Positions 1 to 64,000 of a stretch of 64,000 bases of DNA are shown here, one piece after another. This DNA comes from Phoronis australis (taxonomy: Eukaryota; Animalia; Phoronida): NCBI GenBank assembly GCA_002633005.1, contig NMRA01000634.1, positions 1 to 64,000 of the forward strand, given 5' to 3'. Position numbers and translations under genes: made by a program. The notes beneath the pieces were generated by a model that saw nothing but the letters and a program-made list of their open reading frames with translations, did no database searches and was not told the DNA's origin. Every line of letters starts with the position of its first letter. Positions within the stretch are counted from its first letter, which is position 1.

Positions 1-1076
1 GATTTGTAATTACTCTTAAACAACAGAAAGATTATCCATCATTTTTAAATGACCCAAGTCTTCATATCTTCTATTAAAAGAAAAACGGTTCCCTCAACCT
101 TAGGCTAGAAGTATGCTTGACAGACCTATGAACCTGTAATCTGAGTTTAAAATTGCTGAAAGTATCAAAATTAAAAAGGCTTGTAAATGGGTAACAAAGG
201 TTTGAAGTTGTCTCAAAAAAATTGTATATTTTACAGACAAGTGATGCGTTTAAAGAATTGTTTTGGCTAGGGATAAAAAATAAAGACACAGTTTTATGCA
301 ATACTCATTATATACACCCTTGGTTTCTGAAAATAGTAATTATTTAATTTTATGTTAAACTGTAGACCAATCACCGTATATTTTTGAAAAACAGGGATAA
401 CATTTTTGATCCAATCTGGAGTACTTAATTATTCATATTTCAATATTTGTTCCAGGTTCAGTGACATTTTAAGGCCACTCCAAGCTGTATCATTGACAAG
501 CTTTGTTACTCCGTTCTCTTCCCACAGCACTTCCACATACCAGCAGTGCTGCATGGCCCAATGTGGAAGTCAGTGGCCCTGGAGAAATGTGAATCGCAGT
601 ACTAAGTTACCATAAGACAATGTGCCAGTGGACTGTCTGTGTATCCAGACGAACTAAATCTGACTGCTACACAAATAAGCCTTGTTGGTGAGGATGCCCT
701 TTCATAGGCAATAAGTCATGTGTGGACAATAGCTTATTTCCTTTCCTGGAAGAAACATGAGGGACTGAAGCTAAAGAAGACCTAGTCACACTCTGGTCTA
801 GTTCAGAGTCTGATTTTGGGCTCAAAGCGATTCAAGTGATATGCTGCTGTGTTTACCTTCAAGGGTCTAATTGTGGACGTTATTGAGGCTGAATGAGGTT
901 ACATGAAAGAAAGCCACATGTTGAAACTGGACCTTTTTTACAAGCGCGCTTCTATAGGCCATTGAAACTAGAACCCAGTGAAATGAAAGCCAAGAGCTGA
1001 GTGACATTAAATTTTCCTTTCAGAAGAAAGGCTTTATACTATTGGTAAAAACTTTTCAATTTGGTACAGATTATGG

Positions 1077-1924
1077 NNNNNNNNNNNNNNNNNNNNNNNN
1101 NNNNNNNNNNNNNNNNNNNNNNNNNNNNNNNNNNNNNNNNNNNNNNNNNNNNNNNNNNNNNNNNNNNNNNNNNNNNNNNNNNNNNNNNNNNNNNNNNNNN
1201 NNNNNNNNNNNNNNNNNNNNNNNNNNNNNNNNNNNNNNNNNNNNNNNNNNNNNNNNNNNNNNNNNNNNNNNNNNNNNNNNNNNNNNNNNNNNNNNNNNNN
1301 NNNNNNNNNNNNNNNNNNNNNNNNNNNNNNNNNNNNNNNNNNNNNNNNNNNNNNNNNNNNNNNNNNNNNNNNNNNNNNNNNNNNNNNNNNNNNNNNNNNN
1401 NNNNNNNNNNNNNNNNNNNNNNNNNNNNNNNNNNNNNNNNNNNNNNNNNNNNNNNNNNNNNNNNNNNNNNNNNNNNNNNNNNNNNNNNNNNNNNNNNNNN
1501 NNNNNNNNNNNNNNNNNNNNNNNNNNNNNNNNNNNNNNNNNNNNNNNNNNNNNNNNNNNNNNNNNNNNNNNNNNNNNNNNNNNNNNNNNNNNNNNNNNNN
1601 NNNNNNNNNNNNNNNNNNNNNNNNNNNNNNNNNNNNNNNNNNNNNNNNNNNNNNNNNNNNNNNNNNNNNNNNNNNNNNNNNNNNNNNNNNNNNNNNNNNN
1701 NNNNNNNNNNNNNNNNNNNNNNNNNNNNNNNNNNNNNNNNNNNNNNNNNNNNNNNNNNNNNNNNNNNNNNNNNNNNNNNNNNNNNNNNNNNNNNNNNNNN
1801 NNNNNNNNNNNNNNNNNNNNNNNNNNNNNNNNNNNNNNNNNNNNNNNNNNNNNNNNNNNNNNNNNNNNNNNNNNNNNNNNNNNNNNNNNNNNNNNNNNNN
1901 NNNNNNNNNNNNNNNNNNNNNNNN
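1077..1924. other. Assembly gap (N run)
   Basis: Run of N; ORFs spanning it are artefacts. Confidence 0.99.
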
Positions 1925-2422
1925 TCTCCAAACTGTAAATGTGGTGACCATCAATCTTATCCTCATATTTTCTTCAAATGTCCCCTCATCGAATCCCTGA
2001 GAGACTCACTCTTTCGTGCACTCAATGATAATCAATCAATTGTGAACGCTCTCAATTCTTGTAATAATATCCCTACTAGAGTTACATTATTACTGAATGG
2101 TAGTCCTAACCTTGACTTTGTTCTCAACGAATTCCTCCTAAGCAACGTTAGCAAAATTTTATGTACCGTTTATCAATATTGTTGCATCTGATTTCCCTAC
2201 ATGAATCTGTACATATTTTTGTTTTGATATATCTGTAATAGCATGTCTAAGTATTGGAATACTTATTTTAGATACTACTTAATTGTATAAACCTCTATGT
2301 ATATAAGTTTCATTTATAAATTGTTTACAACCCAGATATAATGCTTCGCGGTTTCTGGGTTTGTTATTATTTCTTTGTATGTTCTGTGTATCCTTCAATA
2401 AATACATATCACAGGAAAAAAA
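1925..2422 (+). mobile_element. 3' end of a non-LTR retrotransposon (CR1/L2-like ORF2 C-terminal zinc knuckle, 3' UTR, short A tail)
   Basis: Translates SPNCKCGDHQSYPHIFFKCP...LLLNGSPNL, the CxCG..H.F..CP knuckle typical of LINE ORF2 ends. AATAAA at 2397-2402 is followed by a short A run. Confidence 0.7.
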
Positions 2423-5400
2423 TTCCCAAGATACTGGGTTCCATCGTACCTTGTCGTTATATAAATAATGTCCATAAGTTGTAACACCTATGTATTTTAT
2501 TAAATTTTACAACGTTTCATAGTACATTAGTTTCCATGACAATTCCTTCTGCAATTGCGCTCTTATGTATGCCACTTACACTGGGCGATCTATTATATCA
2601 ACTACCATCCGATGAAAGCCACTTGTGTAGACACTACGACTTGTGTAACATATGTGCTTAGTAGTAATAAACGCATTGCATATCTAAGCATGGTGTGAAC
2701 AGTCCTTACACGTTGACGTCTATCTCCAGGCACTTGTTACATATACGTTACATTTTCGCCTAGTTGCCATAAATGTGTACTTAGGCATCTTTGGGTGTGC
2801 ACGATTTTTTGTTGTTTCATGTTTAGGTAGCCTCCCTAAAGCGTTTCAACGGGGTTGTAATCTTGACATCGCTCAGTACTTTTAAAATGTGAAAGTTAAG
2901 GTCGCCACAATAATGCTCAAATTTATTGTTTTTTTACGTATAACTTCCTTGCGGTTAGGTTATTTTGATGTCTTGGTGCATGTTTACATTATCAGTGAAA
3001 GCAATGGAGTTAGTTTGGATATAGATTCACCGATAATTTGCAAAAACTGTTCAAATTACGGTTGACATTCTTGAAAATTCTACTTGCAATATGCTTATAG
3101 TTGCACTATCAGACACCAATATTTTGTTCTAAATTAATTCAATGAAATCAGTTCACAATAGATATTTGAAACTTTACTTTAAGTATTGTGCTTAATAGGC
3201 ACCCAGCCTTGATGAGGCTTTCAATACATTAGCTATTACATGATAATTAATTATTAACAACATGAGAGAACATGGAAGAATATGTGTGTTCAGTAGTGTA
3301 GTAATTACTCAATAATTGGTTGATAACGACCTGGAAAAACATGAAAGAACTTGGAAGAGTCTGCGAGACATGCCACTCAAATAACAGCAACAGGAAATGG
3401 CATTGTTAGTAACGAAACAGTAGAGCGCATATTTAATTTCCGAATAGCGGAGTTGCAACCGAATCGATTTAACGATTGCGCATGTCCGGAAATTAGGGTG
3501 CGCAAAGGCTACTGGGATTGTTGATGGTAAACGGGATGACCGACTGGTTTGCACGACGTGTAATTTGTGTGCATTAAACTACGCTGCTGTATGTAATTCT
3601 GCCGCTATTCGCCCTAATTAGCGCCCATGGCTCAACAAGTGCCCCAACGCGTTTTCAGACTTTGCTAAAGTAAGCGCCCAGCCCATGAACTACATGCGAN
3701 AACATTCTGACCCATTTCCAATATGGCGGCGTTGCAACTCCGCTATTGAAAAGGTATCTCTGAGATATTTGGCTAAAGAACGCATGACATTTTCATGAGA
3801 CAAAAGAATTCTCTGTTCAAGAGTGATTTAAATGTAATGTGAAAAGCATCCAAATTTTTTTCTCGGATAATGCAACAAAAATGAAATTCAACCTCAACTT
3901 GCCCTAGTGGCATACCTCACAAATTCTGTCCTCCAAGGATAAACATATAATGCGTCCCGTTTCTACTCTGAGAGGAAGGGTTCCCCAGCAAAAGAGGCAA
4001 GAAAATAAAATAAAGATCGTTCGATTGAAAGCTTAATGTACGGTTGTGTTTCAAAAGCATTCTAAAAAGTTTTTAGCGTTCTCAATTTGAGCGCTGTTTA
4101 GATCTGATCTGACCAGGTATCGGCCAGTTACCTTAGCAGAATATTACACGCTATTCTTGTATTTAAAGAGCATTTATCCCATACGCGTTGAATCTGTCGA
4201 GGGTAATACGGCCATGTAATAAAGTTTTCCCTATTCACCTCCCTCACTACTTTAACAGTGACCACTGACATGGAAAGTTCAAAAGGTAGGTCAATGTCGA
4301 CTCGACGTCTTCAACCGGTTCAATCATCAAACTTTCCGAATATCCTGGTTTAAAGTAATCCAGTTACATCAGTGTAGCTAACACTCGACATGAGACCAGG
4401 CCCTAAACGTAAAATCTTGAACAAAACTGTTAATTAAATGACACTTATGTCTCATTTTTCAATTGTTGAATGCTATATTGTCTGCAACTCAGGCGCCGAT
4501 TCCTAGAAAACTACAATACCAAATATTGTTGTTTTTTAAATATTTCCAGGAGATATTACAAGTTCACGGCACAGTTGCCGTTGTTTTCATCTTTGTTACC
4601 TTTTTTCAAGAAATAAATCGTTACTTTTAAAACCAACTTTCTTTTACAAGAGAAAACTTGCAGCCTAACGCGCAGGTACATACATATAGGATGTGATCCG
4701 CCATGTAAACAGTCTCGGTGAAGTATTCAAAAAATCTACCGAAAAAATGTAAGAAACTTAGGAATTCGAAACGTATTACTTCATGTACGCCACTCTCGGT
4801 ACGTTTTGTGTATTTATTCATAAAAGTGCTTTCAGCTTGTAAGTCTGTACACTGACTGGAGGCCATTTTTGTTCCAACATATAATTCCAAAGAAAAATCA
4901 CTTTAGTAACTCTGGTTTCCTCCATTGTGACTAATTTCTTCTAGAATCTAATCATTTGAGTTTTCCTTCGCAAGACAGAATCATGCCAGGCCATGTCGCC
5001 AAAAACGGCTACGCAACTTTATGGTCTTCGAGAAAACAGCGTTGATATATTTTTTTGTTTTGCATCACATTTACTATGCTAATTAAAGACCCATAATCCC
5101 GCACAACAATCATGGATAGGATAGACGCAAGCGCCAACTAAATTTTTGTAAGTTTGATATCACAAGTGCTTTAAACACACCTCCCTGCACCCTCAGCCAA
5201 ACCACTCGATGTCAATGCAAAATCTAAATGTTCTTGTAAAAACACACCGAAATATTTATGCTTATTCATCCTACTTAATGTAAGTTTTTTACATGTAAAT
5301 GTATGAGACTCAGGCCTCTTGTGAACAATACTGTTTTTTCTGTTCATTTACAGGCATTCTCCACCCGGTGCACACTTGGTGCAAAGTATCCAGCATAATC

Positions 5401-5689
5401 ATCAGTATGCAGGAGTAAACACAATTTGTAGCAATCAATATAAAATTCTAATCCTGAGCTTTTATGGTTACTGTAAGTACAGTACGCTATACATTAGCAG
5501 GTCTCAATCGATCGGGTCAAATGCTTCTTCAAAATCTAAATAAGCAGCAAATGTTGCGAGTTTTTATTTAGTCTAACTCCAATCACTGACGGGAGAGCAA
5601 ATACATGGTCAGCACAAGCTCTTTTGAGCCGGAAATCTTTCTGTTCTTTTGGTCAGAAACGGTGGTGATTCTGGAATTTTTAAAATATA

Positions 5690-6720
5690 TTTGTAATTAT
5701 CTTGCGCACAGTAGACGACAAATTTATTTTCCGATATTAAAGAGGTAAACGTGGGTCATTGTCCACACTTTTGGGAAAAGACTTACTAACTGTTTTGTTC
5801 TGAACTGTTGGGATAACTCCAGAGTGAAAAATTGAATTGAATTGAACAGTAAGACCATAAACTCTTAAATCGTTTTTAGGATCTGATCGTTGAGCCTGTT
5901 TTCTATGCCTGCGGTATTGTTAAGAGCGTCTTGAACCTAATCAACAGAAATTCGCCTATTTAAAATAAAATTTACTGGTCATGACTTTTGACTCTAAAAC
6001 TGCCGTCAATGTGTCTATTAGTTGACAAAAATTACGGCGTTATATATAGTTGAGTGTTTTTGATAAAAAGATAGGCGAAACTGTTGCGCCATTTTTCTAA
6101 AACTTGGTTAATCTCAGTCAAAATTTCATTGTCGTTAACATAAATCTCCAGGGGAATATTTTGTTTTTGTTAAGTACTGATTTCTGGATATGGTTCCAGA
6201 AACTGCTAGGGTCATTTATATTCATTGGATAGATTTATAATTGTTGTTTGCTATAATACAACCGTTTCTCTTTTCGATACCGCAAATCTCGTTTGTTTAA
6301 ATGCGAGTCTGGTAGTTTTCTTGTGGTGGAGACGACCTTTAGAATTCAGAAATTGTGATTCAGCTTCACATATTTTTTCCACGAATCATATAAATCTGGG
6401 CTTATTTTTGGACTTAAGGCCCTTTTAGTCAGACAATTTCTCGCGTAAGCAGGCATGTATCTATTTAACCTATTGTGATATATTTCACATATTTGGTCAT
6501 ACAGAGCGTCAAATTTGTCTCGGGTCTGTTCTTTTTGATGTAACCGTTTCAAGAAAATCTATTAAATCGAATGTACACGTACCCAGCTTTGTATTCTTTA
6601 AAAAGCATATCCATGTTTCTGTGAATGAGATGTCCTGTTTTGTATTATCAAAATCGTTCTACTGCTTATGATATGCCTGCGATTAAGCAAACAGGCAGTA
6701 TAACTTCTTCAAACTTTCGC
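5690..6720 (-). mobile_element. Decayed LINE ORF2 fragment (linker and start of RT)
   Basis: Minus strand gives ...ICEAESQFL..., NDPSSFWNHIQK and FHSGVIPT...FPKSVDNDPRLPL*YRKINLSSTVRKI, resembling the P..YR.ISL.S..K RT domain-1 motif; contains stops and frameshifts. Confidence 0.7.
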
Positions 6721-9700
6721 GGTATATGGCTGGTTACCGTGACCACGGTACACATTTCAATTTGACCTAAGGGACGGGTAACTAAAATGTTATGATCATG
6801 CTTGGTTACCTGCTTCTAAAACGACTAACATCAAGCCCAAAACGAGTGATCAAGGCAGCTACAATACCTGGTTATCACGGTAACGATACCAAATTTAGCT
6901 TAGCAACACCCCGATGATTCATCAAAGTGTTACACGAAGTCCATCCTGGGGTTAGTATTAGCACTGTTAGTTAACCCTGGATACAAACTTAAAGCAAGTC
7001 TTTATATTATTGGAATGGAAGCCTTAATGCTATTATAATTGCAAAGTTTTGTTAGCACCGATCACCCCAGCCGAAATCCGAGGGATAATACTCAACTTCT
7101 GAGCAGTGGCGAATAAACCACCAGGCTGACAAAGCTTACGGGGTCCGTGGATGCCGAGGACCCGGAAGAAAGTCTCGTAATAACATTAGGTATGTGCACG
7201 TGTGACGTAATTTTAAATATGATTTGTAGTTCGCATCTTATCACTAAAAATTATAGTGTTCAAATCCTCCGCAAGGATTCGCGTACTAGCTTGTTAAAAA
7301 TATTTGTATGTAAGGCTGCTGTGCAATTGGTCTCAACTTACTGTTTACGCGGATGACTAGAAGTGATTTGTGGCCTTGTGAATTCTGAAGGTGTTTCTTA
7401 CATTTTATTCTTGTTTATGAGGAAGTATATTTAGCTGACGTGATGTCATGGTTTATCTGCATTTTGATGTGCTCCAAGAGCTCCATAAGCTACAGTTAGC
7501 CCCGTTTAACTTGCCTGAAATCGAAACTCGAATTAGACCATTTACTCTCATAAAATATGTCAAATAATTTTCCTTGCAATAATTTTCACATTTCCTTGTG
7601 TCCTATAGAGATACACTGTTTGATTTCTTATGCCAACATCTTCATAAAAGAAAAAAATGGGGCGCAGTGCAAAAATGCTATTTCAACCACGACTCTACAT
7701 ACATTATGAAACACCTTATTTATTGTTCATCAGCTTTCGTGGCACTACCGACCCGCCTCTTTTTAACCAGACCCTATGTCATTGTATATGGAATTTTGAA
7801 TGTGACCAAATTATCTTGTCCCTCTCTGGAAACTCACTCGCGTGTAGGTGTTTCTGGCACCCTCCGGAATACGTACAATGTAGAGGAATTTTTCTTTGGT
7901 GGACGAACACTGTAATAATGCCTATAGGGAGAGTGATCAATGAACCCGTACAAAACCCTGTGTCAAGGCCTTAAAAGATCAATTATATCTATCGATATAG
8001 AAGTATTTTAGAACTGCAAACAAAAATGACAGCACCCTTCTTATCGATCTCCATTCATAGCTGTTGACAGCATTGTAACTCTGACATAAGTTGGGCGCCA
8101 GTGTAAGCACGTGTGTGCAGGCCAAAATTCTGACAATTTAAGCTGTGTTTAGTGCAATATTTTAGTTTCGGTGATGAAATATCTTACCAAAATGACTCGC
8201 TACAACTTACAACTAAATGACAATTTGGGCCTTCAGCCCTGATCCAAATTGTCACAGTTTTTAATTTATAACAATTTGAGAGGTTGTGACAATTTGAGCT
8301 TGCACAAACGTGTACTCTGGCAAGTTAAAGCCCACGCAGACCCAGAACTACGCGCCACGTCCGCGGTAAAATAAACTGCGAGAACTTTGCCTGGCAAGAC
8401 GTTGCGATCGTTCGATTTTTGTTTTTCAGTCGGATGAACCAGACAAAACGCAACATTAATCTCACAATCATATTTTTGTTTACAACTGTTGAAACATGTA
8501 TCCAAACCAAAAAGCTATTGTAAAAAGCTTTTCAAAGGTTATAAAAAACAGAATTCGAACCCTGATAAGAATACAGGTGATACTGCGTGTCGGCAGAGAG
8601 TGTCCTTGTGACACATATTTCCACTTATTCCGATACATCTTTCCACTCTTCACTGGCAACTTTAAATATTTGCATAAAGCTTGGATGTTCACATTTGATA
8701 ACAGATTATCACCTTTTGGAATTTGATCTTTTTTCTCTTTGCCAGGGTATCAACAATGCAAATGTGGGAGTAAGTGAGCAGCTCGCTTTCAAAATTGGTT
8801 GACCATAGTTTGAATCTTCAGCACTGTTTGTCCTGTTTTTGCCAAAAGGTTCACAATCCTTTTGATGTATGTGTAGCCTGACTTGTGGCATTGCGTTGGC
8901 TGATTCTCAATGAATCCAGACAAGCTTGCAACTCTATGTGTATGTTATATAGTTGTCAACTTTCAAAAATGAGAAAATTGGACTCCTGGATTGAAAAAGC
9001 TGAGCTTCTGGATATAAAGTGGGACATTTGGGTCTATGCCAAAAAGTAAAGGTGAAACACCTAAAACGTTCCAGCAGCGCTTTTGATATTTTTTACCAGA
9101 ACAGCGTGCTAAATCACAATAATAAATTGTAATAAGTCAATTTCGTTGCATATCAGTAAGTGAGACATTTTGATGGTGGAACAGTATGGCGGAACAAACC
9201 TTCAAAAAGCAAGGCGTTCCTGCCAAAAGCTTGCTCATTGACTAGTATGTTGGCATCACCTCGTTCCAGTCTATGAAGAACTTAAAATACCAATATCAGA
9301 AAACAGGTATACTTGTTAAAGATGCGTAAATAGAAAAGAATAAAAACCAAGATAATTTAAAGAACTGTAAAACATGTAAGTATTGATAAAATTTAACTGC
9401 ACATAAAATTTATCGCACTATCGAATATAAATCTATTTTATAGGTTTTACAGTAAACTATACTGCATTATATAATGCTATTAAAATGGAAAAATTGAAAA
9501 ACATCACACTGTTGTATAGAGATTGATATTAGACGCATTACATTATTGTATAATGTTTAACTAATGCTATCAGAATGAAAACGTTCTTGGGGATTTAGTT
9601 GGTGCTGGGATTTAGGAAGATCGTGACTGGAACTTAAGGTGTTTGCAGAGACGGCGTTTCCACCCCTAGGTGACACGATACGAAGTAATTAGAGGAACAC

Positions 9701-11749
9701 TGTAATTAAGAGAAACTGGAATGAATTACATGAATCGTGGAAACCTTGTAATTAATTCCAATTGTTTGTAAAACATGCATGGGGGACATGGAAATTGAAT
9801 AATGTCAACCCGTATTTACATAAGTCAAAAGTTATGCAAATTTATTATGTAATGACCAGCAAACTGACATTGAGCACAAAAACATAGGCGCAAACATCAA
9901 GGTGCTTTACATGAAGTGCTCTGTAAGGCATTCACGAATACAAACACGGAAGCATCGGAGAAAAGTTCAATATACTACACCATTGGTGCTCTTTATCCCG
10001 GCTATAAGCAAAAGTAGGTATTTGAATAATAGAAGCCTTAATCTGCATAAATTATACAAATTCACACTTTATCCACTTGTAAACTAGCTCCATTGGTGTT
10101 TTTTATGTATGAAAATATAATGCGCGATTTTGCTGGTTGCTCAGATTAAATTTTCCTAGGGGGTATAACCCAGAATCGTAAAACATAGATCTGTACAGTC
10201 TACATGTATCTTTTTGAAAATACTCGTGCGTAGGGATGGTGTTTTTAGGGTAGGTTTTCGGCCTTTGGCCTTAAGGGGTGGTGTTCAGATCAAAAAACGA
10301 GTAACGGCTCCGGCGAAAAGGTGGCATTGTTTTAAGCGGCATTTAACTTTAGATGAAAGGTACAGTTCGGAATTTCCCGTTTCTTCAGTTTTTGATCAAA
10401 TCAAAGTCCTTGTCGATATCACGTATGCATGCAGCGATGGAACCCACTTTTGCACGTCATCAAGGTGCTTATGAAGAATGAATTTGTCTAATTTGTCTAT
10501 ATATACTGTTCAGTTAATATACCTAAAAATTTCGGGCTTTTTCTACCCGCTTGCAAATGTCCAAGAGACAACACATGCACGACTACAAATATAATTAATT
10601 CACCAATATATTCAGCAGCAACCTACCATCATCACAGAAAATGACATAAAAATCTCGCGAAAGTAGATCACCTATGCAAGAGGCCAGAACAAGCCTGCGA
10701 TCGTGCAGTATTAATACTTGCTACTTGAATGAAAATTTCAATTTCTTTATGTGTGCATACATGCATATTCTTGCTATAAAAATTAGTTTTATCTTGCTTT
10801 CGACCTCGTGTCCCTTGTATACTGCAATAAAGCCCCCAGCAACTGCAAGAGTTGAATTTTATGAAAATGTCACTGCGAATTAGCCAGTCTGTGCAAGCGC
10901 TGCTAGCAATAAGCTAGCCGTCACGTTGGTCCAGGCGTTAGTCTTTGCATGTCCTGTTTCGAGTGTTAAACTAAGTCAGGACTATTCTTGAAAACCCAGG
11001 TTGTCTACGGCAGTATGTAGCAATGCAAGACAGTTCAGGGCTGGAAACACGTGATAAGGTTTTTGGGTTGTGTGGTATGGGTGCCGCTTGTCTTAAGAGC
11101 GGGTCTCTTCCCCCCAGCATGTACAAAAATACCGCGCAACCCGGATTCAACGGTCTACGCATGACCAAGCTTGAATCTGGTGACTTCCCCACGTACACCT
11201 GTGAACCACTACAGTTGCAAAACTACGTATATATCAGTTTGAAAACAACAAGCGTTTTCTATAATTAACACAGCTTCCCTTTTTGGCAAAACATTCAATC
11301 TTTATACCAAGTATACTCCTCTGACACATCTTCTGTTGCCATGACAGTTTAGGCAGTAGGTTGTGACAACTGTGCCTGTAGCGCTGACCCAGACTGTTAC
11401 AGTGTTAAAGTTGTGACATTTTGGGCCTGCATAGAGCGGGTACATGAAAGACTACACTACGGTTGGCAATATTTTTGTTATTAACACACTAGTTCAGTTG
11501 CTGTTAGCTTAGAAGAATTTGTTGTCTCTACACAGGTTTCCAAAAGCCTTTGACAGTACTTGCAGAAGCATTCTGTGCATCAATGATTTAGGAAAATGTC
11601 AGCACTAAAATGAAAAAGAAAAGTATATAATTATCGGGATGTCAAGACAAAAGTGATTATGAGAGAAGATCGTTCCGAATATTTTAGAAGTTCAACTGGT
11701 ATTAGACAAGGAATCATGCCATTTTATTTAAATTGTTTATAAACTAGAT

Positions 11750-12416
11750 AGAATTGGTTAAACGCACGACATTTTTCATTATCCACAGGCTTTATTCCGT
11801 CATGTTCATACCTTCGGAACAAAACTACTCTCAACTGAACATAGATAAAGTATCTTACCTAGCGACATAATTAAAAGACACACGATATTTCGAAACATAC
11901 TTGTTTCATTTTCAAGTGAAGATAAAATGACCCCAGAGCATAAGCTGATGACACACACAGTGAGACACGGCGGGTGTGAAATACTGCAAAGAATCACTAA
12001 TGAAGGGGGGTAACAGGAAAGTCACGCAAACAAGTGTAACGTGCGGCGCGACCCTGTTTGCTGCTCATTCAAAACAGGCTTCTCAAAAGCAATTAAAAGG
12101 GACTCTAATATTTTCAATCGCAGCACATCGTGCTCCACGTAGAGAAGTGACGNGCACATCGTGCTCCACGTAGAGAATTGACGTGTTTCCCAGAATTTCT
12201 TGACGGGTGATATTACACTGTGGTGGCATTACTGCGTCATTTTATCTTCACTTGAGAATGAAACAAGTATGCTTCGAAATATCGTGTCTTTTAATTAATC
12301 GCTAGATAAGTTACTTTATCTACGTTCAGTTGAGAGTAGAGTTTTGTTCCGAAGGCATGAATGCAACAGAATAAAGACTGTGAACAATGAAAATTGTCGT
12401 GCGTTTAACCAATTCT
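11750..12416. mobile_element. Foldback/MITE-like element with about 185-bp imperfect inverted arms
   Basis: 11750-11932 (agaattggttaaacgcacgac...gtgaagataaaatga) is the reverse complement of about 12236-12416 (tcattttatcttcac...gtcgtgcgtttaaccaattct). The spacer holds a duplicated 24-mer, gcacatcgtgctccacgtagagaa. Confidence 0.8.
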
Positions 12417-13570
12417 GTATAACCGAAACTTTGCTCCCGAAGTACAGCCAAACTAGATAGAAATGTAATTAAAATTTAACCCTTAATCAGGATTCAATCC
12501 AGGTATCAGTAGATTTTTTTCATTTGGCTTTCGTTTGCAGATTTCCCGAATGGTTCGCAACGAAAAGAACTATTAGTCTCTCTATCCACCCCATGAACAA
12601 CAAAAAGTGTTTATTGACCCCAGCTATCGTAGAACAGACGCCAAAATTTCAGAGATTCTGTTCGCAATCGCACAATTTCCATTAACAATTTGCGAAAAGG
12701 AAATGCAAATTCTAAACTAAAGAGTCTGAAGTGGACTTTAGTGTGCTCGACGATGTCATATCCATCTGTAAAAATCAACCTATTACGGCCGATTTCTACC
12801 TGAATCACACCTCTTTACCAATATTTAATCAATTCGTCGAGTTATTTAGAGAATGATCGACGAACAAGAAAGAAACTGATACGTTATTATTTGCAGCCCA
12901 TGCATATCCGTCTTTTGGCGTTCAGCTGATGCATACCTATACACCTAACTTATTGATTACTTATTAACTGTTTCGATTTGGTGTAACATTGCAAAGTGCT
13001 TATCGTCCAGCTCAGACGTCTCCTTGGTTTCAGTGTCGCTTTTGACTATTTTACGGGACTAATGAAATATAAGTTTATCTAAAATGTCTGTGCGTGAACG
13101 TGTGAGCGTGTGTCCGGTTGTCAAAAATTTCAAATTCCTGAAGAGATCAAGCTCCCTCGAAGTCTGTCAATTCAGCTTCTTTGGTTAGTGACATATACAT
13201 GTAGGAGGCCATGATGAATGGCAAGAATCTGATGTGCCATATGATGCGTTCTTGTCACCAGATTCCACAACCTTCCTTATAACTCATTCCCTTCACTGCC
13301 GACCTTACCAACATTATTGTTTCGAATGCTGTGCCCATCTCCACCTTCCACCTTTTTCTACCCAACTAATCAGAGAAACAACGTCCTTCAACCAAGTCAA
13401 TGCATTCTCTTTCATGAACAGGGCGATTGCGGTAACGCTGTTTAAATTGTACTCCGCTATCGGTTTTCATTGCATGCACTACACATTAATTCGTCATTGA
13501 CTGACATAGTCATGCTCCCCCGGAACGTTTTCTTCTGTTAGTTATATTGATTTACTCAATAACGATCATT

Positions 13571-13605
13571 TATTAATGGGCCAATGTTTGATATCATATT
13601 TAGTT
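13571..13605 (+). promoter_or_regulatory. Possible core promoter (TATTAA about 31 nt before an Inr-like TTAGTT), or a splice acceptor before the ATG exon
   Basis: TATTAA at 13571-13576 and TTAGTT at 13600-13605, about 20 nt before the ATG. The same tttag could instead be a cis/trans splice acceptor. Confidence 0.3.
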
Positions 13606-13622
13606 GCGACTCTAAAGACGCT

Positions 13623-13671
13623 ATGGTTCGAACGTTTGTGTTGATATCGTTTCTTTTCCTACATTGTTACG
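13623..13671 (+). CDS. Exon 1: start codon and signal peptide MVRTFVLISFLFLHCY(G)
   Basis: ATG, basic residue, hydrophobic core, small residues at -3/-1; donor G|gtaggt is phase 1 and matches exon 2. Confidence 0.75.
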
Positions 13672-16600
13672 GTAGGTGAATGGTATGAACCCCTGGAAGA
13701 GGCGTGCGAAAGTTACGGAAATTTGTTTTAGTAAAAAGATGACGTGAAATTATTTAAAGATTCTGATAGTACATGAACGTGGCGTTTATACTGCGCTGAA
13801 ACAGAGGTCTGTAAAACGGAAACTCGTAGGTAATCGTTTGGGACGAGCTTAAAAGGTGTCTAGTCTTGAAGTATCGCTGAATTTTCATTATTTTGATATT
13901 TTGATATTTACCGAATATAAATCTGAAAAAATGTAGGTGTCACCGTATTGGTTTTATGGTAAGAACCGCCGTCGATTTTTATATAACGCTTAATTTTGAT
14001 GCCATACTACGTGTTTGCATTGAAATAGGAAAAATGTTAGGTTCATAGACTCAGTTTCTGAGCAATTTTATTCCAAACATTTTTACACAAGAATATGCAA
14101 TTTAGGCTACGAATACCCCGCTTAATTTTACTGGATGACGATTATCAGATACAGGTGTATCTCATAAAAACGCAGACCGGACAATGCGTGTTCCTTGACA
14201 CCGCGTCGTCAGCGCAGAATGCAAATTAGCTCCATTCAATTGCCCCAGTGAATGCGAGACTGAGCGTTCTCTCTGGCAAGCGATCAGAAATGACGAAACT
14301 AAGACGGGATTGCTGAATTGAAATATTTTATTGTGAAAAGTACAGTTGCGTACTATGTTTTGTTTTATTTCTCGCGTCTGTTATGGGTTCAGAGATAGAC
14401 GTCGTTTCACACTTTACACATTTAATCACTGAATGATACGTTAAGCAATGTATTAATTCTGATGTCAAAATCATTAATTTGAACGAGTTACAACTTAATT
14501 CATGTTCGTTGATGCTAACGTCTTAATTGAACAGTTTCATTATCTTAACAGGCTATTACTTTATAAAGTATTCGAGTAAATCCGTTGACACCAACCCTGG
14601 TGACGAAGAGACACACTGGGCAGTGACAGTGTCACAGTGTGAGCGCCTCTGTGAACAGTGGTCGCTATGCAAGTCATTTACCTACAGTGCTGCAGACGGG
14701 AATTGCACACTATACAAACAAGACAGGAACTACTTTATAGGGGCCGGAGATTATGTCACCCAGACGGGAGTCGACTTTCACGATAGGGGTAATATTGATT
14801 TTAATGTCATGGATTCTCATGAAGTTAATGAAGTGCAAGCTTAATCATTTCCTATAACATGCAACTGTTACAGTCTAACAGTTTATGTTATAAACTATTC
14901 AGGACATCCTTGGTATGGACTTCAGTGCATGATAAATATTAATTGTATGGTTTGGTAACCTGCTTGATAATTTTCAATAGGAAGTGGTGAAAGAAGTGTT
15001 CTTTTAAAGGCATATCGAGCCCTTCGACGGTGGGTGCTTTGGTAGCATGTGTAGCAATTTCGAAACCTTGTTACACTCGGTGACGATGTCGTTTCTTCAG
15101 AGTTTTGTTTTGACACGGGTCATAAAACATCAAGTCAGGAAATAAGGCGTCCTTACGTTATTTACTTTAAACTTTGAAATTTTTGCCTGCCAATGTTGGC
15201 TGAATATGCCTTGAACTAACTGCTGATAGTTGATTTAATATAATGTGTATGGTTTACGAGAGCTGGGAAGCATCGTAAAAATATCGTAAATGGACTGTGT
15301 ATTGAATAGCCATCTTGGTTGCTTTATGAGGGCATACAAGGCAGGTTTACTGGACTGCAGGCAGGAATTCCATCTCTTGCTGGTTTTCAATCGCCTACGC
15401 CTGTTGTCCAAAGTTTTGTTCACCATAAACTACTCCAATTGGCTATGCATTTCAGATACCATCAGGCACGGGTGCTGGGCAACCAGTTCCCAGTTGCATG
15501 AAATAGTCTCAAATAGCGACTCCACTATGTTCCCTAAATCTATTGCGTATTTGTGAATTTTCTATGTAAAACTCAATATTATTGAAAATAAGAAGGAATC
15601 TTTTCATGACACCTTCCTCTACAAAAAGCTGGATACAGCTGTGTTCACATTCCAAGCCTCGAATTCGACTTCCTCAACTGTCAAAGACAAATCATCATGG
15701 CAAGAACAGTGTATTTTGATCTGGTTATTTGAGAGAATAATACAATAAAGAAAAATATGTTCAGATGAGTTATTCGATTCATACTTTCGAAAAGGTCTAA
15801 TTATCTCACACGGAGAATGTTTCAGTGGGTTTTCGTAGTGTTTTCAAATGTGCTTAAGAAGATTGCACTAAGTCTTTCACTTATGGGAGTGTTTACATAA
15901 CGACCAGTTTCGAAGTGCAATGGGAGATTTCATGCTTTAAAATGAGCCAAAAAGATCGCTCCGATGGAGATTAATTAAGCTTCGCCTACGTTTCAGTTAA
16001 AAACTCGTCCTTAAATAAAATGTGGGTTCTGAACTTGGGTTTTGTTACAACAGACTCAGTCCAAACATGTTTCGAATATTCAAATACTTTGATTCTAGAA
16101 TCTACTATGTTATAAGTAGTCAAATTTTGAAAACGGGATTGCATGGCAGTTATGTTAAACAAATTTTTGATACCGTCTATCCAACCATTTCTACTAACAC
16201 AGTACTCCCTTAGAAAAACCTTTTTCAGTAACCTACCATTCCCTTTGGTCACTAATGCACATTCCATTTATTGCCTGATGCTGAGACCTGCAGTCTCGAA
16301 ACGAGCTAGAAGTGGTTTATTTTTTTGTTGTTTGTTATGTTTCCCGGCGTTTTGCCACATAGTTGCACACCTGAACAAAGGAGATTGTTTCGACACTACT
16401 GTACCGAAAAAAGTTTAGTCCGTTAGATGGATGTTACTTGCGTAATTGTCTAATCTTTTTATAGCGGCATTAAACCCTTACTTTCTGTAAAAACAAGTTT
16501 TGATTTGAGCCTCTTACCGTTATAAACTTGGCCTTTCTGTTCCTTACTCAGTTTAGAAGTGATCTCTGAACTGACAGATTATTTCTTCAGTGCAAACTCT

Positions 16601-19600
16601 CCGTCTGACCAGAAATAATAGCCAGTTTTTTCAAAGCCAAGAGATCGCACTTACTTTAACTAAGGAAAAATTTGAGTTTAAATTCATAACATAAAATGGC
16701 CAAAATAAATGTTTTGAACAGAGCACCTCCTACACCTACATCAATGTTCAGTTTACAGTCACTGCCGCTCCAAATTTCGAGATAACTCCCTCGGTAGCCA
16801 TAGTTTTCAACCCTCTCCAATAGCCGTGACTGTTGTCGAACTTCTCCACTAAGCACCCATAGTTTATGTATATCTCTAAACAAGCCAAATTAAATGGATA
16901 ATACGGCACAAACTGTCCCTCATGTGCGTATCTGTAATTGGTTTTTTGAAATCACCGATACGAACTTACTGATCACATACCCTATTTTCTTGATTTTAGT
17001 CACGAGCTGTTACTTCGAAAAAATTGTCGATAGCTCTTTGGGCTTTGTGAACAAAACTACATCTGCAGCGGATTACCTCGTTTGCCAGCAACACTGCCTT
17101 GATGAAACAACGTTTGACTGTAAATCAGTGAACTATTATACCAGCACGTCCACCTGTGAATTGAATCATGAAAATCTTGAAACTGTTACATCAGCCGGTC
17201 AGTGGAACCAGGATACAAGCTCACAGTATTATGACAAGATATGTCCAGATAATCGTAAGCACGATTTATCTTTACTTTTTCTCAAACGACATGCTAAATA
17301 AAGTTTTTGAATTGGTCAAACTCGGTATCTTTCTGTAATAGAAATCGCACAACTGACAGAAATGATTTAAAATCAATTTTGTGTTATGCATTAATAACAT
17401 CTATTGTCTTTAGGCTGAACGATAAGTAAAATTCAAGGGAAATACACGCAACCGTTAGAATTACGACTACGTGTACTTTGTCATTAGATATCTATGTGCC
17501 TGTGACAAAACTACAGAAAATATTGGACGAGCGTCGTGTTACGATAGGTTGTTTGGTCTTTGTTTATTACTGTACTTTCTACCAATGTATTCGGCCTCTT
17601 TAGTGAAGTAAGTGCACGGGTATAGTTCAATGCATGAGCTTGACAATTGTGTTTCACGATTCCTGAAAACATGAAACACCACTTCTCGTTGCATGGTAGC
17701 ATGTCAAAGCGGTTGGTTTACATGGCGCGGGCAGTGTTACAAGTTTGTCGCAGAAACAACTATTGCACAGTCTGGCAACACGTGGCTTAATGCTATCGAC
17801 AAGTGCACGGCGGAGTCCAGCGTTTTAACAAGTATAAACAGTCCACAGGAAATGGATTTCATAGCATCCGTTGCAACGTAAGTTTTTGTTTGTTCGAAGG
17901 AGTAAATATGAATGTAGAGTTCGATAAAAGATCCAGGATGTTTCAGCTCTGCGATCTCAACCAATTAGTCTATGACAAGGTGTTTATTCGCTTTAGACGT
18001 TTCCTGAGTTAAAATCAATTATCACTTTTACTCAGTTCATCAAAATCAATAGAAAGAATCGTTTGCTGACAAAACTACGTTAACTATATGGCTAGGTAAT
18101 CGATTGGGAGTAATACCTTGTCAAACATTTGTCCCCTTTGTTTACTATCAGCCTTTTATTATGTCTTCAGTGGCGTAGGAAGCACTTTTGTACTTTTTGT
18201 TCGGCAAGTGGCCGACGAAGTCGTAAGTGTAAATGAAGAGGACCTGGGAGGTATAATCCCTCCCGTAGAATTTTAAAAAATTAATCTGCAGTCTACAGAT
18301 CGCGAAACTCCTTTTGCCGTACTTTATGGAGAATATTGGTCCGGCCGCCATGCCTACACATGGGCGGCGCAGCACTGAAAAAAGTGGGGAGCTAAAGCCC
18401 CCTCAGCCTCGTGGTGCACCGCCTATAGATCATGTGCGGCGTAGCACTGTAAAAAGTGTGGGGCGATAGCCCCCCCCAAGCCCCCTATGATGCGCCCCCC
18501 CCCATGCAGTACAGGACTAATCCCAGGGGTCATGGTCTGTACAAGGAACTGAAGGAATGGAATGTCAACTCCCGCGCGCAACCCATAAATTTTAGTCTTA
18601 GCGCTTGAGACCCCAGGATTTCACGGTGCTAGCTACGAGAATTTGCAATGTGTATTTCCGGTTGTTCGCTCGACTAATTTGTAATCGAGTGCTGTAGTTA
18701 TCAAATCAAGCCTAATTTCATTGCTTCATTTTCATTTTGTTATTTTTGTTCATTATGAAATCGTCAAGCGAGATTCTTGAAGCACCGTGCCAGACAAACA
18801 TTGATTTCACGACAAAGTTAGGCAACAAACCCGTCTGGCCATTCGTTGTGCCCACTGACCCGTAGCTGTGAGTGGATAACGGGAGTAGTCTGACATCTGA
18901 TATCTTTTTTCAGCTCCAGTCATATAAAGCCCTCTGTATTGCGGTGATAATCGGGATGCTCCTTCACGACTCTTTGGAATATCTTTCAATATTTTGTAAC
19001 TTTACTATAAATGATGTCGGCGACCTCCTTTTGTTGAACTCCTGGTACTACTTAGTACTAGTACTAGTACTCAGTACTACTAATAAGTACTAGTGCATAC
19101 AATGCATGAGGTGATGTACCGGGCTTTATCAATTATCGAAAAACTGTTATGAAGGTAATATTCATGGTTTCATGACTGTGTTAACACTTACGTCGACAGT
19201 CTCATTGGTTAACAAATTTCTGCACTTATTGTTTGCGACAAACCTTTGTTGACATGAAACCTGATAAATCAGCTGACAAGTGCAAGGTTGCTTGCCTAGT
19301 GTGTTTTCAGTGCAAGACTTAACAAAACTGAAACCAAAAAAATTAAATTGCAGGCTGCCTATTGTCACTGAATGTATTTGAACCTAATAGGTATTTTTCA
19401 ATGAAATTTAATGTTATTCTACTCGGAAAACTATTACCAGCTATTCGAATTTCAAATGTTAATTTTAATTTTTCTTATATTATTTCATAACTCAAGTTTC
19501 AATTGCTTTAATTCTGATCAGGACCCACTGAGAGTACAGTATCCTCACAATGAAGAAGTTTCCGTCACGAATTAAAAGTATATCCTACTACTAAGGTTAG

Positions 19601-22600
19601 CCATTCAAAAATAAGACTGCTGTGAATCTAACAATTTTCTAGGATCACGTTTGACATTCAATTTTTGAGGAAATCGATATCTAAAAATACTGTAGTTGGC
19701 TAAGAGCTGCGAAAACGTTGACATGGTTACGCCTCAGATACGCCATCCAAGTTGTTGCGCAAATGGGAGATGGCAACGTTATCCCCTGACCCAGGCAGCA
19801 ATAATTCCTAGAGTCTTATGGTCTGCAAACGTGCGCTGTGAAATGTAACAATTCGTAAAATGTAACAACTGTTACATTTACGTCATTATTACATTTTACG
19901 TTGCTAACCCTCTCCTAAAATGTAACAAGTTGTTACGTTTTACGTAGTTGTTACATTTCACGTCGAATGCACATTCGAGAAATGTGCCATTGTTACATTT
20001 TTCGAAACCAACGTCATATTGCATAGAAAATGACCAAAATCACGAACAAGTGGTATCTGACACGGCCGGGGGCACTGGAGTATTTTGGACAAGGGGTGAC
20101 GCCCGAAAAACTTGAATACCAACTCTTTTAGAGAGCGGGATAAGACAAAAAAGTGACGCATTTAGAGATTAATTTGTATAAAAATGTACATTTTCGCACA
20201 GTCCTGATCCAGAAATTCAAGAAAGGCTCCTTTTAGATATAATTTTGTCGAAAATGGCACCATTTTGGAGAGTGTTGTTTCTGTGAAAAAAAAACACCCT
20301 TTTGGGAGCCACTTTTCGTATACCTCTTCTGTAGGAATGCACTCCAGACTGACACGACATGAATTTGGCTACCTATTATCACTTTTATTAGTATTACACT
20401 ACTATTACTGCTATTACTACCTTAACTGCCTTTACTGCTATTACTATCGTCATTACCATTACTCGTCTTCACTCTAGGTGTTATTATTATTTTTAATATT
20501 TTCAAATTTATTTAACGAGGACATAAAACATGTTTGGGAAAGTGCTAATACATCATGGTCCTCAAAGTTTTTAAAATCATCTCATTTATGGTTCAATCTT
20601 TTCATCGGGCTTTCCATAGTGGACAGGGAGTGCTATTCCAAAAGAATATTAAGGGGGTTCCTATATGTTCAGCCTTAACGATAATGTGAGAAACGTCTTG
20701 ACAACTATGGATGCAGAATAGGTCTACTTTTTGGAAAACAGGAGGTTGAGAATTAAATTCTTGTTTAGACGTGCATCAACTTCAAAATTTTATTATTTCT
20801 GAACTATTGGAAAGCACTGTATTGTTTGTAAATATAACTATATCTATCCGTAATTTGCTGCGAAGTGCATAATACAGACTGCAATGTTGTACTCGCGACA
20901 TCAAAACGTGAGGATAGCCACCGTGTAATCAATTTTATCTCTTGTTGAAAACATTCCTTTTCAAAGAACTGGGGATTTTTCGCGATGATGTTTAAGTTCA
21001 AAAACTGTGTTAAGTTGAACGCTGGAAACAAACATTTTTCGGGAACTAACCACTAGTTGGCTACGGTCACCGAATCATTAGAATATCTGGTAACAGACAT
21101 ATAAAACACGCAACCATCTTATGTTCTTGGAAAAACACAGTGATATAACAAAGTGATTTGAACAAGGTTTCATTGATAGTGGATTGTATGGAGCAAATAC
21201 GGCCAACGTCGAAGTCAGCCATGTTTAATACGAGCTCATGCAATGCATCAAAAGGGTTAATATAGCAAATACCCTAATCTGCGAGTTGCAACACTTCATG
21301 TCCATTAATAATAGAATTCCAATCTTTGTCTTTATTTATATGATTGTGCTTTTAACTAATGAACATTTGACCAAATAGCAATTTTAATAGAACGAGAAAG
21401 TGCATACTTTTGTAGTCCAAAAGGCCGACAGTCAGCTTTTTTGCCGAACTATTGTCCCTTTAAACTACCGGCCTGGACCAGGTTTGAGCAAAATGATCAT
21501 GTCATTTCAGAGTGCAAAGGATTTTCTATTTCCCCAGCTAGGCATCTCATTAGGTGTACGTGTCACGGTTTGATCTGTTGTTATCACCGCTATTTCAGAC
21601 AGGTTTGACATCATATGAACAATGGTATTTCTCTCAGATTTTAAGCTGTATAAACCACACTACTATACCGCCACTTTTTAAACTGTTGATTCGCCCCTTT
21701 CAAAGGCGATATTTTACTGTTGATTTGGAAAAATCTGTCAACATGTCGGCTAATAAATGCGTGCTTTTATTTCTTTCCACCACAATGTCTAAGAAATTGT
21801 CATTCGTGGTGGACAGAACACGTTGGCATCAGAAACTTTGGTTTTGCTCCTTTTGTGTGGAGCAGGGCAATTAATGCATTAGCGATGACTCCAAGGCAAT
21901 AAAACACTGGCCGAAATAAACCAAACTATCGTGAACTAAAACGGGAGTTTTTTGTATCCAATTGGCTTCCTAAATAGAATTCGCCATGAAAAGTTTTGTT
22001 ATTGTCGTTTGTTCCCGAAGAAATACGATAAATATTAGCCATATACGATGTCATTGTTGTGCTTACCAAGGACAGTGTGTTTACTGTAATGACGGGTAAA
22101 CAATTGGTTTATGACCTGCACGTGTCAACAAAAGATTGCAAGAACGCTTTTCGATTAAAAAACTTGATGCTTAAACCTGGAAATTGTTTCGTGTGGAGTT
22201 TAAACTGTACGCTTTACATTTTGACTATTCCATAAAACTACTCAGACACGTTAAAAAACATGGAAAGCACACAGGGACACATCTAAAAATTCGACCTGGC
22301 ATATTTCATCGAATTTCGTTCACCCAATCCGAGAAAGAAGGCGTTAAGTGTGTGTGAACGGCTTTCCTCCGTGTGAAAAATATGCAAACTCATGAAGTAT
22401 GGCGTCGCTATCGCAAAATGTAACAATGGTACATATCTCGCATTTGCATTCGACATAAATTGTAACAATCACATAAAATGTAACAACGTAAAATGTAACA
22501 ATGACAAAAAAATGTAACAGTTGTTTTATTTTACGAAATTGTTACATTTTACGGCGTATAATCGCTGCAACCGGTTGATAGGATCAGTAGTTTTGCTACG

Positions 22601-25600
22601 TGGCTCTTTAAAATTTAAAAAGAGCCTACAAATGTGTCACCATTGGGATAAAAGCGTATATCGTCAATTGTTACAGAAAACATTACCCGAACAACGAGTT
22701 TTTTATCGGCCTGTCATACGGTGTCCATGGTAACGAGTGGATTGACGGGTCTGCGACCTTCTACACAAACTTCGACCATGGTGAGTATAATCCTCTTCTG
22801 AACAGCGTGAGACCTTCGCATGACCAAAGACATCGACAGTCTTTGCAAACATTTGATGGTTTGTTGCTGATAAGATATCATTCACACATGTTTCTTATTA
22901 ATTTTTGCGCTTACTGTTTTTGAAATGCCGCAGCGCAGCTTCCCTGGATTCAACCCTCCTTTTTGCGGAGGTGGACAAACGCATTGCATGATTGATTTAG
23001 TTGCCGAAATGTAAGTCTCTTGACAAACATCCTGAGTTCCTGAGCTGCGTTGCACATATGAAGAACGGTTCATCCCACCCCTCGCGGCTTTTCAACTTTT
23101 GTGTCCGCACTGCGAAACAAATTCCAGCTTTTTGGATCTATAATTACTAATAGTGAACCGATTTTGATGTAAAATGTAAAACAGAGGAGTGCCGGCATTT
23201 TGGGTAAGAACTGCAGAATCAAAGAAGGCTTGGCACTATTAGGAAGTGACTAGAAGATCACATCGAAAGGGCGGATCTCAAACTGCTAAAAATCTTGTCT
23301 TAGGAGACAAATCGAGCCGTAAAACCAACCAACGAACTTGGATCCTGGTATACATGTTGTGAAGCTACACATAATAGACTCACCGTATTAGTTTCAAATC
23401 TCTACGACTTTTCCACCCGAATAATACGTATCCAACAAGAAGTTTTTTAATGATGGCAACACTTTATTTCCATCATATCTTTAAAATATCACTCAAGTGC
23501 AATTCCCAAAATGTCCATATTTACAAAACAAGTCGTTTACATATGAATGCTTATACAGCGCATGTTTTGGTGTAGCTTGGACATACAAGTTTTTCGCTTC
23601 AGCTTTGAAAACGAGGTCAACGTTATCAAATTTGGCGCCTTTGGTATAAAACATGAACAAAATGTGAATCTTGCTTCTTCAGATATCGTGCCAACGACAT
23701 TCTCCAATTCGAACTTTTACATTTCTTGTAGTGACCTTGAAAATGATGGCCAAGTTCTCCAAAATCGACTGGCACTTGCAGTTACTCACCTGCGCCTTGG
23801 CACAAAGTACAAATACAATCTAAAGCTTCGGTCTTGAGTAATGCCGTCAACAACATTTTCCCGCGTTGAAATTCGTTTCCTTGGAGAGAAAATGTAAGAA
23901 TCAAACTAGTGATGACACACTAATTCCTTCTGTTTTTTCAGGTCATGGAGTTACCAAGAAAGTTGTTTGTTACCCAAACCAACTGTTACTGAAATGTCCT
24001 ATTGGCAAAGTTCTTCGTATACACAAGGCAAATTATGGACGAACGTCATCTAATGTTCCAAACTGCGAAGTGATTGTAAGTGCATGAAACATAACAAAAG
24101 CGAGTTAAGTTCTACGCTCAAAGGTGTAGTGCACAGGCTGCCAGGGGTAAAACAAAAATTAAAGCATCGTGGGTACAATGGAAATACACGGGAAGCTGGA
24201 TATTTGAGAAGCCGTATCAGCAGCGATATACATCGCTCGCGCGGTTAAGATTTGTGACGATAGGGGGTCGATAAGTGGTGACTAAAGTTCAGTTAAATGA
24301 AACAGTCCCAAATTTGGACTCGACAAAGATTTTTAAATCGACTGCGTATTTGTGACTTTCTTTTTTCACAGATGTATGTTTCTATCATTTTAGGCTTATT
24401 TTCAGCTCCTGTTCGGCTAATGACATTTTCTAATAATGCAACGCAAAACTGAGCCCAGTGAGTTCAGTTATAATAAATAGGTACTTAGTCCTTAAATTTA
24501 GGGCATTGCTTGAAATGATCCCTATTTATTTTCAATAATATTGAAAAGTCAACACAGACTTCACTTCTGATTTGCAACAAAGTCATAGATTGACTTAGTA
24601 ATGAAACTAAAACAGCATAAGAAAGGACAATCGGCGTTTTCACAAGTCACCAAATCCGCAATGGATTTTGGGAACTTAGTTGAGTCTCTATTTAGGACTG
24701 TTTCATACAACCAGGCACAGACAGTTTTGTGGCTACCCGTGTGGTGAAATTGGTGGTGACCAGACGGTGATTGGTAGCAACTGGGTTTGCGGATACTACA
24801 TGACGTGCCTTGGACCTAAAGTAGCCTTGTTTTGACTGGCTTTAGGCTATGCAGAATCCAGAAAAATGCTCAATTTTGGTTAAATTTGGAACTTCATATC
24901 TCAGAAATGGCTTGACGTATTCCCATGAAATTTTATATCGTGTTTTATGCACTTTTCTCCAAAACGGTGTTCAGAATTAATTTTAAAATGTTCCACCTTT
25001 TCAGGAAAGTCTATCAAAAATAGGACTTTTCAGTTTTTTTTGAAAAAATAAAGTTGTCTTAAACGGAAAACGAAATAATATTTCGAAGAACGGTAACTCA
25101 GTACGGCGTTTTTGAGATGTTATCTTGAACATTTACATCATAGGAAATTTGCACGTTATTGACTTCGCTGTTTTACTTCGAATGTACGCCTATTGTTCCA
25201 CGAAATTTTACTTTTTAGAAAATATGTTCTAATATATATATATATATATTATATTCTGTGGTTGTTTACGTATTTGGCTAAATGTGCACTTTTGTCTATA
25301 AGGTCATGCTTAACCTCAATGACATTTTACTTAACCTCAATGATATTTGTGCTGCATTGTTTTCCGGTAGAAACACATGGTCGACTGTATCTCTCCGTCC
25401 AGCTTCACCATTATTCACAACGCTTGTCACAACAAGACTTCGTGCTCAGTTGAACAATCAACCGCAGTGTTTGGCGATCCCTGTGTTGGAGAAAGAAAAT
25501 ACATCGAAGTGGACTACGACTGTGTTGAAGGTATACCTAGATCATGTTCCGAAATCATTTTAAGGCCACATTAAAGACACTCTTTCCTGTTTTTGCAATT

Positions 25601-28600
25601 TTAGAACGAAAATTTCATTAACCAAGAGATGTCATTGAAATAGGAACAGTTTGTAAATTACAACCCTCAGCTGTTGACCTGATTGTGTATTCGGAGTGTT
25701 TACCAGTTCTTACAATTTATACCGCAAACTTCTTCTTACATCTTAGAACAAACGTGGTTTCCATTTCAGAAGTGAACACTTGTGCCGTGTTGGACCCGTC
25801 TGCTGGTTTCGCATGGAAAGGTGTGTCGTGTAACAAATCCAATGTTGGATTTGTATGCAAAAAAGGTGAGGAAGTCTGTTTGATCATAAACAATGAATTC
25901 TTCCAATGAATTTTTTGTAAAACACGTATTCCTCTTTGAGAGAATTCTGTACAAATGATCAGCCAAAATAAAAGTGCCCATGAAACGCTTCATCGAAGAA
26001 ACGAAATTTTGATTTAGAATACTTATTGCTATGAAATTGGTCTGAGCTTGTTTCTTACTGAGATGGGGAAGGATTTCTTAGCTTGCAACGACTTGATATT
26101 TTGTTGTTCGTTGAGACTATTCTCGGCGCATGAATTGACACGTCAACATTAGAAGATACAGTATCTCGCAGAGCTTGTTCTCAGGCAATAACGCATTGTC
26201 AATTTTTGATGCCCTGCACTGACCCCCACTTATAACTAACATTACGGCGTTTTCCCGTTGCTCCCAACTTGTTCGATTCTATAGCCCAACAACAAGATGG
26301 GAAGTTTACCCCTGTATCCAATATCTTACACGATTAGTTAACTCCATTCCGGCATTTATGGTTTGAGGGCCAGCTCTCTTTTGTTCGATAATTGCTCTTA
26401 TCTCCACTAAGATCGTATCTACAATGACTGGGCTGTGCTGTTAAAAAAGGTTAAGTTACAACATATTTGAACATAAACCAATAGCATTTCTTCGTAAAAT
26501 GGTGGTCATGTTTAGTTTTTGAATTGACAAAATCGCCCAACTGCAACCGAAGTTACGACAATCTATTCTTTCCGAGTACACCAATTCACTCCGAGTTTGA
26601 CTGTGTTCACATGTGGTCTGTAATAAGCCTCGTAGATAATTATCCTGCTTGTTGTCATAACAGACAAAAGAGTGTGCTAGGCAGTTAACAAAGAAGCTAG
26701 ATTTTATCACATGCTCAGAACCCCCTACGTCCGGTAAAGTCACTGAACGGTAAAACGCTCTCATGAGGAACAGTTCGAGACCAGTTTGATAACTGTAAGT
26801 GGTCTCAATCTTAAATTTGTGTTTTCTGAAGGAGGGTGTCTTTATTTAGCGCTTTAAACGGGCAAGGTTGTGAGATATGTGTGAACCTGACATTCGAACT
26901 CCTGACATCAAAATCAATCTACGAATCCACAGAAGTCTATGTGTCCTTGACCTCTGTCCTCAAAATCAGTTGATGTCATCTACATGTCGAAATTAACGTA
27001 CACCTGGCTTAAAGACCGCTACTCTGGGCGTTTTCTAATCAACAATCCAATGTGTCCAGGGTGAAAATCTCTGTGACCTTGAAAAAGTTGGTTTGCTGAC
27101 ATCAGCACCTTCAGGGGAAGGGATTTAAAGGCCCCGTTCAACTTCCATACCCGGCCAAGTTTGAGGACCATATCCTCAGAGTTGAGTTAATGTTCGGAGA
27201 ATATTTTCGTTGTGAATGTCAAAGTGCAGTTGCACAATCTTTACTTACCGATCTTAAAATCAATAGGGCCCATCCCCCTATGGGTGTCTGAATCAATCTT
27301 TAAACAAATTTGATGAACAGGATCTCANNNNNNNNNNNNNNNNNNNNNNNNNNNNNNNNNNNNNNNNNNNNNNNNNNNNNNNNNNNNNNNNNNNNNNNNN
27401 NNNNNNNNNNNNNNNNNNNNNNNNNNNNNNNNNNNNNNNNNNNNNNNNNNNNNNNNNNNNNNNNNNNNNNNNNNNNNTTATTTTCAGCTCCTGTTCGGCT
27501 AATGACATTTTCTAATAATGCAACGCAAAACTGAGCCCAGTGAGTTCAGTTATAATAAATAGGTACTTAGTCCTTAAATTTAGGGCGTTGCTTGAAATGA
27601 TCCCTATTTATTTTCAATAATATTGAAAAGTCAACACAGACTTCACTTCTGATTTGCAACAAAGTCATAGATTGACTTAGTAATGAAACTAAAACAGCAT
27701 AAGAAAGGACAATCGGCGTTTTCACAAATCACCAAATCCGCAATGGATTTTGGGAACTTAGTTGAGTCTCTATTTTGGACTGTTTCATACAACCAGGCAC
27801 AGACAGTTTTGTGGCTACCCGTGTGGTGAAATTGGTGGTGACCAGATGGTGATTGGTAGCAACTGGGTTTGCGGATACGACATGACGTGCCTTGGACCTA
27901 AAGTAGCCTTGTTTTGACTGGCTTTAGGCTGTGCAGAATCCAGAAAAAATGCTCAATTTTTGCTAAATTTGGAACTTCATATCTCAGAAATGGCTTGTCG
28001 TATTCCCATGAAATTTTATACCGTGTTTTATGCACTTTTCTCCAAAACGATGTTCAGAATTAATTTTAAAATGTTCCACCTTTTCAGGAAGGTCTATCAA
28101 AAATAGGAATTATCAGATTTTTGTGAAAAAATAAAGTTGTCTTAAACAGAAAACGAAATGATATTTCGAAGAACGGTAACTCAGTACGGCGTTTTTGAGA
28201 TGTTATCTTGAACATTTACATCATAGGAAATTTGCACGTTATTGATCTCGCTGTTTTACTTCGAATGTACGCCTATTGTTCCACGAAATTTTACCTTTTA
28301 GAAAATATGTACTAATATATATATATACATATACATATACATATACATATACGTATACGTATATGTATATGTATATATATATTATATTCTGTGGTTGTTT
28401 ACGTACTTGGCTAAATGTGCACTTTTGTCCATAAGGTCATGCTTAACCTCAATGACATTTTACTTAACCTCAGTGACATTTGTGCTGCATTGTTTTCCGG
28501 TAGAAACACATGGTCGACTGCATATCGCCGTCCAGTTTCACCATTATTCACAACGCTTGTCACAACAAGACTTCGTGTACAGTTGAACAATCAACCGCAG

Positions 28601-31600
28601 TGTTTGGCGATCCCTGTGTTGGAGAAAGAAAATACATCGAAGTGGACTACGACTGTGTTGAAGGTTTACCTAGATCATGTTCCGAAATCATTTTAAGGCC
28701 ACATTAAAGACACTCTTTCCTGTTTTTGCAATTTTAGAACGCAGTTTGTAAATTACAGCCCTCAGCTGTTGACCTGATTGTGTATTCGGAGTGTTTACCA
28801 TTTCTTACAATTTATACCGCCAACTTCTTCTTACATCTTAGAACAAACGTGGTTTCCATTTCAGAAGTGAGCACTTGTGCCGTGTTAGACCCGTCTGCTG
28901 GTTTCGCATGGAAAGATGTGTCGTGTAATAAATCCAATGTTGGATTTGTATGCAAAAAAGGTGAGGAAATCTGTTTGATCATAAACAATGAATACTTCCA
29001 ATGAATTTTTTGTAAAACACGTATTCCTCTTTGAGAGAATTCTGTACAAATGATCAGCCTAAAAAAATGCCCATCAAACGCTTCATCGAAGAAACGAAAT
29101 TTTGATTTAGAATATTTGTTGCTATGAAATTGGTCTGAGCTTGTTTCTTACTGAGATGGGAAGGATTTCCTAGCTTGCAACGACTTGATATTTTGTTATT
29201 CGTTGAGACTATTCTCGGCGCATAAATTGACACGTCAACATTACAAGATACAGTATCTCGCAGAGCTTGTTTTTAGGCAATAACGCATTGTCAATAGGCC
29301 TTTTGCGAGTTTATAACAATAACGCGAGATTATGTGAGACTTAACTGTGACGTCACGGGAAGTGGGGCAAAAGCTTGTCGTTTGGTCATTTGCCCAATAC
29401 GGTAGCAGAGTGTATTCTGTTATTGTCTTCGAGTTTTTAGCCGTTTAGTTCGAAAAATGTCCAAAAAGCATTGCTGTTATGGCAAATGAACTTCAGATTC
29501 GCACTACAATACGTTCTATCGCGTTCTGTACTAATTTCGTCCCGTGTATTTTAAACGGGCGGTAGGCGAAATCCGCTCACTGGTAAAGTTTTCACCTCGT
29601 CGAAAATACATTCTACACCTAAAATTAGCACCTAAAAGGCTCTTACTTTCTTCAGTGACTCTTTCTGCTTCTAAGTATATCTTCGATGAAGCATATATAC
29701 GGGAATTCAGGTGACTTAGGCGAAGAATTCCAACTCCACTTTGTGGTTACTGTTAACTTTGTCCGCGCGCGCGATAACCACAATCAAGTATTTCAACTGA
29801 GTCAGGTGAGTATGAGGCAAAGGCTAGCGCGAGACTGAGCGAAGCGCGAGATCTGGCGCGTGACCTGGCGCGTGACACTTGCAAAATAGCATGAGAAAAT
29901 ATCAAGTGAAATTTGTAAGATTTGTGTCCCTTGGACTTTTTGTTCGTCAACAGGCGTGATTTCACGTAACTTCCTCAAAATGGCGGCTAGTGAGAGAAAC
30001 TCGAGAGAACCGCGAGGTTTTCATGAATATGCTCAAGTTATTTGTAGACTAAATTGTGTCCAGAGTCAGGGTATGTGTTAATTATAACTTCATGTGCACA
30101 TATGCATGTTTGATTTGATTTTATTTGCTGTATTTTGAAGTGAATATCTTTTTATGGGGATACACTATCGCCCCTGTATGCATGTGCCTAGCGCTTTTCA
30201 GGCCTAGAGCGGGTTAAGTTACAATTTCAGTCCGTTCACAGCTTCGCACAACATAACAAGTTCACATTTTCTTCGTCCATTCACAGTTATTCCACGACCC
30301 ATCTACCATATCTTAAGTTCTTTTAACGTTATAGGCGTAAAATTCACCATAAGAACTCCAGTAAGTTTTAGCGTGTGTAGCAAAGACTCGGGGCAAAACA
30401 AGAGCAATATAGCGGGTTTTGCCCCCTTTCCGGTGACGTCACAGTGACTAACGAGAAACTCGCAAGTGAGCTATTTTTGATGCCCTGCACTGACCCCCAC
30501 TTATAACTAACATTACGACGTTTTCCCGTTGCTCCCAACTTGTTCGATTCTATAGCCCAACAACAAGTTGGGAAGTTTACCCCTGTATCCAATATCTTAC
30601 ACGATGGATTAATTCCATTCCGGCATTTATGGTTTGAGGGCCAGCTCTCTGCTTTTGTTAGATAATTGCTCTTATCTCCACTAAGATCGTATCTACAACG
30701 ACTGGGCTGTGCTGTTAAAAAAGGTTAAGTTACAGCATATTTGAACATAAAACAACAGCATTTCTGAAATCTTCGTCAAATGGTGATCATGTTTTGTTTT
30801 TGAATTGACAAAATCGCCCAACTGCAACCGAAGTTACGACAATCTATTCTTTCCGAGTACACCAATTCACACTGAGTTTGACTGTGTTCACATTTGGTCT
30901 GTAATAAGCCTCGTAGATAATTATCCTGCTTGTTGTCATAACAAACAAAAGAGTGTGCTAGGCAGTTAACAAAGAAGCTAGATTTTACCACATGCTCAGA
31001 ACCCCCTACGTCCGGTAAAGTCATTGAACGGTAAAACGCCGTCATGAGGAACAGTTCGAGACCAGTTTGATAAATGTAAGTGGTCTCAATCTTTAATTTG
31101 TGTTTTCTGATGGAAGGTGTCTTTATAGGCGCTTTAAACGGGCAAGGTTGTGAGATATGTGTGAACCTGACATTCGAACTCCTGACATCAAAATCAATCT
31201 ACGAATTCACAGAAGTCTATGTGTCCTTGACCTCTGGCCTTAAAATCAATTGATGTCATCTACATGTCGAAATTAACGTACACCTGGCTTAAAGACCGCT
31301 ACTCTGGGCGTTTTCCAATCAACGATCCAATGTGTCCAGGGTGAAAGTCTCTGTGACCTTGAAAAAGTTGGTTTGCTGACATCAGCACCTTCAGGGGAAG
31401 GGATTTAAAGGCCCCGTTCAACTTCCATACCCGGCCAAGTTTGAGGACCATAGCCTCAGAGTTGAGTTAATGTTCGGAGAATATTTTCGTTGTGAATGTC
31501 AAAGTGCAGTTGCACAATCTTTACTTACCGATCTTAAAATCAATAGGGCCCATCCCCCTATGGGTGTCTGAATCAATCTTTAAACAAATTTGATGAACAG

Positions 31601-34600
31601 GATCTCAAGCCTTTTGAAGTTATTAGTTGGAGCATTCTTGATATATTGAACGATCAATGTGAGCATCATGCACTTTTGAAGCGTCAGAGTAAGAATTGCT
31701 GCATATTTCCGAACACGTGTTGGACGGAAAATAATCAGGAAATAACTCAATTGGAATTTTGTATGTGTCAAAACGACCATGACAGCCGCTTTCAGAATTA
31801 CTTATATTTGCTGATCTTTAAAAGACATGCCAATCACTTACTTGTTGTACAGAAATTATCCGCGAACAAATATGTCCTCAGTTTCCGGAGATCATGTCCT
31901 TTGGTGCATTTCTGTAACAATGTTGGGTGTTACCATACGCCCTTCTCCTCGAAGCAGAATGCAAGGGAACATGCGATTATTCTCCGTTTTTGTTCTGCTT
32001 TTGTTCCCAACTAAACGATGAGCCGAACTAAATGTTAACGACGCAAAACGTTCCCTGTCACCAAGCAGCAACCGGGGCGTGTAATTTATGTTCAGAAATG
32101 TTGACCAGCGTTACAGTAACCATAACCATACCCAACACACCAAGCTCTTTACTTCAGCTGCATTACATTTTTAAATAGTGTAATGGTTATAATGAAGGAT
32201 GGCAGTATTAGTCACGGTCATTCCCAGAACGTTTTTACTACTCTTTTTACTATCCTTATCAGGCTAATGCTGAGACTGAGTTTTTTTCCAGCTCGCCAAA
32301 CCTATTCTCCCTTGGACTGTACTTCTGTGAGTGGAAATAGCCAATCAGCGACCTGTCCCGCTGGTAAGACACGTTCAATACAACAATATCGATCGTAGAT
32401 ATCCCAAAATACGCCATGCATGTATAATAGTAATGTTCGAACGTGTGCGTTTATTCAAATACAAAGCCGTAGATTTTCCATAAAAAACCCATTTTCGTTA
32501 TTTGAAACATAATTTTACCATTTATATGTTATTTCCATGGAATTGTGATTAATTACCTCGTCTGTAGCCATGGCTGAATGGCAGAACTGCGAAACATAGC
32601 GAATGTCCCTTGTGTTCGGAAGCATTGCGTTTTAACAGTTGCGGGACCTTTTACTGTTGCATTGTCTGATAGATCGAAATATGAGATTTGGGAACCCCTT
32701 TTCCGTTCAACAAGAGAATGCATCTGACGAGCAACGAAAATTTTGTTAAACATCTGTTTCGTTTCAGACTCCATTATGCAGTCTGTATAAGACAATGCCT
32801 CGGTTAAATATGCATTTTACTCTGTTTAGTGGTTAATACAAAAGTAAATTTAACTAGTTCGATCTCATAATATTCTTTACCGCGTAGGATTTTATTTCCG
32901 TAACCAATTTCGAATTCACAATTTTGGGTTTCTCCAATCCCAAAACACAAAAATGTTCCTTGAGTCGCTGGTGGTAATCGAAATGGAATCTTGTCGCGAA
33001 AAGGAATATCATGATTCGGATTATTTGAGAAGAAAGCCCTATGCCACTTTCGTTTTTAGGCACCTAAAGGAGACAAAATGCAACTTTAAGAAATATGACA
33101 GTTAGGTTTCTGACAGTCTATATTGTTGGGTAAAAAATAAAGTTTTGGTGTGAATTCGATGATACACTTTCTAGCCAGCTAACCATTGCACATAAAAGGC
33201 AATCTACAACATTGGAGTCACGGTTTTAGAGTTTGGGTGCGCATAGTACTTATGGGGTAGTTCGAAGCACTTTTTGTCTCCTTAGAAGGCTGTTTGCTGT
33301 CAGTTTTTCCTGGCTATGTAATGTCACTGATTCGATGGCACCAATGCGCCAATTTTACTGAGACTCAATTCAAATCAAGCCACTTCATGCACACTCTAAG
33401 GCAAATGTATCTTCAGTTCTATCTTAGTCGTGTGTCTTCATAAATTTCAGACTTCCCGCAGGGCGTCGCCTGTCGATGTTCGTGTGCTAATGGCCGATGG
33501 AAACATTATCGACGCATATGCGACTGTTCTCTCTGCAGCTCAAACGCCGTTAGTGTGGCGCGCTGTTGCAAACCTCATTCAGGTTATTCACCCGGCCCCG
33601 ACTACAGGGCCTCTGTTGAATGTATAGAAAATCGTCATACACCCCGAATTGCAGCGCCCAGTGCAACTTGCCCAGCAAGTACGTATAGTTTAATGTCTTT
33701 CAACCCTAAGCAGAAATATTTTGCTATGACACAGCAAAATGAACCACTGAAACCAGCGAATTTTGGGTATTTTTGATTCATCTACAATTTCGTAAGCAGA
33801 CGACAGTTTCTGTTATATCAGATCGGGATCATACCTTCCATATTTTCCATAGCTCTCACGGTATCTGTTGTCTTAAAGATTGAATATGAAGTAAAACTTG
33901 GAAGTACGAGTATTTAGACCATACAGATACATATACCCTGGAAGCAAAGATCATAGACAACTAATTAGCCACTGCCATGTCATTTAGGTGTCCCGACTGA
34001 CGTAGTAGCGTAAACAACCAACACCGAACGCGAGGCGCCAGCTTTCCAAGAGGTTGCCCCACATGTACTCATTGATAATAAATGAATTTTATCCCATATA
34101 CGTGAAAATATGGATGCTGTATACGTCACGTTATTAAATGTAAAGTACGGGAAAGTAGAGTCGGCAATCCGACAAGCTTTTGATATTTTTGAATGGTTCA
34201 ATGCTTTAACTTGTATATTTCACAAACTGAAAAATCTAACCAATTTATTAGGAAATAAATATTTACATGTTATTCAACACTCTCACAAATCAGTCTTGTC
34301 GCTTAACCGGCTTGGGTACCGTATTTGGCACATCTATGATGTCATATAACAACAAGCCGGAGCACACGGTAACAGAGTTTTGCAGCGATGATGCAAATAA
34401 GTCCTTACATGTATGCATGAGATAATTAGGTTATACCACATACATAGGAATACTACTCGAGATCATTTCATGTGAATTCTTTATAGGATATGACAGTAAT
34501 ATTCCCATGTATGTGGGATAACCTAGTACATGTATATGTTTTTACTACGTGAGGGATTGCGTTTCTGATGATTGTATCAACAAAACCATATTCATCCACG

Positions 34601-37600
34601 CCATGCATGACACATTCTGTTCATCGAAGACGCCACAGCAAAACCTTTGGTCTCCAGCAATTACTTTTCAACGAGCTTTTCTTTGAGGAGATGACTCCAT
34701 GTCGCTTTCATTTTTATCTCTGAAATGTTAGGTAACAACAATTTCACTGTCAATAATGTAAAATTGACTTTCGGATTCTTGAAACTTAGTGAAACCACTA
34801 GCTTCGTCGGGTGGACTGGGCGGGGTGGGGGTAACTGTAAACTCACAGTGCTACGAAAGTTAGCAATGTGGAATGTTGTTTATCATGGCTTCCCATTGGT
34901 CAAAGTAATGAAACCGACGTCATTAACATTCAGTCATTCCCATCGGTTGAAATTTTGGAAACCCCTTACAGTTTACTGTTACGTAGTATGGCGACCACCT
35001 TTGACTTGAATAGTTGGAATTTCCCAATCCCATGGCGAAGCCCAACCAAGTACAGTGCATTGAAGTCGTCTGTAAGTGGTGGCCATGTGATCGATAAACT
35101 TCCGATCAAGCCTGCACATTCATGCCCACACACGGAATTCCGTGTGTGGTTCATCATGATTCCATAGGGCCACTTTTAGTATAGGTGGCGCTGCGTAGAG
35201 AAACACCCCTAATTACAGCACCCCTTGCAACAATACAGCAAAATGAACCACGTAAACGAGCGAATTTCGTAAGCAGGCGACAGTTTCTGTCAACTCAGAG
35301 CCCCGGGGATCGTACGTACTTTCCGTATTTTCCATAGATCTCACGGTACGGTATGGACTTAAAGAATTGAATATGAAGTAAAACTTGGAAGTACGAGTAT
35401 TTAGACCTCACAGATACCCTGGAAGCAAAGATCATGGACAACTTATTAGCCACTGCCGAGTCATTTAGGTGTCCCGAGCGCAAGGCGCCAGCTTTCCACG
35501 CCGTCTGTTGTGAAGAGGTTGCTCCACATGTACACATTAATAGCAAAATTTATTCCCTAAATGTGAAAATATGGATTCTGTACACGTCACGTTATTAACT
35601 GTGAAGTGCGGTAAAGTAGAATCAATCATAAACAACGGTAGAAGCCGTATACAATGGTAGAAGCCGTATTTCACGGTTGGTGAGCAGTCTCCTGGTGGAG
35701 TAAATTCGCGAGTGCAACGATTGAATTCGTTCATTTGGGTTACCCAAATCATCGCCCCAAGGTGTCATTCCTGAAAAAGCAGTTTTACTGCTCTAAAAAT
35801 TTACCGATGAAAATTTCGAACCACGGTGATCAGGCGGCTATTTTTGGGCCTCGCTGAAGTTTCAATCAGGGTCATCATAAATAGGTCAAGATAAACAGCG
35901 TCCCCGGCCAACAAAGTCAGCCAAAATCTAATTCAAATCCATCGAAAACGTTTTTTGTGGATGCATACAGTGTATGTATTCTGAGAGCTAAGGTCTTTAC
36001 AGGAAATTGCGACCTAATTAAATATCAAGTATGTGTATTTTTCTGAAACTATCGTCTGCTTGCCAGTCTCCGTCGCTAGCGGTCGTAGCGTAAAATCTCC
36101 TTTTTGCGATACAGTCCCTTACCTCAAGTTCAGAAAATCGGCAGAGATTCCATCGTTATTTTCCAATGCTGTGATCAACACTGGGAAATGTTTATATGAT
36201 AATTCACAGTCCAAAAGCTAAGATACGAAAATAGACGAAGAAAACTAAGAAATTCATCGAAACTGAAATGACACACGGCTACACAAAGTCTGTTCAGGGA
36301 ATTTTTCAACTTTTATAGTCTCGGATGGATTGTTTCTAAGTTTCCGACAAACTTTCACAGATCAATCTTGTCGCTTAACCGGCTTGGATACCGTATTTGG
36401 CATACAAATGACATCATATATAACAACACGCTGGAGCACACGGCAACAAGGTTTTGCGGCGACCATGCAAATAAGTCCATATACAGTATATGGGATAAAT
36501 AGGTTATCCCACATCCATAGGAATACTACTCGAAATCATTTCCCAACTCGACCTTCGGTCTCGTTGGGACATTCCCGAATGAATTCTCGATAGGATATGG
36601 CAGTAGTATTTCTATCTATGTGGAATAGCCTATTATATGAGAGAGAGANNNNNNNNNNNNNNNNNNNNNNNNNNNNNNNNNNNNNNNNNNNNNNNNNNNN
36701 NNNNNNNNNNNNNNNNNNNNNNNNNNNNNNNNNNNNNNNNNNNNNNNNNNNNNNNNNNNNNNNNNNNNNNNNNNNNNNNNNNNNNNNNNNNNNNNNNNNN
36801 NNNNNNNNNNNNNNNNNNNNNNNNNNNNNNNNNNNNNNNNNNNNNNNNNNNNNNNNNNNNNNNNNNNNNNNNNNNNNNNNNNNNNNNNNNNNNNNNNNNN
36901 NNNNNNNNNNNNNNNNNNNNNNNNNNNNNNNNNNNNNNNNNNNNNNNNNNNNNNNNNNNNNNNNNNNNNNNNNNNNNNNNNNAGAGAGAGGCTTGGCGGA
37001 GGGAGGAAGGGAGAGAGGAAAGAAAGGGGGAGGGAAGGAGGCGGGGAGGGAGGAGACATGAGAGATCTTCAAAAGCAAAAGCCACTCCATTGAGGGTCCC
37101 TGTACAATACAATACAATGCAGTACGATATAATACAATGCAGTACGATATAGTACAATGCAGTACGATACAATACAATTTAAGTAAGCAATAAAAATACA
37201 AGACGGTAATTATTAGGCCCCATTTACATATATTTGACAAACAGTGAACGATTGAACGACTGACATGTAGAATCAACAGCCCAAGTACTTCATTAAATGA
37301 ATAAACTTGACACCTGATTACAAATAACTAGCTGCTCCCCTACTATAAAACAACACTTTTTGTCTTGCAAAGGTTTTGGTGTAGTTAACGAATGTCGTTT
37401 TGCAGATTTCCCGACAGCTACAGACTGCTCGTGTGGTTACTGCAATGCAGATTTTGAGATTACCAACGAAAACACGTGCAACTGTTCCTCTGCCACGACT
37501 GATTGGGCCACAGCACAGTGCTGTAGGATCGTATACACGCCGAGATCAACAGGTTGGTTTTTACGTTTAGCTGGTGGTTAAAGTGCGCGATCTTGTCAAA

Positions 37601-40600
37601 TCCGCTATAAAAAGTGTTACGGACCATGGTCTGGGTTTGTCATTACAATGTCGTGTTAAGCATTATTTTTTGAAAATACGTTCATAGTAAAGTAGTGGAA
37701 CGGTTTTAAAGAACGAACAGATCTGTCTCGTTTTCAGAGGCTGTTCTTACAGGATTCTGCTGATTCCGCTAGACCACCCTTCTTTAAAAGTGATTGATTC
37801 TATTGACGATGTTAGTTTTGGTCCAAATAGGGCCATAAGCAGTTGAAACCCCAGCACGACTGTTGTTAACATTATGTATTCACATATTGTATACTTGCGA
37901 CCCTGTTGTTGGGTTTTGGTGAACTTGAGAATGTTGAATTCGACTTCATAAAAACATTGGATTTTTGTCTTTCTGTAAAAGCATAAAGTTAACAGCAATT
38001 GTGCCGTGACTGGTTCTTGATGACGACTTCCGTCTTTTAGATGTTTTACCCGGTTCATCAAGCTGAACGGCGAAGTCAGTCATGAGAAGCTAAATATGTA
38101 ATAGAGCCTGCACCTCATATTTTCACATCACGAGTTTTATTTGAATTCCAGTCAGTGACTATACGATATTTATTGTTGCTTCTACCATTGATTTAATGCA
38201 ACTGTAGGTGACCAACTTATAGAGAAATACTTGACAATAGACGGCATCGTTATCGACGGACACGACAATTGGACACCTTCGGGCGTTACGTCAGAGGATG
38301 AATGTTTGCAAGCGTGTGAAAATCAGGTGACTTTCTTCTTTCAAAAAGTGCTTTTTATGCGCTTTCAAAACACACCCTGCTGGTACATATCGTCTGCCCT
38401 TCTTGGCTGGATGTCGTCCACCAGTCGTTGCTTATTTGTCTTGAAAGTTATTTTTACTGATCTTTAATTGCTGGAATTTGACACAGATACATGTGAGAAA
38501 GGGCCAGCAACACTTGATTTTCAAATGGACTACAGTGTGTTAGCCATTTTAACGTTCAGTGAGGTTGTCCATGTCATTCCATTACTTGTAACAGATACTC
38601 TACTACACTATTTCACGGGTGCCGCAACACTGAAATAAGTGGGGAGAATATAGCCCTCCCCCAGCCCCACTATGCTGCGCCGCCCAACCACATGTATTTT
38701 AGATATGAGGCAAAACGAGAATCCACATAAAATTAGCTGTAATTCATTGCGTATTCCTGTTCACAGAACAAGGTGACTCATTTATTTGACATTCTAAACT
38801 GGTGGATACGGCTTAACGCATTTTTTGCTCTCAACACGGAGAGAAATGGTTGGGAGGTTGCCAGCGCCTGAGACTGTTCGACAGTGTCTACCTAAATATT
38901 TTTCATATCAGTGAACACTGATGACGCGTAATACACTTGCACTTTACTTAGCTATCTCCCGTCTAGATATGTAGATGCGCCCAATGAGGCCAAAGCCACG
39001 TCCCTCTTGCGAAAAAGTCACAGAATCTATTGGTTTCCCGCCTAAATAGGGTTTGAATTGAGTGCCGTGGACACAAGAATCTTGCTAGTAAAGTTAGGGT
39101 GCTTTGCTTGTGAAGCATTGCGATAGCTGACGAAGCTTTGCGTTTCGAGAGTATATTGCGTCTCTGGAACAGGCTCAAGGCAGCTGTCTCGCCTTCCTTA
39201 ACTTGAGGCACAGAAAACACCTGAGTGTGCTGGCACCAACTATACACGAGTCCACGATTTTGAATTGGGTATTACAGAATAATGAGTTGACTAATTAGTT
39301 CATTAATCTGTCAATTAGTACATGAAGGGTTTTATTAGTATTCTCTGTTTTGTTGCATTTTGGTAACACTCTTGGTTTTTAGAATGAAAAAATGTTTTAA
39401 GCCTGTCCAGTATGCAAAATGATAATAAAATTTATGAAGTAAATAATTTATATTTTGCTTGTGGTATAATCATACACCATCACGAAATGAGAAAGGATTT
39501 TCTAATGGCATGACTCTTGTGCCATTCTAAGCTTAATTTATTTGTACTAACCAAACATTTCACCCTGGGCTCTATGTTTTATTGCAAGGACAACACCGGA
39601 AGGAACGAATGCAAACAAATCCCACGCATGCGCGACACCATCTCAGTCACGCGAGATCGAAGTTGGTATTCCATGTCTAGAGTTGAGCTGACTTCCTAAT
39701 GTAGAATACCCATCCTTTTTTCTCTCGATTACGGTTCTATCTCTCCACCTGCGACATTATTTTCTCATAATTGCGATTTTTCACAAATAGCCGAGGCCAT
39801 CGGCAAATTGTACGTGTAACAACAAAACACCTACAAGCGTACGCCACTTGCCATGGTCTCCCTTAAAGTATCGTTTGATTATTAGGTCGGGTGTAATTCT
39901 GTTGAGTTCAAGTCGTCTGATAGCACCTGTCGACTGAGTGGGTCCGCAATAAAGCATGTCGGCCTATCAGGGTTACTGCAACAACAGTCGGGATATACGT
40001 ACTACGAGAGGCTGGACGGGGAAGGTGAGGATGTGTAAACCATCTCAGAAAATGTATTCCTTCATGCCAGTTCTGCACCACTAGAATTATTGCAATTATT
40101 ACGATTTGTATGCTGTTAGCGTTAAATACAAAGAAACGAGGCCAGGCCATTTTCAAGATATTAACCTTAGTAGTCATGCTCACAGACTCAGAGGACTCTT
40201 CAATGGCCAACTAGACGCGAAGCATGTCTTTGAATAGGTGCACATCTTAACAGAAACGGTGCTTATATGATGATGTTTTCGTATTACTGTTTTCGGCATT
40301 AAGTGCACACCAGAACTGTCAGTTGCGATGCCCTACGTAGCAATATGTTTTAATTACTGAAGTCTCTGTAAGTTCAACAGTGTTTAACATGACTTTGCTT
40401 AGACTTTTTATTAACTGACATCGCGCCTTAAGTTATACGCACTAATAACCTACGCGTTACTTGTCTGCAAGTATTTACTGACACGGGGCTACAAATAGAA
40501 ACCCGTTGAGCACAAATTCTTTGGACTAAAATCTGCAGTTGGAACTTTACCTTTGGAATTCGCGATGACCCTGAAGCAAAAATAAGTTGCTGGTACAACT

Positions 40601-43600
40601 GAACACAGGGAAAGTCAGGTGACGAAGAAAGTAAGCACCATTTTTGGAAATATCAATATTTTCGACACAATTTCTTCTTCCCATGCCATTTTATCAAATG
40701 TGCCTCTGCCGAAAAGTTTATATGGTCATTTCAGAAACAATGTAAATATCAAGCAAACAAATTAAGTCATTTTAATACACGTACTGACCTAGTTTTTACT
40801 TGTCACACCCATATTTGGAAACGAGACCAGTCGTCTACCCACATGTTACAATCATTCAGAACAGACAGGCTCTTGTTAGCGTAAGTGGAAACAGACGATT
40901 GGGTTGAATTTTGGAGTGGCGTTTTTAATCGTTAGATTGTATTAACTTGGGACAGTCAATGCTTGTGAAAATCAGTGTGGAACAAAGGACAATTTTTTAA
41001 TCCAGATAAGTTTCGTAATAGCAGTTTAAACAGAACAAGTTTCAAAAACTTTGTTGAAATTTCGTTTCATTATTACATTGAAATTGATGTAAATAAAATA
41101 AAAATTGGACGTGGTTCGACAACAGATACTTTTAAATGGTTGATGTCGGCATTGCAGTAGGCTGTGTGGTCTGTTGCATGTCTTTTAAAAATTGGCAGAC
41201 TAGGCGTTTTTTTCCGACCGGTCGACGATCGGCCGCAGACTCGTTTCGGATCGACCGCATAAAATCTTGTGACCTGCAAAAACACTACTAATGAAATAAA
41301 ATAACGACTAAGGTAAAAGTTCTACTATTTAGACGAGTTTCTGGTAACATATTGTTTTTTACAGGAGATATTCGAAATTACTTTCACAAGTTTGACGGCG
41401 TTTACCTCTCCGGCGTTACTGCAATTAATACCATAAGCGACTCCCAGTTGACTATGACTTCATGCATGACTATTTGCTTGGAGGACAGCTCGTGCAAATC
41501 GACGGATTTCGATTCGTCAACTAAAACATGCTACTTGCGAAGTGGAAACAGTTTTGATGGAACTCTGACCGTGTCCAGATATTACTACCACTTTGATCTT
41601 ATCACGAGTACCCCAGGTAAGAACCTCTAACCGCTTTACATGATAGGACATGGCATCGTCTGCAACTGAGTTTTGAGTAATCGCCTCGTCGCCAAAACTA
41701 TAGACGTTTCCAGATGACATTTTGTTTTCATCCATCTCCAAGCTTGATTATCCAAAGTGATGCTTGGACTGAAAGGAAGGACCTAGTATGAGAAGGATGG
41801 GTAGGAGAAGGAAATGACGAGGTTGTGAAAGTAGTGATGTTATTTTTTGATTAGCACCTCATTAAAACTTGCAGTAGATGTCAGCTTTTGAGGTGGATGT
41901 TGTTAGGAATATCGCACCAACTATGCTGAATGAGAGTAGGACCACACATTTTCAGAAGTTGAATTTAGTTTATGAAACTATACACTGTACATCTTTAATA
42001 TTGCGACGCGAAATGAATAAAATTTCGACGTTTGACAGGCGATACGACAATTACGTCGGTAACACGATGTGAGAAACACGGCCCCTCGCATATCCGTGTC
42101 TCCGATTTTTTTCTGACATTTGCCGTCTCCACTTGAACACCTTCTTTTCGATTTCTTTTCCGTTCTTCCCATTTGGTTCAAGTTTTCCCATCTAAAAGGT
42201 TATTTCACATTGGACGATCTAGTCCGACCTCGTTTCCATGTTATTTTGCTGGTAGTAATGCATAGGTTTTAGTTAGGCAGGCATCTAGCAAGAAGAAAAT
42301 GTACATTGACAAAGGATACTGACACGGACGAAGCCGGCACATGCCGCTTCACAGGTTGAAGCGACACCTTCCTTTAAACCCATGTTCTGGGACACGCACG
42401 CATACTGTTTGAGATCCGTAAAAGGTCTCTTGTGCATGGCGATTGCTGAATGAGTTTTTTCGAAAATTTTCCACTAATTCAGGAGCGTACAATTTCTGAG
42501 TCGTGTTTTAGGGGTATGGGGAGATATTTGAGAGTCCATGTCTTCCAAAATGTCCGTCAAAATCACTACCGCCACCATTACAAGTGTTAGCACCACCCAA
42601 GCCTCTCGGCCACAAAGCCAAACTCCATTTGCAACTTGGGCATTCTGTGTTTTCATGTCGATGCGTAACAGAAATGATGTTGATAATCAAAAGCTGTTCA
42701 TTATCTAGGAACGCAGTATTAGTCATGCTGGGACTGAAACTAAAGTCTTCACACGGCAAAGCGACTAAACAGCAATCTCACCATTGCCGATAACGTCTTG
42801 ACCGTGAGCACCATCTCTAGTGTTTGAGTAATCAGGGTTTTTTGTCAGCTTAATACAGTTGCAGTGCAATGTACCATAAAACAGAGCAAGTGTAAAAGTA
42901 ATATTTTTTCACTTTCAGATCCCTTCTTTACTTGCGACACGGTGAAAAGCAGTGAAGCTGACGCTAATCAATTCTCCTGTGGAGCAATAGGTATATTCCT
43001 AAATGTATTGCATTATTGCATTCTTATGCGTTGTGAGAGTATTATTACCGTAATCCTTACCTGGAAAGGCTATCTGTAAGTACGGAGTAACTGGACAATT
43101 TGTTTATTCTGTCAGACTCTACAAGTAGGCCATCGACTAACTGTTTCAGCATGTTCGCAAATCTATACATGGGTTTCAACCATTCGACTGTTTTCGTCTT
43201 TGTTCAGATACTTGATACGCAATTCTTGACTTTTAGGATACCCGGGACCAATATTTTCAATAATTCTCAATATTCACTAGAAATGCATTTGAATTGCAAT
43301 TTGATACTTTCGTTTCATACTACCAAAGCAATGTGAGATCCAAATGTCTTTTAACTTGCATTTCAGCCACGTGGATGGATCACTTCACTTACGTTCAAAC
43401 CGCAATATTGTCGGGTTACAATGATGAATTGCCAAACAGCGACAAAAACGCGTGTCTGAAGCAATGTCACAACTCTGCCAGCTGTAAAACTATCGACTAT
43501 TACGACAACGCAGGTAAAAATTTCAACGATTGATGGTTTAGCCACTTTATTTCGGCAGGGTTCCATGACTTAAGTTATTCGACACATTACGTGATCTTGA

Positions 43601-46600
43601 AAGACCAATCCTTTCCGTCAGTGATTAGTGAGCGCACTGGGTGTTGTGTTTCTGCTATTATCATTTGCCCTCATCCACGGTCAACTTCAGATAACATTTT
43701 CACCTCCTCTATCCGTTTATTACACTTCGGCTAACCGGAAATAGCAGAAACACCCAACGCCATCTTCGTTCCCTTGGAAGAACTGTTACATTTTGACCCT
43801 TGTGGATTCTCTGTTCAGGAGAAAAAAACATTGAGACACGACTCGTAAAAAATTATTACGTTCGCGATAGCTAACCAGGTACATCAATTAGTCTATACTT
43901 ATTTCATGAAGGGTTATTAATAAAAACAAAATCTGGGAAACTACTTGAACATTTTTCTAAGGCAGGAGTGATGGAAATAGTCTATGAATCATCTTTCTGT
44001 TTTATTCTGATATGATGTAAAACTTAAAGAGTTTCATTTTAGACTATAGAATGGAATCATAAGTTGTAAATCTTTTTTACATAAAATTATAGTCAAGGAC
44101 TCGGATACATGCTCTTTTTGTGAAGAGGAATCTGAAGACCCAATTTTATCTTTATTTTTTTTGGCCTCGTACCAAATACTTTTTGCATTCGTTTGAATTG
44201 TGTTTTTAGACAAACATCTGTAGTGCTTAATTTAACTCTTTTTGTGAAAACTGGCTAACGCAATTAAATTTCACATATATAAAACAATGCTAAAGAATTT
44301 AACCCTCGGTTTAGATCGACCAAAATAGAAGTTCTAGATTATTTTAAAGTTTGATTTTTATAAAACAGTAAATTTGTTGAGTTTGAAAATAGGTGGAACG
44401 TATGAAACGTTTATTCATCCTCAAGGCCATCGGCCCACAGTACCTAATATCAGCCAGAACAATAAAATAGAGTGAATAGGTTTGCGCATGTGTAGTAGTT
44501 TCAATCGTCAAGTAGTTTTAGTCTTAAAACAGAAGCATGATATACAAATTTGATTAGGTTTTTAAGCTAAAAACTTGAAATAGATGAACTCTTTTAGATT
44601 CACTTTTTATCTAAACGTCTTCACATCTAATCTCTGTGCAAATGTGAGGTTTGTATGTGGTGTGAATGGTATATCTCTTATCTGTGTTGGTGTACAAGCA
44701 TAACTGTTGTCATCTTTACTCACTACAATGTGAATTATGGATACACTCTAATAAACATTAAAAAATAGTAAAATGCTGCATAATTTCATTTTTGAACGTT
44801 CTAAATAGAAACCATTAACGTGATTGAACTCGAGTTTTCTTATTTTACTAAGTGTTTGCTAGGACTATCTAGTTAGCCTAATACATCTAAAGTAACAAAA
44901 TCCCGTTGAAGTTAGGCTTTAAAGAATCTTTGCGGCATTTGATGGATGTATTACCACAGAACCGACAGCGGGTGATAATGAATTACAGACTGATTGGAAT
45001 GCCGCTGTGCCCCATAGTGGCAAATTTTGCATTTGCCTCTGTATGTTCGGAGTTCATAAATGGGTTTCGTGAAACTCAGGTAATAGTTTTCTGTTATGGA
45101 AGCACTTGTGCTTTCCATTTTCCCACGGATTTGGCGTATTTTGCTCCATTTTCGTTGTTTTTAGTCCGTTTTTGCCATCGCCTCTGTATTTACCGAACCG
45201 CCGAAGGATTAATATGAGAATCGGTATTATTTTTAATTATGAGGAAAGTATAGCTAACTGTCGGTCAGGTGCGGCTGCTGTGGCACTCCAGAATGACAAC
45301 GCTGATTTTTGTTTGCGTCCAGAGCTGCATTTCCTTAATCCTTTGCAGGATCTAGTGAAATTGTGTCAAGTGTTTTTCTATGAGTGTGACAACAGTAGAC
45401 CGCGTAGGATACAGGGATCTAACTACTGCTTGTGACAATTTTAGTTTTTACATTTGCCTCTGTATTTTTGGCGGTACTTGACAGTTTTTTATGAAATTTT
45501 ACGTATGGGTTTCTCTTATGTGATGACCGAACCTTTCGGTGTGGAAACAGATTTGGAGTAATTTACGCCACCTTGTGGGCGCTCCTGACTCTATTTGTGT
45601 CGTCTGTCTGAAAACTGGCAGATACCTGTATGTACTCCCTAACGTTGACTTTCGGGTGGCTCCGATCACTGCGGTGTCCACTACTAGCATTTTTGCATCT
45701 GCGATTGTGTCTTCTACACTCCGCACTAGATGTTTCTGAAGTTTGACGAGTGTATTCACATTTACTTGACAACAGTTGGGCGAATCCCGATTAGACCTCT
45801 GCCTGCCTGTTTTTTTTACATGAGTTCCTTGACAGCTTTTCCTGAAATGTGACATATAGATTCCTGGTAGAGAGACGACGACTCCTTTCATTTTTCGGAC
45901 TGGTTTAACGCATTCTGCGCCATCTGGGGAGCAATTTTGATACTCATTAACACCATGGAAGCTTGACATTTGCCGTGCAATCGTGGACGCTTTTCAAAAC
46001 TTCGCGTTGCCCTTGTTTACGTTTACCTCTGTGTCTTCGATGTTATTCAATAATTTAATGTTCATGAAATGTTGCAAATGGGTTTTTATTAAGGAGGCAA
46101 CGAAACCTCTTTGTTTTGGGATCGATTTCAAGTATTCTGTCAGGTGTATTTCTTATCAGAAGATCATTAATTTGCGGACAACTCCAACTATTGTGGCGCA
46201 CCCTAATGGCATTTTTGCGTCTGCGGCTTCTTCTTCTACACCCCTTGCAGGATCTTTGTTAAATGAATTTGTATTTTTATGAATGTGACAACGGATGACG
46301 ACAACTTATGTGGAGTTAGGGACAAATCCCAATTCTGTGCTGTCCCCTAATGGCAAATTTGGTTTTCTTTGCGTTTCCTTTGATATCTACAGAGATTGTT
46401 GATGCGTCTTCTTTAAATTTGGCAAAAAGTAACCATCACGTAGGCGAGAGCACCTGCATGTTGGGGATTGATTTGATTTGTGTGCTCCCACTAGTGGCAT
46501 TTTTAATATTTTTGCTGTCTGTTCGTTGTCGTGCGCTTCTTGATCCTCCAAACACCTTGACGAATTTTACAAAAGGCGAAATGAGTGTTCCTATGAAGGA

Positions 46601-47890
46601 GATCATTAGTGACTGGGTTTGCCCCCTACAAGCTACTGGATTATATTGTTCCCTTCACTGGGAATTTCTTTGTATTTGTACTTAGTAAAAATGCAGATCC
46701 CTGGTTATACTGAATATACATTTTACCGAGCTCCAGTGTACATGTAAGTGCTGTTCCCTGGCGTGTATTTATTATCCAAATAACAAGAGGAAGTGACGGG
46801 AATTGCACCTGTCCTACTCGATATTGAACCTAATCTCTGTCGGTCATTCATGTTTCCTCAATGGAAATGAGAGCAGAACCAAGATAATGAGCCCTTTACG
46901 TCATTTTCTGTTGTTGCGAGGATAGCAATAACAAGAGACCAATTCATTAACACAAAAAGTACTTCCAACATAACCAGATATCTGTGGATTTGCTATAGGC
47001 CACATCAAAACAGTTGCTTCCCATTTTGAAGGCGATGAATTGTTTGAAGCTGCTTGCAAATGCACGTTATCAATACTGCTTTTCATTTTTTTTCCAGCTA
47101 AAACTTTCATATGCCACATAAGTTACTCAGATCGCTTTGCAGTATCGGCATACCTAGCGGACAGCGCGTATTTCGAGCATTTTATTTTTGACAGTTATCG
47201 AGGTAAGTATCATTGTTATTATGTATGTGTCAGTTACCTGGCTCCTCACGCTTTGCATAAATTTTATTACATGTATTATGTATAAGTCCTTCCACAGTCT
47301 TTTCGGAACCTAGTGACTTTTGACTCCGATTGGATATTGCAACGCCTCTCATCAGTCAACGTTGTTGACACATAACCACACATTCCCATTGCCCAAATAT
47401 AATGCTTGAGGTGATACTGCAGTTGTCACGCGCCTAGATACATGTATGTGCTCTCTCACATAACATCCTGATCACCTCGGGTATTTTCGTGGCTTCAAAT
47501 TTTCTCTCAGAGGTGAACGTTGTCTGCACATGAGCGAAGTTCAGTCATACATCATTGTCTTTCAAACTGTAGGACGATTAACCGTGTGACTAAAGTTCGC
47601 ATATGCACAAAACACCCGACGTTTTCCGAAAGATACATCTTCCGAAAAACCTCTAGTATTTTCGCATCCCTTGGATGTGTTTCATGTCAGCTTAGGTGCC
47701 AACTTAAATCTTGACAGCAAGTCATGTGACTCCCGAAATGGAAAATGACATCAATGCTCTGGGATTCCCAAGTGATAAAAGGCTTAAAAAGCTTGGTTGA
47801 AGTCGTACCTATCTCTTGCCCGAATCCATCGACTATAATGACGAAGACAGAAGACAATTCCGCAGGTGTTGCGGATGCGTTTACACACAT

Positions 47891-47964
<74 letters not shown>

Positions 47965-50900
47965 ACGCACACACACACACACCAGTACGTACACGAGACA
48001 AGTTTTGTTGAACACTACATTCTATTTGTTTTAATAGCCTTAGGCCTAATAGATAATAACGCTCTAAGTGGAAGCAGGCTTATCTCGCGTTAGGCGTCCG
48101 TAAAAGCTGACCAAGGCTCATGGCAGAGAGGAAACACACAAAAAGTCATTGTTACAGGTTTCACATTCAAATCACATAACGAGAATACCAACAATAGTCC
48201 GGTACTTCGTCTGTCATGAGACGTCTTCGGGGAAGATCCATCAGCGGTGATCACGAACAAAATATCATACATACGTACGCGCATGAATGCATACTTACAT
48301 ACATACATGCATACATACATGTACATACAGTGTACATAGATACATGTCGAACCCCCTATAAAGGCATGGTAGAAGAGTTATGTCAAACACCACGTGAAAA
48401 AAATTGATCTACGACCGCAGGGCCAGTTGTCTTCTGGTTTGGTTAATGGCAACGGCATTCATATAGTAACGCTCAGTACCAGAATAAGGTGCTTAATGGC
48501 AGGAAATGACTTTTGGGGGAGACAGTGTGTCATGGTGGGTTGAGTGTCCACCTTCCCCTTCTCAAGGTCATGAGTTCAAATCCCAATGGACACCACTAGC
48601 TGCTAGACCATTGATTAGGGTCTCCAGCTCCTCAACTCGGTCGTAATGTATGCATTTGTGTTTTTGTGTTATATGTGTAAATTGATAAACGAAAACTGGT
48701 ATTGGGTGGATGGTAAAATATGGATCTGGCTGAGCGCTCTGCACACGTCTAATGCAACAAGTGTCAGACCAACAGCATTAGAATTTAAATTACTTCTGAC
48801 TTTGAGGGCGCCATTCACATTCGTTACAACTTAGGAATTGTCAAGTGTTACTGGATGTATTTTTTGCTGTTAAAGATACAATGCCTCTTTAAATTGCGGA
48901 TATGCAAATGAAGTACTAGTTTACAAACAACCGCGGTTCTTCTGGTGTGCTGGAAACCACACAAGGACCAGTTACCATTACATTGTCCCGAAAGTCTCGT
49001 TTTGCGGGTCTATTTATATGTAAATGAATATGGTAATATGTCATCGTTACCCTAATATTTGGAATTACTAGGGTTTCTATATGTTAAGATTTGTTTTTAT
49101 GTATATCAGTTGTGGTGTTTTCTTTAAAACCCCATGTTATTCGCAAGTTGTTTCTTTTCCTGATTATACTTGTACACAGAGTTTTCCAGGAAGTTACAAG
49201 GTGGCGGTTGCTTTAAATTTAAATATTCACGGTTTTAACGAGACATAGAATTTTAAGATAAATGGTTAAACATCACTTGTATACTACCTCCCGTTATTAC
49301 GCTTAAATGTACATGTACATATTCCAGCAACGTATAACTTCAGAATCAATGCTATTTTTAAAATGCTGCTATTGAAATTGGTCAGTTTCACTAGAAGATA
49401 TTCTGTCACTGTTCATCAGGAAATTACGTGAAGGACTCATTTCGGAAGACAGCTGGACATGTAATCACGAACACCAACTTTGCCAGTTATTCAAGCAAAA
49501 CAGCGGAGGAGTGCATGCAACTGTGTTTTGACAATCCTACCTGCAAATCGATTGATCACGATCCCGTGTCTGGAACTTGTCATCTGTCAACTGTATCTCG
49601 GCACAGCGACTCCGTGCTTTTCTCAACGCACTCGTACGATTACTACGAGTTCATCGGCAGGCGAGGTAAGGGATGGTCTTCTGAATAATTTTCAGTAATT
49701 TTTGCGTCGAGATTGCATAAGGCAGTAAAGTGATTAAAATGCCCTCGCTTTTGACGAGATGCTGTGGGTTCATTATTGAAGCTAAATGCCCTCGTTTTAA
49801 AAGAATCTGAATAAAGACGAGTTGGACCTTCCGTAAGGTACACTTTGCCGAGGTACACTTCAGATAAGGTTACCTTACGCCTTGCACCATTTTGGAAGCG
49901 TCCTCAATTCTTTCAGATGGGTGCAAAGTTCACGTTACACGTAGGTCTAAATACTTACATTATAATATTGAAATCATGCATTAATTTGTTTTCTTCAATT
50001 TTCGATCCACAGATTTTAACGGCAAAACAACGACCGTTCAGTGGGTTTCGTTGTTCTTTATTAAGATGTCGCATTGAAATAGCGATGCTCGCCCGTCCAG
50101 TTCATTTTGGTAAATAAAAAATGACAAATATGGCAGCATTTTGAACAGGAAAACACGTTTGCCGTTCTCTCTATTTACCTTTTATTGAATCTACAAATAC
50201 TTCAGATTATTATCTCATCCACCTGTACTTACAGCCTATCCCACAGACTGCTCATGCAGCGGCTGTGCTTCTTACGACTACCTGAACGATGTGACCGGCT
50301 GCAGATGCCACGCTTCCGACAATTGGGGAATGGTTCTCTGTTGTCACGCTAAAAGCTTGAGAAGACCTCGTAAGTGTACAAAACAAAGTTGTAGGTCGAC
50401 AACAGCGTTTGACCCGTACAACTCTAAATTAGAAACTAGCTATCTGACTTGACCATTTTCACAAAACTGAGGTCACGAGAAAAAATGACATAGCAACGAT
50501 GAACTCTCAAAGGTTTTAGACTACCAGAGACTCCCACGTACCGATTTCACTATAAATCAGTAAGGCTTCTCGAAATACATTTTCTGAAAGTTTATTAAAG
50601 ACCGCGACAGAAAATCTAATAAAGACCTTGCCTATCTAAACTGAGTTTTCAAATTAGCTTGTCAGTCAATTCGAAGACACGCCCACCGATTTCACTGAAA
50701 CTGAATGAGTCTTCACGCTAAAGATGCGCTCCAAAAGCCCTAATATTCATATGGATCGCACTCTAAACGGACACGACACAAAATATAATCCGTCAGCATG
50801 CCGGTTTTAGGGCATACGCGGACATCTTCCTTCTGATAATTGTGGTTGTCCCCCATTACGACACCTTGGATCTGAAAGTGCGCTAACACAGGACAATCAA

Positions 50901-53091
50901 CTCTGACCTAGAGGTTTTTTTGGACAGATGTGTTTAATTCAGTATACGAATTTTATCATTTATCGCTTACATATACGTCACAAGGTTCGGAAATTTACCA
51001 ACCTTTATGGCTTACTTCTAATATCTTGATTGGTCACAAACCTGCTTACATTCGATCCTTTTATGAAAAAGGCGTAAGATTTGTTTGTGATTTATATAAT
51101 GAGAATAGACAACTTTTATCTTTGAACATGTCAATCTCAATATGGGGTGGGAAATATGTTGCAAACATTTAAGTAGTGTCTACACGCCTCACCACGTGAT
51201 CTAATGAATATAAGTCCGAAAAAATTTCTACCTCGGAAGGGGTTACATCTCTTATTTTACACTCAATTCTCCACAAAATTCAACTTCAGGATTTCTTTCT
51301 TAACCTTTTTACAGCTTACGGCAAGGTGTTATACAGTTACTTAAATGCAATGAGATGAATAATTTTGAACAAAACTCCCACTATTCCCAATGGTGCTACA
51401 AAGTATGACACGTGATAAGAAGGGAATTCGAACTTTTTACGAGAATTTTTTGAAATTTTATATAAAAGCCCAAAATTTTGATCAAGATGGGAAGCTGATT
51501 TTGTAATTGAAAAGTCCGAATCTGAGTGGCGATATATTTTACGTAGCGCTTTTGACTTTATCCCTGTCAATGACATACGCTTAAAGTGGATGCAGATGAG
51601 AATTGTCCACAGAATAATAGGAACAAACAAACTGTTGTTACAAATAGGAGCTAGTGATTCCGGTCTATGTAGCTTCTGTCATGCGAGGTCAGAGTAAATT
51701 GCTCTTTGTTTTTTGACATATCTTTCGCGAAATCTTCTGACAAAAATATCGGTTTCGTGTGTGCGTGTGTGTGAAACTTATGAATGTGCATCAGTCAACT
51801 CTAGATGTACTGGTTACCGGTGATACATGTCTGTAAGGACTTGTTTATGATATGTGATCAAGTACTTGGTTATCTAACAAAGTTGGAGTGAAAAAAAAAG
51901 AAATTAATAGGTTTCCGTGATGTATATACGTTACCATAATCAGAAAGTTTGGTGAATTTTTTCCTAGGAAACAAAATCAGACAAAAGTCATCTCCAACAA
52001 ATCTCTGTTGACAACAATGAAGTCCTGCCGTGTCCTTACTGGCCAGTCTCAATCTGAAAGCGCGCGCGTGTGTGTGCGTGTGTGCGTAATTTTGTTTCCG
52101 ATGCATTGTCATAGGTATGTGGTCTCAAATGCGACAGCGTCGCGCTAAACGTGGGCTAAATACCGGGAAAGCAGTTGTCCTGTAATAACTACATGTATAC
52201 AAGAAATGTCCTCTTACAGCTTGTAAACCCGGCACCTACTCGCCCACGGGTTACCATGGCAGCATTCGCTGTTCACCTTGCTCAGCTGGGACCTTTTCTT
52301 CCAACACCGGAAGTACGGAGTGCCAAAAGTGTCCCGCAGGTAGGTTGGACAATACTCTTCCATTTAGATTATTTACAGTTTAATGTTGTACCGTTAAGAC
52401 ATTTGTAGTTGTTCGGCATAAAGCAAAGCGTTACATAAAATGTATCTTAAACCAAGTCTGCGCTCGTTGGAACGGTACTGCTCTCAAACAAAGCCCAGAA
52501 ATAATAGCTTAAAGTAACCGAACGTAGTATGGGCTTTCCATGCCTCTTTAAGAAGATAGTGTTCATGATAATTTTGTTCCTTGTCAGGTTATTACTCGGC
52601 TCAAGGTCAGGCACAGTGTACGCCTTGCGACCACGGCTCCATTAGCAACATCTCTCGCATTACATGTGAACCGTGTCCGTCTGGCTACACGTCTCTTCTG
52701 GGAGAGTGTGCAGGTAATGGCAAATATCCAACGTGCAGCTCTTTAACGGGACATTATCGGCTTTACGGTCGGGATTATTGTTAGGAGTTGTTAGCTTTGG
52801 CCAGAGCTATAAAATTGCAAATACGATGCTAGCAGTTGTCTGCCAGACAGGCCGAAAGCAAGGCCGGTGACTTCGCTAACTAAATATTCTTACAATACTC
52901 CGTCATTTATCGAGTGGGGTTTAGTTGCGTCAGCAGAGATTTTGACTGCTACTATAGGGTTTTGAAGATTCGATCAGGTTTATCAGAAAATCACCAGGTG
53001 TTGAGAGCACAAACGCCACTTCTGCTTCACTCAAATTCTAATTCAGGTGTGTTGACGATGGCGAGGCGCAATTTCTTTCATTCGTACACGC

Positions 53092-53125
<34 letters not shown>

Positions 53126-56100
53126 CAGGAGCTTGCTGCATGCTGATGATTCAGCTCTGGTACGCCTATGGTTAAACATGGACTTTTAAAAGGATAGAGA
53201 AAAGACTAACGACGTAGTTCTAACAATTATTTATTTATTTGCTTATAGTACTTACACAGTAGATGGAAATGGAAACCTTAAGTGAGATATTATGAAATGT
53301 ATCTCATTGAATGTATATGATGTATTAATTTCACCATTCGTCGTTTTAATTGCTTACTCGCTTTTGTATAGAACACTTTCAAAATTACCGCATAAGACCA
53401 GATGTTGTTTCTGCTGAGGTGTCGTACTTGCTACCAGAAACCACGACGTCGTCGGCTGAGGCATGTCGTCAATACTGCGAGCACAGTGTCACGTGTGTAG
53501 GTTTCACATATAACACCGCAACTGGAGCATGTTCTCCGAAGAAATACATTGGAACAGACACCAAACCGCTCACAAATGGGACAAGTCTGTACGACACAGC
53601 AGGTAAGATCTTCTGCCACCTAGTGACCGTCTTACTAGTGATGAAAACTTATGATGTCAAGATATTGTACCGTTTGCATTAGTGTAAATCTATGGGCGAA
53701 GGTTTTTCACCCTTACGCTGTTTCAAGTATCCCCACTAAAAACAGTGGAACAAAACACTCTAGATTCTAAAAATGGATTGAAATGTACTTAGACACCTGC
53801 TCGATTTTTGGAAGGGGTGAAACTGAATTTTTCGTCAAGTTTAAATTTTGCGTTTACAAGTAGTAACTCTGTTTCTAGAAACACTACCAACATGAAAATG
53901 GTTCCAATGATCAACAAATCTTATCTTTGATTCAGAAACGAAGTAAATGCAATTCGTAGCCTTACACGTAGTGCAAATCTAAAAGAGCTCAGCCAGTCAA
54001 GCAATTACCGGTTTCCGCTGAAATTGAAGGGGGTAAATACTTAAACCTGAAAATATTACCAAAGCATTCACAAAAATTGCTTGAAGTTCAATTAAATTCT
54101 AACCAAAGCGAATTTTAAGATTATCGCCAATGCAGTCGGTTGCTCCAAAGGACAACTTGAAGCAAAAATTCACAAAATTGCCTGTTTTCACTCAAAAAAA
54201 CCTTCTTAAGCTCGAGATTGAAGTAATCGAATAGATATTGCACTCTGACTACCAAACCGCCCGAAGTTCTAAGATTTGTTGAATAGTAGGAATCCACTAT
54301 GTCGACCATTGCTGTGCAACTATTTTTCAATACGATTTTGTTCTGCAAACTTCGCTGAGGCGGCACTGATTCAGCCACCCGAAGAATCCAAACGATTATA
54401 TCGTGCACCGCTTCAAACGTGTCTGTTTTAAGAAAAACGACGTTTTGGTCGAGGCTACATTTGTTCTGCTATTTTCGCTTTCGCGCCTGATCTCTGTTTT
54501 GTTGTGAATTGACGTATTTATCTCCCATGTCACGCTCTGCGATGGGATATGAAGTCATTCATTGGCGGATATTGTAATATGATGCAAACATTTTTTTCAT
54601 TTTTGTGACACCGGTGTTCAGAAACTTATTCCTGGTGTAATCGAATTTGTAATCCCATACGACGGTTCTAAGATGTCGTAAGGCGGAGCATCTACTATTT
54701 TCGACCAAAAATGTTGGCATTACCACAAAAGTTGGCATGCCTGCATTTTTGTTTGGATCTGTGTAACTCTGCTTTTTCAAGCAGTTGACAAGATTTGCTT
54801 TGTGATGTTTATGGCTAAATCGCAATCAAGGTCCATATTCGAGAGTTGACTGTGTTACGGTCTAATAATTTTTTTTGGTAACTTACCAAACTCCGACTGA
54901 ATCTCATATGCAAAGAGTTCTTTAGTTGTGCAAATTAAAAAATCAATCATCAAAATCGGACAATGTTTGAGAAATTTATGTATGTTTTTGTCTATGAATT
55001 TCATGCATTGTTAGCGTTACGAGTGGCCATTTTAAAAATTACAATTTTCAATTGTCAACAGTAGAAAAGAAATTTATTTTATCAAGTAAGCAATTGCTTA
55101 GATATGACTGGGAATAACTTAGATGAAGTTGTGCTTAATCATTGAGAAATGGTAAGGTTCATCATAAACCAGGCACTCGTTACGGAAATTGTGAATTCTG
55201 TGTTTCTAACCCTCACCTACTGTAAAGAAGGTTAAAAACTAAAGTTCAAACTCTGTCATAAAAAGAACTGCCTAGGTAACACAGCAAATTGTTCAACATC
55301 TAAATAAACCAAAAGTTTGGATATTGACTGGGCTCTGCTATGTTGAAAATTCGCCAAAAAGGCTAACGAAAAGGCTACGTACCCCCATGTGCAATTCAGT
55401 AACACAAATGGTTATTGCCAATGAAATTATTGCCTTTTAAATAACAATATATCATCAAAGAAAAATAAATGGCCATACAACATTATGTTACCATGTGATG
55501 CAAAAACAGTGATGTAGTGTACGTACGTACCCCCTCCCCCATGTAGTTTACGTACCCCCATGTTTACAAATTCCATGAAATTAAAATATCACTTGGTAAG
55601 TGAGCAACACTGGTCGTAGACAGTTTTCTTCCTCAAAAATGTTACGTTAAAAGGGGGTTTATTACAATTACATTTGTTTTGAGTGAAATATTAGCATTTG
55701 CGTAGTGTACGTACCCCTATATTTTATTTTGTGCCTATTTTCAAAGTACAGCAGATATGCACATGAATGCTGTGTTTTTTATGTTTTCTCTTTGAATTGA
55801 TTTAGTAAATCAACTAATTCTCAGTAGATTCTTAGTATTTAGTTACAAACCTGACATGTCATTGAAATGTAGTGTACGTAACCCTATGCAGTGTACTTAC
55901 TCCGATGTGAACAAATGCCGTGAAACAAAAATATTACTCGGTAAGTAAGCAACATTTGTCACAGACAGTTTCCTCCATTAAAAATGCTAGGTTAAAAGGG
56001 TGTTAATTACATATACATTTGTTTTGAGTGAAATATTAGCATTTGTGTAGTGTACGTACTCCTATATTTTAACATGTGCCTGTCAAAGAATGATAGACAG

Positions 56101-59100
56101 ATATGCACATGTATGCTGTACTTTTTATTTGTTCTCTTTGAATAGATTTGGTAAATGAACTAACTCTCAGTAGATTCTAAGTAATTTTTATAAACCTGAC
56201 AAATCATTGAAATGTAGTATACGTACCCCTGTGTAGTGTACGTACCTTCAACCTCTATGCTATAAAGTATTGCCCACAAGTATGTTTACATACTGCTGTT
56301 CTCATGAAGAATACTGATATTTCCAAAATGAATCCAGTCTGACAAAAAACAATGGACATTATCAAATTTTGGGCAATGAAATGCCACACAGGACTTGGCT
56401 AGTACTTAACATCTTAGAAGACACATCGTGTGATAATTGATGTTGCAGAGGCAGGTTCTCTATCTCTCAAGCCAACTTGCAACAAACCATCAAGTAAAGG
56501 CAGCTCAAAACTCGAGACCATCCCATACATTTGTAACTTATTCAAAATTTGATGTTGATTGACTGTGTGTAGTGTCCCCCCACCCCACCCCCAACCAGTG
56601 CCATTTTTACTGTTTACAAGTGGAACTCTGAGGCTAGCATTGCTTTAACTATTTTAACCAACTGGTGAATGTATTGAAAACTAAGCAAATAGCACCAATA
56701 AAGCTCTTGAAAAAAGTAATTACTGGTCATTTTCTTTTTGTAAGAACCATATTGCAGGAGAGGAAGTTCTCATTATACTGTGTTAAGATATGTAATGTAT
56801 CATAATGTAGAACAACTTGATCAGCACGGTAATAACTTTTCTTAATTTAGTATGTGATATTTCTTCAATTTGATCAAGAACTTGTTAAATTAAGAGCTAC
56901 CTTATGAATTTTTGAATGGTAGAAGTTGGATGTGACCACAAGTTGTAGTGTACGTACCCTTTTGTACAACTGTGATGCATAAGGCCATAAAGTTTTATTC
57001 GGTGGTTCTTGTGCAAAAATATTTTACATTACAAACCTGGAATGATGGTACTTTAAAATAACCCAGCTTTTACAGTTATATGACAACCTTCATTTTTCAC
57101 CAAAAGTGGCCACCGAATATGGACCTTGATTGTGATTTGCCCGTTTGTATTCATTCATTATGTATGTTAAAATAACGTACATTCTGTATAGTTATGAACT
57201 GTCAACATAGTCTCAACTATTTAGATCAAAGTGGTCCAAAAATAAAAGCTACATAAGTTTTGCTGTCTTCAATGCGCACAACATCTACTTATATACGCAC
57301 ACACACGCGCACGCGCACACGCACACGCACGCACACACACACACACACACACACACAAGTTAGTGCTAGTTGACTATTGATTCTTTCCTGTAATTGGCTA
57401 AAAGACAGCACAGTTACTTCCGTTATGCGGCGACGTTGCTCGGTTCACACATGTCTGAAGACGTCGTAAGGCGGTGGGGCAACTACAATTTTTGTGTCTG
57501 TAAGGGGGTTGTCGTTGGGTACCTTATAATTACTTTTAATTTCAACCGATCGGCCTTCAGGTGTGTTGTATTTTGTTTTTGATGAATTTGATTTATTTAA
57601 GCTTAGCCGTGATGTATAGTTGCCCGTGTAACAATCCACTCTTCTTCATTGAAGCTGCGTTGCCATGGAATTGCGGGTGGGTAGTTTCTTCTTACGTGGC
57701 TGAACCGAACCTCACCTCCGCCGTTGGGCCGTTGCCTCTCGCTAACTGTAGTCAGCATTGTATCGACATCACTTGCGCTGGATTCTTTATATCCCCTGAT
57801 GGTTACTGTGTGTTCATGTCTTCTACACCATCTGACCTTGGAAACTTCGATTACTATGCCTCAGTTCATGGATCCACGTTAGGCTGGGACTACTTTTCTC
57901 GGATATGCAGTCAGCGAAAACGTAAGTGATGAATACTCGCATGTTGACCTTAGGTTAAGTTTATGTAGAATCTTATCAACAAGCCCGTTAGTCGAATATC
58001 AAGCCAAAGTGGATTTTGACTCAGTAAAAATAAACATTTTCTATATGCAGAAAGTCAGTAGAATTTGACTTTTAACGTTTGACCATTAGTTGAGTCATGT
58101 CTTTTATTAAAGTTTATCAAAAAGGTACCTAGATAGCATATACAAATTTCGTTCAAGATGAAATCTCTTACTCTTTTCCGATTAATCATTTCGTGTTCGT
58201 TTGATGCAAGTTTGGAGTTTTTTCATGAAAGCCATAAAATATTATATCTGAAAATTTAGTATGAACCGCTTCAGCCATTTCTGAAGTAAGAAGTTGGGAA
58301 TTTAAGCAAATTTAAAATTTTTCTAGGATCCTACATAAAGTTAACCTCTAGAAAGGATTAGGAAATCGCACTGACAATGTCACCTGTAAATGTGTAATTA
58401 TCCTACCTAAGCTTAAGATGGCACAGACAAAAGTTCAAAATTGATATTTTTAGTTTTTATTCACTTCAAATAGAATAATCCATGACACTGAGCCGTTAAA
58501 TATGACGTAACAGATGTCTGATAAAGGTTAATCTGCTTTTGCTGATTGTAAGCTGGCCCAGTGAAAAATCATGTAACCTTCTCATGCCATGAAATAATAA
58601 CGAATTCCATTCCCAAACAAAGATTTTGGAACACCGGTAAGTGAGATGACTAAAAAAACCTGTTAGATTTATACGGACGGCTAACTCTTTTAAAAACCCG
58701 GCTGCATCTTTATTAGTGTCTCAAATCGTTGGTTGCCGTAACCTGTAGGTATCGTGGCTGAGTTCTATAGACGTCAGTGTCTCGCGAATGAAACTACTGC
58801 ATGTGCACACCCAGCCTAAAAAATAGGGGGGCTCGAATTTTAGTAATGTGGACCCTTTGCTAAAAAAAACAAAAAAGTAAAAAACTGGGTACGTCCAGAG
58901 GTATGAATTCTATATTCACCGAATTCCTGCCTTTCCTGGTTATCTGGGCTATCTGGGTGCAGAGTCGACGTCATAACATGTTGGGCACACCCATATATGC
59001 TCAGTCCTCCACCTCAGAAGCTCATGCAGAACACCTTGACTAATTGTTCCAGTAAGGTGCTGATTATGGATTTCCCGCCACATTCCTCTTATTGCAGACT

Positions 59101-59902
59101 TTGATGCGGTTCCCTTGTCTACACTGAACTGTCGCAATCTTTCAACTTTTTCCCCAGTTTCCTCCCCCCTCTTCTCATCCAGAGCAGTAAGCACCTCTGC
59201 CTCACCCGTCTCCAAGGGTCCACCCATATTGCCCATGTTGCGAGCATAGCCAACTTAGAGCAGCACTGGCGGCATCTTCGTCCATGAACATACTAGATTT
59301 CCTCTAATGTTGTACTTTTTCGGACTTTTTGTTTACTTTTTGTTTCACTGAACAGGACCTTTTTGCCCATTTCGTTAAATGGGGGGCTCGTTCGTGCATC
59401 GCCTGGATGCGCGCATTTTCAGTAATTACTTCCTTTGCTTCCAGTGCATGGAGATATCTCGCTAAGACTTGGCAGATACTATCGTTTCGCGAGTGCATGG
59501 AACAGGCACCAGATTTAATATCTGTTAATCTACTTCGTGCTTTTCGTTCTTGGGCTGTAACAGGAAACAAGGTGTTCCTTCAACTGACAAGCATGATAAA
59601 ATACGTAAAAATAATGGTGATGTTAACTGCTCCTCTATCTTCCTCTATGTTGATTTTTAGGGCGAACTAGGAGCATGTCTTTACAAACTGGTAAAACCAT
59701 CATTGGTCACAGCGTATCCAGTTTCACAGTGTTACGAGCTCTAAACTGTATCGAAAAATGTATGGAAGATACAGAGTGCAAGTCAGTTAGCTTCACAAAG
59801 GGAACGACACCCAACTGCGTCTTGAACGACGTCTCTGCTCACACCTTAAAGTCCGTTTTGCAGGAGGAAGCTGGAACAGTTATCTACAGCGTGGTTCCTT
59901 AA
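13623..59902 (+). CDS. Multi-exon gene (24 coding exons, about 1286 aa): secreted mosaic protein with 9 PAN domains, CTLD, SUEL lectin, 3 resistin-like domains and Cys-rich repeats
   Basis: Manual model join(13623-13671,14552-14788,17000-17254,17700-17877,22677-22780,23942-24075,25371-25530,25770-25865,32292-32363,33451-33678,37406-37552,38208-38326,39886-40024,41365-41616,42919-42990,43367-43513,47098-47202,49420-49665,50235-50369,52220-52339,52588-52713,53372-53602,57655-57921,59661-59902) = 3861 nt. All introns are GT-AG with compatible phases and no internal stop. Further exons in gaps cannot be excluded. Confidence 0.85.
14552..14788 (+). CDS. Exon 2: PAN/apple domain 1
   Basis: CERLCEQWSLCKSFTYSAADGNCTL (C-x3-C-x5-C-x-S-F-x-Y...C-x-L); ttaacag| and G|gtaata; phase 1-1. 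Confidence 0.9.
17000..17254 (+). CDS. Exon 3: PAN/apple domain 2
   Basis: CQQHCLDETTFDCKSVNYYTSTSTCELN...YYDKIC; ttttag| and C|gtaagc; phase 1-1. Confidence 0.92.
17700..17877 (+). CDS. Exon 4: C-type lectin domain, N-terminal part
   Basis: CQSGWFTWRGQCYKF...TWLNAIDKCTAESSVLTSINSPQEMDFI, a long-form CTLD start; donor AC|gtaagt is phase 2. Confidence 0.92.
18359..18506. repeat. Two tandem copies of a ~70-bp GC-rich mini element (related copy at about 38613-38685)
   Basis: catgggcggcgcagcactgaaaaaagtgggg...gcccc..gcc is repeated at 18359 and 18431, with similar sequence at 38613. Confidence 0.5.
19833..22558. mobile_element. About 2.7-kb non-autonomous DNA transposon with ~170-bp inverted termini built from AAATGTAACA motifs (intron 4)
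   Basis: 19833-20005 is the imperfect reverse complement of 22411-22558 (e.g. cgtcgaatgcacattcgagaaatgtgccattgttacattt versus aaatgtaacaatggtacatatctcgcatttgcattcgac); no ORF inside. Confidence 0.7.
22677..22780 (+). CDS. Exon 5: C-type lectin domain, middle part (not in the ORF track)
   Basis: KHYPNNEFFIGLSYGVHGNEWIDGSATFYTNFDH carries a WIGL-like FFIGL and the W.DGS...YTN motif. ttacag| and G|gtgagt give phase 2-1, bridging exons 4 and 6. Confidence 0.92.
23942..24075 (+). CDS. Exon 6: SUEL/rhamnose-binding (Gal_Lectin) domain, N-half
   Basis: VVCYPNQLLLKCPIGKVLRIHKANYGRT..PNC with the ANYGR motif; ttttcag| and |gtaagt; phase 1-0. Confidence 0.92.
24291..24712. mobile_element. About 420-bp MITE-like element
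   Basis: Inverted termini tgaaacagtcccaaatttggactcgac and gttgagtctctatttaggactgtttca. Confidence 0.55.
25371..25530 (+). CDS. Exon 7: SUEL lectin domain, C-half
   Basis: DCISPSSFTIIHNACHNKTSCSV...VFGDPCVGERKYIEVDYDC with the DPC and KY motifs; phase 0-1. Confidence 0.92.
25770..25865 (+). CDS. Exon 8: C-type lectin domain, C-terminal part
   Basis: EVNTCAVLDPSAGFAWKGVSCNKSNVGFVCKK (C...W.x..C.....F.C); tttcag| and G|gtgagg; phase 1-1. Confidence 0.92.
27328..27477. other. Assembly gap between the duplicated segments
   Basis: 150 N. Confidence 0.99.
28504..28663 (+). CDS. Exon 7 duplicate or allele (SUEL C-half)
   Basis: Same 160-nt exon with 5 synonymous and 1 nonsynonymous (S>T) differences; AG and GT retained. 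Confidence 0.8.
28865..28960 (+). CDS. Exon 8 duplicate or allele (CTLD C-terminus, WKD variant)
   Basis: EVSTCAVLDPSAGFAWKDVSCNKSNVGFVCKK; 2 synonymous and 2 nonsynonymous differences; splice sites intact. Confidence 0.8.
29296..30472 (+). mobile_element. 1177-bp non-autonomous DNA transposon, ISL2EU-like (AT target-site duplication, AG...CT termini)
   Basis: Absent from copy 1 (empty site tgtca-AT-ttttgat near 26201). The filled site has AT on both sides. Imperfect TIRs (ttgcgagttt/aaactcgcaa) and subterminal actgtgacgtcac.ggaa..ggggcaaaa inverted repeats; internal MSKKHCCYGK*TSDSHY at 29457 resembles a THAP N-terminus. Confidence 0.85.
32292..32363 (+). CDS. Exon 9: resistin-like domain 1, N-half
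   Basis: ARQTYSPLDCTSVSGNSQSATCPA (C-x11-C; compare resistin LECQSVTSRGDLATCPR); ttttccag| and G|gtaaga; 72 nt, phase 1-1. Confidence 0.88.
33451..33678 (+). CDS. Exon 10: resistin-like domain 1 C-half plus domain 2 N-half
   Basis: DFPQGVACRCSCANGRWKHYRRICDCSLCSSNAVSVARCCKPH...VECIENRHTPRIAAPSATCPA; tttcag| and A|gtacgt; phase 1-1. Confidence 0.88.
35192..36630 (+). repeat. Older diverged duplicate of the exon 10 3' end and intron 10 start (33621-34520), interrupted by unrelated sequence
   Basis: 35192-35231 resembles 33621-33667; 35235-35620 resembles 33731-34160; 36360-36630 resembles 34290-34520. Confidence 0.75.
36649..36982. other. Assembly gap flanked by (GA)n and a purine-rich tract
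   Basis: N run with GA repeats on both sides. Confidence 0.98.
37102..37178 (+). repeat. TACAA/TACGA-type pentanucleotide low-complexity repeat
   Basis: gtacaatacaatacaatgcagtacgatataatacaatgcagtacgat... Confidence 0.8.
37406..37552 (+). CDS. Exon 11: resistin-like domain 2, C-half
   Basis: NFPTATDCSCGYCNADFEITNENTCNCSSATTDWATAQCCRI, close to the resistin/RELM pattern TGCxCG..CGSWDI....TCHCQC...DW..ARCC; tttgcag| and G|gttggt. Confidence 0.9.
38208..38326 (+). CDS. Exon 12: PAN domain 3, N-half
   Basis: GDQLIEKYLTIDGIVIDGHDNWTPSGVTSEDECLQACENQ; phase 1-0, CAG|gtgact. Confidence 0.85.
39886..40024 (+). CDS. Exon 13: PAN domain 3, C-half (not in the ORF track)
   Basis: VGCNSVEFKSSDSTCRLSG...GYTYYERLDGE; attag| phase 0 and G|gtgagg phase 1; completes the PAN cysteine pattern. 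Confidence 0.85.
41365..41616 (+). CDS. Exon 14: PAN domain 4
   Basis: CMTICLEDSSCKSTDFDSSTKTCYL; tttacag| and G|gtaaga. Confidence 0.92.
42919..42990 (+). CDS. Exon 15: resistin-like domain 3, N-half
   Basis: DPFFTCDTVKSSEADANQFSCGAI; 72 nt like exon 9; tttcag| and G|gtatat; phase 1-1. Confidence 0.75.
43367..43513 (+). CDS. Exon 16: PAN domain 5, N-part
   Basis: HFTYVQTAILSGYNDE...ACLKQCHNSASCKTIDYY; tttcag| and G|gtaaaa. Confidence 0.88.
43905..44766 (+). mobile_element. L1/Tx1-like LINE 3' fragment (zf-RVT region, 3' UTR, A-rich tail)
   Basis: DVKLKEFHFRL*NGIISCKSFLHKIIVKDSDTCSFCEEESE; ends in aataaacattaaaaaa. Confidence 0.7.
44900..46300 (-). mobile_element. Heavily decayed Gypsy-type LTR retrotransposon pol remnant (RT end/RNase H)
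   Basis: ORF 45499-45969: SSFHGVNEYQNCSPDGAECVKPVRKM resembles the generic RSFLG.VNYY.KFIPN.AE..KPLR.L pattern; MLVVDTAVIGA and KLLQICFHTERFGHHI resemble L.TDAS..GIGA and ELLAI.FA.ERF.Y. Boundaries are approximate and no LTRs were identified. Confidence 0.5.
47098..47202 (+). CDS. Exon 17: PAN domain 5, C-part
   Basis: AKTFICHISYSDRFAVSAYLADSAYFEHFIFDSYR supplies the fourth PAN Cys; ttttccag| and G|gtaagt. Confidence 0.85.
47893..47982 (+). repeat. (CA)n microsatellite
   Basis: About 45 CA units, imperfect at the 3' end. Confidence 0.98.
49420..49665 (+). CDS. Exon 18: PAN domain 6
   Basis: TAEECMQLCFDNPTCKSIDHDPVSGTCHLS...YDYYE; catcag| and G|gtaagg. Confidence 0.92.
50235..50369 (+). CDS. 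Exon 19: resistin-like domain 3, C-half (not in the ORF track)
   Basis: AYPTDCSCSGCASYDYLNDVTGCRCHASDNWGMVLCCHAKSLRRP, paralogous to exon 11 (TDCSC..C...CxC...W....CC); ttacag| and C|gtaagt. Confidence 0.88.
50915..51700 (+). mobile_element. L1/Tx1-like LINE ORF2 C-terminal fragment
   Basis: FWTDVF...QPLWLTSNILIG...EKGVRFVCDLY and DIRLKWMQMRIVHRIIGTNKLLLQIGASDSGLCSFCH (zf-RVT pattern). Confidence 0.75.
52220..52339 (+). CDS. Exon 20: GCC2/GCC3 (ephrin-receptor-like) Cys-rich repeat
   Basis: PCKPGTYSPTGYHGSIRCSPCSAGTFSSNTGSTECQKCPA; ttacag| and G|gtaggt. Confidence 0.92.
52588..52713 (+). CDS. Exon 21: GCC2/GCC3-type Cys-rich repeat, continued
   Basis: GYYSAQGQAQCTPCDHGSISNISRITCEPCPSGYTSLLGECA; tgtcag| and G|gtaatg. 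Confidence 0.9.
53086..53124 (+). repeat. (CA)n microsatellite
   Basis: Visible CA run. Confidence 0.9.
53372..53602 (+). CDS. Exon 22: PAN domain 7
   Basis: SAEACRQYCEHSVTCVGFTYNTATGACSPK; gtatag| and G|gtaaga. Confidence 0.9.
54813..57141. mobile_element. About 2.3-kb non-autonomous TIR element with an internal ~345-bp tandem duplication
   Basis: aaatcgcaatcaaggtccatattcg (54817-54841) versus cgaatatggaccttgattgtgattt (57114-57138) match 24/25 as inverted repeats; gagtgaaatattagcatttg at 55681 and 56026. Confidence 0.7.
57296..57357 (+). repeat. (CA)n/(CGCA)n microsatellite
   Basis: Visible repeat. Confidence 0.9.
57655..57921 (+). CDS. Exon 23: PAN domain 8
   Basis: WNCGW...LANCSQHCIDITCAGFFISPDGYCVFM...WDYFSRIC; donor C|gtaagt. 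The exon start could alternatively be 57607 (also phase 1, in frame). Confidence 0.85.
59661..59902 (+). CDS. Exon 24 (terminal): PAN domain 9 and stop codon
   Basis: tttttag|; RRTRSMSLQTGKTIIGH...NCIEKCMEDTECKSVSFTKGTTPNCVLN...VVP then TAA. Confidence 0.9.
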
Positions 59903-62775
59903 ATTGATACTCCGGGTGTTTTACAACTGCATAATGTTCTCACGGGATGCAGCAACGTGGAATGTCAGTTGATAGAACCAGTTTGGGCGGATATCACTTA
60001 TACTGGATTTCTTGTTTTTTAACTTCTTTTGACATCAGTGTATCTACGTTGTAAGAAAGCTCTCACCATTGTTTAACTACGAGTGGTGATGGAGAAATGG
60101 TATGTATTATATACTTTCATATCTTTTCATTTTCATATAACAAAAGCATGATTGTACTATACATTTCTTTAATTCCTTTGCTCCAGTGTACACTGTAACT
60201 ACGGAGCACATCGACCATCTTTTGTGTGAAACATCAAATAATGTTACCTTACATTGTATTATCCACTTTTTCATTGTTTTTAAAGTTAGTAAAAAGCATT
60301 TTGGTGATTCCATCTCAATTATTTAGAATATGGTGCAGCACTTTTATAGCGAATAGAGGTTTCATGACGGCTTGAGGTTTAATATCCGAACTCGAATTCA
60401 AATTTCAAGTTATTTTCGACAGTTTATCTTTTAACTTATTGTGATCTTAAATGCATTAAGGCTTACTTAAACAAGTATCCAGTCCAATTCCACACTTGAT
60501 GACCGCTATATTATAGCTACAAACTCGAGTTCAGACTCGAAATTTCGAGATCACTCGTAAGTAGTGCAGAAAATTTACAAAACTTTGGAATTCTACTTTA
60601 AACAGTCAGTAGTCAATATTGTTATTGATACCCCTGTTCTTTGAATAACTAAAACTCAATTCGACGATTTTCGTTGTGAGTTGGTGTTGCTCGGTAGCCA
60701 TGTAATATCAATTTTCATTCAAGCCACTCGCACGTCAGAGTTTGTTATTCTTAATCTGACCATTTAACATTTAAATGATGTAGAAAGAAGTCTCCTTATC
60801 TTAATGTAAGTAGCCTATAATGGGTGGCACTGCAGTAATGGCTGAATACGCCATCTGGTGGCCCAACTAAGATGGCCTCGAACTAACTTTAGCACCAGGT
60901 ATCCCTGAAGTGTTGGACAAACCAATCGTGATATGGGACTGCCTATGAAGGATGTGTACTTATTGTTGAAATTGCCATTGTTTATTTGAATATGAATAGG
61001 GTTGTCTAGTTTGTTATTATTTTCATTGTATTACTGTTATTATTAGTTTTTATTGTCACAAAATGTTAAATTATTACCAATATTACAATTTTTATTTTTA
61101 TTTTTAAAATAACCGTTACTATTCTTATCATTTTATTATTAATAATAATGTTTGATTACTCATGTTTGAGCATTTGCAGACCTATACGCCTACATCCGTT
61201 CTAATGCAGCCATCCTTTCTTCTTTTTTCAAACGAAACATTTTAAAACTTGTCACGCAGAATATGTCAAATTCCTGACACAGCACTTCCACTTCTGCCTT
61301 GCGACATTTGAAGTACACTGCGACTGATATTTTTTCCACTCATGTAGTTGTTCTGCTTCAAACGAACTAGAAGTTTATTGTTGAAAGCGAGTATGCAACT
61401 GTCATTATTAACCAACAGAGCTCTATTTGTATGGCTCTGCTTAATCTCCCGTATGTGAATGTTTAACGTCACAATCATGCCCGCAATGACATGACAAATT
61501 TCATGTTATCAATGGTGATTATAACGCAGTTGCTATTAAAATCGAACAGTCTCCTATGTTATTGCCACCTTTAATTTCATCCATTTTATGACAGTTTCCA
61601 CCAGCATTATCTGTTTAAGTTGTTAAGAAGCAACAAATGTGACTTCTACACACTTCTAACACGAAAGTAAAACAATAGTTATAGCCTTTTAGAATATTAC
61701 TACTACACATTTTCCTTAGCGAGACACTATTTTCTCCTCATTTTAAATCAATTTCAGTACAAGTCTAACGCACTGGTGATTGCAAACAAATAAGAGATAG
61801 AATGTACGAAACGATCTACTTTATTTGTTACCTTATATTGATGAGACCGATGGTATGATCTTATTGATTTAATCAGGGCTAGCAAAGCAAAGGATGTCTG
61901 GAATGAAACAATAAATCTGAAAGGTTTTGAAGTGCTCAAATTTGGTTTTTCACCTTGCGAACTCACTTGAATGCGTCACTAGCAAGGAACTGAATTGAAT
62001 GCATAAATTCACGCATCCTAAACACAAATTCAACCCCAGTGGTTCTTTTTTCACATTTTAGATATACTTTAATCATATCCAGCTTCCCTATTTCAATAGT
62101 CGTCCACGACAGTGGTGTAATTCTAATGAAACGTGATTTGCGGTAACCTTAAAAGGACACTATACCCGGCTTGGGTGTATCAACAGCTAATTAAACGACA
62201 TTCCGTCCAGTTCTTTGAAACGAAATAATGCTCTGTAATTCTCGACTACCGTAAAATTTAGAGGAAAATTTGAAAACTCCGTTCAGAGTTTGCTAAACGG
62301 GCAAGCGTGACCTACGCTTTTAACGAATTGCACTTCAACTGTGGGAAAAGACCACCTAGCAAGAACGATAATGTCCAATTTGTGAAACAGAGGGTGTGAG
62401 TTATTGGTTCATTCCGGCTTTTATCTGTGAAGATTGACCCCAATGATGCAGTACCAGGTGACCGAACGAGAACTGCTTGAAATCATCAAAACACTTTAGT
62501 ATCTTTTAAGGGTATACGGTTCTCCACATCTTAAGGGTGCTCAAGGTCGTGTAAATACAATAAGCGATCATGTAAGCAGCAAAAGGCCTACCAATCTAAC
62601 GAGCAAACCAGAGAACAGGTGCATTAGTGGTCGTATGATCATACAACAATGGTATTTGAATGTCACTTTGTGAATGTTCGCATTAAACTGAGATTTTCCG
62701 GGATGGTTCGATTTTCGCATGACTAGTGAGAAACATTGAAAAGTGCAATTATGTGGAACTCACGAGTGCAAACCA

Positions 62776-63003
62776 CATGCGCGCACCCAGGGGGGGGCTC
62801 GGGGGGGCTCGAAAGAAGTGGCGATGTGGGCAAAATGTCGGCCTCAGAGAAACAAAAACCCCGAAAAAGTAGAAAACGAGATTAACAAAATTCGGCGAAT
62901 GTACAATTCCTAGCTTTGAATGTACCCCGCGAATCTTAGTAAAAGGTCTACATTCTCAAAAATTCGAGCCCCCGCCCCGCATGTTAGGCTACGTGCGCGC
63001 ATG
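62776..63003. mobile_element. About 230-bp MITE (related partial copy near 58800)
   Basis: Perfect 11-bp TIR CATGCGCGCAC / GTGCGCGCATG; internal gggggctcgaa and ttcgagccccc inverted motifs. Confidence 0.65.
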
Positions 63004-64000
63004 AATCAGCACTACAAATAGATGAATATTTAAATGCAACATTCAGTGCAAAAGACGCAGATGTATTATGATACAGTCGACGAATTAAGGTTATGTAGGA
63101 CTTGTCTGTACATTTAGCCTAATATCAACAAAACAATAAAATTTAACTCGGCCAGAGTATATATTTCCTGTAAGTAGAAATTGTGTACTAGAGTCTCTCA
63201 AACAGCCTCAGGATGGTACTGGGTTTTGAAATGCTGATGATCGAAGATTATTGCAGATCTTGACCACAAATTACAACATCTGCTATTATAAATAACACAA
63301 ATTAGACTGCAACAGTCATCAAAGAAGTTGTACACCTCAAGAAAACACAAACGAAGACACGCTGGCGCACGCTTACCACACAAGGTTGGGCAGTGTACAT
63401 TTTGCTGTCAACTATATGAGTTTCACAAGCGCACGTGTCCTATTATGGCCAAAGGACGTGAAAAATGCGGAGGATGAAACCATTTCGATGTGCAAGAAAT
63501 CATAACACAAACATGATCAGCTCCAACTATAATAAAACGTTATGAGTATTAATACTGTTTCCACTCACGCATGCGTACGACTGGCTATTGAGAACAAAGT
63601 TCTCAATTTGTTTAACGACATAGGGAGCCTTGTAAACAAATTAGAGGCAAGGTATATCTGTAGTATCTCCCTACAGCAGTACAAGCGTGTCTTTAAAATG
63701 TGGCACGATTCCAAGAAGACAGCCTTAGGTGAATGCCGACTAACACGAAGAAACTTAGCAAACATCAGACAAAATGATATGCGCTTTGTAGTAAGTCCTT
63801 TCGGGTTTGTATGCCTGCTTTCCAGCAAGAAGATTGTCACCGGGGTCAACAACGTCAACGGACATGAATCTGACAATACTATTGATAACCTCCGAGCTGT
63901 ATTTGGTAGAGATCTTAAAAGTTAGATTGCGTGAAGTTTACTTGACTGTCGAAGCAAATGTAACCCTAATGGTTCCCCCTGCTAAACGCATTCTTGTAGC

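Follow-up and report, generated by a model that had tools for sequence, protein, structure and literature searches.

A 24-exon gene with a SUEL domain encoded inside a CTLD, likely encoding one secreted protein with nine PAN domains and three resistin-like heads

Gene model and module order

The locus at 13623-59902 of the window (the whole stretch of DNA that was analysed, 64,000 nucleotides) raises the question of whether PAN, CTLD, SUEL and resistin-like modules belong to one secreted protein, how they are arranged and what such a protein might do. We rebuilt the gene as 24 exons on the + strand, all with GT-AG ends, running from an ATG at 13623 to a stop codon that ends at 59902. The spliced ORF (3,861 nt; 1,286 aa plus stop; 93 Cys) encodes a signal peptide, nine PAN domains, a CTLD, a SUEL domain, three resistin-like heads and two Cys-rich repeats, distributed as follows:

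Exon 1, 13623..13671, +: ATG and signal peptide (aa 1-16)
Exon 2, 14552..14788, +: PAN1; Pfam PAN_1 38.1 bits
Exon 3, 17000..17254, +: PAN2, 6 Cys; Pfam PAN_1 42 bits
Exon 4, 17700..17877, +: CTLD first part, to helix 2; Lectin_C 17.4 bits; PDB CTLD matches to E 2.5e-8
Exon 5, 22677..22780, +: CTLD middle, FIGL and WIDG; ends where EPN/QPD is expected next
Exon 6, 23942..24075, +: SUEL first half (ANYGR), nested in the CTLD
Exon 7, 25371..25530, +: SUEL second half (DPC), nested in the CTLD; Pfam SUEL_Lectin 49.2 bits
Exon 8, 25770..25865, +: CTLD last part; WKG replaces WND
Exon 9, 32292..32363, +: resistin-like head 1, first half
Exon 10, 33451..33678, +: head 1 second half, linker and head 2 first half
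Exon 11, 37406..37552, +: head 2 second half; Pfam Resistin match
Exon 12, 38208..38326, +: PAN3 first half
Exon 13, 39886..40024, +: PAN3 second half
Exon 14, 41365..41616, +: PAN4; Pfam PAN_1 38.7 bits
Exon 15, 42919..42990, +: likely head 3 first half; 72 nt, C-x14-C; the least certain exon
Exon 16, 43367..43513, +: PAN5 first part, likely nested in head 3; Pfam PAN_1 25.5 bits
Exon 17, 47098..47202, +: PAN5 last part
Exon 18, 49420..49665, +: PAN6, likely nested in head 3; Pfam PAN_1 53.7 bits; RNA reads
Exon 19, 50235..50369, +: head 3 second half; 0 reads in three RNA runs
Exon 20, 52220..52339, +: Cys-rich repeat (Ephrin_rec_like/TNFR-like); RNA reads
Exon 21, 52588..52713, +: Cys-rich repeat; RNA reads
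Exon 22, 53372..53602, +: PAN7; Pfam PAN_1 33.9 bits
Exon 23, 57655..57921, +: PAN8, 6 Cys; missed by Pfam
Exon 24, 59661..59902, +: PAN9 and stop

An in-frame ATG at 13584, upstream of the start codon of exon 1, has a poorer context. The rebuilt exons bear out the sequence-only reading of one ORF of 24 phase-compatible exons from signal peptide to stop, and all of the modules listed in that reading are present, although they do not form a simple string, two domains appearing to be interrupted. This nesting, which the earlier reading did not contain, is the main oddity of the gene.

The GC content is 47.3% in the coding sequence and 38.5% in the introns, and 14 of the 23 donors lie in the top 2% of GT sites. 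Since 20 of the 23 introns are in phase 1, compatible phases are weak evidence for a single transcript; the probability of an open frame was dropped as a test of the gene model, the exons having been picked by hand. In a scan of 494 candidates for signal-peptide exons, the sole passes were exon 1 and a weak candidate within PAN5; hence, no domain boundary showed a second gene start. Other ORFs in the flanks and introns (n = 50) gave no Pfam match.

The strongest hydrophobic 19-residue window is the N-terminal leader (KD 1.34), and only two others, within PAN8 and PAN9, are strongly hydrophobic (~1.1-1.2). As had been proposed, the 19-residue KD scan of the 1,286-aa ORF found no window of TM strength past the leader and no GPI-like tail, and the ORF and domain matches support the description of the product as a secreted mosaic of binding modules. 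The full chain (~140 kDa) is acidic (pI 5.55), with 10 N-glycosylation sequons, dibasic sites at aa 449, 912 and 1205, and an RKRR furin-type site created at the exon 23/24 joint. Cys counts are even in all PAN, SUEL, CTLD and Cys-rich blocks, and both Cys-rich exons (20 and 21) pass as Ephrin_rec_like in Pfam.

Seven of the nine PAN domains exceed the Pfam curated cut-off from one exon, and the C-x3-C core is present in all nine. The two exons of PAN3 score 17.6 and 15.5 bits in Pfam; when joined, they reach 44.6 bits against a profile of the other eight PAN domains, a score matched by none of 500 shuffles. PAN8 has no Pfam match and scores 11.3 bits with the gene's own PAN profile (0/500 shuffles); a model of it, built on an alignment of the other PAN exons of the same gene, aligns over 69 residues with its best structural match, the PAN domain of plasminogen (Z 7.8, rmsd 2.5 A). 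The domains thus have the PAN/apple features (C-x3-C core, 4 or 6 Cys, PAN fold), with a pairwise identity within the gene of 10-29%. In the PDB, the PAN profile and the PAN8 model match best to multi-PAN/apple proteins, namely factor XI, plasminogen/HGF N-domain and the apicomplexan adhesins Toxoplasma MIC4, Eimeria MIC5 and Sarcocystis SML-2. Unlike these, the protein described here has no protease domain, and its PAN domains are interspersed with lectin-like and resistin-like modules. A metagenome scan with exon 14 gave 259 pattern matches, none confirmed.

A SUEL domain encoded inside a CTLD

The CTLD pieces in exons 4, 5 and 8 match PDB CTLDs in order and flank the SUEL exons. The latter are a block of phase 1-1 located in the long loop of the CTLD, at the expected EPN/QPD position. 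From WIDG to the next CTLD Cys there are 116 aa with this insert and 18 aa without it. The separate PDB searches gave weak matches for exon 5 (a single one, mannose receptor CRD residues 71-98, E 9.1) and exon 8 (CTLD proteins in five of six, best E 0.013), and the assembled core has the 6 Cys, FIGL and WIDG of a CTLD. The sugar motifs of Ca2+-dependent C-type lectins are EPN/QPD and an Asn-Asp (WND) pair, according to part of PMC2792708; a motif check of the CTLD exons found neither. The GEYN that follows exon 5 was rejected as a relic EPN, being read-through of the GTGAGT donor.

The SUEL domain has 8 Cys and the ANYGR (YGR) and DPC motifs, as do the rhamnose-binding lectins CSL3 and SUL-I and the latrophilin lectin domain; in contrast to these, it is a single copy nested within a CTLD. 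The rhamnose contacts of CSL3, as given in an excerpt of PMC3269628, are Glu7, Tyr27, Asn74, Asp79, Gly83 and Lys86. Alignments show that four of the six are retained (the equivalents of Tyr27, Asp79, Gly83 and Lys86); because Tyr replaces Glu7 and Thr replaces Asn74 (CSL3 numbering), sugar binding is not assured. A recognition role, as first proposed, is therefore plausible for some putative ligand, but its glycan part is weakened, the CTLD lacking EPN/QPD and WND and having its loop filled by the SUEL, and the SUEL itself being minus two contacts.

A CTLD and a SUEL occur in one extracellular region of proteins such as sea-urchin REJ3, PKD1L2 and nematode LAT-2, where they lie in tandem in membrane receptors. 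Compared with these proteins, the SUEL here lies inside the CTLD, without a membrane segment, and the Pfam searches of 23 exons gave no REJ or GAIN/GPS match. A homologue search with exon 7 returned no candidates, the search being short and word-based and so weak evidence of absence.

Exons 7 and 8 are also found in a second copy:

Duplicate stretch, 27478..31607, +: repeats 24396-27327 after a 150-N gap
Exon 7 copy, 28504-28663, +, and exon 8 copy, 28865-28960, +: within the duplicate stretch

This is most likely an assembly artefact representing the other allele. A true tandem duplication was rejected on the contig-end geometry and a phase clash (the end of exon 8 is in phase 1, whereas the copy of exon 7 begins in phase 0).

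Three resistin-like heads, the third likely split

Exon 11 matches Pfam Resistin (PF06954) at 33.5 bits, against a cut-off of 25, while the half-heads in exons 10 and 19 score 12.2 and 13.9 bits, under the cut-off. With a vertebrate resistin profile, all three heads outscore 1000 of 1000 shuffles. A motif scan found exactly three resistin second halves, and at the level of sequence their presence is certain. Head 1 has the ten Cys per head of the resistin/RELM family; heads 2 and 3 have 9 each. The net charge is +4 for head 1, within the range of eight vertebrate heads (-1 to +5), and -4 each for heads 2 and 3.

As for the first halves, 825 mini-exon candidates were scored against those of vertebrate heads; exon 9 ranks second, and we infer that exon 15 supplies the first half of head 3. 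Exon 15 is equal in length to exon 9, and its acceptor is in the top 0.4%. The C-x10-16-C motif is present in 14 of the 825 candidates, and among these 14 a strong splice score is found only for exons 9 (19.9) and 15 (12.7), the next being 4.5. Joining exon 15 to exon 19 gives the vertebrate C2-x8-C3 spacing and adds ~4 bits. Because the other blocks have even Cys counts, the two Cys of exon 15 and the terminal CC of exon 19 are left to pair; in the PCSK9 modules, the last strand carries Cys 5 and 6, the partners of Cys 2 and 1, respectively (PMC9238481, in part). Against this, the resemblance of exon 15 to a resistin first half is modest (rank 42/825 alone; with exon 19 added, 11th and 6th of 337), the donor of exon 15 is a weak one (top 27%), and adding exon 15 lowers the score from 9.0 bits for the half alone to 6.4 bits for the joined head when null2 correction is left at its default. 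The stretch 49869-49940 was rejected as the first half, having a weak acceptor and lower ranks (120/825; 163-183/337). Head 3 is thus likely split by PAN5 and PAN6, an insert of 166 residues; heads 2 and 3 lie ~170 aa apart.

RNA reads were examined over 13500-27300 and 49300-53050, with ~18-19% of each raw run. They are sparse, on several exons and nearly all in one direction, so that some exons are transcribed at a low level. On exons 18, 20 and 21, the first mate is always on the minus strand (depth 1-2), and the flanking non-repeat intron bins have no reads. Over 13500-27300, intronic repeats dominate the reads, and no exon-exon joint was among the 15 of 38 splice joints listed; none was listed for 49300-53050. 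Since no splice joint was seen, we infer one transcript, and one protein, as the likely product of the locus. The nesting could instead be confined to the genome, with alternative splicing giving an intact CTLD (exons 6-7 skipped), an intact head 3 (exons 16-18 skipped) or no head 3 (exons 15 and 19 skipped), or with more than one transcript made from the locus. Every block concerned is phase 1-1, and so all such skips preserve the frame; they would bring the CTLD spacing back to a normal 18 aa and that of head 3 to x8, and exon 19 has no reads between neighbours that have them, at read numbers too low to weigh. However, a SUEL transcript would still include exons 4-5 upstream and exon 8 downstream of the SUEL, barring their being skipped too, the bins containing exons 7 and 8 have reads in both X1 and X2, and no second signal-peptide exon lies at a domain boundary. 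We regard a nesting confined to the genome as quite improbable.

A profile of the three half-heads matched only 1RH7, 1RFX and 1RGX in the PDB (E ~5e-5), in keeping with the Cys-rich head motif of vertebrate resistin and RELM-beta. Those heads stand on coiled-coil trimer stalks, as described in portions of PMC13647132 and PMC8253364; here, in contrast, three heads lie in one 1,286-aa chain without such a stalk, directly adjoining the CTLD, PAN domains and short linkers, and two are acidic with 9 Cys, the third likely interrupted. Resistin heads on collagen stalks make up 6 of the 20 matches listed in the profile search; these secreted, collectin-like proteins of hagfish, lamprey and frog (P0014, P0016, P0017, P0019, P0020 and P0021) likewise use the head as a module, but have one head and fewer than 240 aa, without PAN, CTLD or SUEL. 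The closest arrangement is that of PCSK9, a secreted chain without a stalk whose C-terminal Cys/His-rich domain holds three resistin-like modules (PMC9238481, PMC10772138, in part), M1-M3, packed about a pseudo three-fold axis (PMC9238481, in part). The PCSK9 modules are contiguous, with 6 Cys each, and follow a subtilase domain; the heads here have 9-10 Cys and resistin-like rather than PCSK9-like sequence, with PAN3-4 between heads 2 and 3. No PCSK9 model or family match appeared in any scan, including exon 10 against the PDB (0 at E 10). The single-sequence fold of exon 10 has a pLDDT of 46.8 and was set aside.

Searches run for homologues and papers agree with the earlier remark that no described family is known to have this combination, within CC-licensed PMC and bioRxiv and weak sequence searches. 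By title and start of abstract, no paper on the architecture was found there. The short word-based searches, weak evidence of absence, found no full-length homologue, and for exon 10 gave 15 candidates, none scored. In the profile search of 152-2000-aa proteins, the best 20 of 76 candidates were all vertebrate where named, and none of these 20 had a PAN, CTLD or SUEL. The ESM Atlas gave nothing usable for exon 10 and, with P0001 as query, only chordate resistin clusters. Against 1.84 billion representatives, the half-head profile had one match, a reedfish resistin.

Possible functions

Function is here predicted from sequence, with immune, mucosal, matrix and fertilisation roles all among the candidates. 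The explanation that we tentatively favour, at a little under even confidence, is that the 24-exon gene, with its SUEL encoded in the CTLD, likely produces one secreted 140-kDa multivalent protein of the agglutinin type, binding and cross-linking its targets, likely with three resistin-like heads at its core, one of them probably interrupted by a pair of PAN domains. Symmetric phase-1 exon blocks would have inserted into pre-existing phase-1 introns, the SUEL into the CTLD long loop and PAN5-6 into head 3, at an intron position that also splits heads 1 and 2. The CTLD would then be a non-lectin scaffold presenting the SUEL where its own sugar loop was. As the chain has neither a coiled-coil nor a collagen stalk, its three heads may pack together within it as a pseudo-trimer, by analogy with the PCSK9 modules, with PAN3-4 and PAN5-6 looped out as arms and one spare Cys each in heads 2 and 3. 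With high avidity, the nine divergent PAN domains and the SUEL could attach to microbes, particles, mucus or cell coats through the glycans or proteins that these display, and the bound targets would be clumped or tethered, without killing being required.

The modules might instead cross-link self glycoproteins in a structural or adhesive matrix (mucus, tube, egg coat, sperm-egg contact or larval attachment), the spare Cys of heads 2 and 3 forming inter-chain disulfides. PAN arrays occur in cuticle and adhesive proteins, and CTLD and SUEL occur together in sperm REJ proteins; the degenerate sugar sites of both lectin-like domains and the N-glycosylation sequons also fit. Near-zero expression in the three RNA runs, of unspecified tissue and challenge status, would suit a narrow tissue or stage, but no ZP, collagen, VWD, mucin-like or REJ block is among the Pfam matches of 23 exons. 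We consider a matrix role somewhat unlikely.

The sequence-only reading coupled glycan-recognition modules to the resistin-like heads in a recognise-and-act immune or mucosal effector. As a killing mechanism, lectin and PAN arms would concentrate the heads on microbial membranes, to be permeabilised in the manner of RELM-beta. On its own, the C-terminal head of murine RELM-beta binds anionic lipid and makes liposomes permeable, and a preparation of the folded monomer was active, according to part of PMC13647132; head 1 has all 10 Cys and a charge in the vertebrate range, and processing is possible at the dibasic sites. The heads credited with membrane attack are cationic, however (PMC8253364, PMC13647132, in part), and cationicity is held important in sections of PMC8253364, whereas heads 2 and 3 are not; a complex with six to eight subunits in the membrane (PMC13647132, in part) would be hard to form from heads buried in an acidic 140-kDa chain. 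Because of the loss of CTLD motifs, the four of six SUEL contacts and two heads that are acidic and one Cys short, killing of this type, the acting half of the original proposal, finds little support, and we hold it to be improbable.

A bolder reading, which we think unlikely, is that a single-chain resistin pseudo-trimer evolved here independently of PCSK9, as the second of its kind: the three heads would form one hub, one head folding around the 166-residue two-PAN insert and the SUEL replacing the Ca-dependent sugar loop of the CTLD, and the hub would signal or attack membranes after the arms capture a target.

To our knowledge, work on resistin-type heads has dealt almost exclusively with hormones of vertebrates and antimicrobials of the gut, and no three-in-a-chain version is known besides PCSK9. 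A stalkless three-head form in a likely invertebrate would bear on the ancestral function of the head. Lineage-specific mosaics of PAN and lectin domains are common in animals, which tempers the significance. Interrupted domains of this kind are under-called by exon- or HMM-based annotation, Pfam giving nothing for exons 5, 8, 9 and 15. The gene would hold two cases of exon blocks landing in other domains, in one of which a lectin's own sugar loop was exchanged for another lectin module.

Gene model and transcription

The gene is real, and its architecture is unusual and partly nested. The protein belongs to a known class, the secreted animal proteins for recognition and adhesion that are built by exon shuffling, and what would take it beyond ordinary domain shuffling is the nesting together with three stalkless resistin-like heads. 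Gene structure and domain content point to an animal source, likely an invertebrate.

13623-59902, forward strand: gene of 24 exons, predicted to encode a secreted protein

An exon model assembled by hand from the sequence of the region, and then checked by script, reproduced both the 24 exons and the end coordinates proposed by the sequence-only reading. The exons encode 1,286 residues plus a stop in a single frame, with AG acceptors and GT donors throughout, and the GC content is 47.3% in the coding sequence versus 38.5% in the introns. Fourteen of the 23 donors fell within the top 2% of GT sites in a leave-one-out test, the weak ones being those of exons 2, 15, 10 and 7. The protein starts with a hydrophobic leader, downstream of which no segment of membrane strength was found. 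The first AATAAA/ATTAAA 3′ of the stop lies at 61535, which suggests either that the 3′-UTR is about 1.6 kb long (59903-61535) or that a variant signal is used.

Since 20 of the 23 introns are in phase 1, the continuous frame is in itself little proof of a single gene. Split domains tie together exons 4-8, 9-11, 12-13 and 16-17, and also exons 15-19 if the nesting in the third resistin-like head, described below, is right. When 494 ATG-to-GT phase-1 candidates were scanned, exon 1 passed with two ATGs, and the only other candidate to pass, a weaker one, lies inside PAN5. Coverage was sparse in the three raw RNA runs with the same species label. Read depth was about 2 on exon 18 in two runs (X1 and X2) and, in X1, 2.1 on exon 20 and 1.1 on exon 21; in all of these reads the first mate was on the minus strand, and the neighbouring non-repeat intron bins had a depth of zero. 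The bins with exons 2, 4, 7 and 8 had depths of 0.2-1.4, mostly in the same direction, those with exons 1 and 3 had zero reads in these sparse runs, and no exon-exon joint was seen in RNA among the joints listed. Transcription of the locus is thus supported, and a single transcript across the exons is likely.

Domain content and probable nesting

A Pfam scan of 23 single exons, each as a separate query, gave seven PAN domains above the cut-off, SUEL (a rhamnose-binding-lectin-type module), a partial Lectin_C and two Ephrin_rec_like repeats; Resistin was above the cut-off in exon 11 and had an E of 0.08 in exon 19. When scored with a profile built from the remaining eight PANs, PAN3, which spans two exons, reached 44.6 bits and PAN8 11.3 bits (0/500 shuffles in both cases), which confirms both as PAN domains. 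PAN8 had no Pfam match in the single-exon scan; its model (pLDDT 64.7), made with an alignment of the other PAN exons of the same gene, gave nothing below E 0.001 in Foldseek, with PAN/WSC folds as the top rows and plasminogen as the best structural match (Z 7.8, rmsd 2.5 A, 69 residues). A six-frame motif scan found exactly three resistin second halves within the window. Each of heads 1, 2 and 3 scored above 1000/1000 shuffles with a profile derived from 19 vertebrate heads, and a profile built from the three half-heads had no PDB matches other than resistin and RELM-beta.

The C-type lectin-like domain (CTLD) is spread over exons 4, 5 and 8, which align, respectively, with the start of known CTLDs, with the WIGL-WxDG stretch (a single weak match) and with the final third (5/6 matches). 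Exons 6-7 form a phase 1-1 block between exons 5 and 8 and carry a complete eight-cysteine SUEL; WIDG and the following CTLD cysteine are 116 residues apart with the SUEL and 18 without it. Hence, the SUEL is very probably nested inside the CTLD; the exon order 4-5-6-7-8 is direct in the genome, and the inclusion of exons 6-7 in the mRNA is putative. EPN/QPD and WND are criteria for a calcium-dependent C-type lectin in a passage of PMC2792708, and as the SUEL occupies the position expected for EPN/QPD and WKG stands in place of WND, the CTLD is predicted not to be such a lectin by these criteria. The YGR and DPC motifs are present in the SUEL, but by alignment it retains only four of the six primary contacts described for CSL3 (PMC3269628, in part).

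Heads 1 and 2 (exons 9-11) are each interrupted by a phase-1 intron directly past the second cysteine, and exon 19 starts at this same position of the head, with no first half adjacent to it. Exon 15 lies 7 kb upstream of exon 19, beyond three other exons; it has the length of exon 9 (72 nt), a C-x14-C motif and an acceptor in the top 0.4%. A motif of this type (C-x10-16-C) is carried by 14 of the 825 open phase 1-1 candidates, with strong splice scores only in exons 9 and 15, and joining exon 15 to exon 19 restores the C2-x8-C3 spacing. Because the cysteine count is even in every other block of the protein, the CC at the end of exon 19 requires two further cysteines to pair with; in the homologous modules of PCSK9, the first two cysteines are bonded to the last strand (PMC9238481, in part). 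Exon 15 bears a modest sequence resemblance to the first halves of vertebrate heads (rank 42/825), and joined to exon 19 it ranks 11 and 6 of 337. The joined head scored lower than the exon 19 half alone under the default correction, and the weak donor of exon 15 and the zero RNA reads on exon 19 count against a split head. On balance, we lean towards a nesting of PAN5-6 (exons 16-18) inside head 3, with exon 15 as its first half. Another 72-nt open candidate just upstream of exon 19 (49869-49940, C-x12-C) has a strong donor, but was rejected with a weak acceptor and poor resistin likeness.

Proposed mode of action and relatives

In known resistin proteins, a coiled coil trimerises the heads (passages of PMC13647132 and PMC8253364), and collagen-borne heads made up 6/20 matches (hagfish, lamprey and frog). 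Unlike these proteins, the three-head protein has no coiled coil and no collagen stalk; like PCSK9, in which a trio of resistin-like modules is packed around a pseudo three-fold axis (PMC9238481 and PMC10772138, in part), it probably carries three such heads in one stalkless chain. By this analogy, the three heads might, tentatively, pack into a central hub, from which PAN pairs would loop outward, with PAN1-2 and the CTLD-SUEL as the N-terminal arm and a Cys-rich rod and PAN7-9 as the C-terminal arm. Such a multi-armed molecule could bind with avidity, whereby targets would be clumped or tethered. The sequence-only reading had proposed a recognise-and-act effector; as membrane attack is credited to cationic, hydrophobic heads (passages of PMC13647132 and PMC8253364), whereas two of the three heads here are acidic, a killing role is less likely. 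An RKRR furin-type site is formed over the exon 23/24 joint (57916-57921 and 59661-59666), before PAN9, and cleavage there could release PAN9.

Comparison systems for the architecture are REJ, PKD1L2, LAT-2 and the PAN-ZP proteins. Sequence searches with single exons or short profiles, in which blanks are weak evidence, found no full-length relative, and literature searches directed at the architecture brought up no pertinent paper, judged by titles and the opening lines of abstracts; unannotated database entries with the same layout may exist. The homologue searches returned proteins of hagfish, lamprey and a frog that combine collagen with resistin, as well as resistin-like proteins of reedfish and sturgeon (P0014, P0016, P0017, P0019, P0020, P0021, P0001 and P0002), although the abstract of PMC4467842 reports no resistin-type proteins in Agnatha or Actinopterygii.

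Duplicated stretch and repeats

The stretch 24396-27327 is repeated at 27478-31607, 92-97% alike in pieces. The last base of the left contig corresponds to 31607 and the first base of the right contig to about 24397, a geometry that most likely reflects two alleles joined one after the other during scaffolding. Relative to the originals, the exon 7 copy has 6 nt differences and the exon 8 copy 4, and these copies cannot follow exon 8 in frame. Three fragments (1925-2188, about 44020-44200 and about 50900-51700), which by eye we take to resemble LINE 3′ ends, had no Pfam match. Other repeats are as follows.

29296-30472: insertion of about 1.18 kb in the second copy only, with 29-bp inverted arms near its ends (90% alike); it looks like a polymorphic MITE-type element
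11750-11931 and 12236-12416: inverted repeat with 180-bp arms (89% alike) on either side of a 31-bp tandem repeat, about 1.2 kb before the start codon
55537-56246: 345-bp unit in intron 22, 2.1 copies, 82% alike
51064-51315: stretch that attracts repeat RNA reads
18350-18480 and 25947-26868: intronic repeats that draw many reads from both strands in the RNA runs (depth 40-65)

Follow-up and report, generated by a model that had tools for sequence, protein, structure and literature searches.

[quoted passage not shown] These members of the PKD1 family have one CTLD and one SUEL per extracellular protein (PMC1934368), and the SUEL of mouse PKD1L2 is predicted not to bind sugar (PMC2430599). A Glu directly after the first SUEL Cys is reported to be necessary for sugar binding (PMC2430599): in latrophilin, changing it to Asp or Gln lowers binding about 80-fold, and changing it to Ala or Arg abolishes binding (PMC2430599 Table 1). 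The ligands of SUL-I are Glu7, Asn71 and Asp76 (PMC10377782). Ligand-site substitutions are common in the SUEL/RBL domains of latrophilin and EVA-1/EVA1C, which have been argued to bind non-carbohydrate ligands (PMC2430599). Among CTLDs, EPN/QPD is the Ca2+/sugar motif (PMC10377782), and CBCP/group XVII and group V CTLDs have a short loop without Ca2+ ligands (PMC514892). A published ECOD insertion table (PMC13114784, supplement 2) names 209.1.1.x as host in 16 rows. The guests come from groups 2006.1, 10.1, 390.1, 264.2 and 209.1 itself, and the gaps measure 55, 130–155, 195–235, 345 and 450 residues; in none of these rows is a 90–110-residue gap filled by one guest.

We analyzed a 64,000-nucleotide stretch of Phoronis australis contig NMRA01000634.1 (assembly GCA_002633005.1; hereafter the window), in which a first-pass annotation had placed a complete SUEL inside the sugar-binding loop of a CTLD. 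Exon order, reading frame, Cys pattern and a split CTLD profile match confirm this nesting of a complete eight-Cys SUEL.

Results

Five exons on the forward strand encode a CTLD interrupted by a SUEL. The CTLD begins in exon 4 (17700..17877, phase 1-2), which holds the N-terminal Cys pair, the helix 1 Cys and helix 2, and continues in exon 5 (22677..22780, phase 2-1) with FFIGL, WIDGS and YTNF, ending where the EPN/QPD loop would start. The SUEL follows in exon 6 (23942..24075, phase 1-0; three Cys and ANYGR) and exon 7 (25371..25530, phase 0-1; five Cys, FGDPC and KY), and exon 8 (25770..25865, phase 1-1; three Cys and WKG) supplies the last part of the CTLD. All five lie at the previously proposed positions, are bounded by AG and GT and share one open frame, in a stretch free of assembly gaps (12154–27327). 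Both junctions flanking the SUEL, 22780/23942 and 25530/25770, fall in phase 1, as in a shuffled exon module of class 1-1, and neither exon 6 nor exon 7 has its own start or stop. In other animal-like loci (e.g., L001 and L003), too, SUEL exons end in phase 1 immediately past the final Cys.

Upstream of the CTLD are two phase 1-1 PAN/apple exons at 14552..14788 (Pfam PAN_1, E = 1.8e-09) and 17000..17254 (E = 9e-11), both on the forward strand. The probable first coding exon, 13623..13671 (forward strand, phase 1 out), has an ATG and a hydrophobic, signal-peptide-like stretch and ranks first among the hydrophobic ATG exons in 1951–14500 that have good donors; no RNA depth was seen over it. An upstream ATG at 13584 uses the same donor. 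From this exon through exon 8 the model is stop-free and encodes 404 amino acids.

The two CTLD parts together retain the features of the fold. Six Cys, FFIGL and WIDG occur in order across exons 4, 5 and 8, next to the eight Cys of the SUEL. Using a profile of 127 positions built from 14 natural CTLDs, we found that the model without the SUEL scores 47.0 bits over positions 11–122, while in the full model the match splits around the SUEL into 11–89 and 95–122. The missing positions 90–94, the place of EPN, are taken by the SUEL. The Cys pattern predicts three CTLD disulfides (Cys35–Cys221, Cys196–Cys212 and Cys1–Cys12 of the 223-residue unit). The earlier placement of the SUEL at the long-loop position of a discontinuous, three-disulfide CTLD is supported. 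Searched exon by exon, Pfam gave less: the expected split Lectin_C match flanking the SUEL was recovered on exon 4 (Lectin_C 3–35, E = 0.005), but neither exon 5 nor exon 8 in its first copy had a match, and a second copy of exon 8 (below) matched Lectin_C 81–107 at E = 0.06. Among exons 4–8, only exon 7 passed the curated cut-off. In PDB searches, exon 4 matched the start of many CTLDs, exon 5 weakly matched the WIGL part of the mannose receptor CRD (E = 9), and exon 8 weakly matched the CTLD end of struthiocalcin-1 (102–129, E = 0.013).

We looked for the arrangement that the first-pass annotation had named as contrary to nesting, an overlooked CTLD C-terminal exon in 22781–23941 together with a second CTLD start before exon 8. 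Scanning for motifs, running tblastn with these exons and with four natural CTLD proteins as queries, and enumerating AG–GT pairs revealed neither.

As the first-pass annotation had noted, the long loop contains no EPN/QPD. The WND motif on beta4 is also part of the signature of Ca2+-dependent CRDs, and WKG (WKD in the second copy) occupies its place here, leaving the CTLD with neither feature of Ca2+-dependent carbohydrate recognition. Lack of EPN/QPD is no proof that sugar is not bound, because the invertebrate CTLDs SPL-1/2 can bind sugars without it (PMC10377782).

The guest is a recognizable SUEL with an altered sugar pocket. It has the eight Cys, ANYGR, DPC and KY of the SUEL/RBL family (PF02140); Pfam matched SUEL_Lectin 1–22 on exon 6 (E = 0.004) and 33–80 on exon 7 (E = 7e-13), and a PDB search with exon 7 returned rhamnose-binding lectins and latrophilins. 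Our own SUEL profile included this domain, whose score against it is therefore not used. Counted from YGR, the third Cys comes two residues further on than it normally does. Of the sugar ligands, Asp, Gly, Lys and Tyr are kept. The Glu that marks rhamnose- and galactose-binding SUELs at +1 from the first Cys is replaced by Tyr; in the conservation table this site is Glu in 251/291 other SUELs and Tyr in 0/291. The Asn ligand site is Thr, whereas other SUELs have Asn in 230/291 cases and Thr in 8/291. A Glu adjoining the pocket Gly is likewise unusual (0/291 other domains). With Tyr for the required Glu and Thr for the Asn ligand, the SUEL is at odds with its earlier portrayal as a working Ca2+-independent lectin.

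RNA reads were sparse along these exons. No splice joint with at least three reads occurs at any exon junction in the RNA runs, and exon depth lies in the first-mate-minus column only, stopping at splice sites. By arithmetic from rounded depths rather than from listed joints, the letter counts of run X2 fit 151-base reads: one across exons 4–5 (96+55), one across 5–6 (92+59) and two across 7–8 (80+71, and 48+98 with about 5 left over). The proposed RNA check of 22780/23942 and 25530/25770 is thus answered by counts that fit one and two reads, respectively, but not by any listed joint. The single 5–6 read comes from one of four runs; exon 6 in X2 has 59 RNA letters starting at its acceptor, and the RNA letters of exons 5 and 8 stop at the donor. 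No read across 6–7 was seen in the RNA runs. Depth on exon 4 is sparse, exon 7 has depth in X1 and X2, X1 has none on exons 5–6 and X3 has none on exons 5–8. Depth on SUEL exon 7 is at least that on exon 8.

Self-BLAST revealed a second copy of 24396–26203 at 27478..29295 (forward strand), which contains copies of exon 7 (28504–28663) and exon 8 (28865–28960) only; the D of the previously reported motif WK(G/D)VSC comes from this exon 8. Intron mismatch between the copies is 2–4%, and the second copy most probably represents the alternative allele, which remained unmerged next to the gap 27328–27477. We rejected tandem duplication of exons 7–8 as extra coding exons, as joining exon 8 (phase 1 out) to the copy of exon 7 (phase 0 in) would break the frame. 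Between the copies, exon 7 differs by five silent changes and one replacement, six changes in total (P = 0.0017 against neutrality), which argues that this SUEL exon is constrained. Exon 8 shows no significant constraint (2:2, P = 0.22).

The probable remainder of the gene extends over 37406..59902 of the same strand, in exons that are mostly phase 1-1. Pfam identified further PAN exons at 38208, 41365, 43367, 49420, 53372, 57655 and 59661, the last with a stop, and ephrin-receptor-like repeats at 52220 and 52588. Two six-Cys exons of no known family lie at 37406 and 50235; an ESM Atlas search with a six-Cys exon gave no match. The PAN at 38208 was found without its second half, so we infer the link between this region and exon 8. 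The 25 exon pieces scanned with Pfam, part of the window's ORFs, gave PAN and ephrin-like repeats and no REJ, GPS, PLAT or membrane segments, and no transmembrane exon was noticed in 37406..59902. The product is probably a secreted multi-PAN protein.

Nesting of this kind has so far been seen in one gene of one genome. Orthologue searches returned no match for exon 7 (one candidate). From 2347 candidates, a five-exon alignment on a natural SUEL–CTLD template (in which exon 4 was misaligned) recovered nothing but that template and a single SUEL protein, and a PAN alignment gave two unrelated PAN proteins among 7989; all of these searches depend on shared words, so their blanks weigh little. Among the best 150 of 1694 SUEL hits, a ranking that favors multi-SUEL proteins, none has a nested CTLD/SUEL. 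Six of these 150 contain a CTLD, which is uninterrupted in five. P0094 at first seemed to be nested; we rejected it, as this fish gene model is "partial" and its CTLD does not start again after the interruption. Metagenome loci gave 0/80 nested cases, the single CTLD piece (L076) being complete, and in the ESM Atlas exon 7 fell among generic SUEL clusters. No description of a SUEL inside a CTLD was found in the literature searched, mostly records short of full text.

Discussion

A two-exon, class 1-1 SUEL lies between two phase-1 junctions in the CTLD long loop, and we consider it probable that an intact discontinuous CTLD fold carries it on top, for recognizing proteins or as a spacer and not for sugar binding of the classical kind. 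The neighboring modules are nearly all class 1-1, and exon shuffling is the suggested origin: a 1-1 module would have entered a phase-1 intron within a domain, not one separating two domains, and would have stayed in frame while becoming nested. SUEL strands are ordered beta1-beta5-beta3 in an antiparallel sheet (PMC2430599), which would make the first and last strands neighbors and bring both ends to the pole remote from the binding pocket. Since the ends would lie together, linkers of about 6 and 4 residues could suffice, and the CTLD core would close through its three predicted disulfides. With or without the insert, the CTLD would be unable to bind Ca2+ and sugar at the usual site. Key residues for gripping sugar have been lost from host and guest alike, so the pair, judged by sequence, probably serves as a scaffold or as a unit for recognizing proteins and not as one lectin that presents another; a SUEL pocket that keeps Tyr, Gly, Lys and Asp while losing Glu and Asn may resemble those of receptor-type SUELs thought to bind non-carbohydrate ligands.

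Other readings account for parts of this evidence. There is some small chance that, displayed on its CTLD scaffold, the SUEL does bind sugar independently of Ca2+, perhaps through a changed pocket and with a preference for a different glycan. Its eight Cys, ANYGR, FGDPC, KY and four ligand residues are kept, exon 7 is constrained, the pocket would face away from the host, and the Glu beside the pocket Gly could, speculatively, replace the lost one; against this stand Tyr for Glu and Thr for Asn, given that even Glu to Asp or Gln makes latrophilin binding about 80-fold weaker (PMC2430599). It is also doubtful that exons 6–7 are an optional cassette, with exon 5 joined to exon 8 in a compact short-loop CTLD and a SUEL-bearing form made by a splice switch. 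Skipping them would keep the frame and leave a complete CTLD that matches nearly the whole profile (47.0 bits), and CTLDs with a short loop and no Ca2+ ligands are known from CBCP and group V (PMC514892). However, the X2 letter counts are fully explained without a 5–8 read, although low depth leaves room for a minor form, and exon 7 depth equals or exceeds that of exon 8. A bolder version, to which we give little credence, is a splice-switchable receptor head in which inclusion or skipping of exons 6–7 exchanges a compact short-loop CTLD for one bearing, where its sugar site used to be, a SUEL with a rebuilt pocket (Tyr for Glu, Thr for Asn and a new Glu next to it), binding a ligand that neither parent fold binds. 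In that case, this would be a natural domain insertion, made by exon shuffling, whose two introns have been retained.

Two further explanations question the fold or the locus itself. The divergence of the host, most of whose exons fall below the Pfam cut-off, and the lack of significant constraint on exon 8 might indicate that the insert breaks the CTLD, whose N- and C-terminal parts would no longer close in one chain (as an unfolded remnant or a two-chain swap). This is very unlikely, as the CTLD parts flanking the insert retain all six Cys and the core Trp/aromatic motifs, and from the strand order (PMC2430599) the ends of the SUEL are expected to be close together. We find it scarcely credible that the nesting is an assembly or gene-model artefact with SUEL exons misplaced or drawn from another gene: the adjoining region is mis-assembled or duplicated and no annotated protein of such layout was found, yet exons 4–8 share one gap-free stretch, exons 7 and 8 are adjacent in both copies, phases match at both ends, read counts fit 5–6 and 7–8, and the SUEL exons lack a start or stop.

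A SUEL nested in the CTLD fold provides a readable example of exon shuffling building a nested rather than beads-on-a-string protein, and identifies the long loop of the CTLD as a place where an entire disulfide-rich domain of 97 residues is tolerated. Such nested domains give split, sub-threshold matches and are missed in annotation, and they are relevant to protein design. On present evidence, no new sugar-binding mechanism is revealed.

Comparison with known systems

The nesting is less unprecedented than the first-pass annotation assumed, because CTLDs already appear as hosts of other domains in a published insertion table (PMC13114784); a SUEL as guest was not found. Like this CTLD, the ECOD 209.1.1.x hosts are interrupted by another domain, at sites not given in that table (PMC13114784). 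PKD1L2 and SpREJ3 resemble this gene in combining CTLD and SUEL in one extracellular protein (PMC1934368), and the mouse PKD1L2 SUEL is, like ours, predicted not to bind sugar (PMC2430599). They differ in that here the SUEL interrupts the CTLD, within a gene of PAN repeats in which no REJ, GPS, PLAT or membrane segments were seen. CTLD and SUEL mosaics from Ptychodera flava (P0059), Branchiostoma (P0029), Dimorphilus (P0001) and Triplophysa (P0120), as well as P0014, have the same two families in one chain, but every CTLD in them is uninterrupted. Receptor-type SUELs (latrophilin and EVA-1/EVA1C) share the eight-Cys fold and the sugar-ligand substitutions; they are terminal or tandem, with Glu usually changed to Asp, whereas this SUEL is inserted and has Tyr. 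Without its SUEL, our CTLD is like CBCP, with a short loop and no Ca2+ ligands (PMC514892); unlike the short-loop CTLDs of group V NK receptors and CBCP, it carries a whole extra domain in that loop.

Architecture of the nested lectin unit

Five forward-strand exons that the first-pass annotation had assigned to a single lectin unit were all recovered where it had placed them, with boundaries and phases determined. Exon 4 (17700–17877, phase 1 to 2), exon 5 (22677–22780, phase 2 to 1) and exon 8 (25770–25865, phase 1 to 1) carry parts of a C-type lectin domain (CTLD), and exon 6 (23942–24075, phase 1 to 0) and exon 7 (25371–25530, phase 0 to 1) carry a sea-urchin-egg-lectin (SUEL) domain. All lie within one stretch free of assembly gaps, and splicing them yields an open unit of 223 residues with 14 cysteines, six in the CTLD parts and eight in the SUEL. 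In a Pfam search run exon by exon, exon 4 matched Lectin_C (3–35) and exons 6 and 7 matched SUEL_Lectin (1–22 and 33–80, respectively), with only exon 7 passing the curated cut-off. The Lectin_C match expected to flank the SUEL on both sides was found at its N-terminal end; its C-terminal portion (81–107) appeared only on a second copy of exon 8 (28865–28960), and neither exon 5 nor the first copy of exon 8 had a match. PDB searches are consistent with these assignments.

A profile of 127 positions, built from 14 CTLDs of six natural proteins, matched the model at 47.0 bits across positions 11–122 once the SUEL had been removed from it. With the full model this match splits into 11–89 (residues 20–95) and 95–122 (residues 193–222), and the SUEL therefore occupies the place of the profile's EPN-type loop, in agreement with the proposed nesting. 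An overlooked CTLD exon, one of the observations that the annotation had set against nesting, was looked for in the introns of the exon 4–8 region and none was found. We consider it very likely that the nested architecture is real, the unit being expressed and apparently constrained.

Expression and constraint

Expression was examined in about 18–19% of each of four raw RNA-seq runs (X1–X4), chosen by species label; it is very low, and the majority of aligned reads are repeats within introns. In this portion of the four runs, every exon joint fell short of the three reads required for listing. Exon depth is confined to one mate direction and ends at splice sites, and junction reads were inferred from letter counts derived from rounded depths. 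In X2, the last bin of exon 5 holds 29 letters and the first bin of exon 6 holds 31, which matches the 30 + 30 that a single spliced read would give once the shared G is shifted by one place; exon 6 has a further 28 letters and exon 5 a further 63, bringing the total across both to 151. The remaining 55 exon 5 letters pair with 94–98 letters at the 3′ end of exon 4, and 297 letters on exons 7–8 fit two reads spanning that junction, leaving by letter count no X2 read to account for a skip from exon 5 to exon 8. X1 has depth on exons 4, 7, and 8 and none on exons 5–6, X3 and X4 have none on exons 5–8, and the 6–7 junction was unseen in all four runs. The two junctions singled out for checking are therefore represented in X2 by one inferred read (22780/23942, the key 5–6 junction) and two fitting reads (25530/25770), neither listed as a joint.

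Part of the unit is present twice: 24396–26203 is repeated at 27478–29295 and 26202–27327 at 30473–31607. The repeated blocks flank a 150-base gap (27328–27477), about 1.2 kb between blocks (29296–30472) is present in the second copy only, and the introns of the two copies show 2–4% mismatch. The blocks look like two alleles left unmerged, with a heterozygous insertion. Exon 7 differs from its second copy (28504–28663) by five silent changes and one replacement (P = 0.0017 versus neutral expectation), and exon 8 from its own by two of each (P = 0.22). The 5:1 ratio in exon 7 argues that the SUEL is being retained as coding sequence. In both copies, exon 7 has another reading frame that stays open from end to end, probably by chance.

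Gene context

A signal-peptide-like exon (13623–13671, forward strand) and a pair of PAN exons precede the unit. It is followed on the same strand by more PAN exons, two six-cysteine exons without known family and two ephrin-receptor-like exons, a series that closes with a stop at 59902; nearly all of these flanking exons are phase 1-1. Together the upstream and downstream exons read as one predicted secreted mosaic protein, with one PAN half absent from the model. No second half was found for the half PAN domain at 38208–38326 (forward strand, phase 0), and 47098–47202 is a candidate partner for that at 43367–43513 (forward strand). The six-cysteine exons (37406–37552 and 50235–50369, forward strand, phase 1-1) are related, share the pattern C-x-C-xx-C ... 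C-x-C ... CC and are possibly an undescribed small module: the former matched nothing in Pfam or the ESM Atlas, the latter only Resistin, weakly (Pfam, E = 0.08). Fragments at 1924–2191 and 51482–51697 (both forward strand) resemble the C-terminal zinc-binding end of a LINE-type retrotransposon ORF2.

Sugar binding, fold, and origin

The first-pass annotation envisaged the CTLD as a scaffold displaying a working Ca2+-independent lectin. As it had noted, the CTLD lacks the EPN/QPD motif, whether the insert is counted or left out, and WKG occupies the place of the WND motif. Some invertebrate CTLDs bind sugar without such motifs (PMC10377782), so non-binding here is a likelihood, not proof. The SUEL was compared with 291 full-length domains of its family, drawn from 121 of the best 150 database matches. 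Directly following the first cysteine, 251/291 have Glu and 0/291 have Tyr, whereas exon 6 has Tyr; the residue before FGDPC is Asn in 230/291 and Thr in the nested SUEL, which retains the ligand residues Tyr, Asp, Gly, and Lys. In latrophilin-1, this Glu makes two hydrogen bonds and its substitution reduces or abolishes binding (PMC2430599), and SUL-I uses Glu7, Asn71, and Asp76 (PMC10377782). Judged from these replacements, canonical sugar display by the nested unit seems unlikely.

Most likely, a 1-1 SUEL module would have been inserted into a phase-1 intron of the CTLD long loop, with the frame preserved; alternatively, the module may have been carried in its own introns, and our searches found no relative that would discriminate. 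One latrophilin sheet is antiparallel with order β1, β5, β3, and the pocket lies at the β1–β2 turn and before β5 (PMC2430599), from which we infer that the two termini of the SUEL are neighbours on the side facing away from the pocket, making the domain an easy guest. The peripheral position of the long loop and the closeness of the SUEL termini would explain why the insertion was tolerated. We predict that the unit folds as a closed CTLD bearing the SUEL on top; within its multi-PAN chain it likely binds a protein or serves as a spacer.

Comparison with known proteins

No orthologue of the unit was found in searches that were weak and dependent on shared words. Nested CTLD/SUEL arrangements number 0 among the best 150 of 1694 SUEL matches, a ranking that favours multi-SUEL proteins, and 0/80 among metagenome loci. 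P0094 (KAG8003040.1), a database protein labelled partial, was rejected as a nested case: its truncated CTLD is fused to a headless SUEL, and the gene model, probably chimeric, could be misread as nested. The literature searched, with subscription papers mostly outside reach, yielded no account of a CTLD with a SUEL nested in it. We take ECOD groups 209.1.1.0 and 209.1.1.1 to be C-type lectins. The accessible part of a 2026 domain-insertion survey lists groups 209.1.1.x as both host and guest (PMC13114784). We examined the 209.1.1 and 209.1.2 matches in its insertion rows (35,481 rows of 48,551 events); those for 209.1.1.1 and 209.1.1.0 account in full for the 19 and 8 events that the survey states, and none of these rows listed has a single guest in a 90–110 residue gap (PMC13114784). 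Short-loop Ca2+-free CTLDs are described in another report (PMC514892). Five of the 150 database proteins carry CTLD and SUEL domains side by side, and in PKD1L2 and SpREJ3 the two occur in the same protein, as in this gene (PMC1934368).

What the first reader, a model, noticed from the sequence alone, without database searches (positions are those of the whole stretch)
32292..37552. Two tandem resistin/RELM-like domains inside an invertebrate-type mosaic protein
Seen: spliced exons 9-11 give LDCTSVSGNSQSATCPADFPQGVACRCSCANGRWKHYRRICDCSLCSSNAVSVARCCK (10 Cys: C-x11-C-x9-C-x-C-x-C-x11-C-x-C-x2-C-x9-CC) and VECIENRHTPRIAAPSATCPANFPTATDCSCGYCNADFEITNENTCNCSSATTDWATAQCCR. Known: the resistin/RELM (FIZZ) head has C-x11-C-x8-C-x-C-x3-C-x10-C-x-C-x-C-x9-CC, with motifs L.C.SV, ATCP, CxCG, TCxC, DW..ARCC; all are recognisable here across the two copies. 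Resistin and RELMs are known as small stand-alone vertebrate secreted proteins, some bactericidal. Inference: here the fold is a shuffled module in a ~1290-aa lectin/PAN protein, pointing to a pre-vertebrate modular origin. I cannot confirm that no predicted invertebrate protein already carries the domain annotation.
Basis: partly seen in the sequence, partly recalled or inferred. Interest (0 to 1): 0.92.

Follow-up and report, generated by a model that had tools for sequence, protein, structure and literature searches.

The report
Resistin heads inside a lectin mosaic
A 24-exon gene, likely from a marine invertebrate, carries two tandem copies of the head domain of the vertebrate hormone resistin, cut by an intron at the same codon as in the human gene, inside a large predicted secreted lectin-type protein, so resistin likely descends from an old, shuffled binding module.

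Summary
Exons 9-11 sit in an open 24-exon, 1286-aa model (signal, nine PAN-type repeats, C-type lectin, SUEL lectin, ephrin-receptor-like repeats). Exon 11 alone passes Pfam's Resistin cut-off (33.5 bits vs 25) and hits RELM-beta in the PDB (E 3e-7). A profile of window exons only found 2 hits among 1.84 billion proteins, both fish resistins. Spliced D1 and D2 score 23.3 and 40.4 bits against a vertebrate profile; 0 of 1000 cysteine-fixed shuffles reach either. Both are cut by a phase-1 intron after C-P-x, as in human RETN. Caveats: D2 has 9 cysteines, neither has the exact RELM spacing, RNA support is two reads, and the taxon was not tested. Prior art lowers novelty: Pfam Resistin hits are tabulated for sea anemones, the head sits on other proteins in lamprey and bacteria, and PCSK9 has three tandem resistin-like modules. 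New in my searches: the tandem lectin/PAN architecture and the shared intron. Function is inferred only.

The parts
32292..32363 (+). Exon 9: first half (two Cys) of resistin-like domain D1; ends C-P-x plus one base (phase 1)
   Evidence: rank 1 of 527 as D1's first half; RNA depth 2 across it in run X1
33451..33678 (+). Exon 10: second half of D1 (8 Cys), a 17-residue stretch from D1's last Cys to D2's first, first half of D2; ends C-P-x plus one base (phase 1)
   Evidence: only Pfam hit is Resistin at E 5.5
37406..37552 (+). Exon 11: second half of D2 (7 Cys)
   Evidence: Pfam Resistin 33.5 bits, above cut-off; PDB 1rh7, 1rfx, 1rgx
50235..50369 (+).
   Evidence: only Pfam hit is Resistin at E 0.082; second best of 2883 six-frame segments on a second-half profile, E 0.081; its one PDB hit is unrelated
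42919..42990 (+). Exon 15: 72-base phase 1-1 exon with two Cys; possible first half of D3, unsupported by score
   Evidence: exon 14/15 joint in 3 RNA reads; rank 105 of 437 as partner of exon 19
13623..13671 (+). Exon 1: start codon and likely signal peptide (judged by eye and hydropathy)
14552..17254 (+). Exons 2 and 3: two PAN domains
   Evidence: PAN_1 37.8 and 40.1 bits
17700..25865 (+). Exons 4, 5, 8: C-type lectin-like domain, with a SUEL lectin domain (exons 6, 7: 23942-25530) inserted in it
   Evidence: Lectin_C E 0.0078 for exon 4 and SUEL 49.2 bits for exon 7; exons 8 and 5 hit C-type lectin structures weakly (E 0.013 and 9.1)
38208..49665 (+). Exons 12-14 and 16-18: four PAN domains
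   Evidence: PAN_1 hits; RNA depth in X1 on exons 12-14
52220..52713 (+). Exons 20 and 21: two ephrin-receptor-like (PF07699) Cys-rich repeats
   Evidence: 32.6 and 26.8 bits, above cut-off
53372..59902 (+). Exons 22-24: three PAN-type domains and stop codon; exon 23 is PAN-like by eye only and its acceptor is uncertain
   Evidence: PAN_1 33.9 and 38.7 bits; no Pfam hit for exon 23

Best explanation
Exons 9-11 encode two tandem resistin/RELM head domains, cut by the same phase-1 intron as vertebrate RETN, inside a 1286-aa protein that is predicted to be secreted and likely works as a multivalent surface-recognition (lectin/adhesion) protein in which the heads likely serve as binding modules and not as a hormone. 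Shown: homology, open gene model, intron position, low expression. Inferred: the protein is secreted and soluble; its PAN, SUEL and C-type lectin domains likely bind glycans or proteins on microbes, mucus or cell coats; the heads, having no coiled-coil stalk, likely fold as single beta-sandwiches and may pack against each other within the chain as PCSK9's three modules do. The tandem likely arose by duplication and shuffling of phase-1 exons. The shared intron makes descent from one animal ancestral module likely.
For: Pfam cut-off passed by exon 11. PDB hits below E 1 are resistin and RELM-beta only. Reciprocal test: a profile of three window exons finds 2 of 1.84 billion proteins at E<=0.001, both polypterid resistins. 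Shuffle controls 0 of 1000. Profile-profile probability 96%, E 2.5e-9. Intron: human RETN has an intron after coding base 196, which in the human coding sequence (codons counted by eye) is C-P-R plus one base; both human introns are phase 1; the duplicated exon 2 of Chinese alligator also ends C-P-S plus one base; D1 and D2 both end C-P-A plus one base. N-terminal hydrophobic peak, best later 19-residue window 1.22, so no transmembrane segment. Stranded RNA depth on exon bins and a 3-read joint between exons 14 and 15.
Against: No functional data at all. Spacing departs from the RELM signature in both domains and D2 lacks Cys 8. No relative with this architecture was found, so the architecture rests on one gene model. 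The 10/11 and 11/12 joints have no listed reads, and two of three raw RNA runs show nothing on exons 9-10. No confident structure model: half-domain models had pLDDT 54 and 57. The tree of heads is unresolved. The taxon was not tested.
Confidence: 0.6

Rival explanations
1. The heads are passive disulfide-rich spacers in a structural extracellular protein (mucus, egg coat, adhesive); they have lost any ligand site.
For: D2 and D3 lack a cysteine, D3 is degenerate, non-Cys identity to vertebrate heads is only 23-25%; PAN-rich proteins are often matrix components (recalled).
Against: D1 keeps all ten cysteines and D2 keeps the DW..A.CC end; two lectin-type domains point to recognition.
Confidence: 0.2
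2. The heads are membrane-permeabilising effectors, like RELM-beta: the lectin and PAN domains aim the protein at bacteria and D1 attacks anionic membranes, perhaps after proteolytic release.
For: RELM-beta's antibacterial membrane activity maps to its C-terminal region (PMC13647132, passages). D1 has net charge +4, the top of the range of 20 vertebrate heads (-1 to +4).
Against: D2 (-4) and D3 (-5) are acidic; the heads are embedded mid-chain with no stalk for oligomer formation; no cleavage site was shown.
Confidence: 0.12
3. The gene model is a chimera: the resistin-like exons belong to a smaller separate gene or isoform, and the mosaic is an annotation artefact.
For: An N gap lies in intron 10 and a tandem duplication precedes exon 9; phase-1 exons join in frame in almost any order; exon 9 joined straight to exon 11 gives the best-scoring head (48.9 bits).
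Against: No own start codon or signal peptide was seen near exon 9 (by eye); only one signal exon and one stop exon were found; the two RNA reads start at exon 9's acceptor and run into exon 10; all exon-bin depth is on one strand in one run.
Confidence: 0.06
4. Convergent cysteine pattern with no common ancestry.
For: Cys-rich short domains often score by composition; D1's halves are weak alone.
Against: Cys-fixed shuffles 0 of 1000; reciprocal hits only to resistin; same intron codon and phase.
Confidence: 0.02

Closest known systems
Vertebrate resistin / RELM (FIZZ) proteins, Pfam PF06954
   Same: Head sequence (29-42% identity to 20 vertebrate heads), ten-Cys frame in D1, phase-1 intron after C-P-x, predicted secretion.
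   Different: RELMs are 105-114 aa with one C-terminal head of invariant spacing and an N-terminal coiled-coil stalk. Here two or three heads lie mid-chain in 1286 aa, with no stalk and with shifted spacing; D2 has nine Cys.
[quoted passage not shown]
   Same: Tandem resistin-like modules within one larger secreted chain, structurally like the resistin trimer (PMC9113161, passages).
   Different: PCSK9 modules have six Cys and follow a subtilisin domain; no PCSK9 family or chain was hit by these exons. The window's domains match resistin itself by sequence.
Lamprey collagen-plus-resistin protein (XP_032826388.1, P0035)
   Same: Resistin head used as a module on another protein.
   Different: One canonical C-terminal ten-Cys head on a collagen stalk, in a vertebrate.
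Sea anemone Pfam Resistin hits (Nematostella 4, Aiptasia 1; Ying et al. 2018, PMC6214176)
   Same: Resistin domain in invertebrates, in print.
   Different: Only a table count; no architecture, intron or function given in the part of section 8 and the supplement row I read. I did not obtain these sequences.
Six-Cys resistin-like heads in bacterial and unnamed environmental proteins (P0037, L001, L002) and the ten-Cys head of unnamed record P0036
   Same: All pass the Pfam Resistin cut-off (48-77 bits); heads attached to unrelated N-terminal parts.
   Different: Single C-terminal heads; the three six-Cys ones keep only Cys 1, 2, 3, 6, 9, 10; no lectin or PAN domains.

Membership tests
Resistin domain (Pfam PF06954) | Score above the curated cut-off (25 bits) | tested here: met
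   D2: exon 11 alone 33.5 bits
Resistin domain (Pfam PF06954) | D1 above the curated cut-off | tested here: inconclusive
   Only single exons were scanned against Pfam (exon 10: 8.1 bits). Spliced D1 scores 23.3 bits on my own vertebrate profile, 0 of 1000 Cys-fixed shuffles
Resistin domain (Pfam PF06954) | Six-stranded beta-sandwich head fold | tested here: inconclusive
   Only a half domain was folded (pLDDT 57). Of 48161 chains only resistin and RELM-beta reached Z>=2 (Z 2.9, rmsd 2.0, 38 aligned), but the alignment used held vertebrate resistins, so this is partly circular
RELM/FIZZ protein family | Invariant spacing C-x11-C-x8-C-x-C-x3-C-x10-C-x-C-x-C-x9-CC | tested here: not met
   D1 11,9,1,1,11,1,2,9,0; D2 15,9,1,2,11,1,11,0 with nine Cys (signature)
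RELM/FIZZ protein family | Stand-alone 105-114 aa protein, head at the C terminus | tested here: not met
   1286-aa model, heads at about residues 411-546
RELM/FIZZ protein family | N-terminal helical stalk for trimer/hexamer assembly | tested here: not met
   D1 follows a lectin exon after seven residues; D2's first Cys follows D1's last after 17 residues
RELM/FIZZ protein family | Phase-1 intron within the head after C-P-x | tested here: met
RELM/FIZZ protein family | Signal peptide / secreted | tested here: inconclusive
   Hydrophobic N terminus and no later transmembrane-like window; no predictor run, exon 1 not checked by RNA
RELM/FIZZ protein family | Membrane-permeabilising or hormone activity | not testable with these tools
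   needs bench assays
PCSK9-type Cys/His-rich tandem modules | Sequence match to PCSK9 modules | tested here: inconclusive
   No PCSK9 hit among Pfam or PDB results for single exons; whole spliced domains were not scanned
PCSK9-type Cys/His-rich tandem modules | Three modules packed as an intrachain pseudo-trimer | not tested
   No model of the spliced domains was made; D3's first half is unsupported

The most novel reading that the evidence does not exclude
The protein holds three resistin heads, the third split by two PAN domains shuffled into the ancestral intron. They pack into a stalk-free intrachain pseudo-trimer like PCSK9's tail, with the spare fifth cysteines of D2 and D3 bridging them, and serve as a microbe-binding or membrane-attacking unit aimed by lectins. 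Vertebrate resistin would then be a module freed from an invertebrate pattern-recognition protein.
Probability: 0.12. Interest if true: 0.8.

Novelty: new variant of a known kind. Interest (0 to 1): 0.55.

Why it matters
The origin and ancestral role of resistin/RELM are open: the one evolutionary study I found covers 116 vertebrate genomes only (PMC4467842). A head with the same intron inside a lectin/PAN mosaic ties the vertebrate gene to an older animal module by gene structure as well as sequence. It also gives natural stalk-free variants (one basic, one acidic) with which to test whether binding or membrane attack is the head's ancient job. The surprise is moderate, because automatic annotations already place the domain in anemones, lamprey fusions and bacteria.

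Tried and rejected
Word-indexed homologue search with exon 11 against longer proteins: no candidate (weak evidence). With a mixed alignment: 5 hits among 7992 scored candidates, none a lectin/PAN mosaic. Atlas search with exon 11: one unnamed row at 0.76, uninformative. Run search: no RNA holder listed; runs of the same species label were laid instead. AlphaFold of half domains was low confidence; the Foldseek rows from it (all E>5) are noise. Tree of 28 heads: long branches, low support, not used. Exon 15 as first half of D3: 14.0 bits vs 12.6 for exon 19 alone, rank 105 of 437; the 4 of 215 candidates whose match reached the profile's start all overlap exon 15, so it stays a weak lead. A first-half-only profile did not rank exon 9 in the top 8 of 2883 segments, nor did the second-half profile rank exon 10 there. 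Viral contigs: 0 of 29 pattern matches confirmed. Fifteen intronic or flanking ORFs: no Pfam family apart from one chance-level hit. Earlier findings of this scan: none. No RNA test of the joints between exons 15 and 21 was obtained, so they stay open. No whole genome was available, so paralogues and taxon stay open. Literature: ten searches; in the listings I saw no paper describing an invertebrate resistin-domain protein, only the anemone table. Searches did not force the word resistin and I saw 40 of 2276 and 40 of 1601 rows. Subscription journals, most supplements and InterPro itself were not searched.
Full report
Observation. The window is eukaryotic, about 38% GC, with three N gaps. They belong to a 24-exon model from 13623 to 59902: 1286 aa, no internal stop, 23 of 23 introns GT-AG, 20 of 23 phase 1. 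The order is signal, PAN, PAN, C-type lectin with an inserted SUEL domain, D1, D2, PAN, PAN, a 24-residue exon, PAN, PAN, a resistin-like half, two ephrin-receptor-like repeats, PAN, PAN-like, PAN. Seven of the nine PAN-type repeats pass Pfam's cut-off; one is split into two sub-threshold halves and one has no hit. D1 has ten cysteines, D2 nine.

Homology. Exon 11 alone passes the Pfam Resistin cut-off (33.5 bits, E 6.6e-8), and its three PDB hits below E 1 are RELM-beta and resistin. A profile of three window exons, with no vertebrate input, hit only resistin and RELM-beta in the PDB (3 hits) and only 2 of 1.84 billion proteins, both named resistin of reedfish and bichir. Against a profile of 20 vertebrate heads (20 of 23 proteins tried fit the cutting pattern), spliced D1 scores 23.3 and D2 40.4 bits; 0 of 1000 full and 0 of 1000 Cys-fixed shuffles reach these. 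Against my reading: D1's halves are weak alone, D2's first half adds little (rank 73 of 641), and exon 9 joined directly to exon 11 scores higher than either domain (48.9 bits). Exon 9 ranks 1 of 527 as D1's first half.

The intron. Human RETN variants are numbered c.196+30 and c.197-16 (PMC10608506, table passage), so an intron follows coding base 196. Counting the human coding sequence in Hu et al. 2015 (PMC4467842, supplement passage), that is C-P-R plus one base. The paper's S2 figure text gives phase I for both introns, and the alligator gene with a duplicated exon 2 repeats a unit ending C-P-S plus one base. D1 and D2 both break at C-P-A plus one base. The two copies are not independent, and phase-1 introns dominate this gene, but a match of codon position is evidence of common descent that is separate from sequence scores.

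Expression. Three raw RNA runs and one contig set of the same species label were laid; about 18-19% of each raw run was read. Run X1 shows low depth on one strand over the bins of exons 9-15, and a GT-AG joint between exons 14 and 15 in 3 reads. At finer scale, 2 of 50 X1 reads are at least 99% alike; depth is 2 over exon 9, stops at the donor and resumes at exon 10. This supports the 9/10 splice by inference from depth, from perhaps one molecule. X2 and X3 show nothing there. The 10/11 joint is not shown and its intron holds a gap.

A third copy. Exon 19 has Resistin as its only Pfam hit (E 0.082) and begins at about the same phase-1 position. Exon 15 resembles a first half by eye and in size, with two PAN domains between, but controls do not single it out (rank 105 of 437). 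I count D3 as a likely half domain with an uncertain partner.

Structure. Only half domains were folded and both models were poor. The second matched resistin and RELM-beta alone among 48161 chains, at Z 2.9; this is weak and partly circular.

Distribution. Resistin is present in bichir, sturgeon and paddlefish and on a collagen stalk in lamprey, groups where Hu et al. found none (abstract). An unnamed record carries a ten-Cys head behind a different N-terminal part, and six-Cys heads end one metagenome protein and two further loci, one in a bacterial genome bin (1 of 45 and 1 of 138 pattern matches confirmed). The six cysteines kept would pair 1-6, 2-5, 3-4 if resistin's disulfide pattern is as I recall it, which is the pattern given for PCSK9 modules (PMC9113161, passages). 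Ying et al. 2018 list Pfam Resistin in two sea anemones (part 1 of section 8 and a supplement row). So the head is an ancient module. A 2006 paper had called it a domain new at a late node (PMC1654190, passage), and two RELM reviews do not contain the word invertebrate (passages).

Mechanism. Shown: homologous heads in an open, weakly expressed mosaic gene. Inferred: a secreted, soluble protein that binds surfaces through many low-affinity modules. Without the stalk that assembles vertebrate RELM trimers, the heads likely act singly or pack within the chain as in PCSK9. D1 is basic (+4) and D2 acidic (-4), so at most D1 fits the anionic-lipid binding reported for RELM-beta. I put this binding-module reading at 0.6, a passive spacer at 0.2, a membrane-attacking effector at 0.12, a gene-model artefact at 0.06 and convergence at 0.02. 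Homology itself is far more certain than any function.

Verdict. The domains belong to the resistin domain family; the protein is not a RELM, failing size, stalk and spacing. That the organism is an invertebrate is inferred from architecture and composition, not tested. The domain outside vertebrates is already in annotation tables; the tandem lectin/PAN architecture and the shared intron were not found in ten literature searches. New variant of a known kind; interest 0.55.

Noticed in passing
window 17700-25865: A SUEL lectin domain (exons 6-7) is inserted between phase-1 introns inside a C-type lectin-like domain (exons 4, 5, 8), at about the place of the sugar-binding loop (position judged by eye).
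   Followed up: partly
window 24396-27327 and 27478-31607: Tandem duplicate at 92-96% identity on either side of an N gap, holding second copies of exons 7 and 8 (28504-28663, 28865-28960). Using both copies would break the frame; likely two alleles assembled in tandem, or alternative exons.
   Followed up: partly
window 33451-33678: Exon 10 is a symmetrical phase 1-1 exon; skipping it would give one head that scores better than D1 or D2 (48.9 bits). No read evidence for skipping.
   Followed up: partly
window 33550-33657: At 85% likeness X1 shows about 100 extra bases of depth on exon 10 that are absent at 90%: a divergent allele or a paralogue may exist.
   Followed up: no
P0005-P0014, P0035, P0038: Resistin-like proteins in bichir, reedfish, sturgeon, paddlefish and a collagen-fused form in lamprey, although Hu et al. 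2015 reported none in ray-finned or jawless fish.
   Followed up: partly
L001:2049-2642, L002:3-290, P0037: Six-Cys resistin-like heads ending bacterial-type proteins pass Pfam's cut-off. An Atlas structure search with a fish head also listed bacterial collagen-repeat and shufflon-domain clusters at TM 0.66-0.73, all under the bar for naming a family.
   Followed up: partly
P0036 (unnamed record): A 209-aa protein with a likely signal peptide and coiled coil, an unknown middle part and a canonical ten-Cys resistin head (76.8 bits).
   Followed up: no
window 34100-36620 and 39058-39819: Intronic repeats that draw most RNA reads at 90-95% likeness; dispersed repeats, not exons.
   Followed up: no

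Follow-up and report, generated by a model that had tools for sequence, protein, structure and literature searches.

The analysed stretch, referred to below as the window, covers 64 kb of Phoronis australis DNA (assembly GCA_002633005.1, contig NMRA01000634.1, forward strand, positions 1–64,000). The gene model consists of 22 AG..GT exons that give 1,189 open codons in one joined frame, and phase 1 is found in 18 of its 21 introns. Exons 9–22 encode 712 residues in full and 546 residues with exons 16–18 (498 nt) left out, both versions being open. Judging from the domain content, the product most likely acts outside the cell in glycan binding or adhesion. The assembly of the window is imperfect, as it contains gaps and, at 24.4–31.6 kb, a 92–96% duplicate across one of them; the count of N across 42919–50369 is zero.

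According to the original prediction, a third resistin-like domain of this gene, encoded by exons 15 and 19, is split by two inserted PAN domains, PAN5 (exons 16–17) and PAN6 (exon 18). All of these exons were found at the predicted positions and with the predicted translations (Table 1). A second nesting is present in the same gene, a SUEL domain lying within a C-type lectin domain at phase-1 introns.

Table 1. Coordinates of the resistin-like, PAN and Cys-rich features in the window.
Exon	Feature	Position	Strand	Evidence
9	N-half of module 1 (C-x11-C)	32292..32363	+	hhalign against vertebrate resistin profile, E = 4.8e-5
10	C-half of module 1, linker and N-half of module 2 (C-x15-C)	33451..33678	+	C-half motif scan; splice sites
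11	C-half of module 2	37406..37552	+	Pfam Resistin, E = 6.6e-8, 33.5 bits; RELM-beta 1RH7, E = 1.9e-7; X1 depth
12–13	PAN3	38208–38326, 39886–40024	+	Pfam PAN_1, E = 0.0034 and 0.017 (halves); X1 RNA depth
14	PAN4	41365..41616	+	Pfam PAN_1, E = 9e-10; spliced to exon 15 (3 reads)
15	Likely N-half of module 3 (C-x14-C)	42919..42990	+	72 nt, AG..GT, phase 1-1; RNA junction 41616>42919
16	First part of PAN5	43367..43513	+	Pfam PAN_1, E = 1.2e-5, 25.5 bits
17	Second part of PAN5 (fourth Cys)	47098..47202	+	Strong splice sites; completes a 4-Cys PAN in alignment; Pfam silent on this exon alone
18	PAN6	49420..49665	+	Pfam PAN_1, E = 1.8e-14, 53.7 bits
19	C-half of module 3 (7 Cys, terminal CC)	50235..50369	+	hhalign, E = 8.6e-6, probability 83
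20–21	Cys-rich ephrin-receptor-like/TNFR-like repeats	52220..52713	+	Pfam Ephrin_rec_like, E = 6.7e-8 and 4.6e-6; X1 depth

Resistin-Like Modules

Modules 1 and 2 are paralogous repeats without an insert. Both are divided by a phase-1 intron at one common position, right after the second Cys, and have a spacing of x9, not x8, at the joint of the two halves. The score of module 1 was reached by none of 400 shuffles, and exon 11 clears the 25-bit gathering cut-off of Pfam Resistin (PF06954). The N-half of module 2, taken alone, has a non-significant match to resistin (E = 0.15), though its identity as an N-half is undoubted. An in-frame C-x10-C-x8-C reading ahead of exon 11 was not accepted as an exon, since the acceptor available to it has the wrong phase and exon 10 already provides the N-half. 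PAN3 and PAN4 stand between modules 2 and 3, and the repeats of exons 20–21 come after module 3.

On sequence grounds, exon 19 is a resistin-like C-half homologous to vertebrate resistin, which bears out this part of the predicted split domain; taken alone, it scores 13.9 bits (E = 0.082) against PF06954, below the gathering cut-off. Only three matches to the C-half motif occur in the six frames of the 64 kb, exon 19 being one of them, and the other two have an N-half immediately upstream across a phase-1 intron, which exon 19 does not.

For exon 15, the other part of the predicted domain, homology to resistin is non-significant. Pfam gives no match, the hhalign E-value against vertebrate resistin (0.31) is close to that of a PAN-tail control (0.32), and a search of the PDB with the N-half profile did not find resistin. 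In comparisons with N-halves of resistin, scores equally high were reached by 26% and 44% of the 5000 shuffles; a further shuffle test gave 169/300 and 184/300, and shuffles with fixed Cys gave 24/400 and 134/400. Exon 15 is nevertheless likely to be a resistin N-half, as suggested by its position, by the phase-1 intron that follows its second Cys as in modules 1 and 2, and by the Cys bookkeeping: PAN4, PAN5 and PAN6 hold 4 Cys each, so that the two Cys of exon 15 are surplus to the neighbouring PANs. The predicted likeness to exon 9 in size and phase (72 nt, 1-1) was also observed; the shared length seems to be chance, given a Cys spacing of x11 in exon 9 against x14 in exon 15.

Joined directly, exons 15 and 19 give C-x14-C-x8-C-x-C-x2-C-x11-C-x-C-x10-CC, with nine Cys and Cys8 absent, and thus depart from the canonical ten-Cys resistin/RELM motif (C-x11-C-x8-C-x-C-x3-C-x10-C-x-C-x-C-x9-CC; PMC6545779). 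The open frame and the C-x8-C spacing expected of this join were both found. However, the in-frame join proves nothing because phase 1 prevails among the introns (18/21), and x8 is not the spacing of the intact modules here. The joined sequence aligns to positions 6–60 of a 62-position vertebrate profile with 15.9 bits, compared with 14.4 bits for exon 19 alone, 9.0 for exons 18 and 19, and 8.8 for exons 14 and 19; the other two modules score 25.2 and 40.2 bits, making module 3 the most divergent. Complex prediction for exon 19 with exon 15, the latter lengthened to 30 residues by flanking intron codons and the alignment left unused, scored 0.02 against a mark of 0.34; it yielded no verdict and carries no weight here.

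Between exons 15 and 19, there are 59 open phase 1-1 candidates. A loose N-half pattern is matched by five of these, each of which has a weak donor or acceptor; three of the five overlap with exon 17, and two adjoin a low-complexity tract. The C-half pattern was absent from the same interval. The interval holds no credible alternative half, neither an N-half ahead of exon 19 nor a C-half behind exon 15; the presence of such halves was what the original prediction had named as able to overturn it.

Inserted PAN Pair

As predicted, exons 15 and 19 are separated by two PAN domains, 165 residues in total, and exons 16 and 18 both exceed the Pfam PAN_1 cut-off of 21.4 bits. The splice sites of exons 16–18 are good and in phase 1, and the three exons are continuous in frame, with neither a start nor a stop of their own. 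Introns 15 and 18 are both in phase 1, which makes the pair a symmetric cassette inside the putative host domain; as evidence of insertion this is weak, phase 1 being so common in the gene.

The predicted model of PAN6 (pLDDT 68) matched members of the PAN/apple family (PF00024) in Foldseek, namely the HGF N-domain (HGF NK1; probability, 1.00; E-value, 4.9e-3) and plasminogen, while the sequence of exon 18 had no match in the PDB at E ≤ 0.1. PAN5 and PAN6 are of the 4-Cys form; PAN2 of the same gene, in contrast, has 6 Cys with an extra Cys pair. In 6-Cys PAN domains, this extra pair links the termini. Within the gene, PAN6 is nearest to the upstream PAN4 (25% identity; best pair score, 92), which fits local duplication. 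A tandem duplication of exons 12–15 followed by loss of the second N-half was not supported, since neither a leftover of exon 15 nor similarity of the two blocks at the DNA level was found, PAN3 and PAN5 do not form a closest pair, and the phases of their internal introns differ.

Transcript Evidence

Three raw-read RNA runs (X1–X3), with ~18–19% of each used, and one contig set were mapped to stretches 37200–47870 and 49300–52800 separately, so that skipping from exon 15 to exon 19 could be seen only as loose ends. Junctions were listed at ≥3 reads. Exon 15 is transcribed, contrary to what the original prediction had named as a possible refutation: the junction from exon 14 (41616>42919) is covered by 3 reads with 3 starts in X1. 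At a depth of about 1.7×, the sample gave neither a 15>16 nor an 18>19 junction at ≥3 reads, and depth on exon 19 was zero in all four runs. No 15>19 junction was listed, within the reach of separate mapping, and none of the loose ends listed lies at 50235, the start of exon 19.

Depth on exon 16 was 0.41 in its bin in X3 and zero in X1 and X2; exon 17 had low sense-strand depth in its own bins in X1–X3, and exon 18 had a depth of ~2 in X1 and X2. In run X1, exon 15 received about 196 bases and exon 16 zero; the rough chance of zero X1 depth is 0.05–0.25 for exon 16 and likewise for exon 19. Depth in X2 and X3 is confined to exons 16–18 and absent from exons 11–15 and 19–21.

Proposed Origin and Folding of Module 3

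We consider it somewhat better than an even chance (probability, about 0.55) that a cassette of two PANs was inserted into the intron at the strand 2–3 loop of a resistin fold, and that the two halves co-fold and are held by disulfides across the insert. Exons 15 and 19 would then together make up a third resistin-like domain, parted by exons 16–18, which probably entered a phase-1 intron at the point where modules 1 and 2 are also split. When a fish resistin was modelled with AlphaFold (match of the model to 1RGX, E = 7.5e-10), the split point fell in loop 57–61, between strands 54–56 and 62–68. With the PAN pair between them, the halves would need to co-fold around a 165-residue loop: two strands of exon 15 would pair with four strands of exon 19 to close a six-stranded sandwich, and disulfides from both exon 15 Cys to the CC that ends exon 19 would anchor the PAN pair as a loop grafted onto the turn between strands 2 and 3. 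PAN5 and PAN6, with 4 Cys each, would need no Cys partner from outside. We infer the N-half homology, the insertion history, the co-folding and the disulfides alike as likely. An isoform that skips from exon 15 to exon 19 may coexist, and the nesting would not require it.

It is unlikely that exon 15 has an origin other than resistin, or has given up that role, and is a short linker with self-closing Cys, exon 19 being an orphan C-half that lost its N-half and folds alone or with another chain. The failure of exon 15 in every sequence test, its x14 spacing instead of the canonical x11 and the divergence of module 3 speak for such an arrangement, but the usual partners of the CC that ends exon 19 would then be missing, the intron position of exon 15 agrees with modules 1 and 2, and the N-half of module 2 likewise goes undetected when tested alone. 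Less likely again is a splicing switch, by which module 3 would fold only on skipping of exons 16–18 and would alternate between an intact module and a PAN-bearing disabled form. The open frame of the shorter product (546 vs. 712 residues), the donor of exon 15, which is the weakest among exons 9–22 (score, 3.8), and the X1 bases on exon 15 but not on exon 16 are consistent with skipping; yet any pair of phase-1 exons joins in frame, X1 covers exons 17–18 and not exon 19, and no loose end was listed at the start of exon 19.

An error in the gene model or assembly, with exons 16–18 misplaced or belonging to another transcript unit and exons 15 and 19 as ordinary neighbours, is very improbable. 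The restriction of X2 and X3 reads to exons 16–18 and the gaps and duplicate in the window could point to it, but the interval is free of N, the three exons are well spliced and continuous in frame without a start or stop, and the closeness of PAN6 to PAN4 agrees with local duplication. A more far-reaching form of the insertion reading is decidedly improbable: a one-chain resistin pseudo-trimer that arose independently of PCSK9, with the ancient phase-1 intron of the strand 2–3 loop as a socket and a disulfide-held PAN graft removable by skipping.

Relation to Known Proteins

Resistin and RELM are small secreted proteins of ~110 residues with one head and a helical tail, which the Phoronis mosaic does not fit. 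It shares with the vertebrate head (PF06954; 1RFX, 1RGX, 1RH7) the homologous C-half, the CC-ending Cys framework and phase-1 coding introns, but has three copies in a mosaic of at least 1,189 residues, no helical tail, 9 Cys in modules 2 and 3, and an interruption in module 3. The resistin head is a six-stranded jelly roll that forms trimers. In resistin, Cys2 and Cys9 form a disulfide bond, and the second coding intron is located just after Cys2. Human RETN and RETNL each have their two coding introns in phase I (PMC4467842, S2 Fig), and a homology model of human resistin has the first and last head Cys bonded (C51–C104; PMC6545779).

The C-terminal Cys/His-rich domain of PCSK9 likewise has three resistin-fold modules (M1–M3) in one chain, described in PMC9113161 as structurally homologous to the resistin trimer, with Cys1–6 and Cys2–5 pairing. 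Each PCSK9 module has 6 Cys, and the three follow one another without a break, whereas those of Phoronis have 9–10 Cys, PANs between modules 2 and 3, and a split module 3. In a fold search with the fish resistin, PCSK9 was a weak match (E about 0.27). Speculatively, the three Phoronis modules may pack as a one-chain pseudo-trimer resembling the PCSK9 tail.

Searches with exon 19 gave no candidate among proteins of 78–2000 residues and no resistin match among PDB sequences; exon 10 gave 15 candidates, none at E ≤ 1, and no match in the ESM Atlas, where exon 11 had two matches at 0.76 with no family assigned. Against 1.84 billion representatives, the C-half profile matched three proteins: two resistins from fish and a repetitive protein from a cnidarian, which had no Pfam match and was dropped. 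With the resistin profile, 5 of the 389 candidates were longer relatives, all from vertebrates and with one continuous head each. No orthologue of the gene was found in the exon 19, exon 10, C-half-profile or resistin-profile searches. Among the matches listed from full-text literature, where subscription papers are sparsely covered, there was no invertebrate resistin-PAN protein or split resistin domain; in its section 8, the resistin family survey covers vertebrates only (PMC4467842).

Exon cassettes of symmetric phase, discontinuous hosts and nested insertions are described in PMC2926785 and PMC2662426, the former attributing <10% of domain gains to intronic insertions. The Phoronis insert is likewise a phase 1-1 cassette in an intron; its host, in contrast, is a 60-residue disulfide sandwich, the insert is nearly three times as large, and the gene has a further nesting. 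Since domain insertion via phase-1 cassettes is already known, this case extends current understanding and does not overturn it. If the proposed reading is true, so small a disulfide sandwich would accommodate, within a single loop, an insert nearly three times as large as itself, and the strand 2–3 loop would be a natural grafting site on the fold of resistin and the PCSK9 modules. Close homologues of resistin would then be found as module repeats of a mosaic protein in an invertebrate, and a single gene would carry two within-domain insertions, SUEL in a C-type lectin domain and the PAN pair in a resistin-like domain.

Gene Model and Domain Order

The window is animal DNA, has a base composition of about 38% GC and contains assembly gaps. 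One long gene occupies its + strand, of which 22 exons were rebuilt, all bounded by AG..GT, which give 1,189 stop-free codons when joined; the terminal exons lie outside the model, and the 3' end of the gene was not found within the window. Pfam analysis places PAN1 and PAN2 first, then a C-type lectin domain that encloses a SUEL domain, and then resistin-like modules 1 and 2; these are followed by PAN3, PAN4, exon 15, PAN5, PAN6, exon 19, a pair of Cys-rich repeat exons, PAN7 and the PAN-like exon 23. The C-type lectin exons retain an open reading frame when joined across the SUEL insert, which, as judged from the sequence, is a second nested insertion of the same gene. An N gap separates two copies of the second SUEL exon and of the last C-type lectin exon (24396-27327 versus 27478-31607, 92-96% identity), which are probably an uncollapsed haplotype and possibly a tandem duplicate. 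Other repeats include 2.1 copies of a 345-bp unit in the intron 3' of PAN7 (55537-56246) and an (AC)50 tract at 47883-47982.

Features of the mosaic gene and their coordinates
Feature	Position	Strand	Remark
C-type lectin domain	17700-17877, 22677-22780, 25770-25865	+	three exons; Pfam
SUEL lectin domain	23942-24075, 25371-25530	+	Pfam; inside C-type lectin domain, bounded by phase-1 introns
Exon 9	32292-32363	+	N-half of module 1
Exon 10	33451-33678	+	C-half of module 1, then N-half of module 2 at 3' end
Exon 11	37406-37552	+	C-half of module 2
Exon 15	42919-42990	+	putative N-half of module 3
Exons 16-17	43367-43513, 47098-47202	+	PAN5
Exon 18	49420-49665	+	PAN6
Exon 19	50235-50369	+	C-half of module 3
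Exon 23	57655-57921	+	further phase 1-1 exon; PAN-like Cys pattern, no Pfam match

Exon Layout and Sequence of Module 3

The original prediction, that a third resistin-like domain is split by two PAN domains, was borne out in its count of three modules, two of which share exon 10, and in the placing of exons 15-19, between which there is no N. In modules 1 and 2, a phase-1 intron falls a few residues past the second Cys, and the end of exon 15 and the start of exon 19 are the equivalent points. A six-frame scan of the window detected only three C-half motifs (exons 10, 11 and 19). The proposed search for other resistin half-exons between exons 15 and 19 was run with relaxed criteria, a stricter pyrimidine threshold of 0.6 excluding exon 9 itself (score 0.59); among 59 open phase 1-1 candidates, none carried the C-half pattern, and the five that fitted a loose N-half pattern all had weak splice sites. 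The exon layout around module 3 is real. Two of the original arguments are weak: the 15>19 join is indeed in frame, but this is to be expected because 18 of the 21 introns are phase 1, and exons 9 and 15 are both 72 nt long, but differ in Cys spacing (x11 versus x14). The end of intron 10 (37318-37405) continues in frame into exon 11, and the resulting C-x10-C-x8-C pattern looks like a resistin N-half, probably by chance.

Exon 11 passes the Pfam Resistin test (E-value, 6.6e-8) and matches RELM-beta and resistin in the PDB. Against a 62-position profile of six vertebrate resistins, exons 19 and 9 gave E-values of 8.6e-6 and 4.8e-5, the N-half of module 2 alone 0.15, and exon 15 0.31, next to 0.32 for a PAN-tail control. 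Joined exons 15 and 19 scored 15.9 bits over profile positions 6-60; exon 19 by itself reached 14.4, and joins of exon 19 to exon 18 or exon 14 reached 9.0 and 8.8, respectively. When exon 15 was shuffled, 24 of 400 full and 134 of 400 Cys-fixed versions equaled the real join; the counts were 0 full and 0 Cys-fixed in module 1, and 2 full and 14 Cys-fixed in module 2. Two further sequence tests of exon 15 as a resistin N-half were negative. Thus, exon 15 contributes through its Cys positions only. Module 3 lacks the ten-Cys resistin motif and does not pass the Pfam Resistin test, and is therefore resistin-like rather than a family member. Cys8 is absent from modules 2 (exon 11) and 3 (exon 19); its loss would leave its partner, Cys5, unpaired in both, and the two spare residues could form a bond with one another or with a different chain.

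RNA Evidence

Three raw-read runs (X1, X2 and X3) and one contig set were mapped on two stretches. In X1, three reads span the 14>15 junction, and their first mates map to the minus strand, as expected of a + strand transcript; exon 15 is therefore transcribed. X1 depth was present on exons 11-15, exon 17 bins and exons 18, 20 and 21 (mean ~1.7) and absent from exons 16 and 19, each zero having a chance of 0.05-0.25 by a rough Poisson estimate. The few X2 and X3 reads fall only around exons 16-18, with none on exons 11-15 or 19-21, which could reflect separate expression of the PAN cassette (43367-49665). Exon 19 had no depth in any of the three runs. The proposed comparison of 15>19 skipping with 15>16 splicing found neither junction, nor 18>19, among those listed (threshold, 3 reads). 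Short interspersed repeats in intron 16 (44819-44922 and 45432-45500) gather many RNA reads from other loci.

Proposed Fold and Alternative Explanations

The insert comprises 165 residues with eight Cys, four per PAN. The predicted structure of PAN6 folds like the HGF N-domain, and its closest PAN is PAN4, at only 25% identity; local duplication is the probable origin of the insert. The PAN termini would lie close together.

Published descriptions give the resistin head a six-stranded jelly-roll fold (PMC8253364) and five internal disulfides (PMC13647132). A fish resistin modelled by AlphaFold matches 1RGX (E-value, 7.5e-10); on this model, the intron position of this gene maps to the loop that joins strands 2 and 3, and the N-half would accordingly supply two strands and the C-half four. 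Resistin has a C2-C9 disulfide. A homology model of human resistin has the first Cys bonded to the last (PMC6545779), and PCSK9 modules are described with Cys pairs 1-6 and 2-5 (PMC9113161). Given the Cys1-last and C2-C9 pairings, both N-half Cys would need the terminal CC of the C-half. In exon 15, two Cys have no other partner, and exon 19 has a CC without a nearby N-half, whereas the intervening PANs are self-contained. The two halves would thus co-fold into one resistin-like domain, and the disulfides between them would hold the PAN pair in place as a loop, a reading to which we assign a probability of about 0.55. PCSK9 likewise has three modules in one chain, but its Cys pattern and spacing differ from those of this protein.

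The profile and shuffle results for exon 15 would suit an orphan C-half in exon 19 next to an unrelated linker, which is rather unlikely. Somewhat less likely still is that module 3 folds only upon exon skipping, for which the frame is open and the junction is missing from those listed. A gene-model or assembly error around module 3 is the least probable, the gaps of the window falling outside the interval between exons 15 and 19. A split domain remains the most economical interpretation, with exon 15 assigned as the N-half by position and Cys logic.

In vertebrate resistin genes, the second coding intron lies just after Cys2. In human RETN and RETNL, the two coding introns are reported as phase I, and an alligator gene is reported to contain a second, in-frame copy of exon 2 (PMC4467842); this exon boundary is therefore an old symmetric site.

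Relatives and Novelty

Homologue searches, in which word-index searches covered proteins of up to 2,000 residues, found no copy of the protein and no invertebrate relative: two gave zero relatives, and a third returned two fish resistins together with a repetitive protein. A resistin profile search retained 5 of 389 candidates, all vertebrate (frog, turtle, two hagfish and lamprey), each with a single continuous resistin head. The hagfish and lamprey proteins combine a collagen stalk with this head and are named collectin-like or collagen-like at source; the account in PMC4467842, whose search covered one jawless-fish genome, reports that no resistin was present there.

No split resistin domain or invertebrate resistin-PAN protein appeared among the papers listed in the literature searches. 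Discontinuous domains and nested insertions have been described (PMC2662426), and insertion into symmetric-phase introns is presented as an established way of gaining domains, though a minor one (PMC2926785). Thus, domain insertion via symmetric-phase introns is a known principle, of which a resistin-like domain split around a PAN pair would be a new variation.
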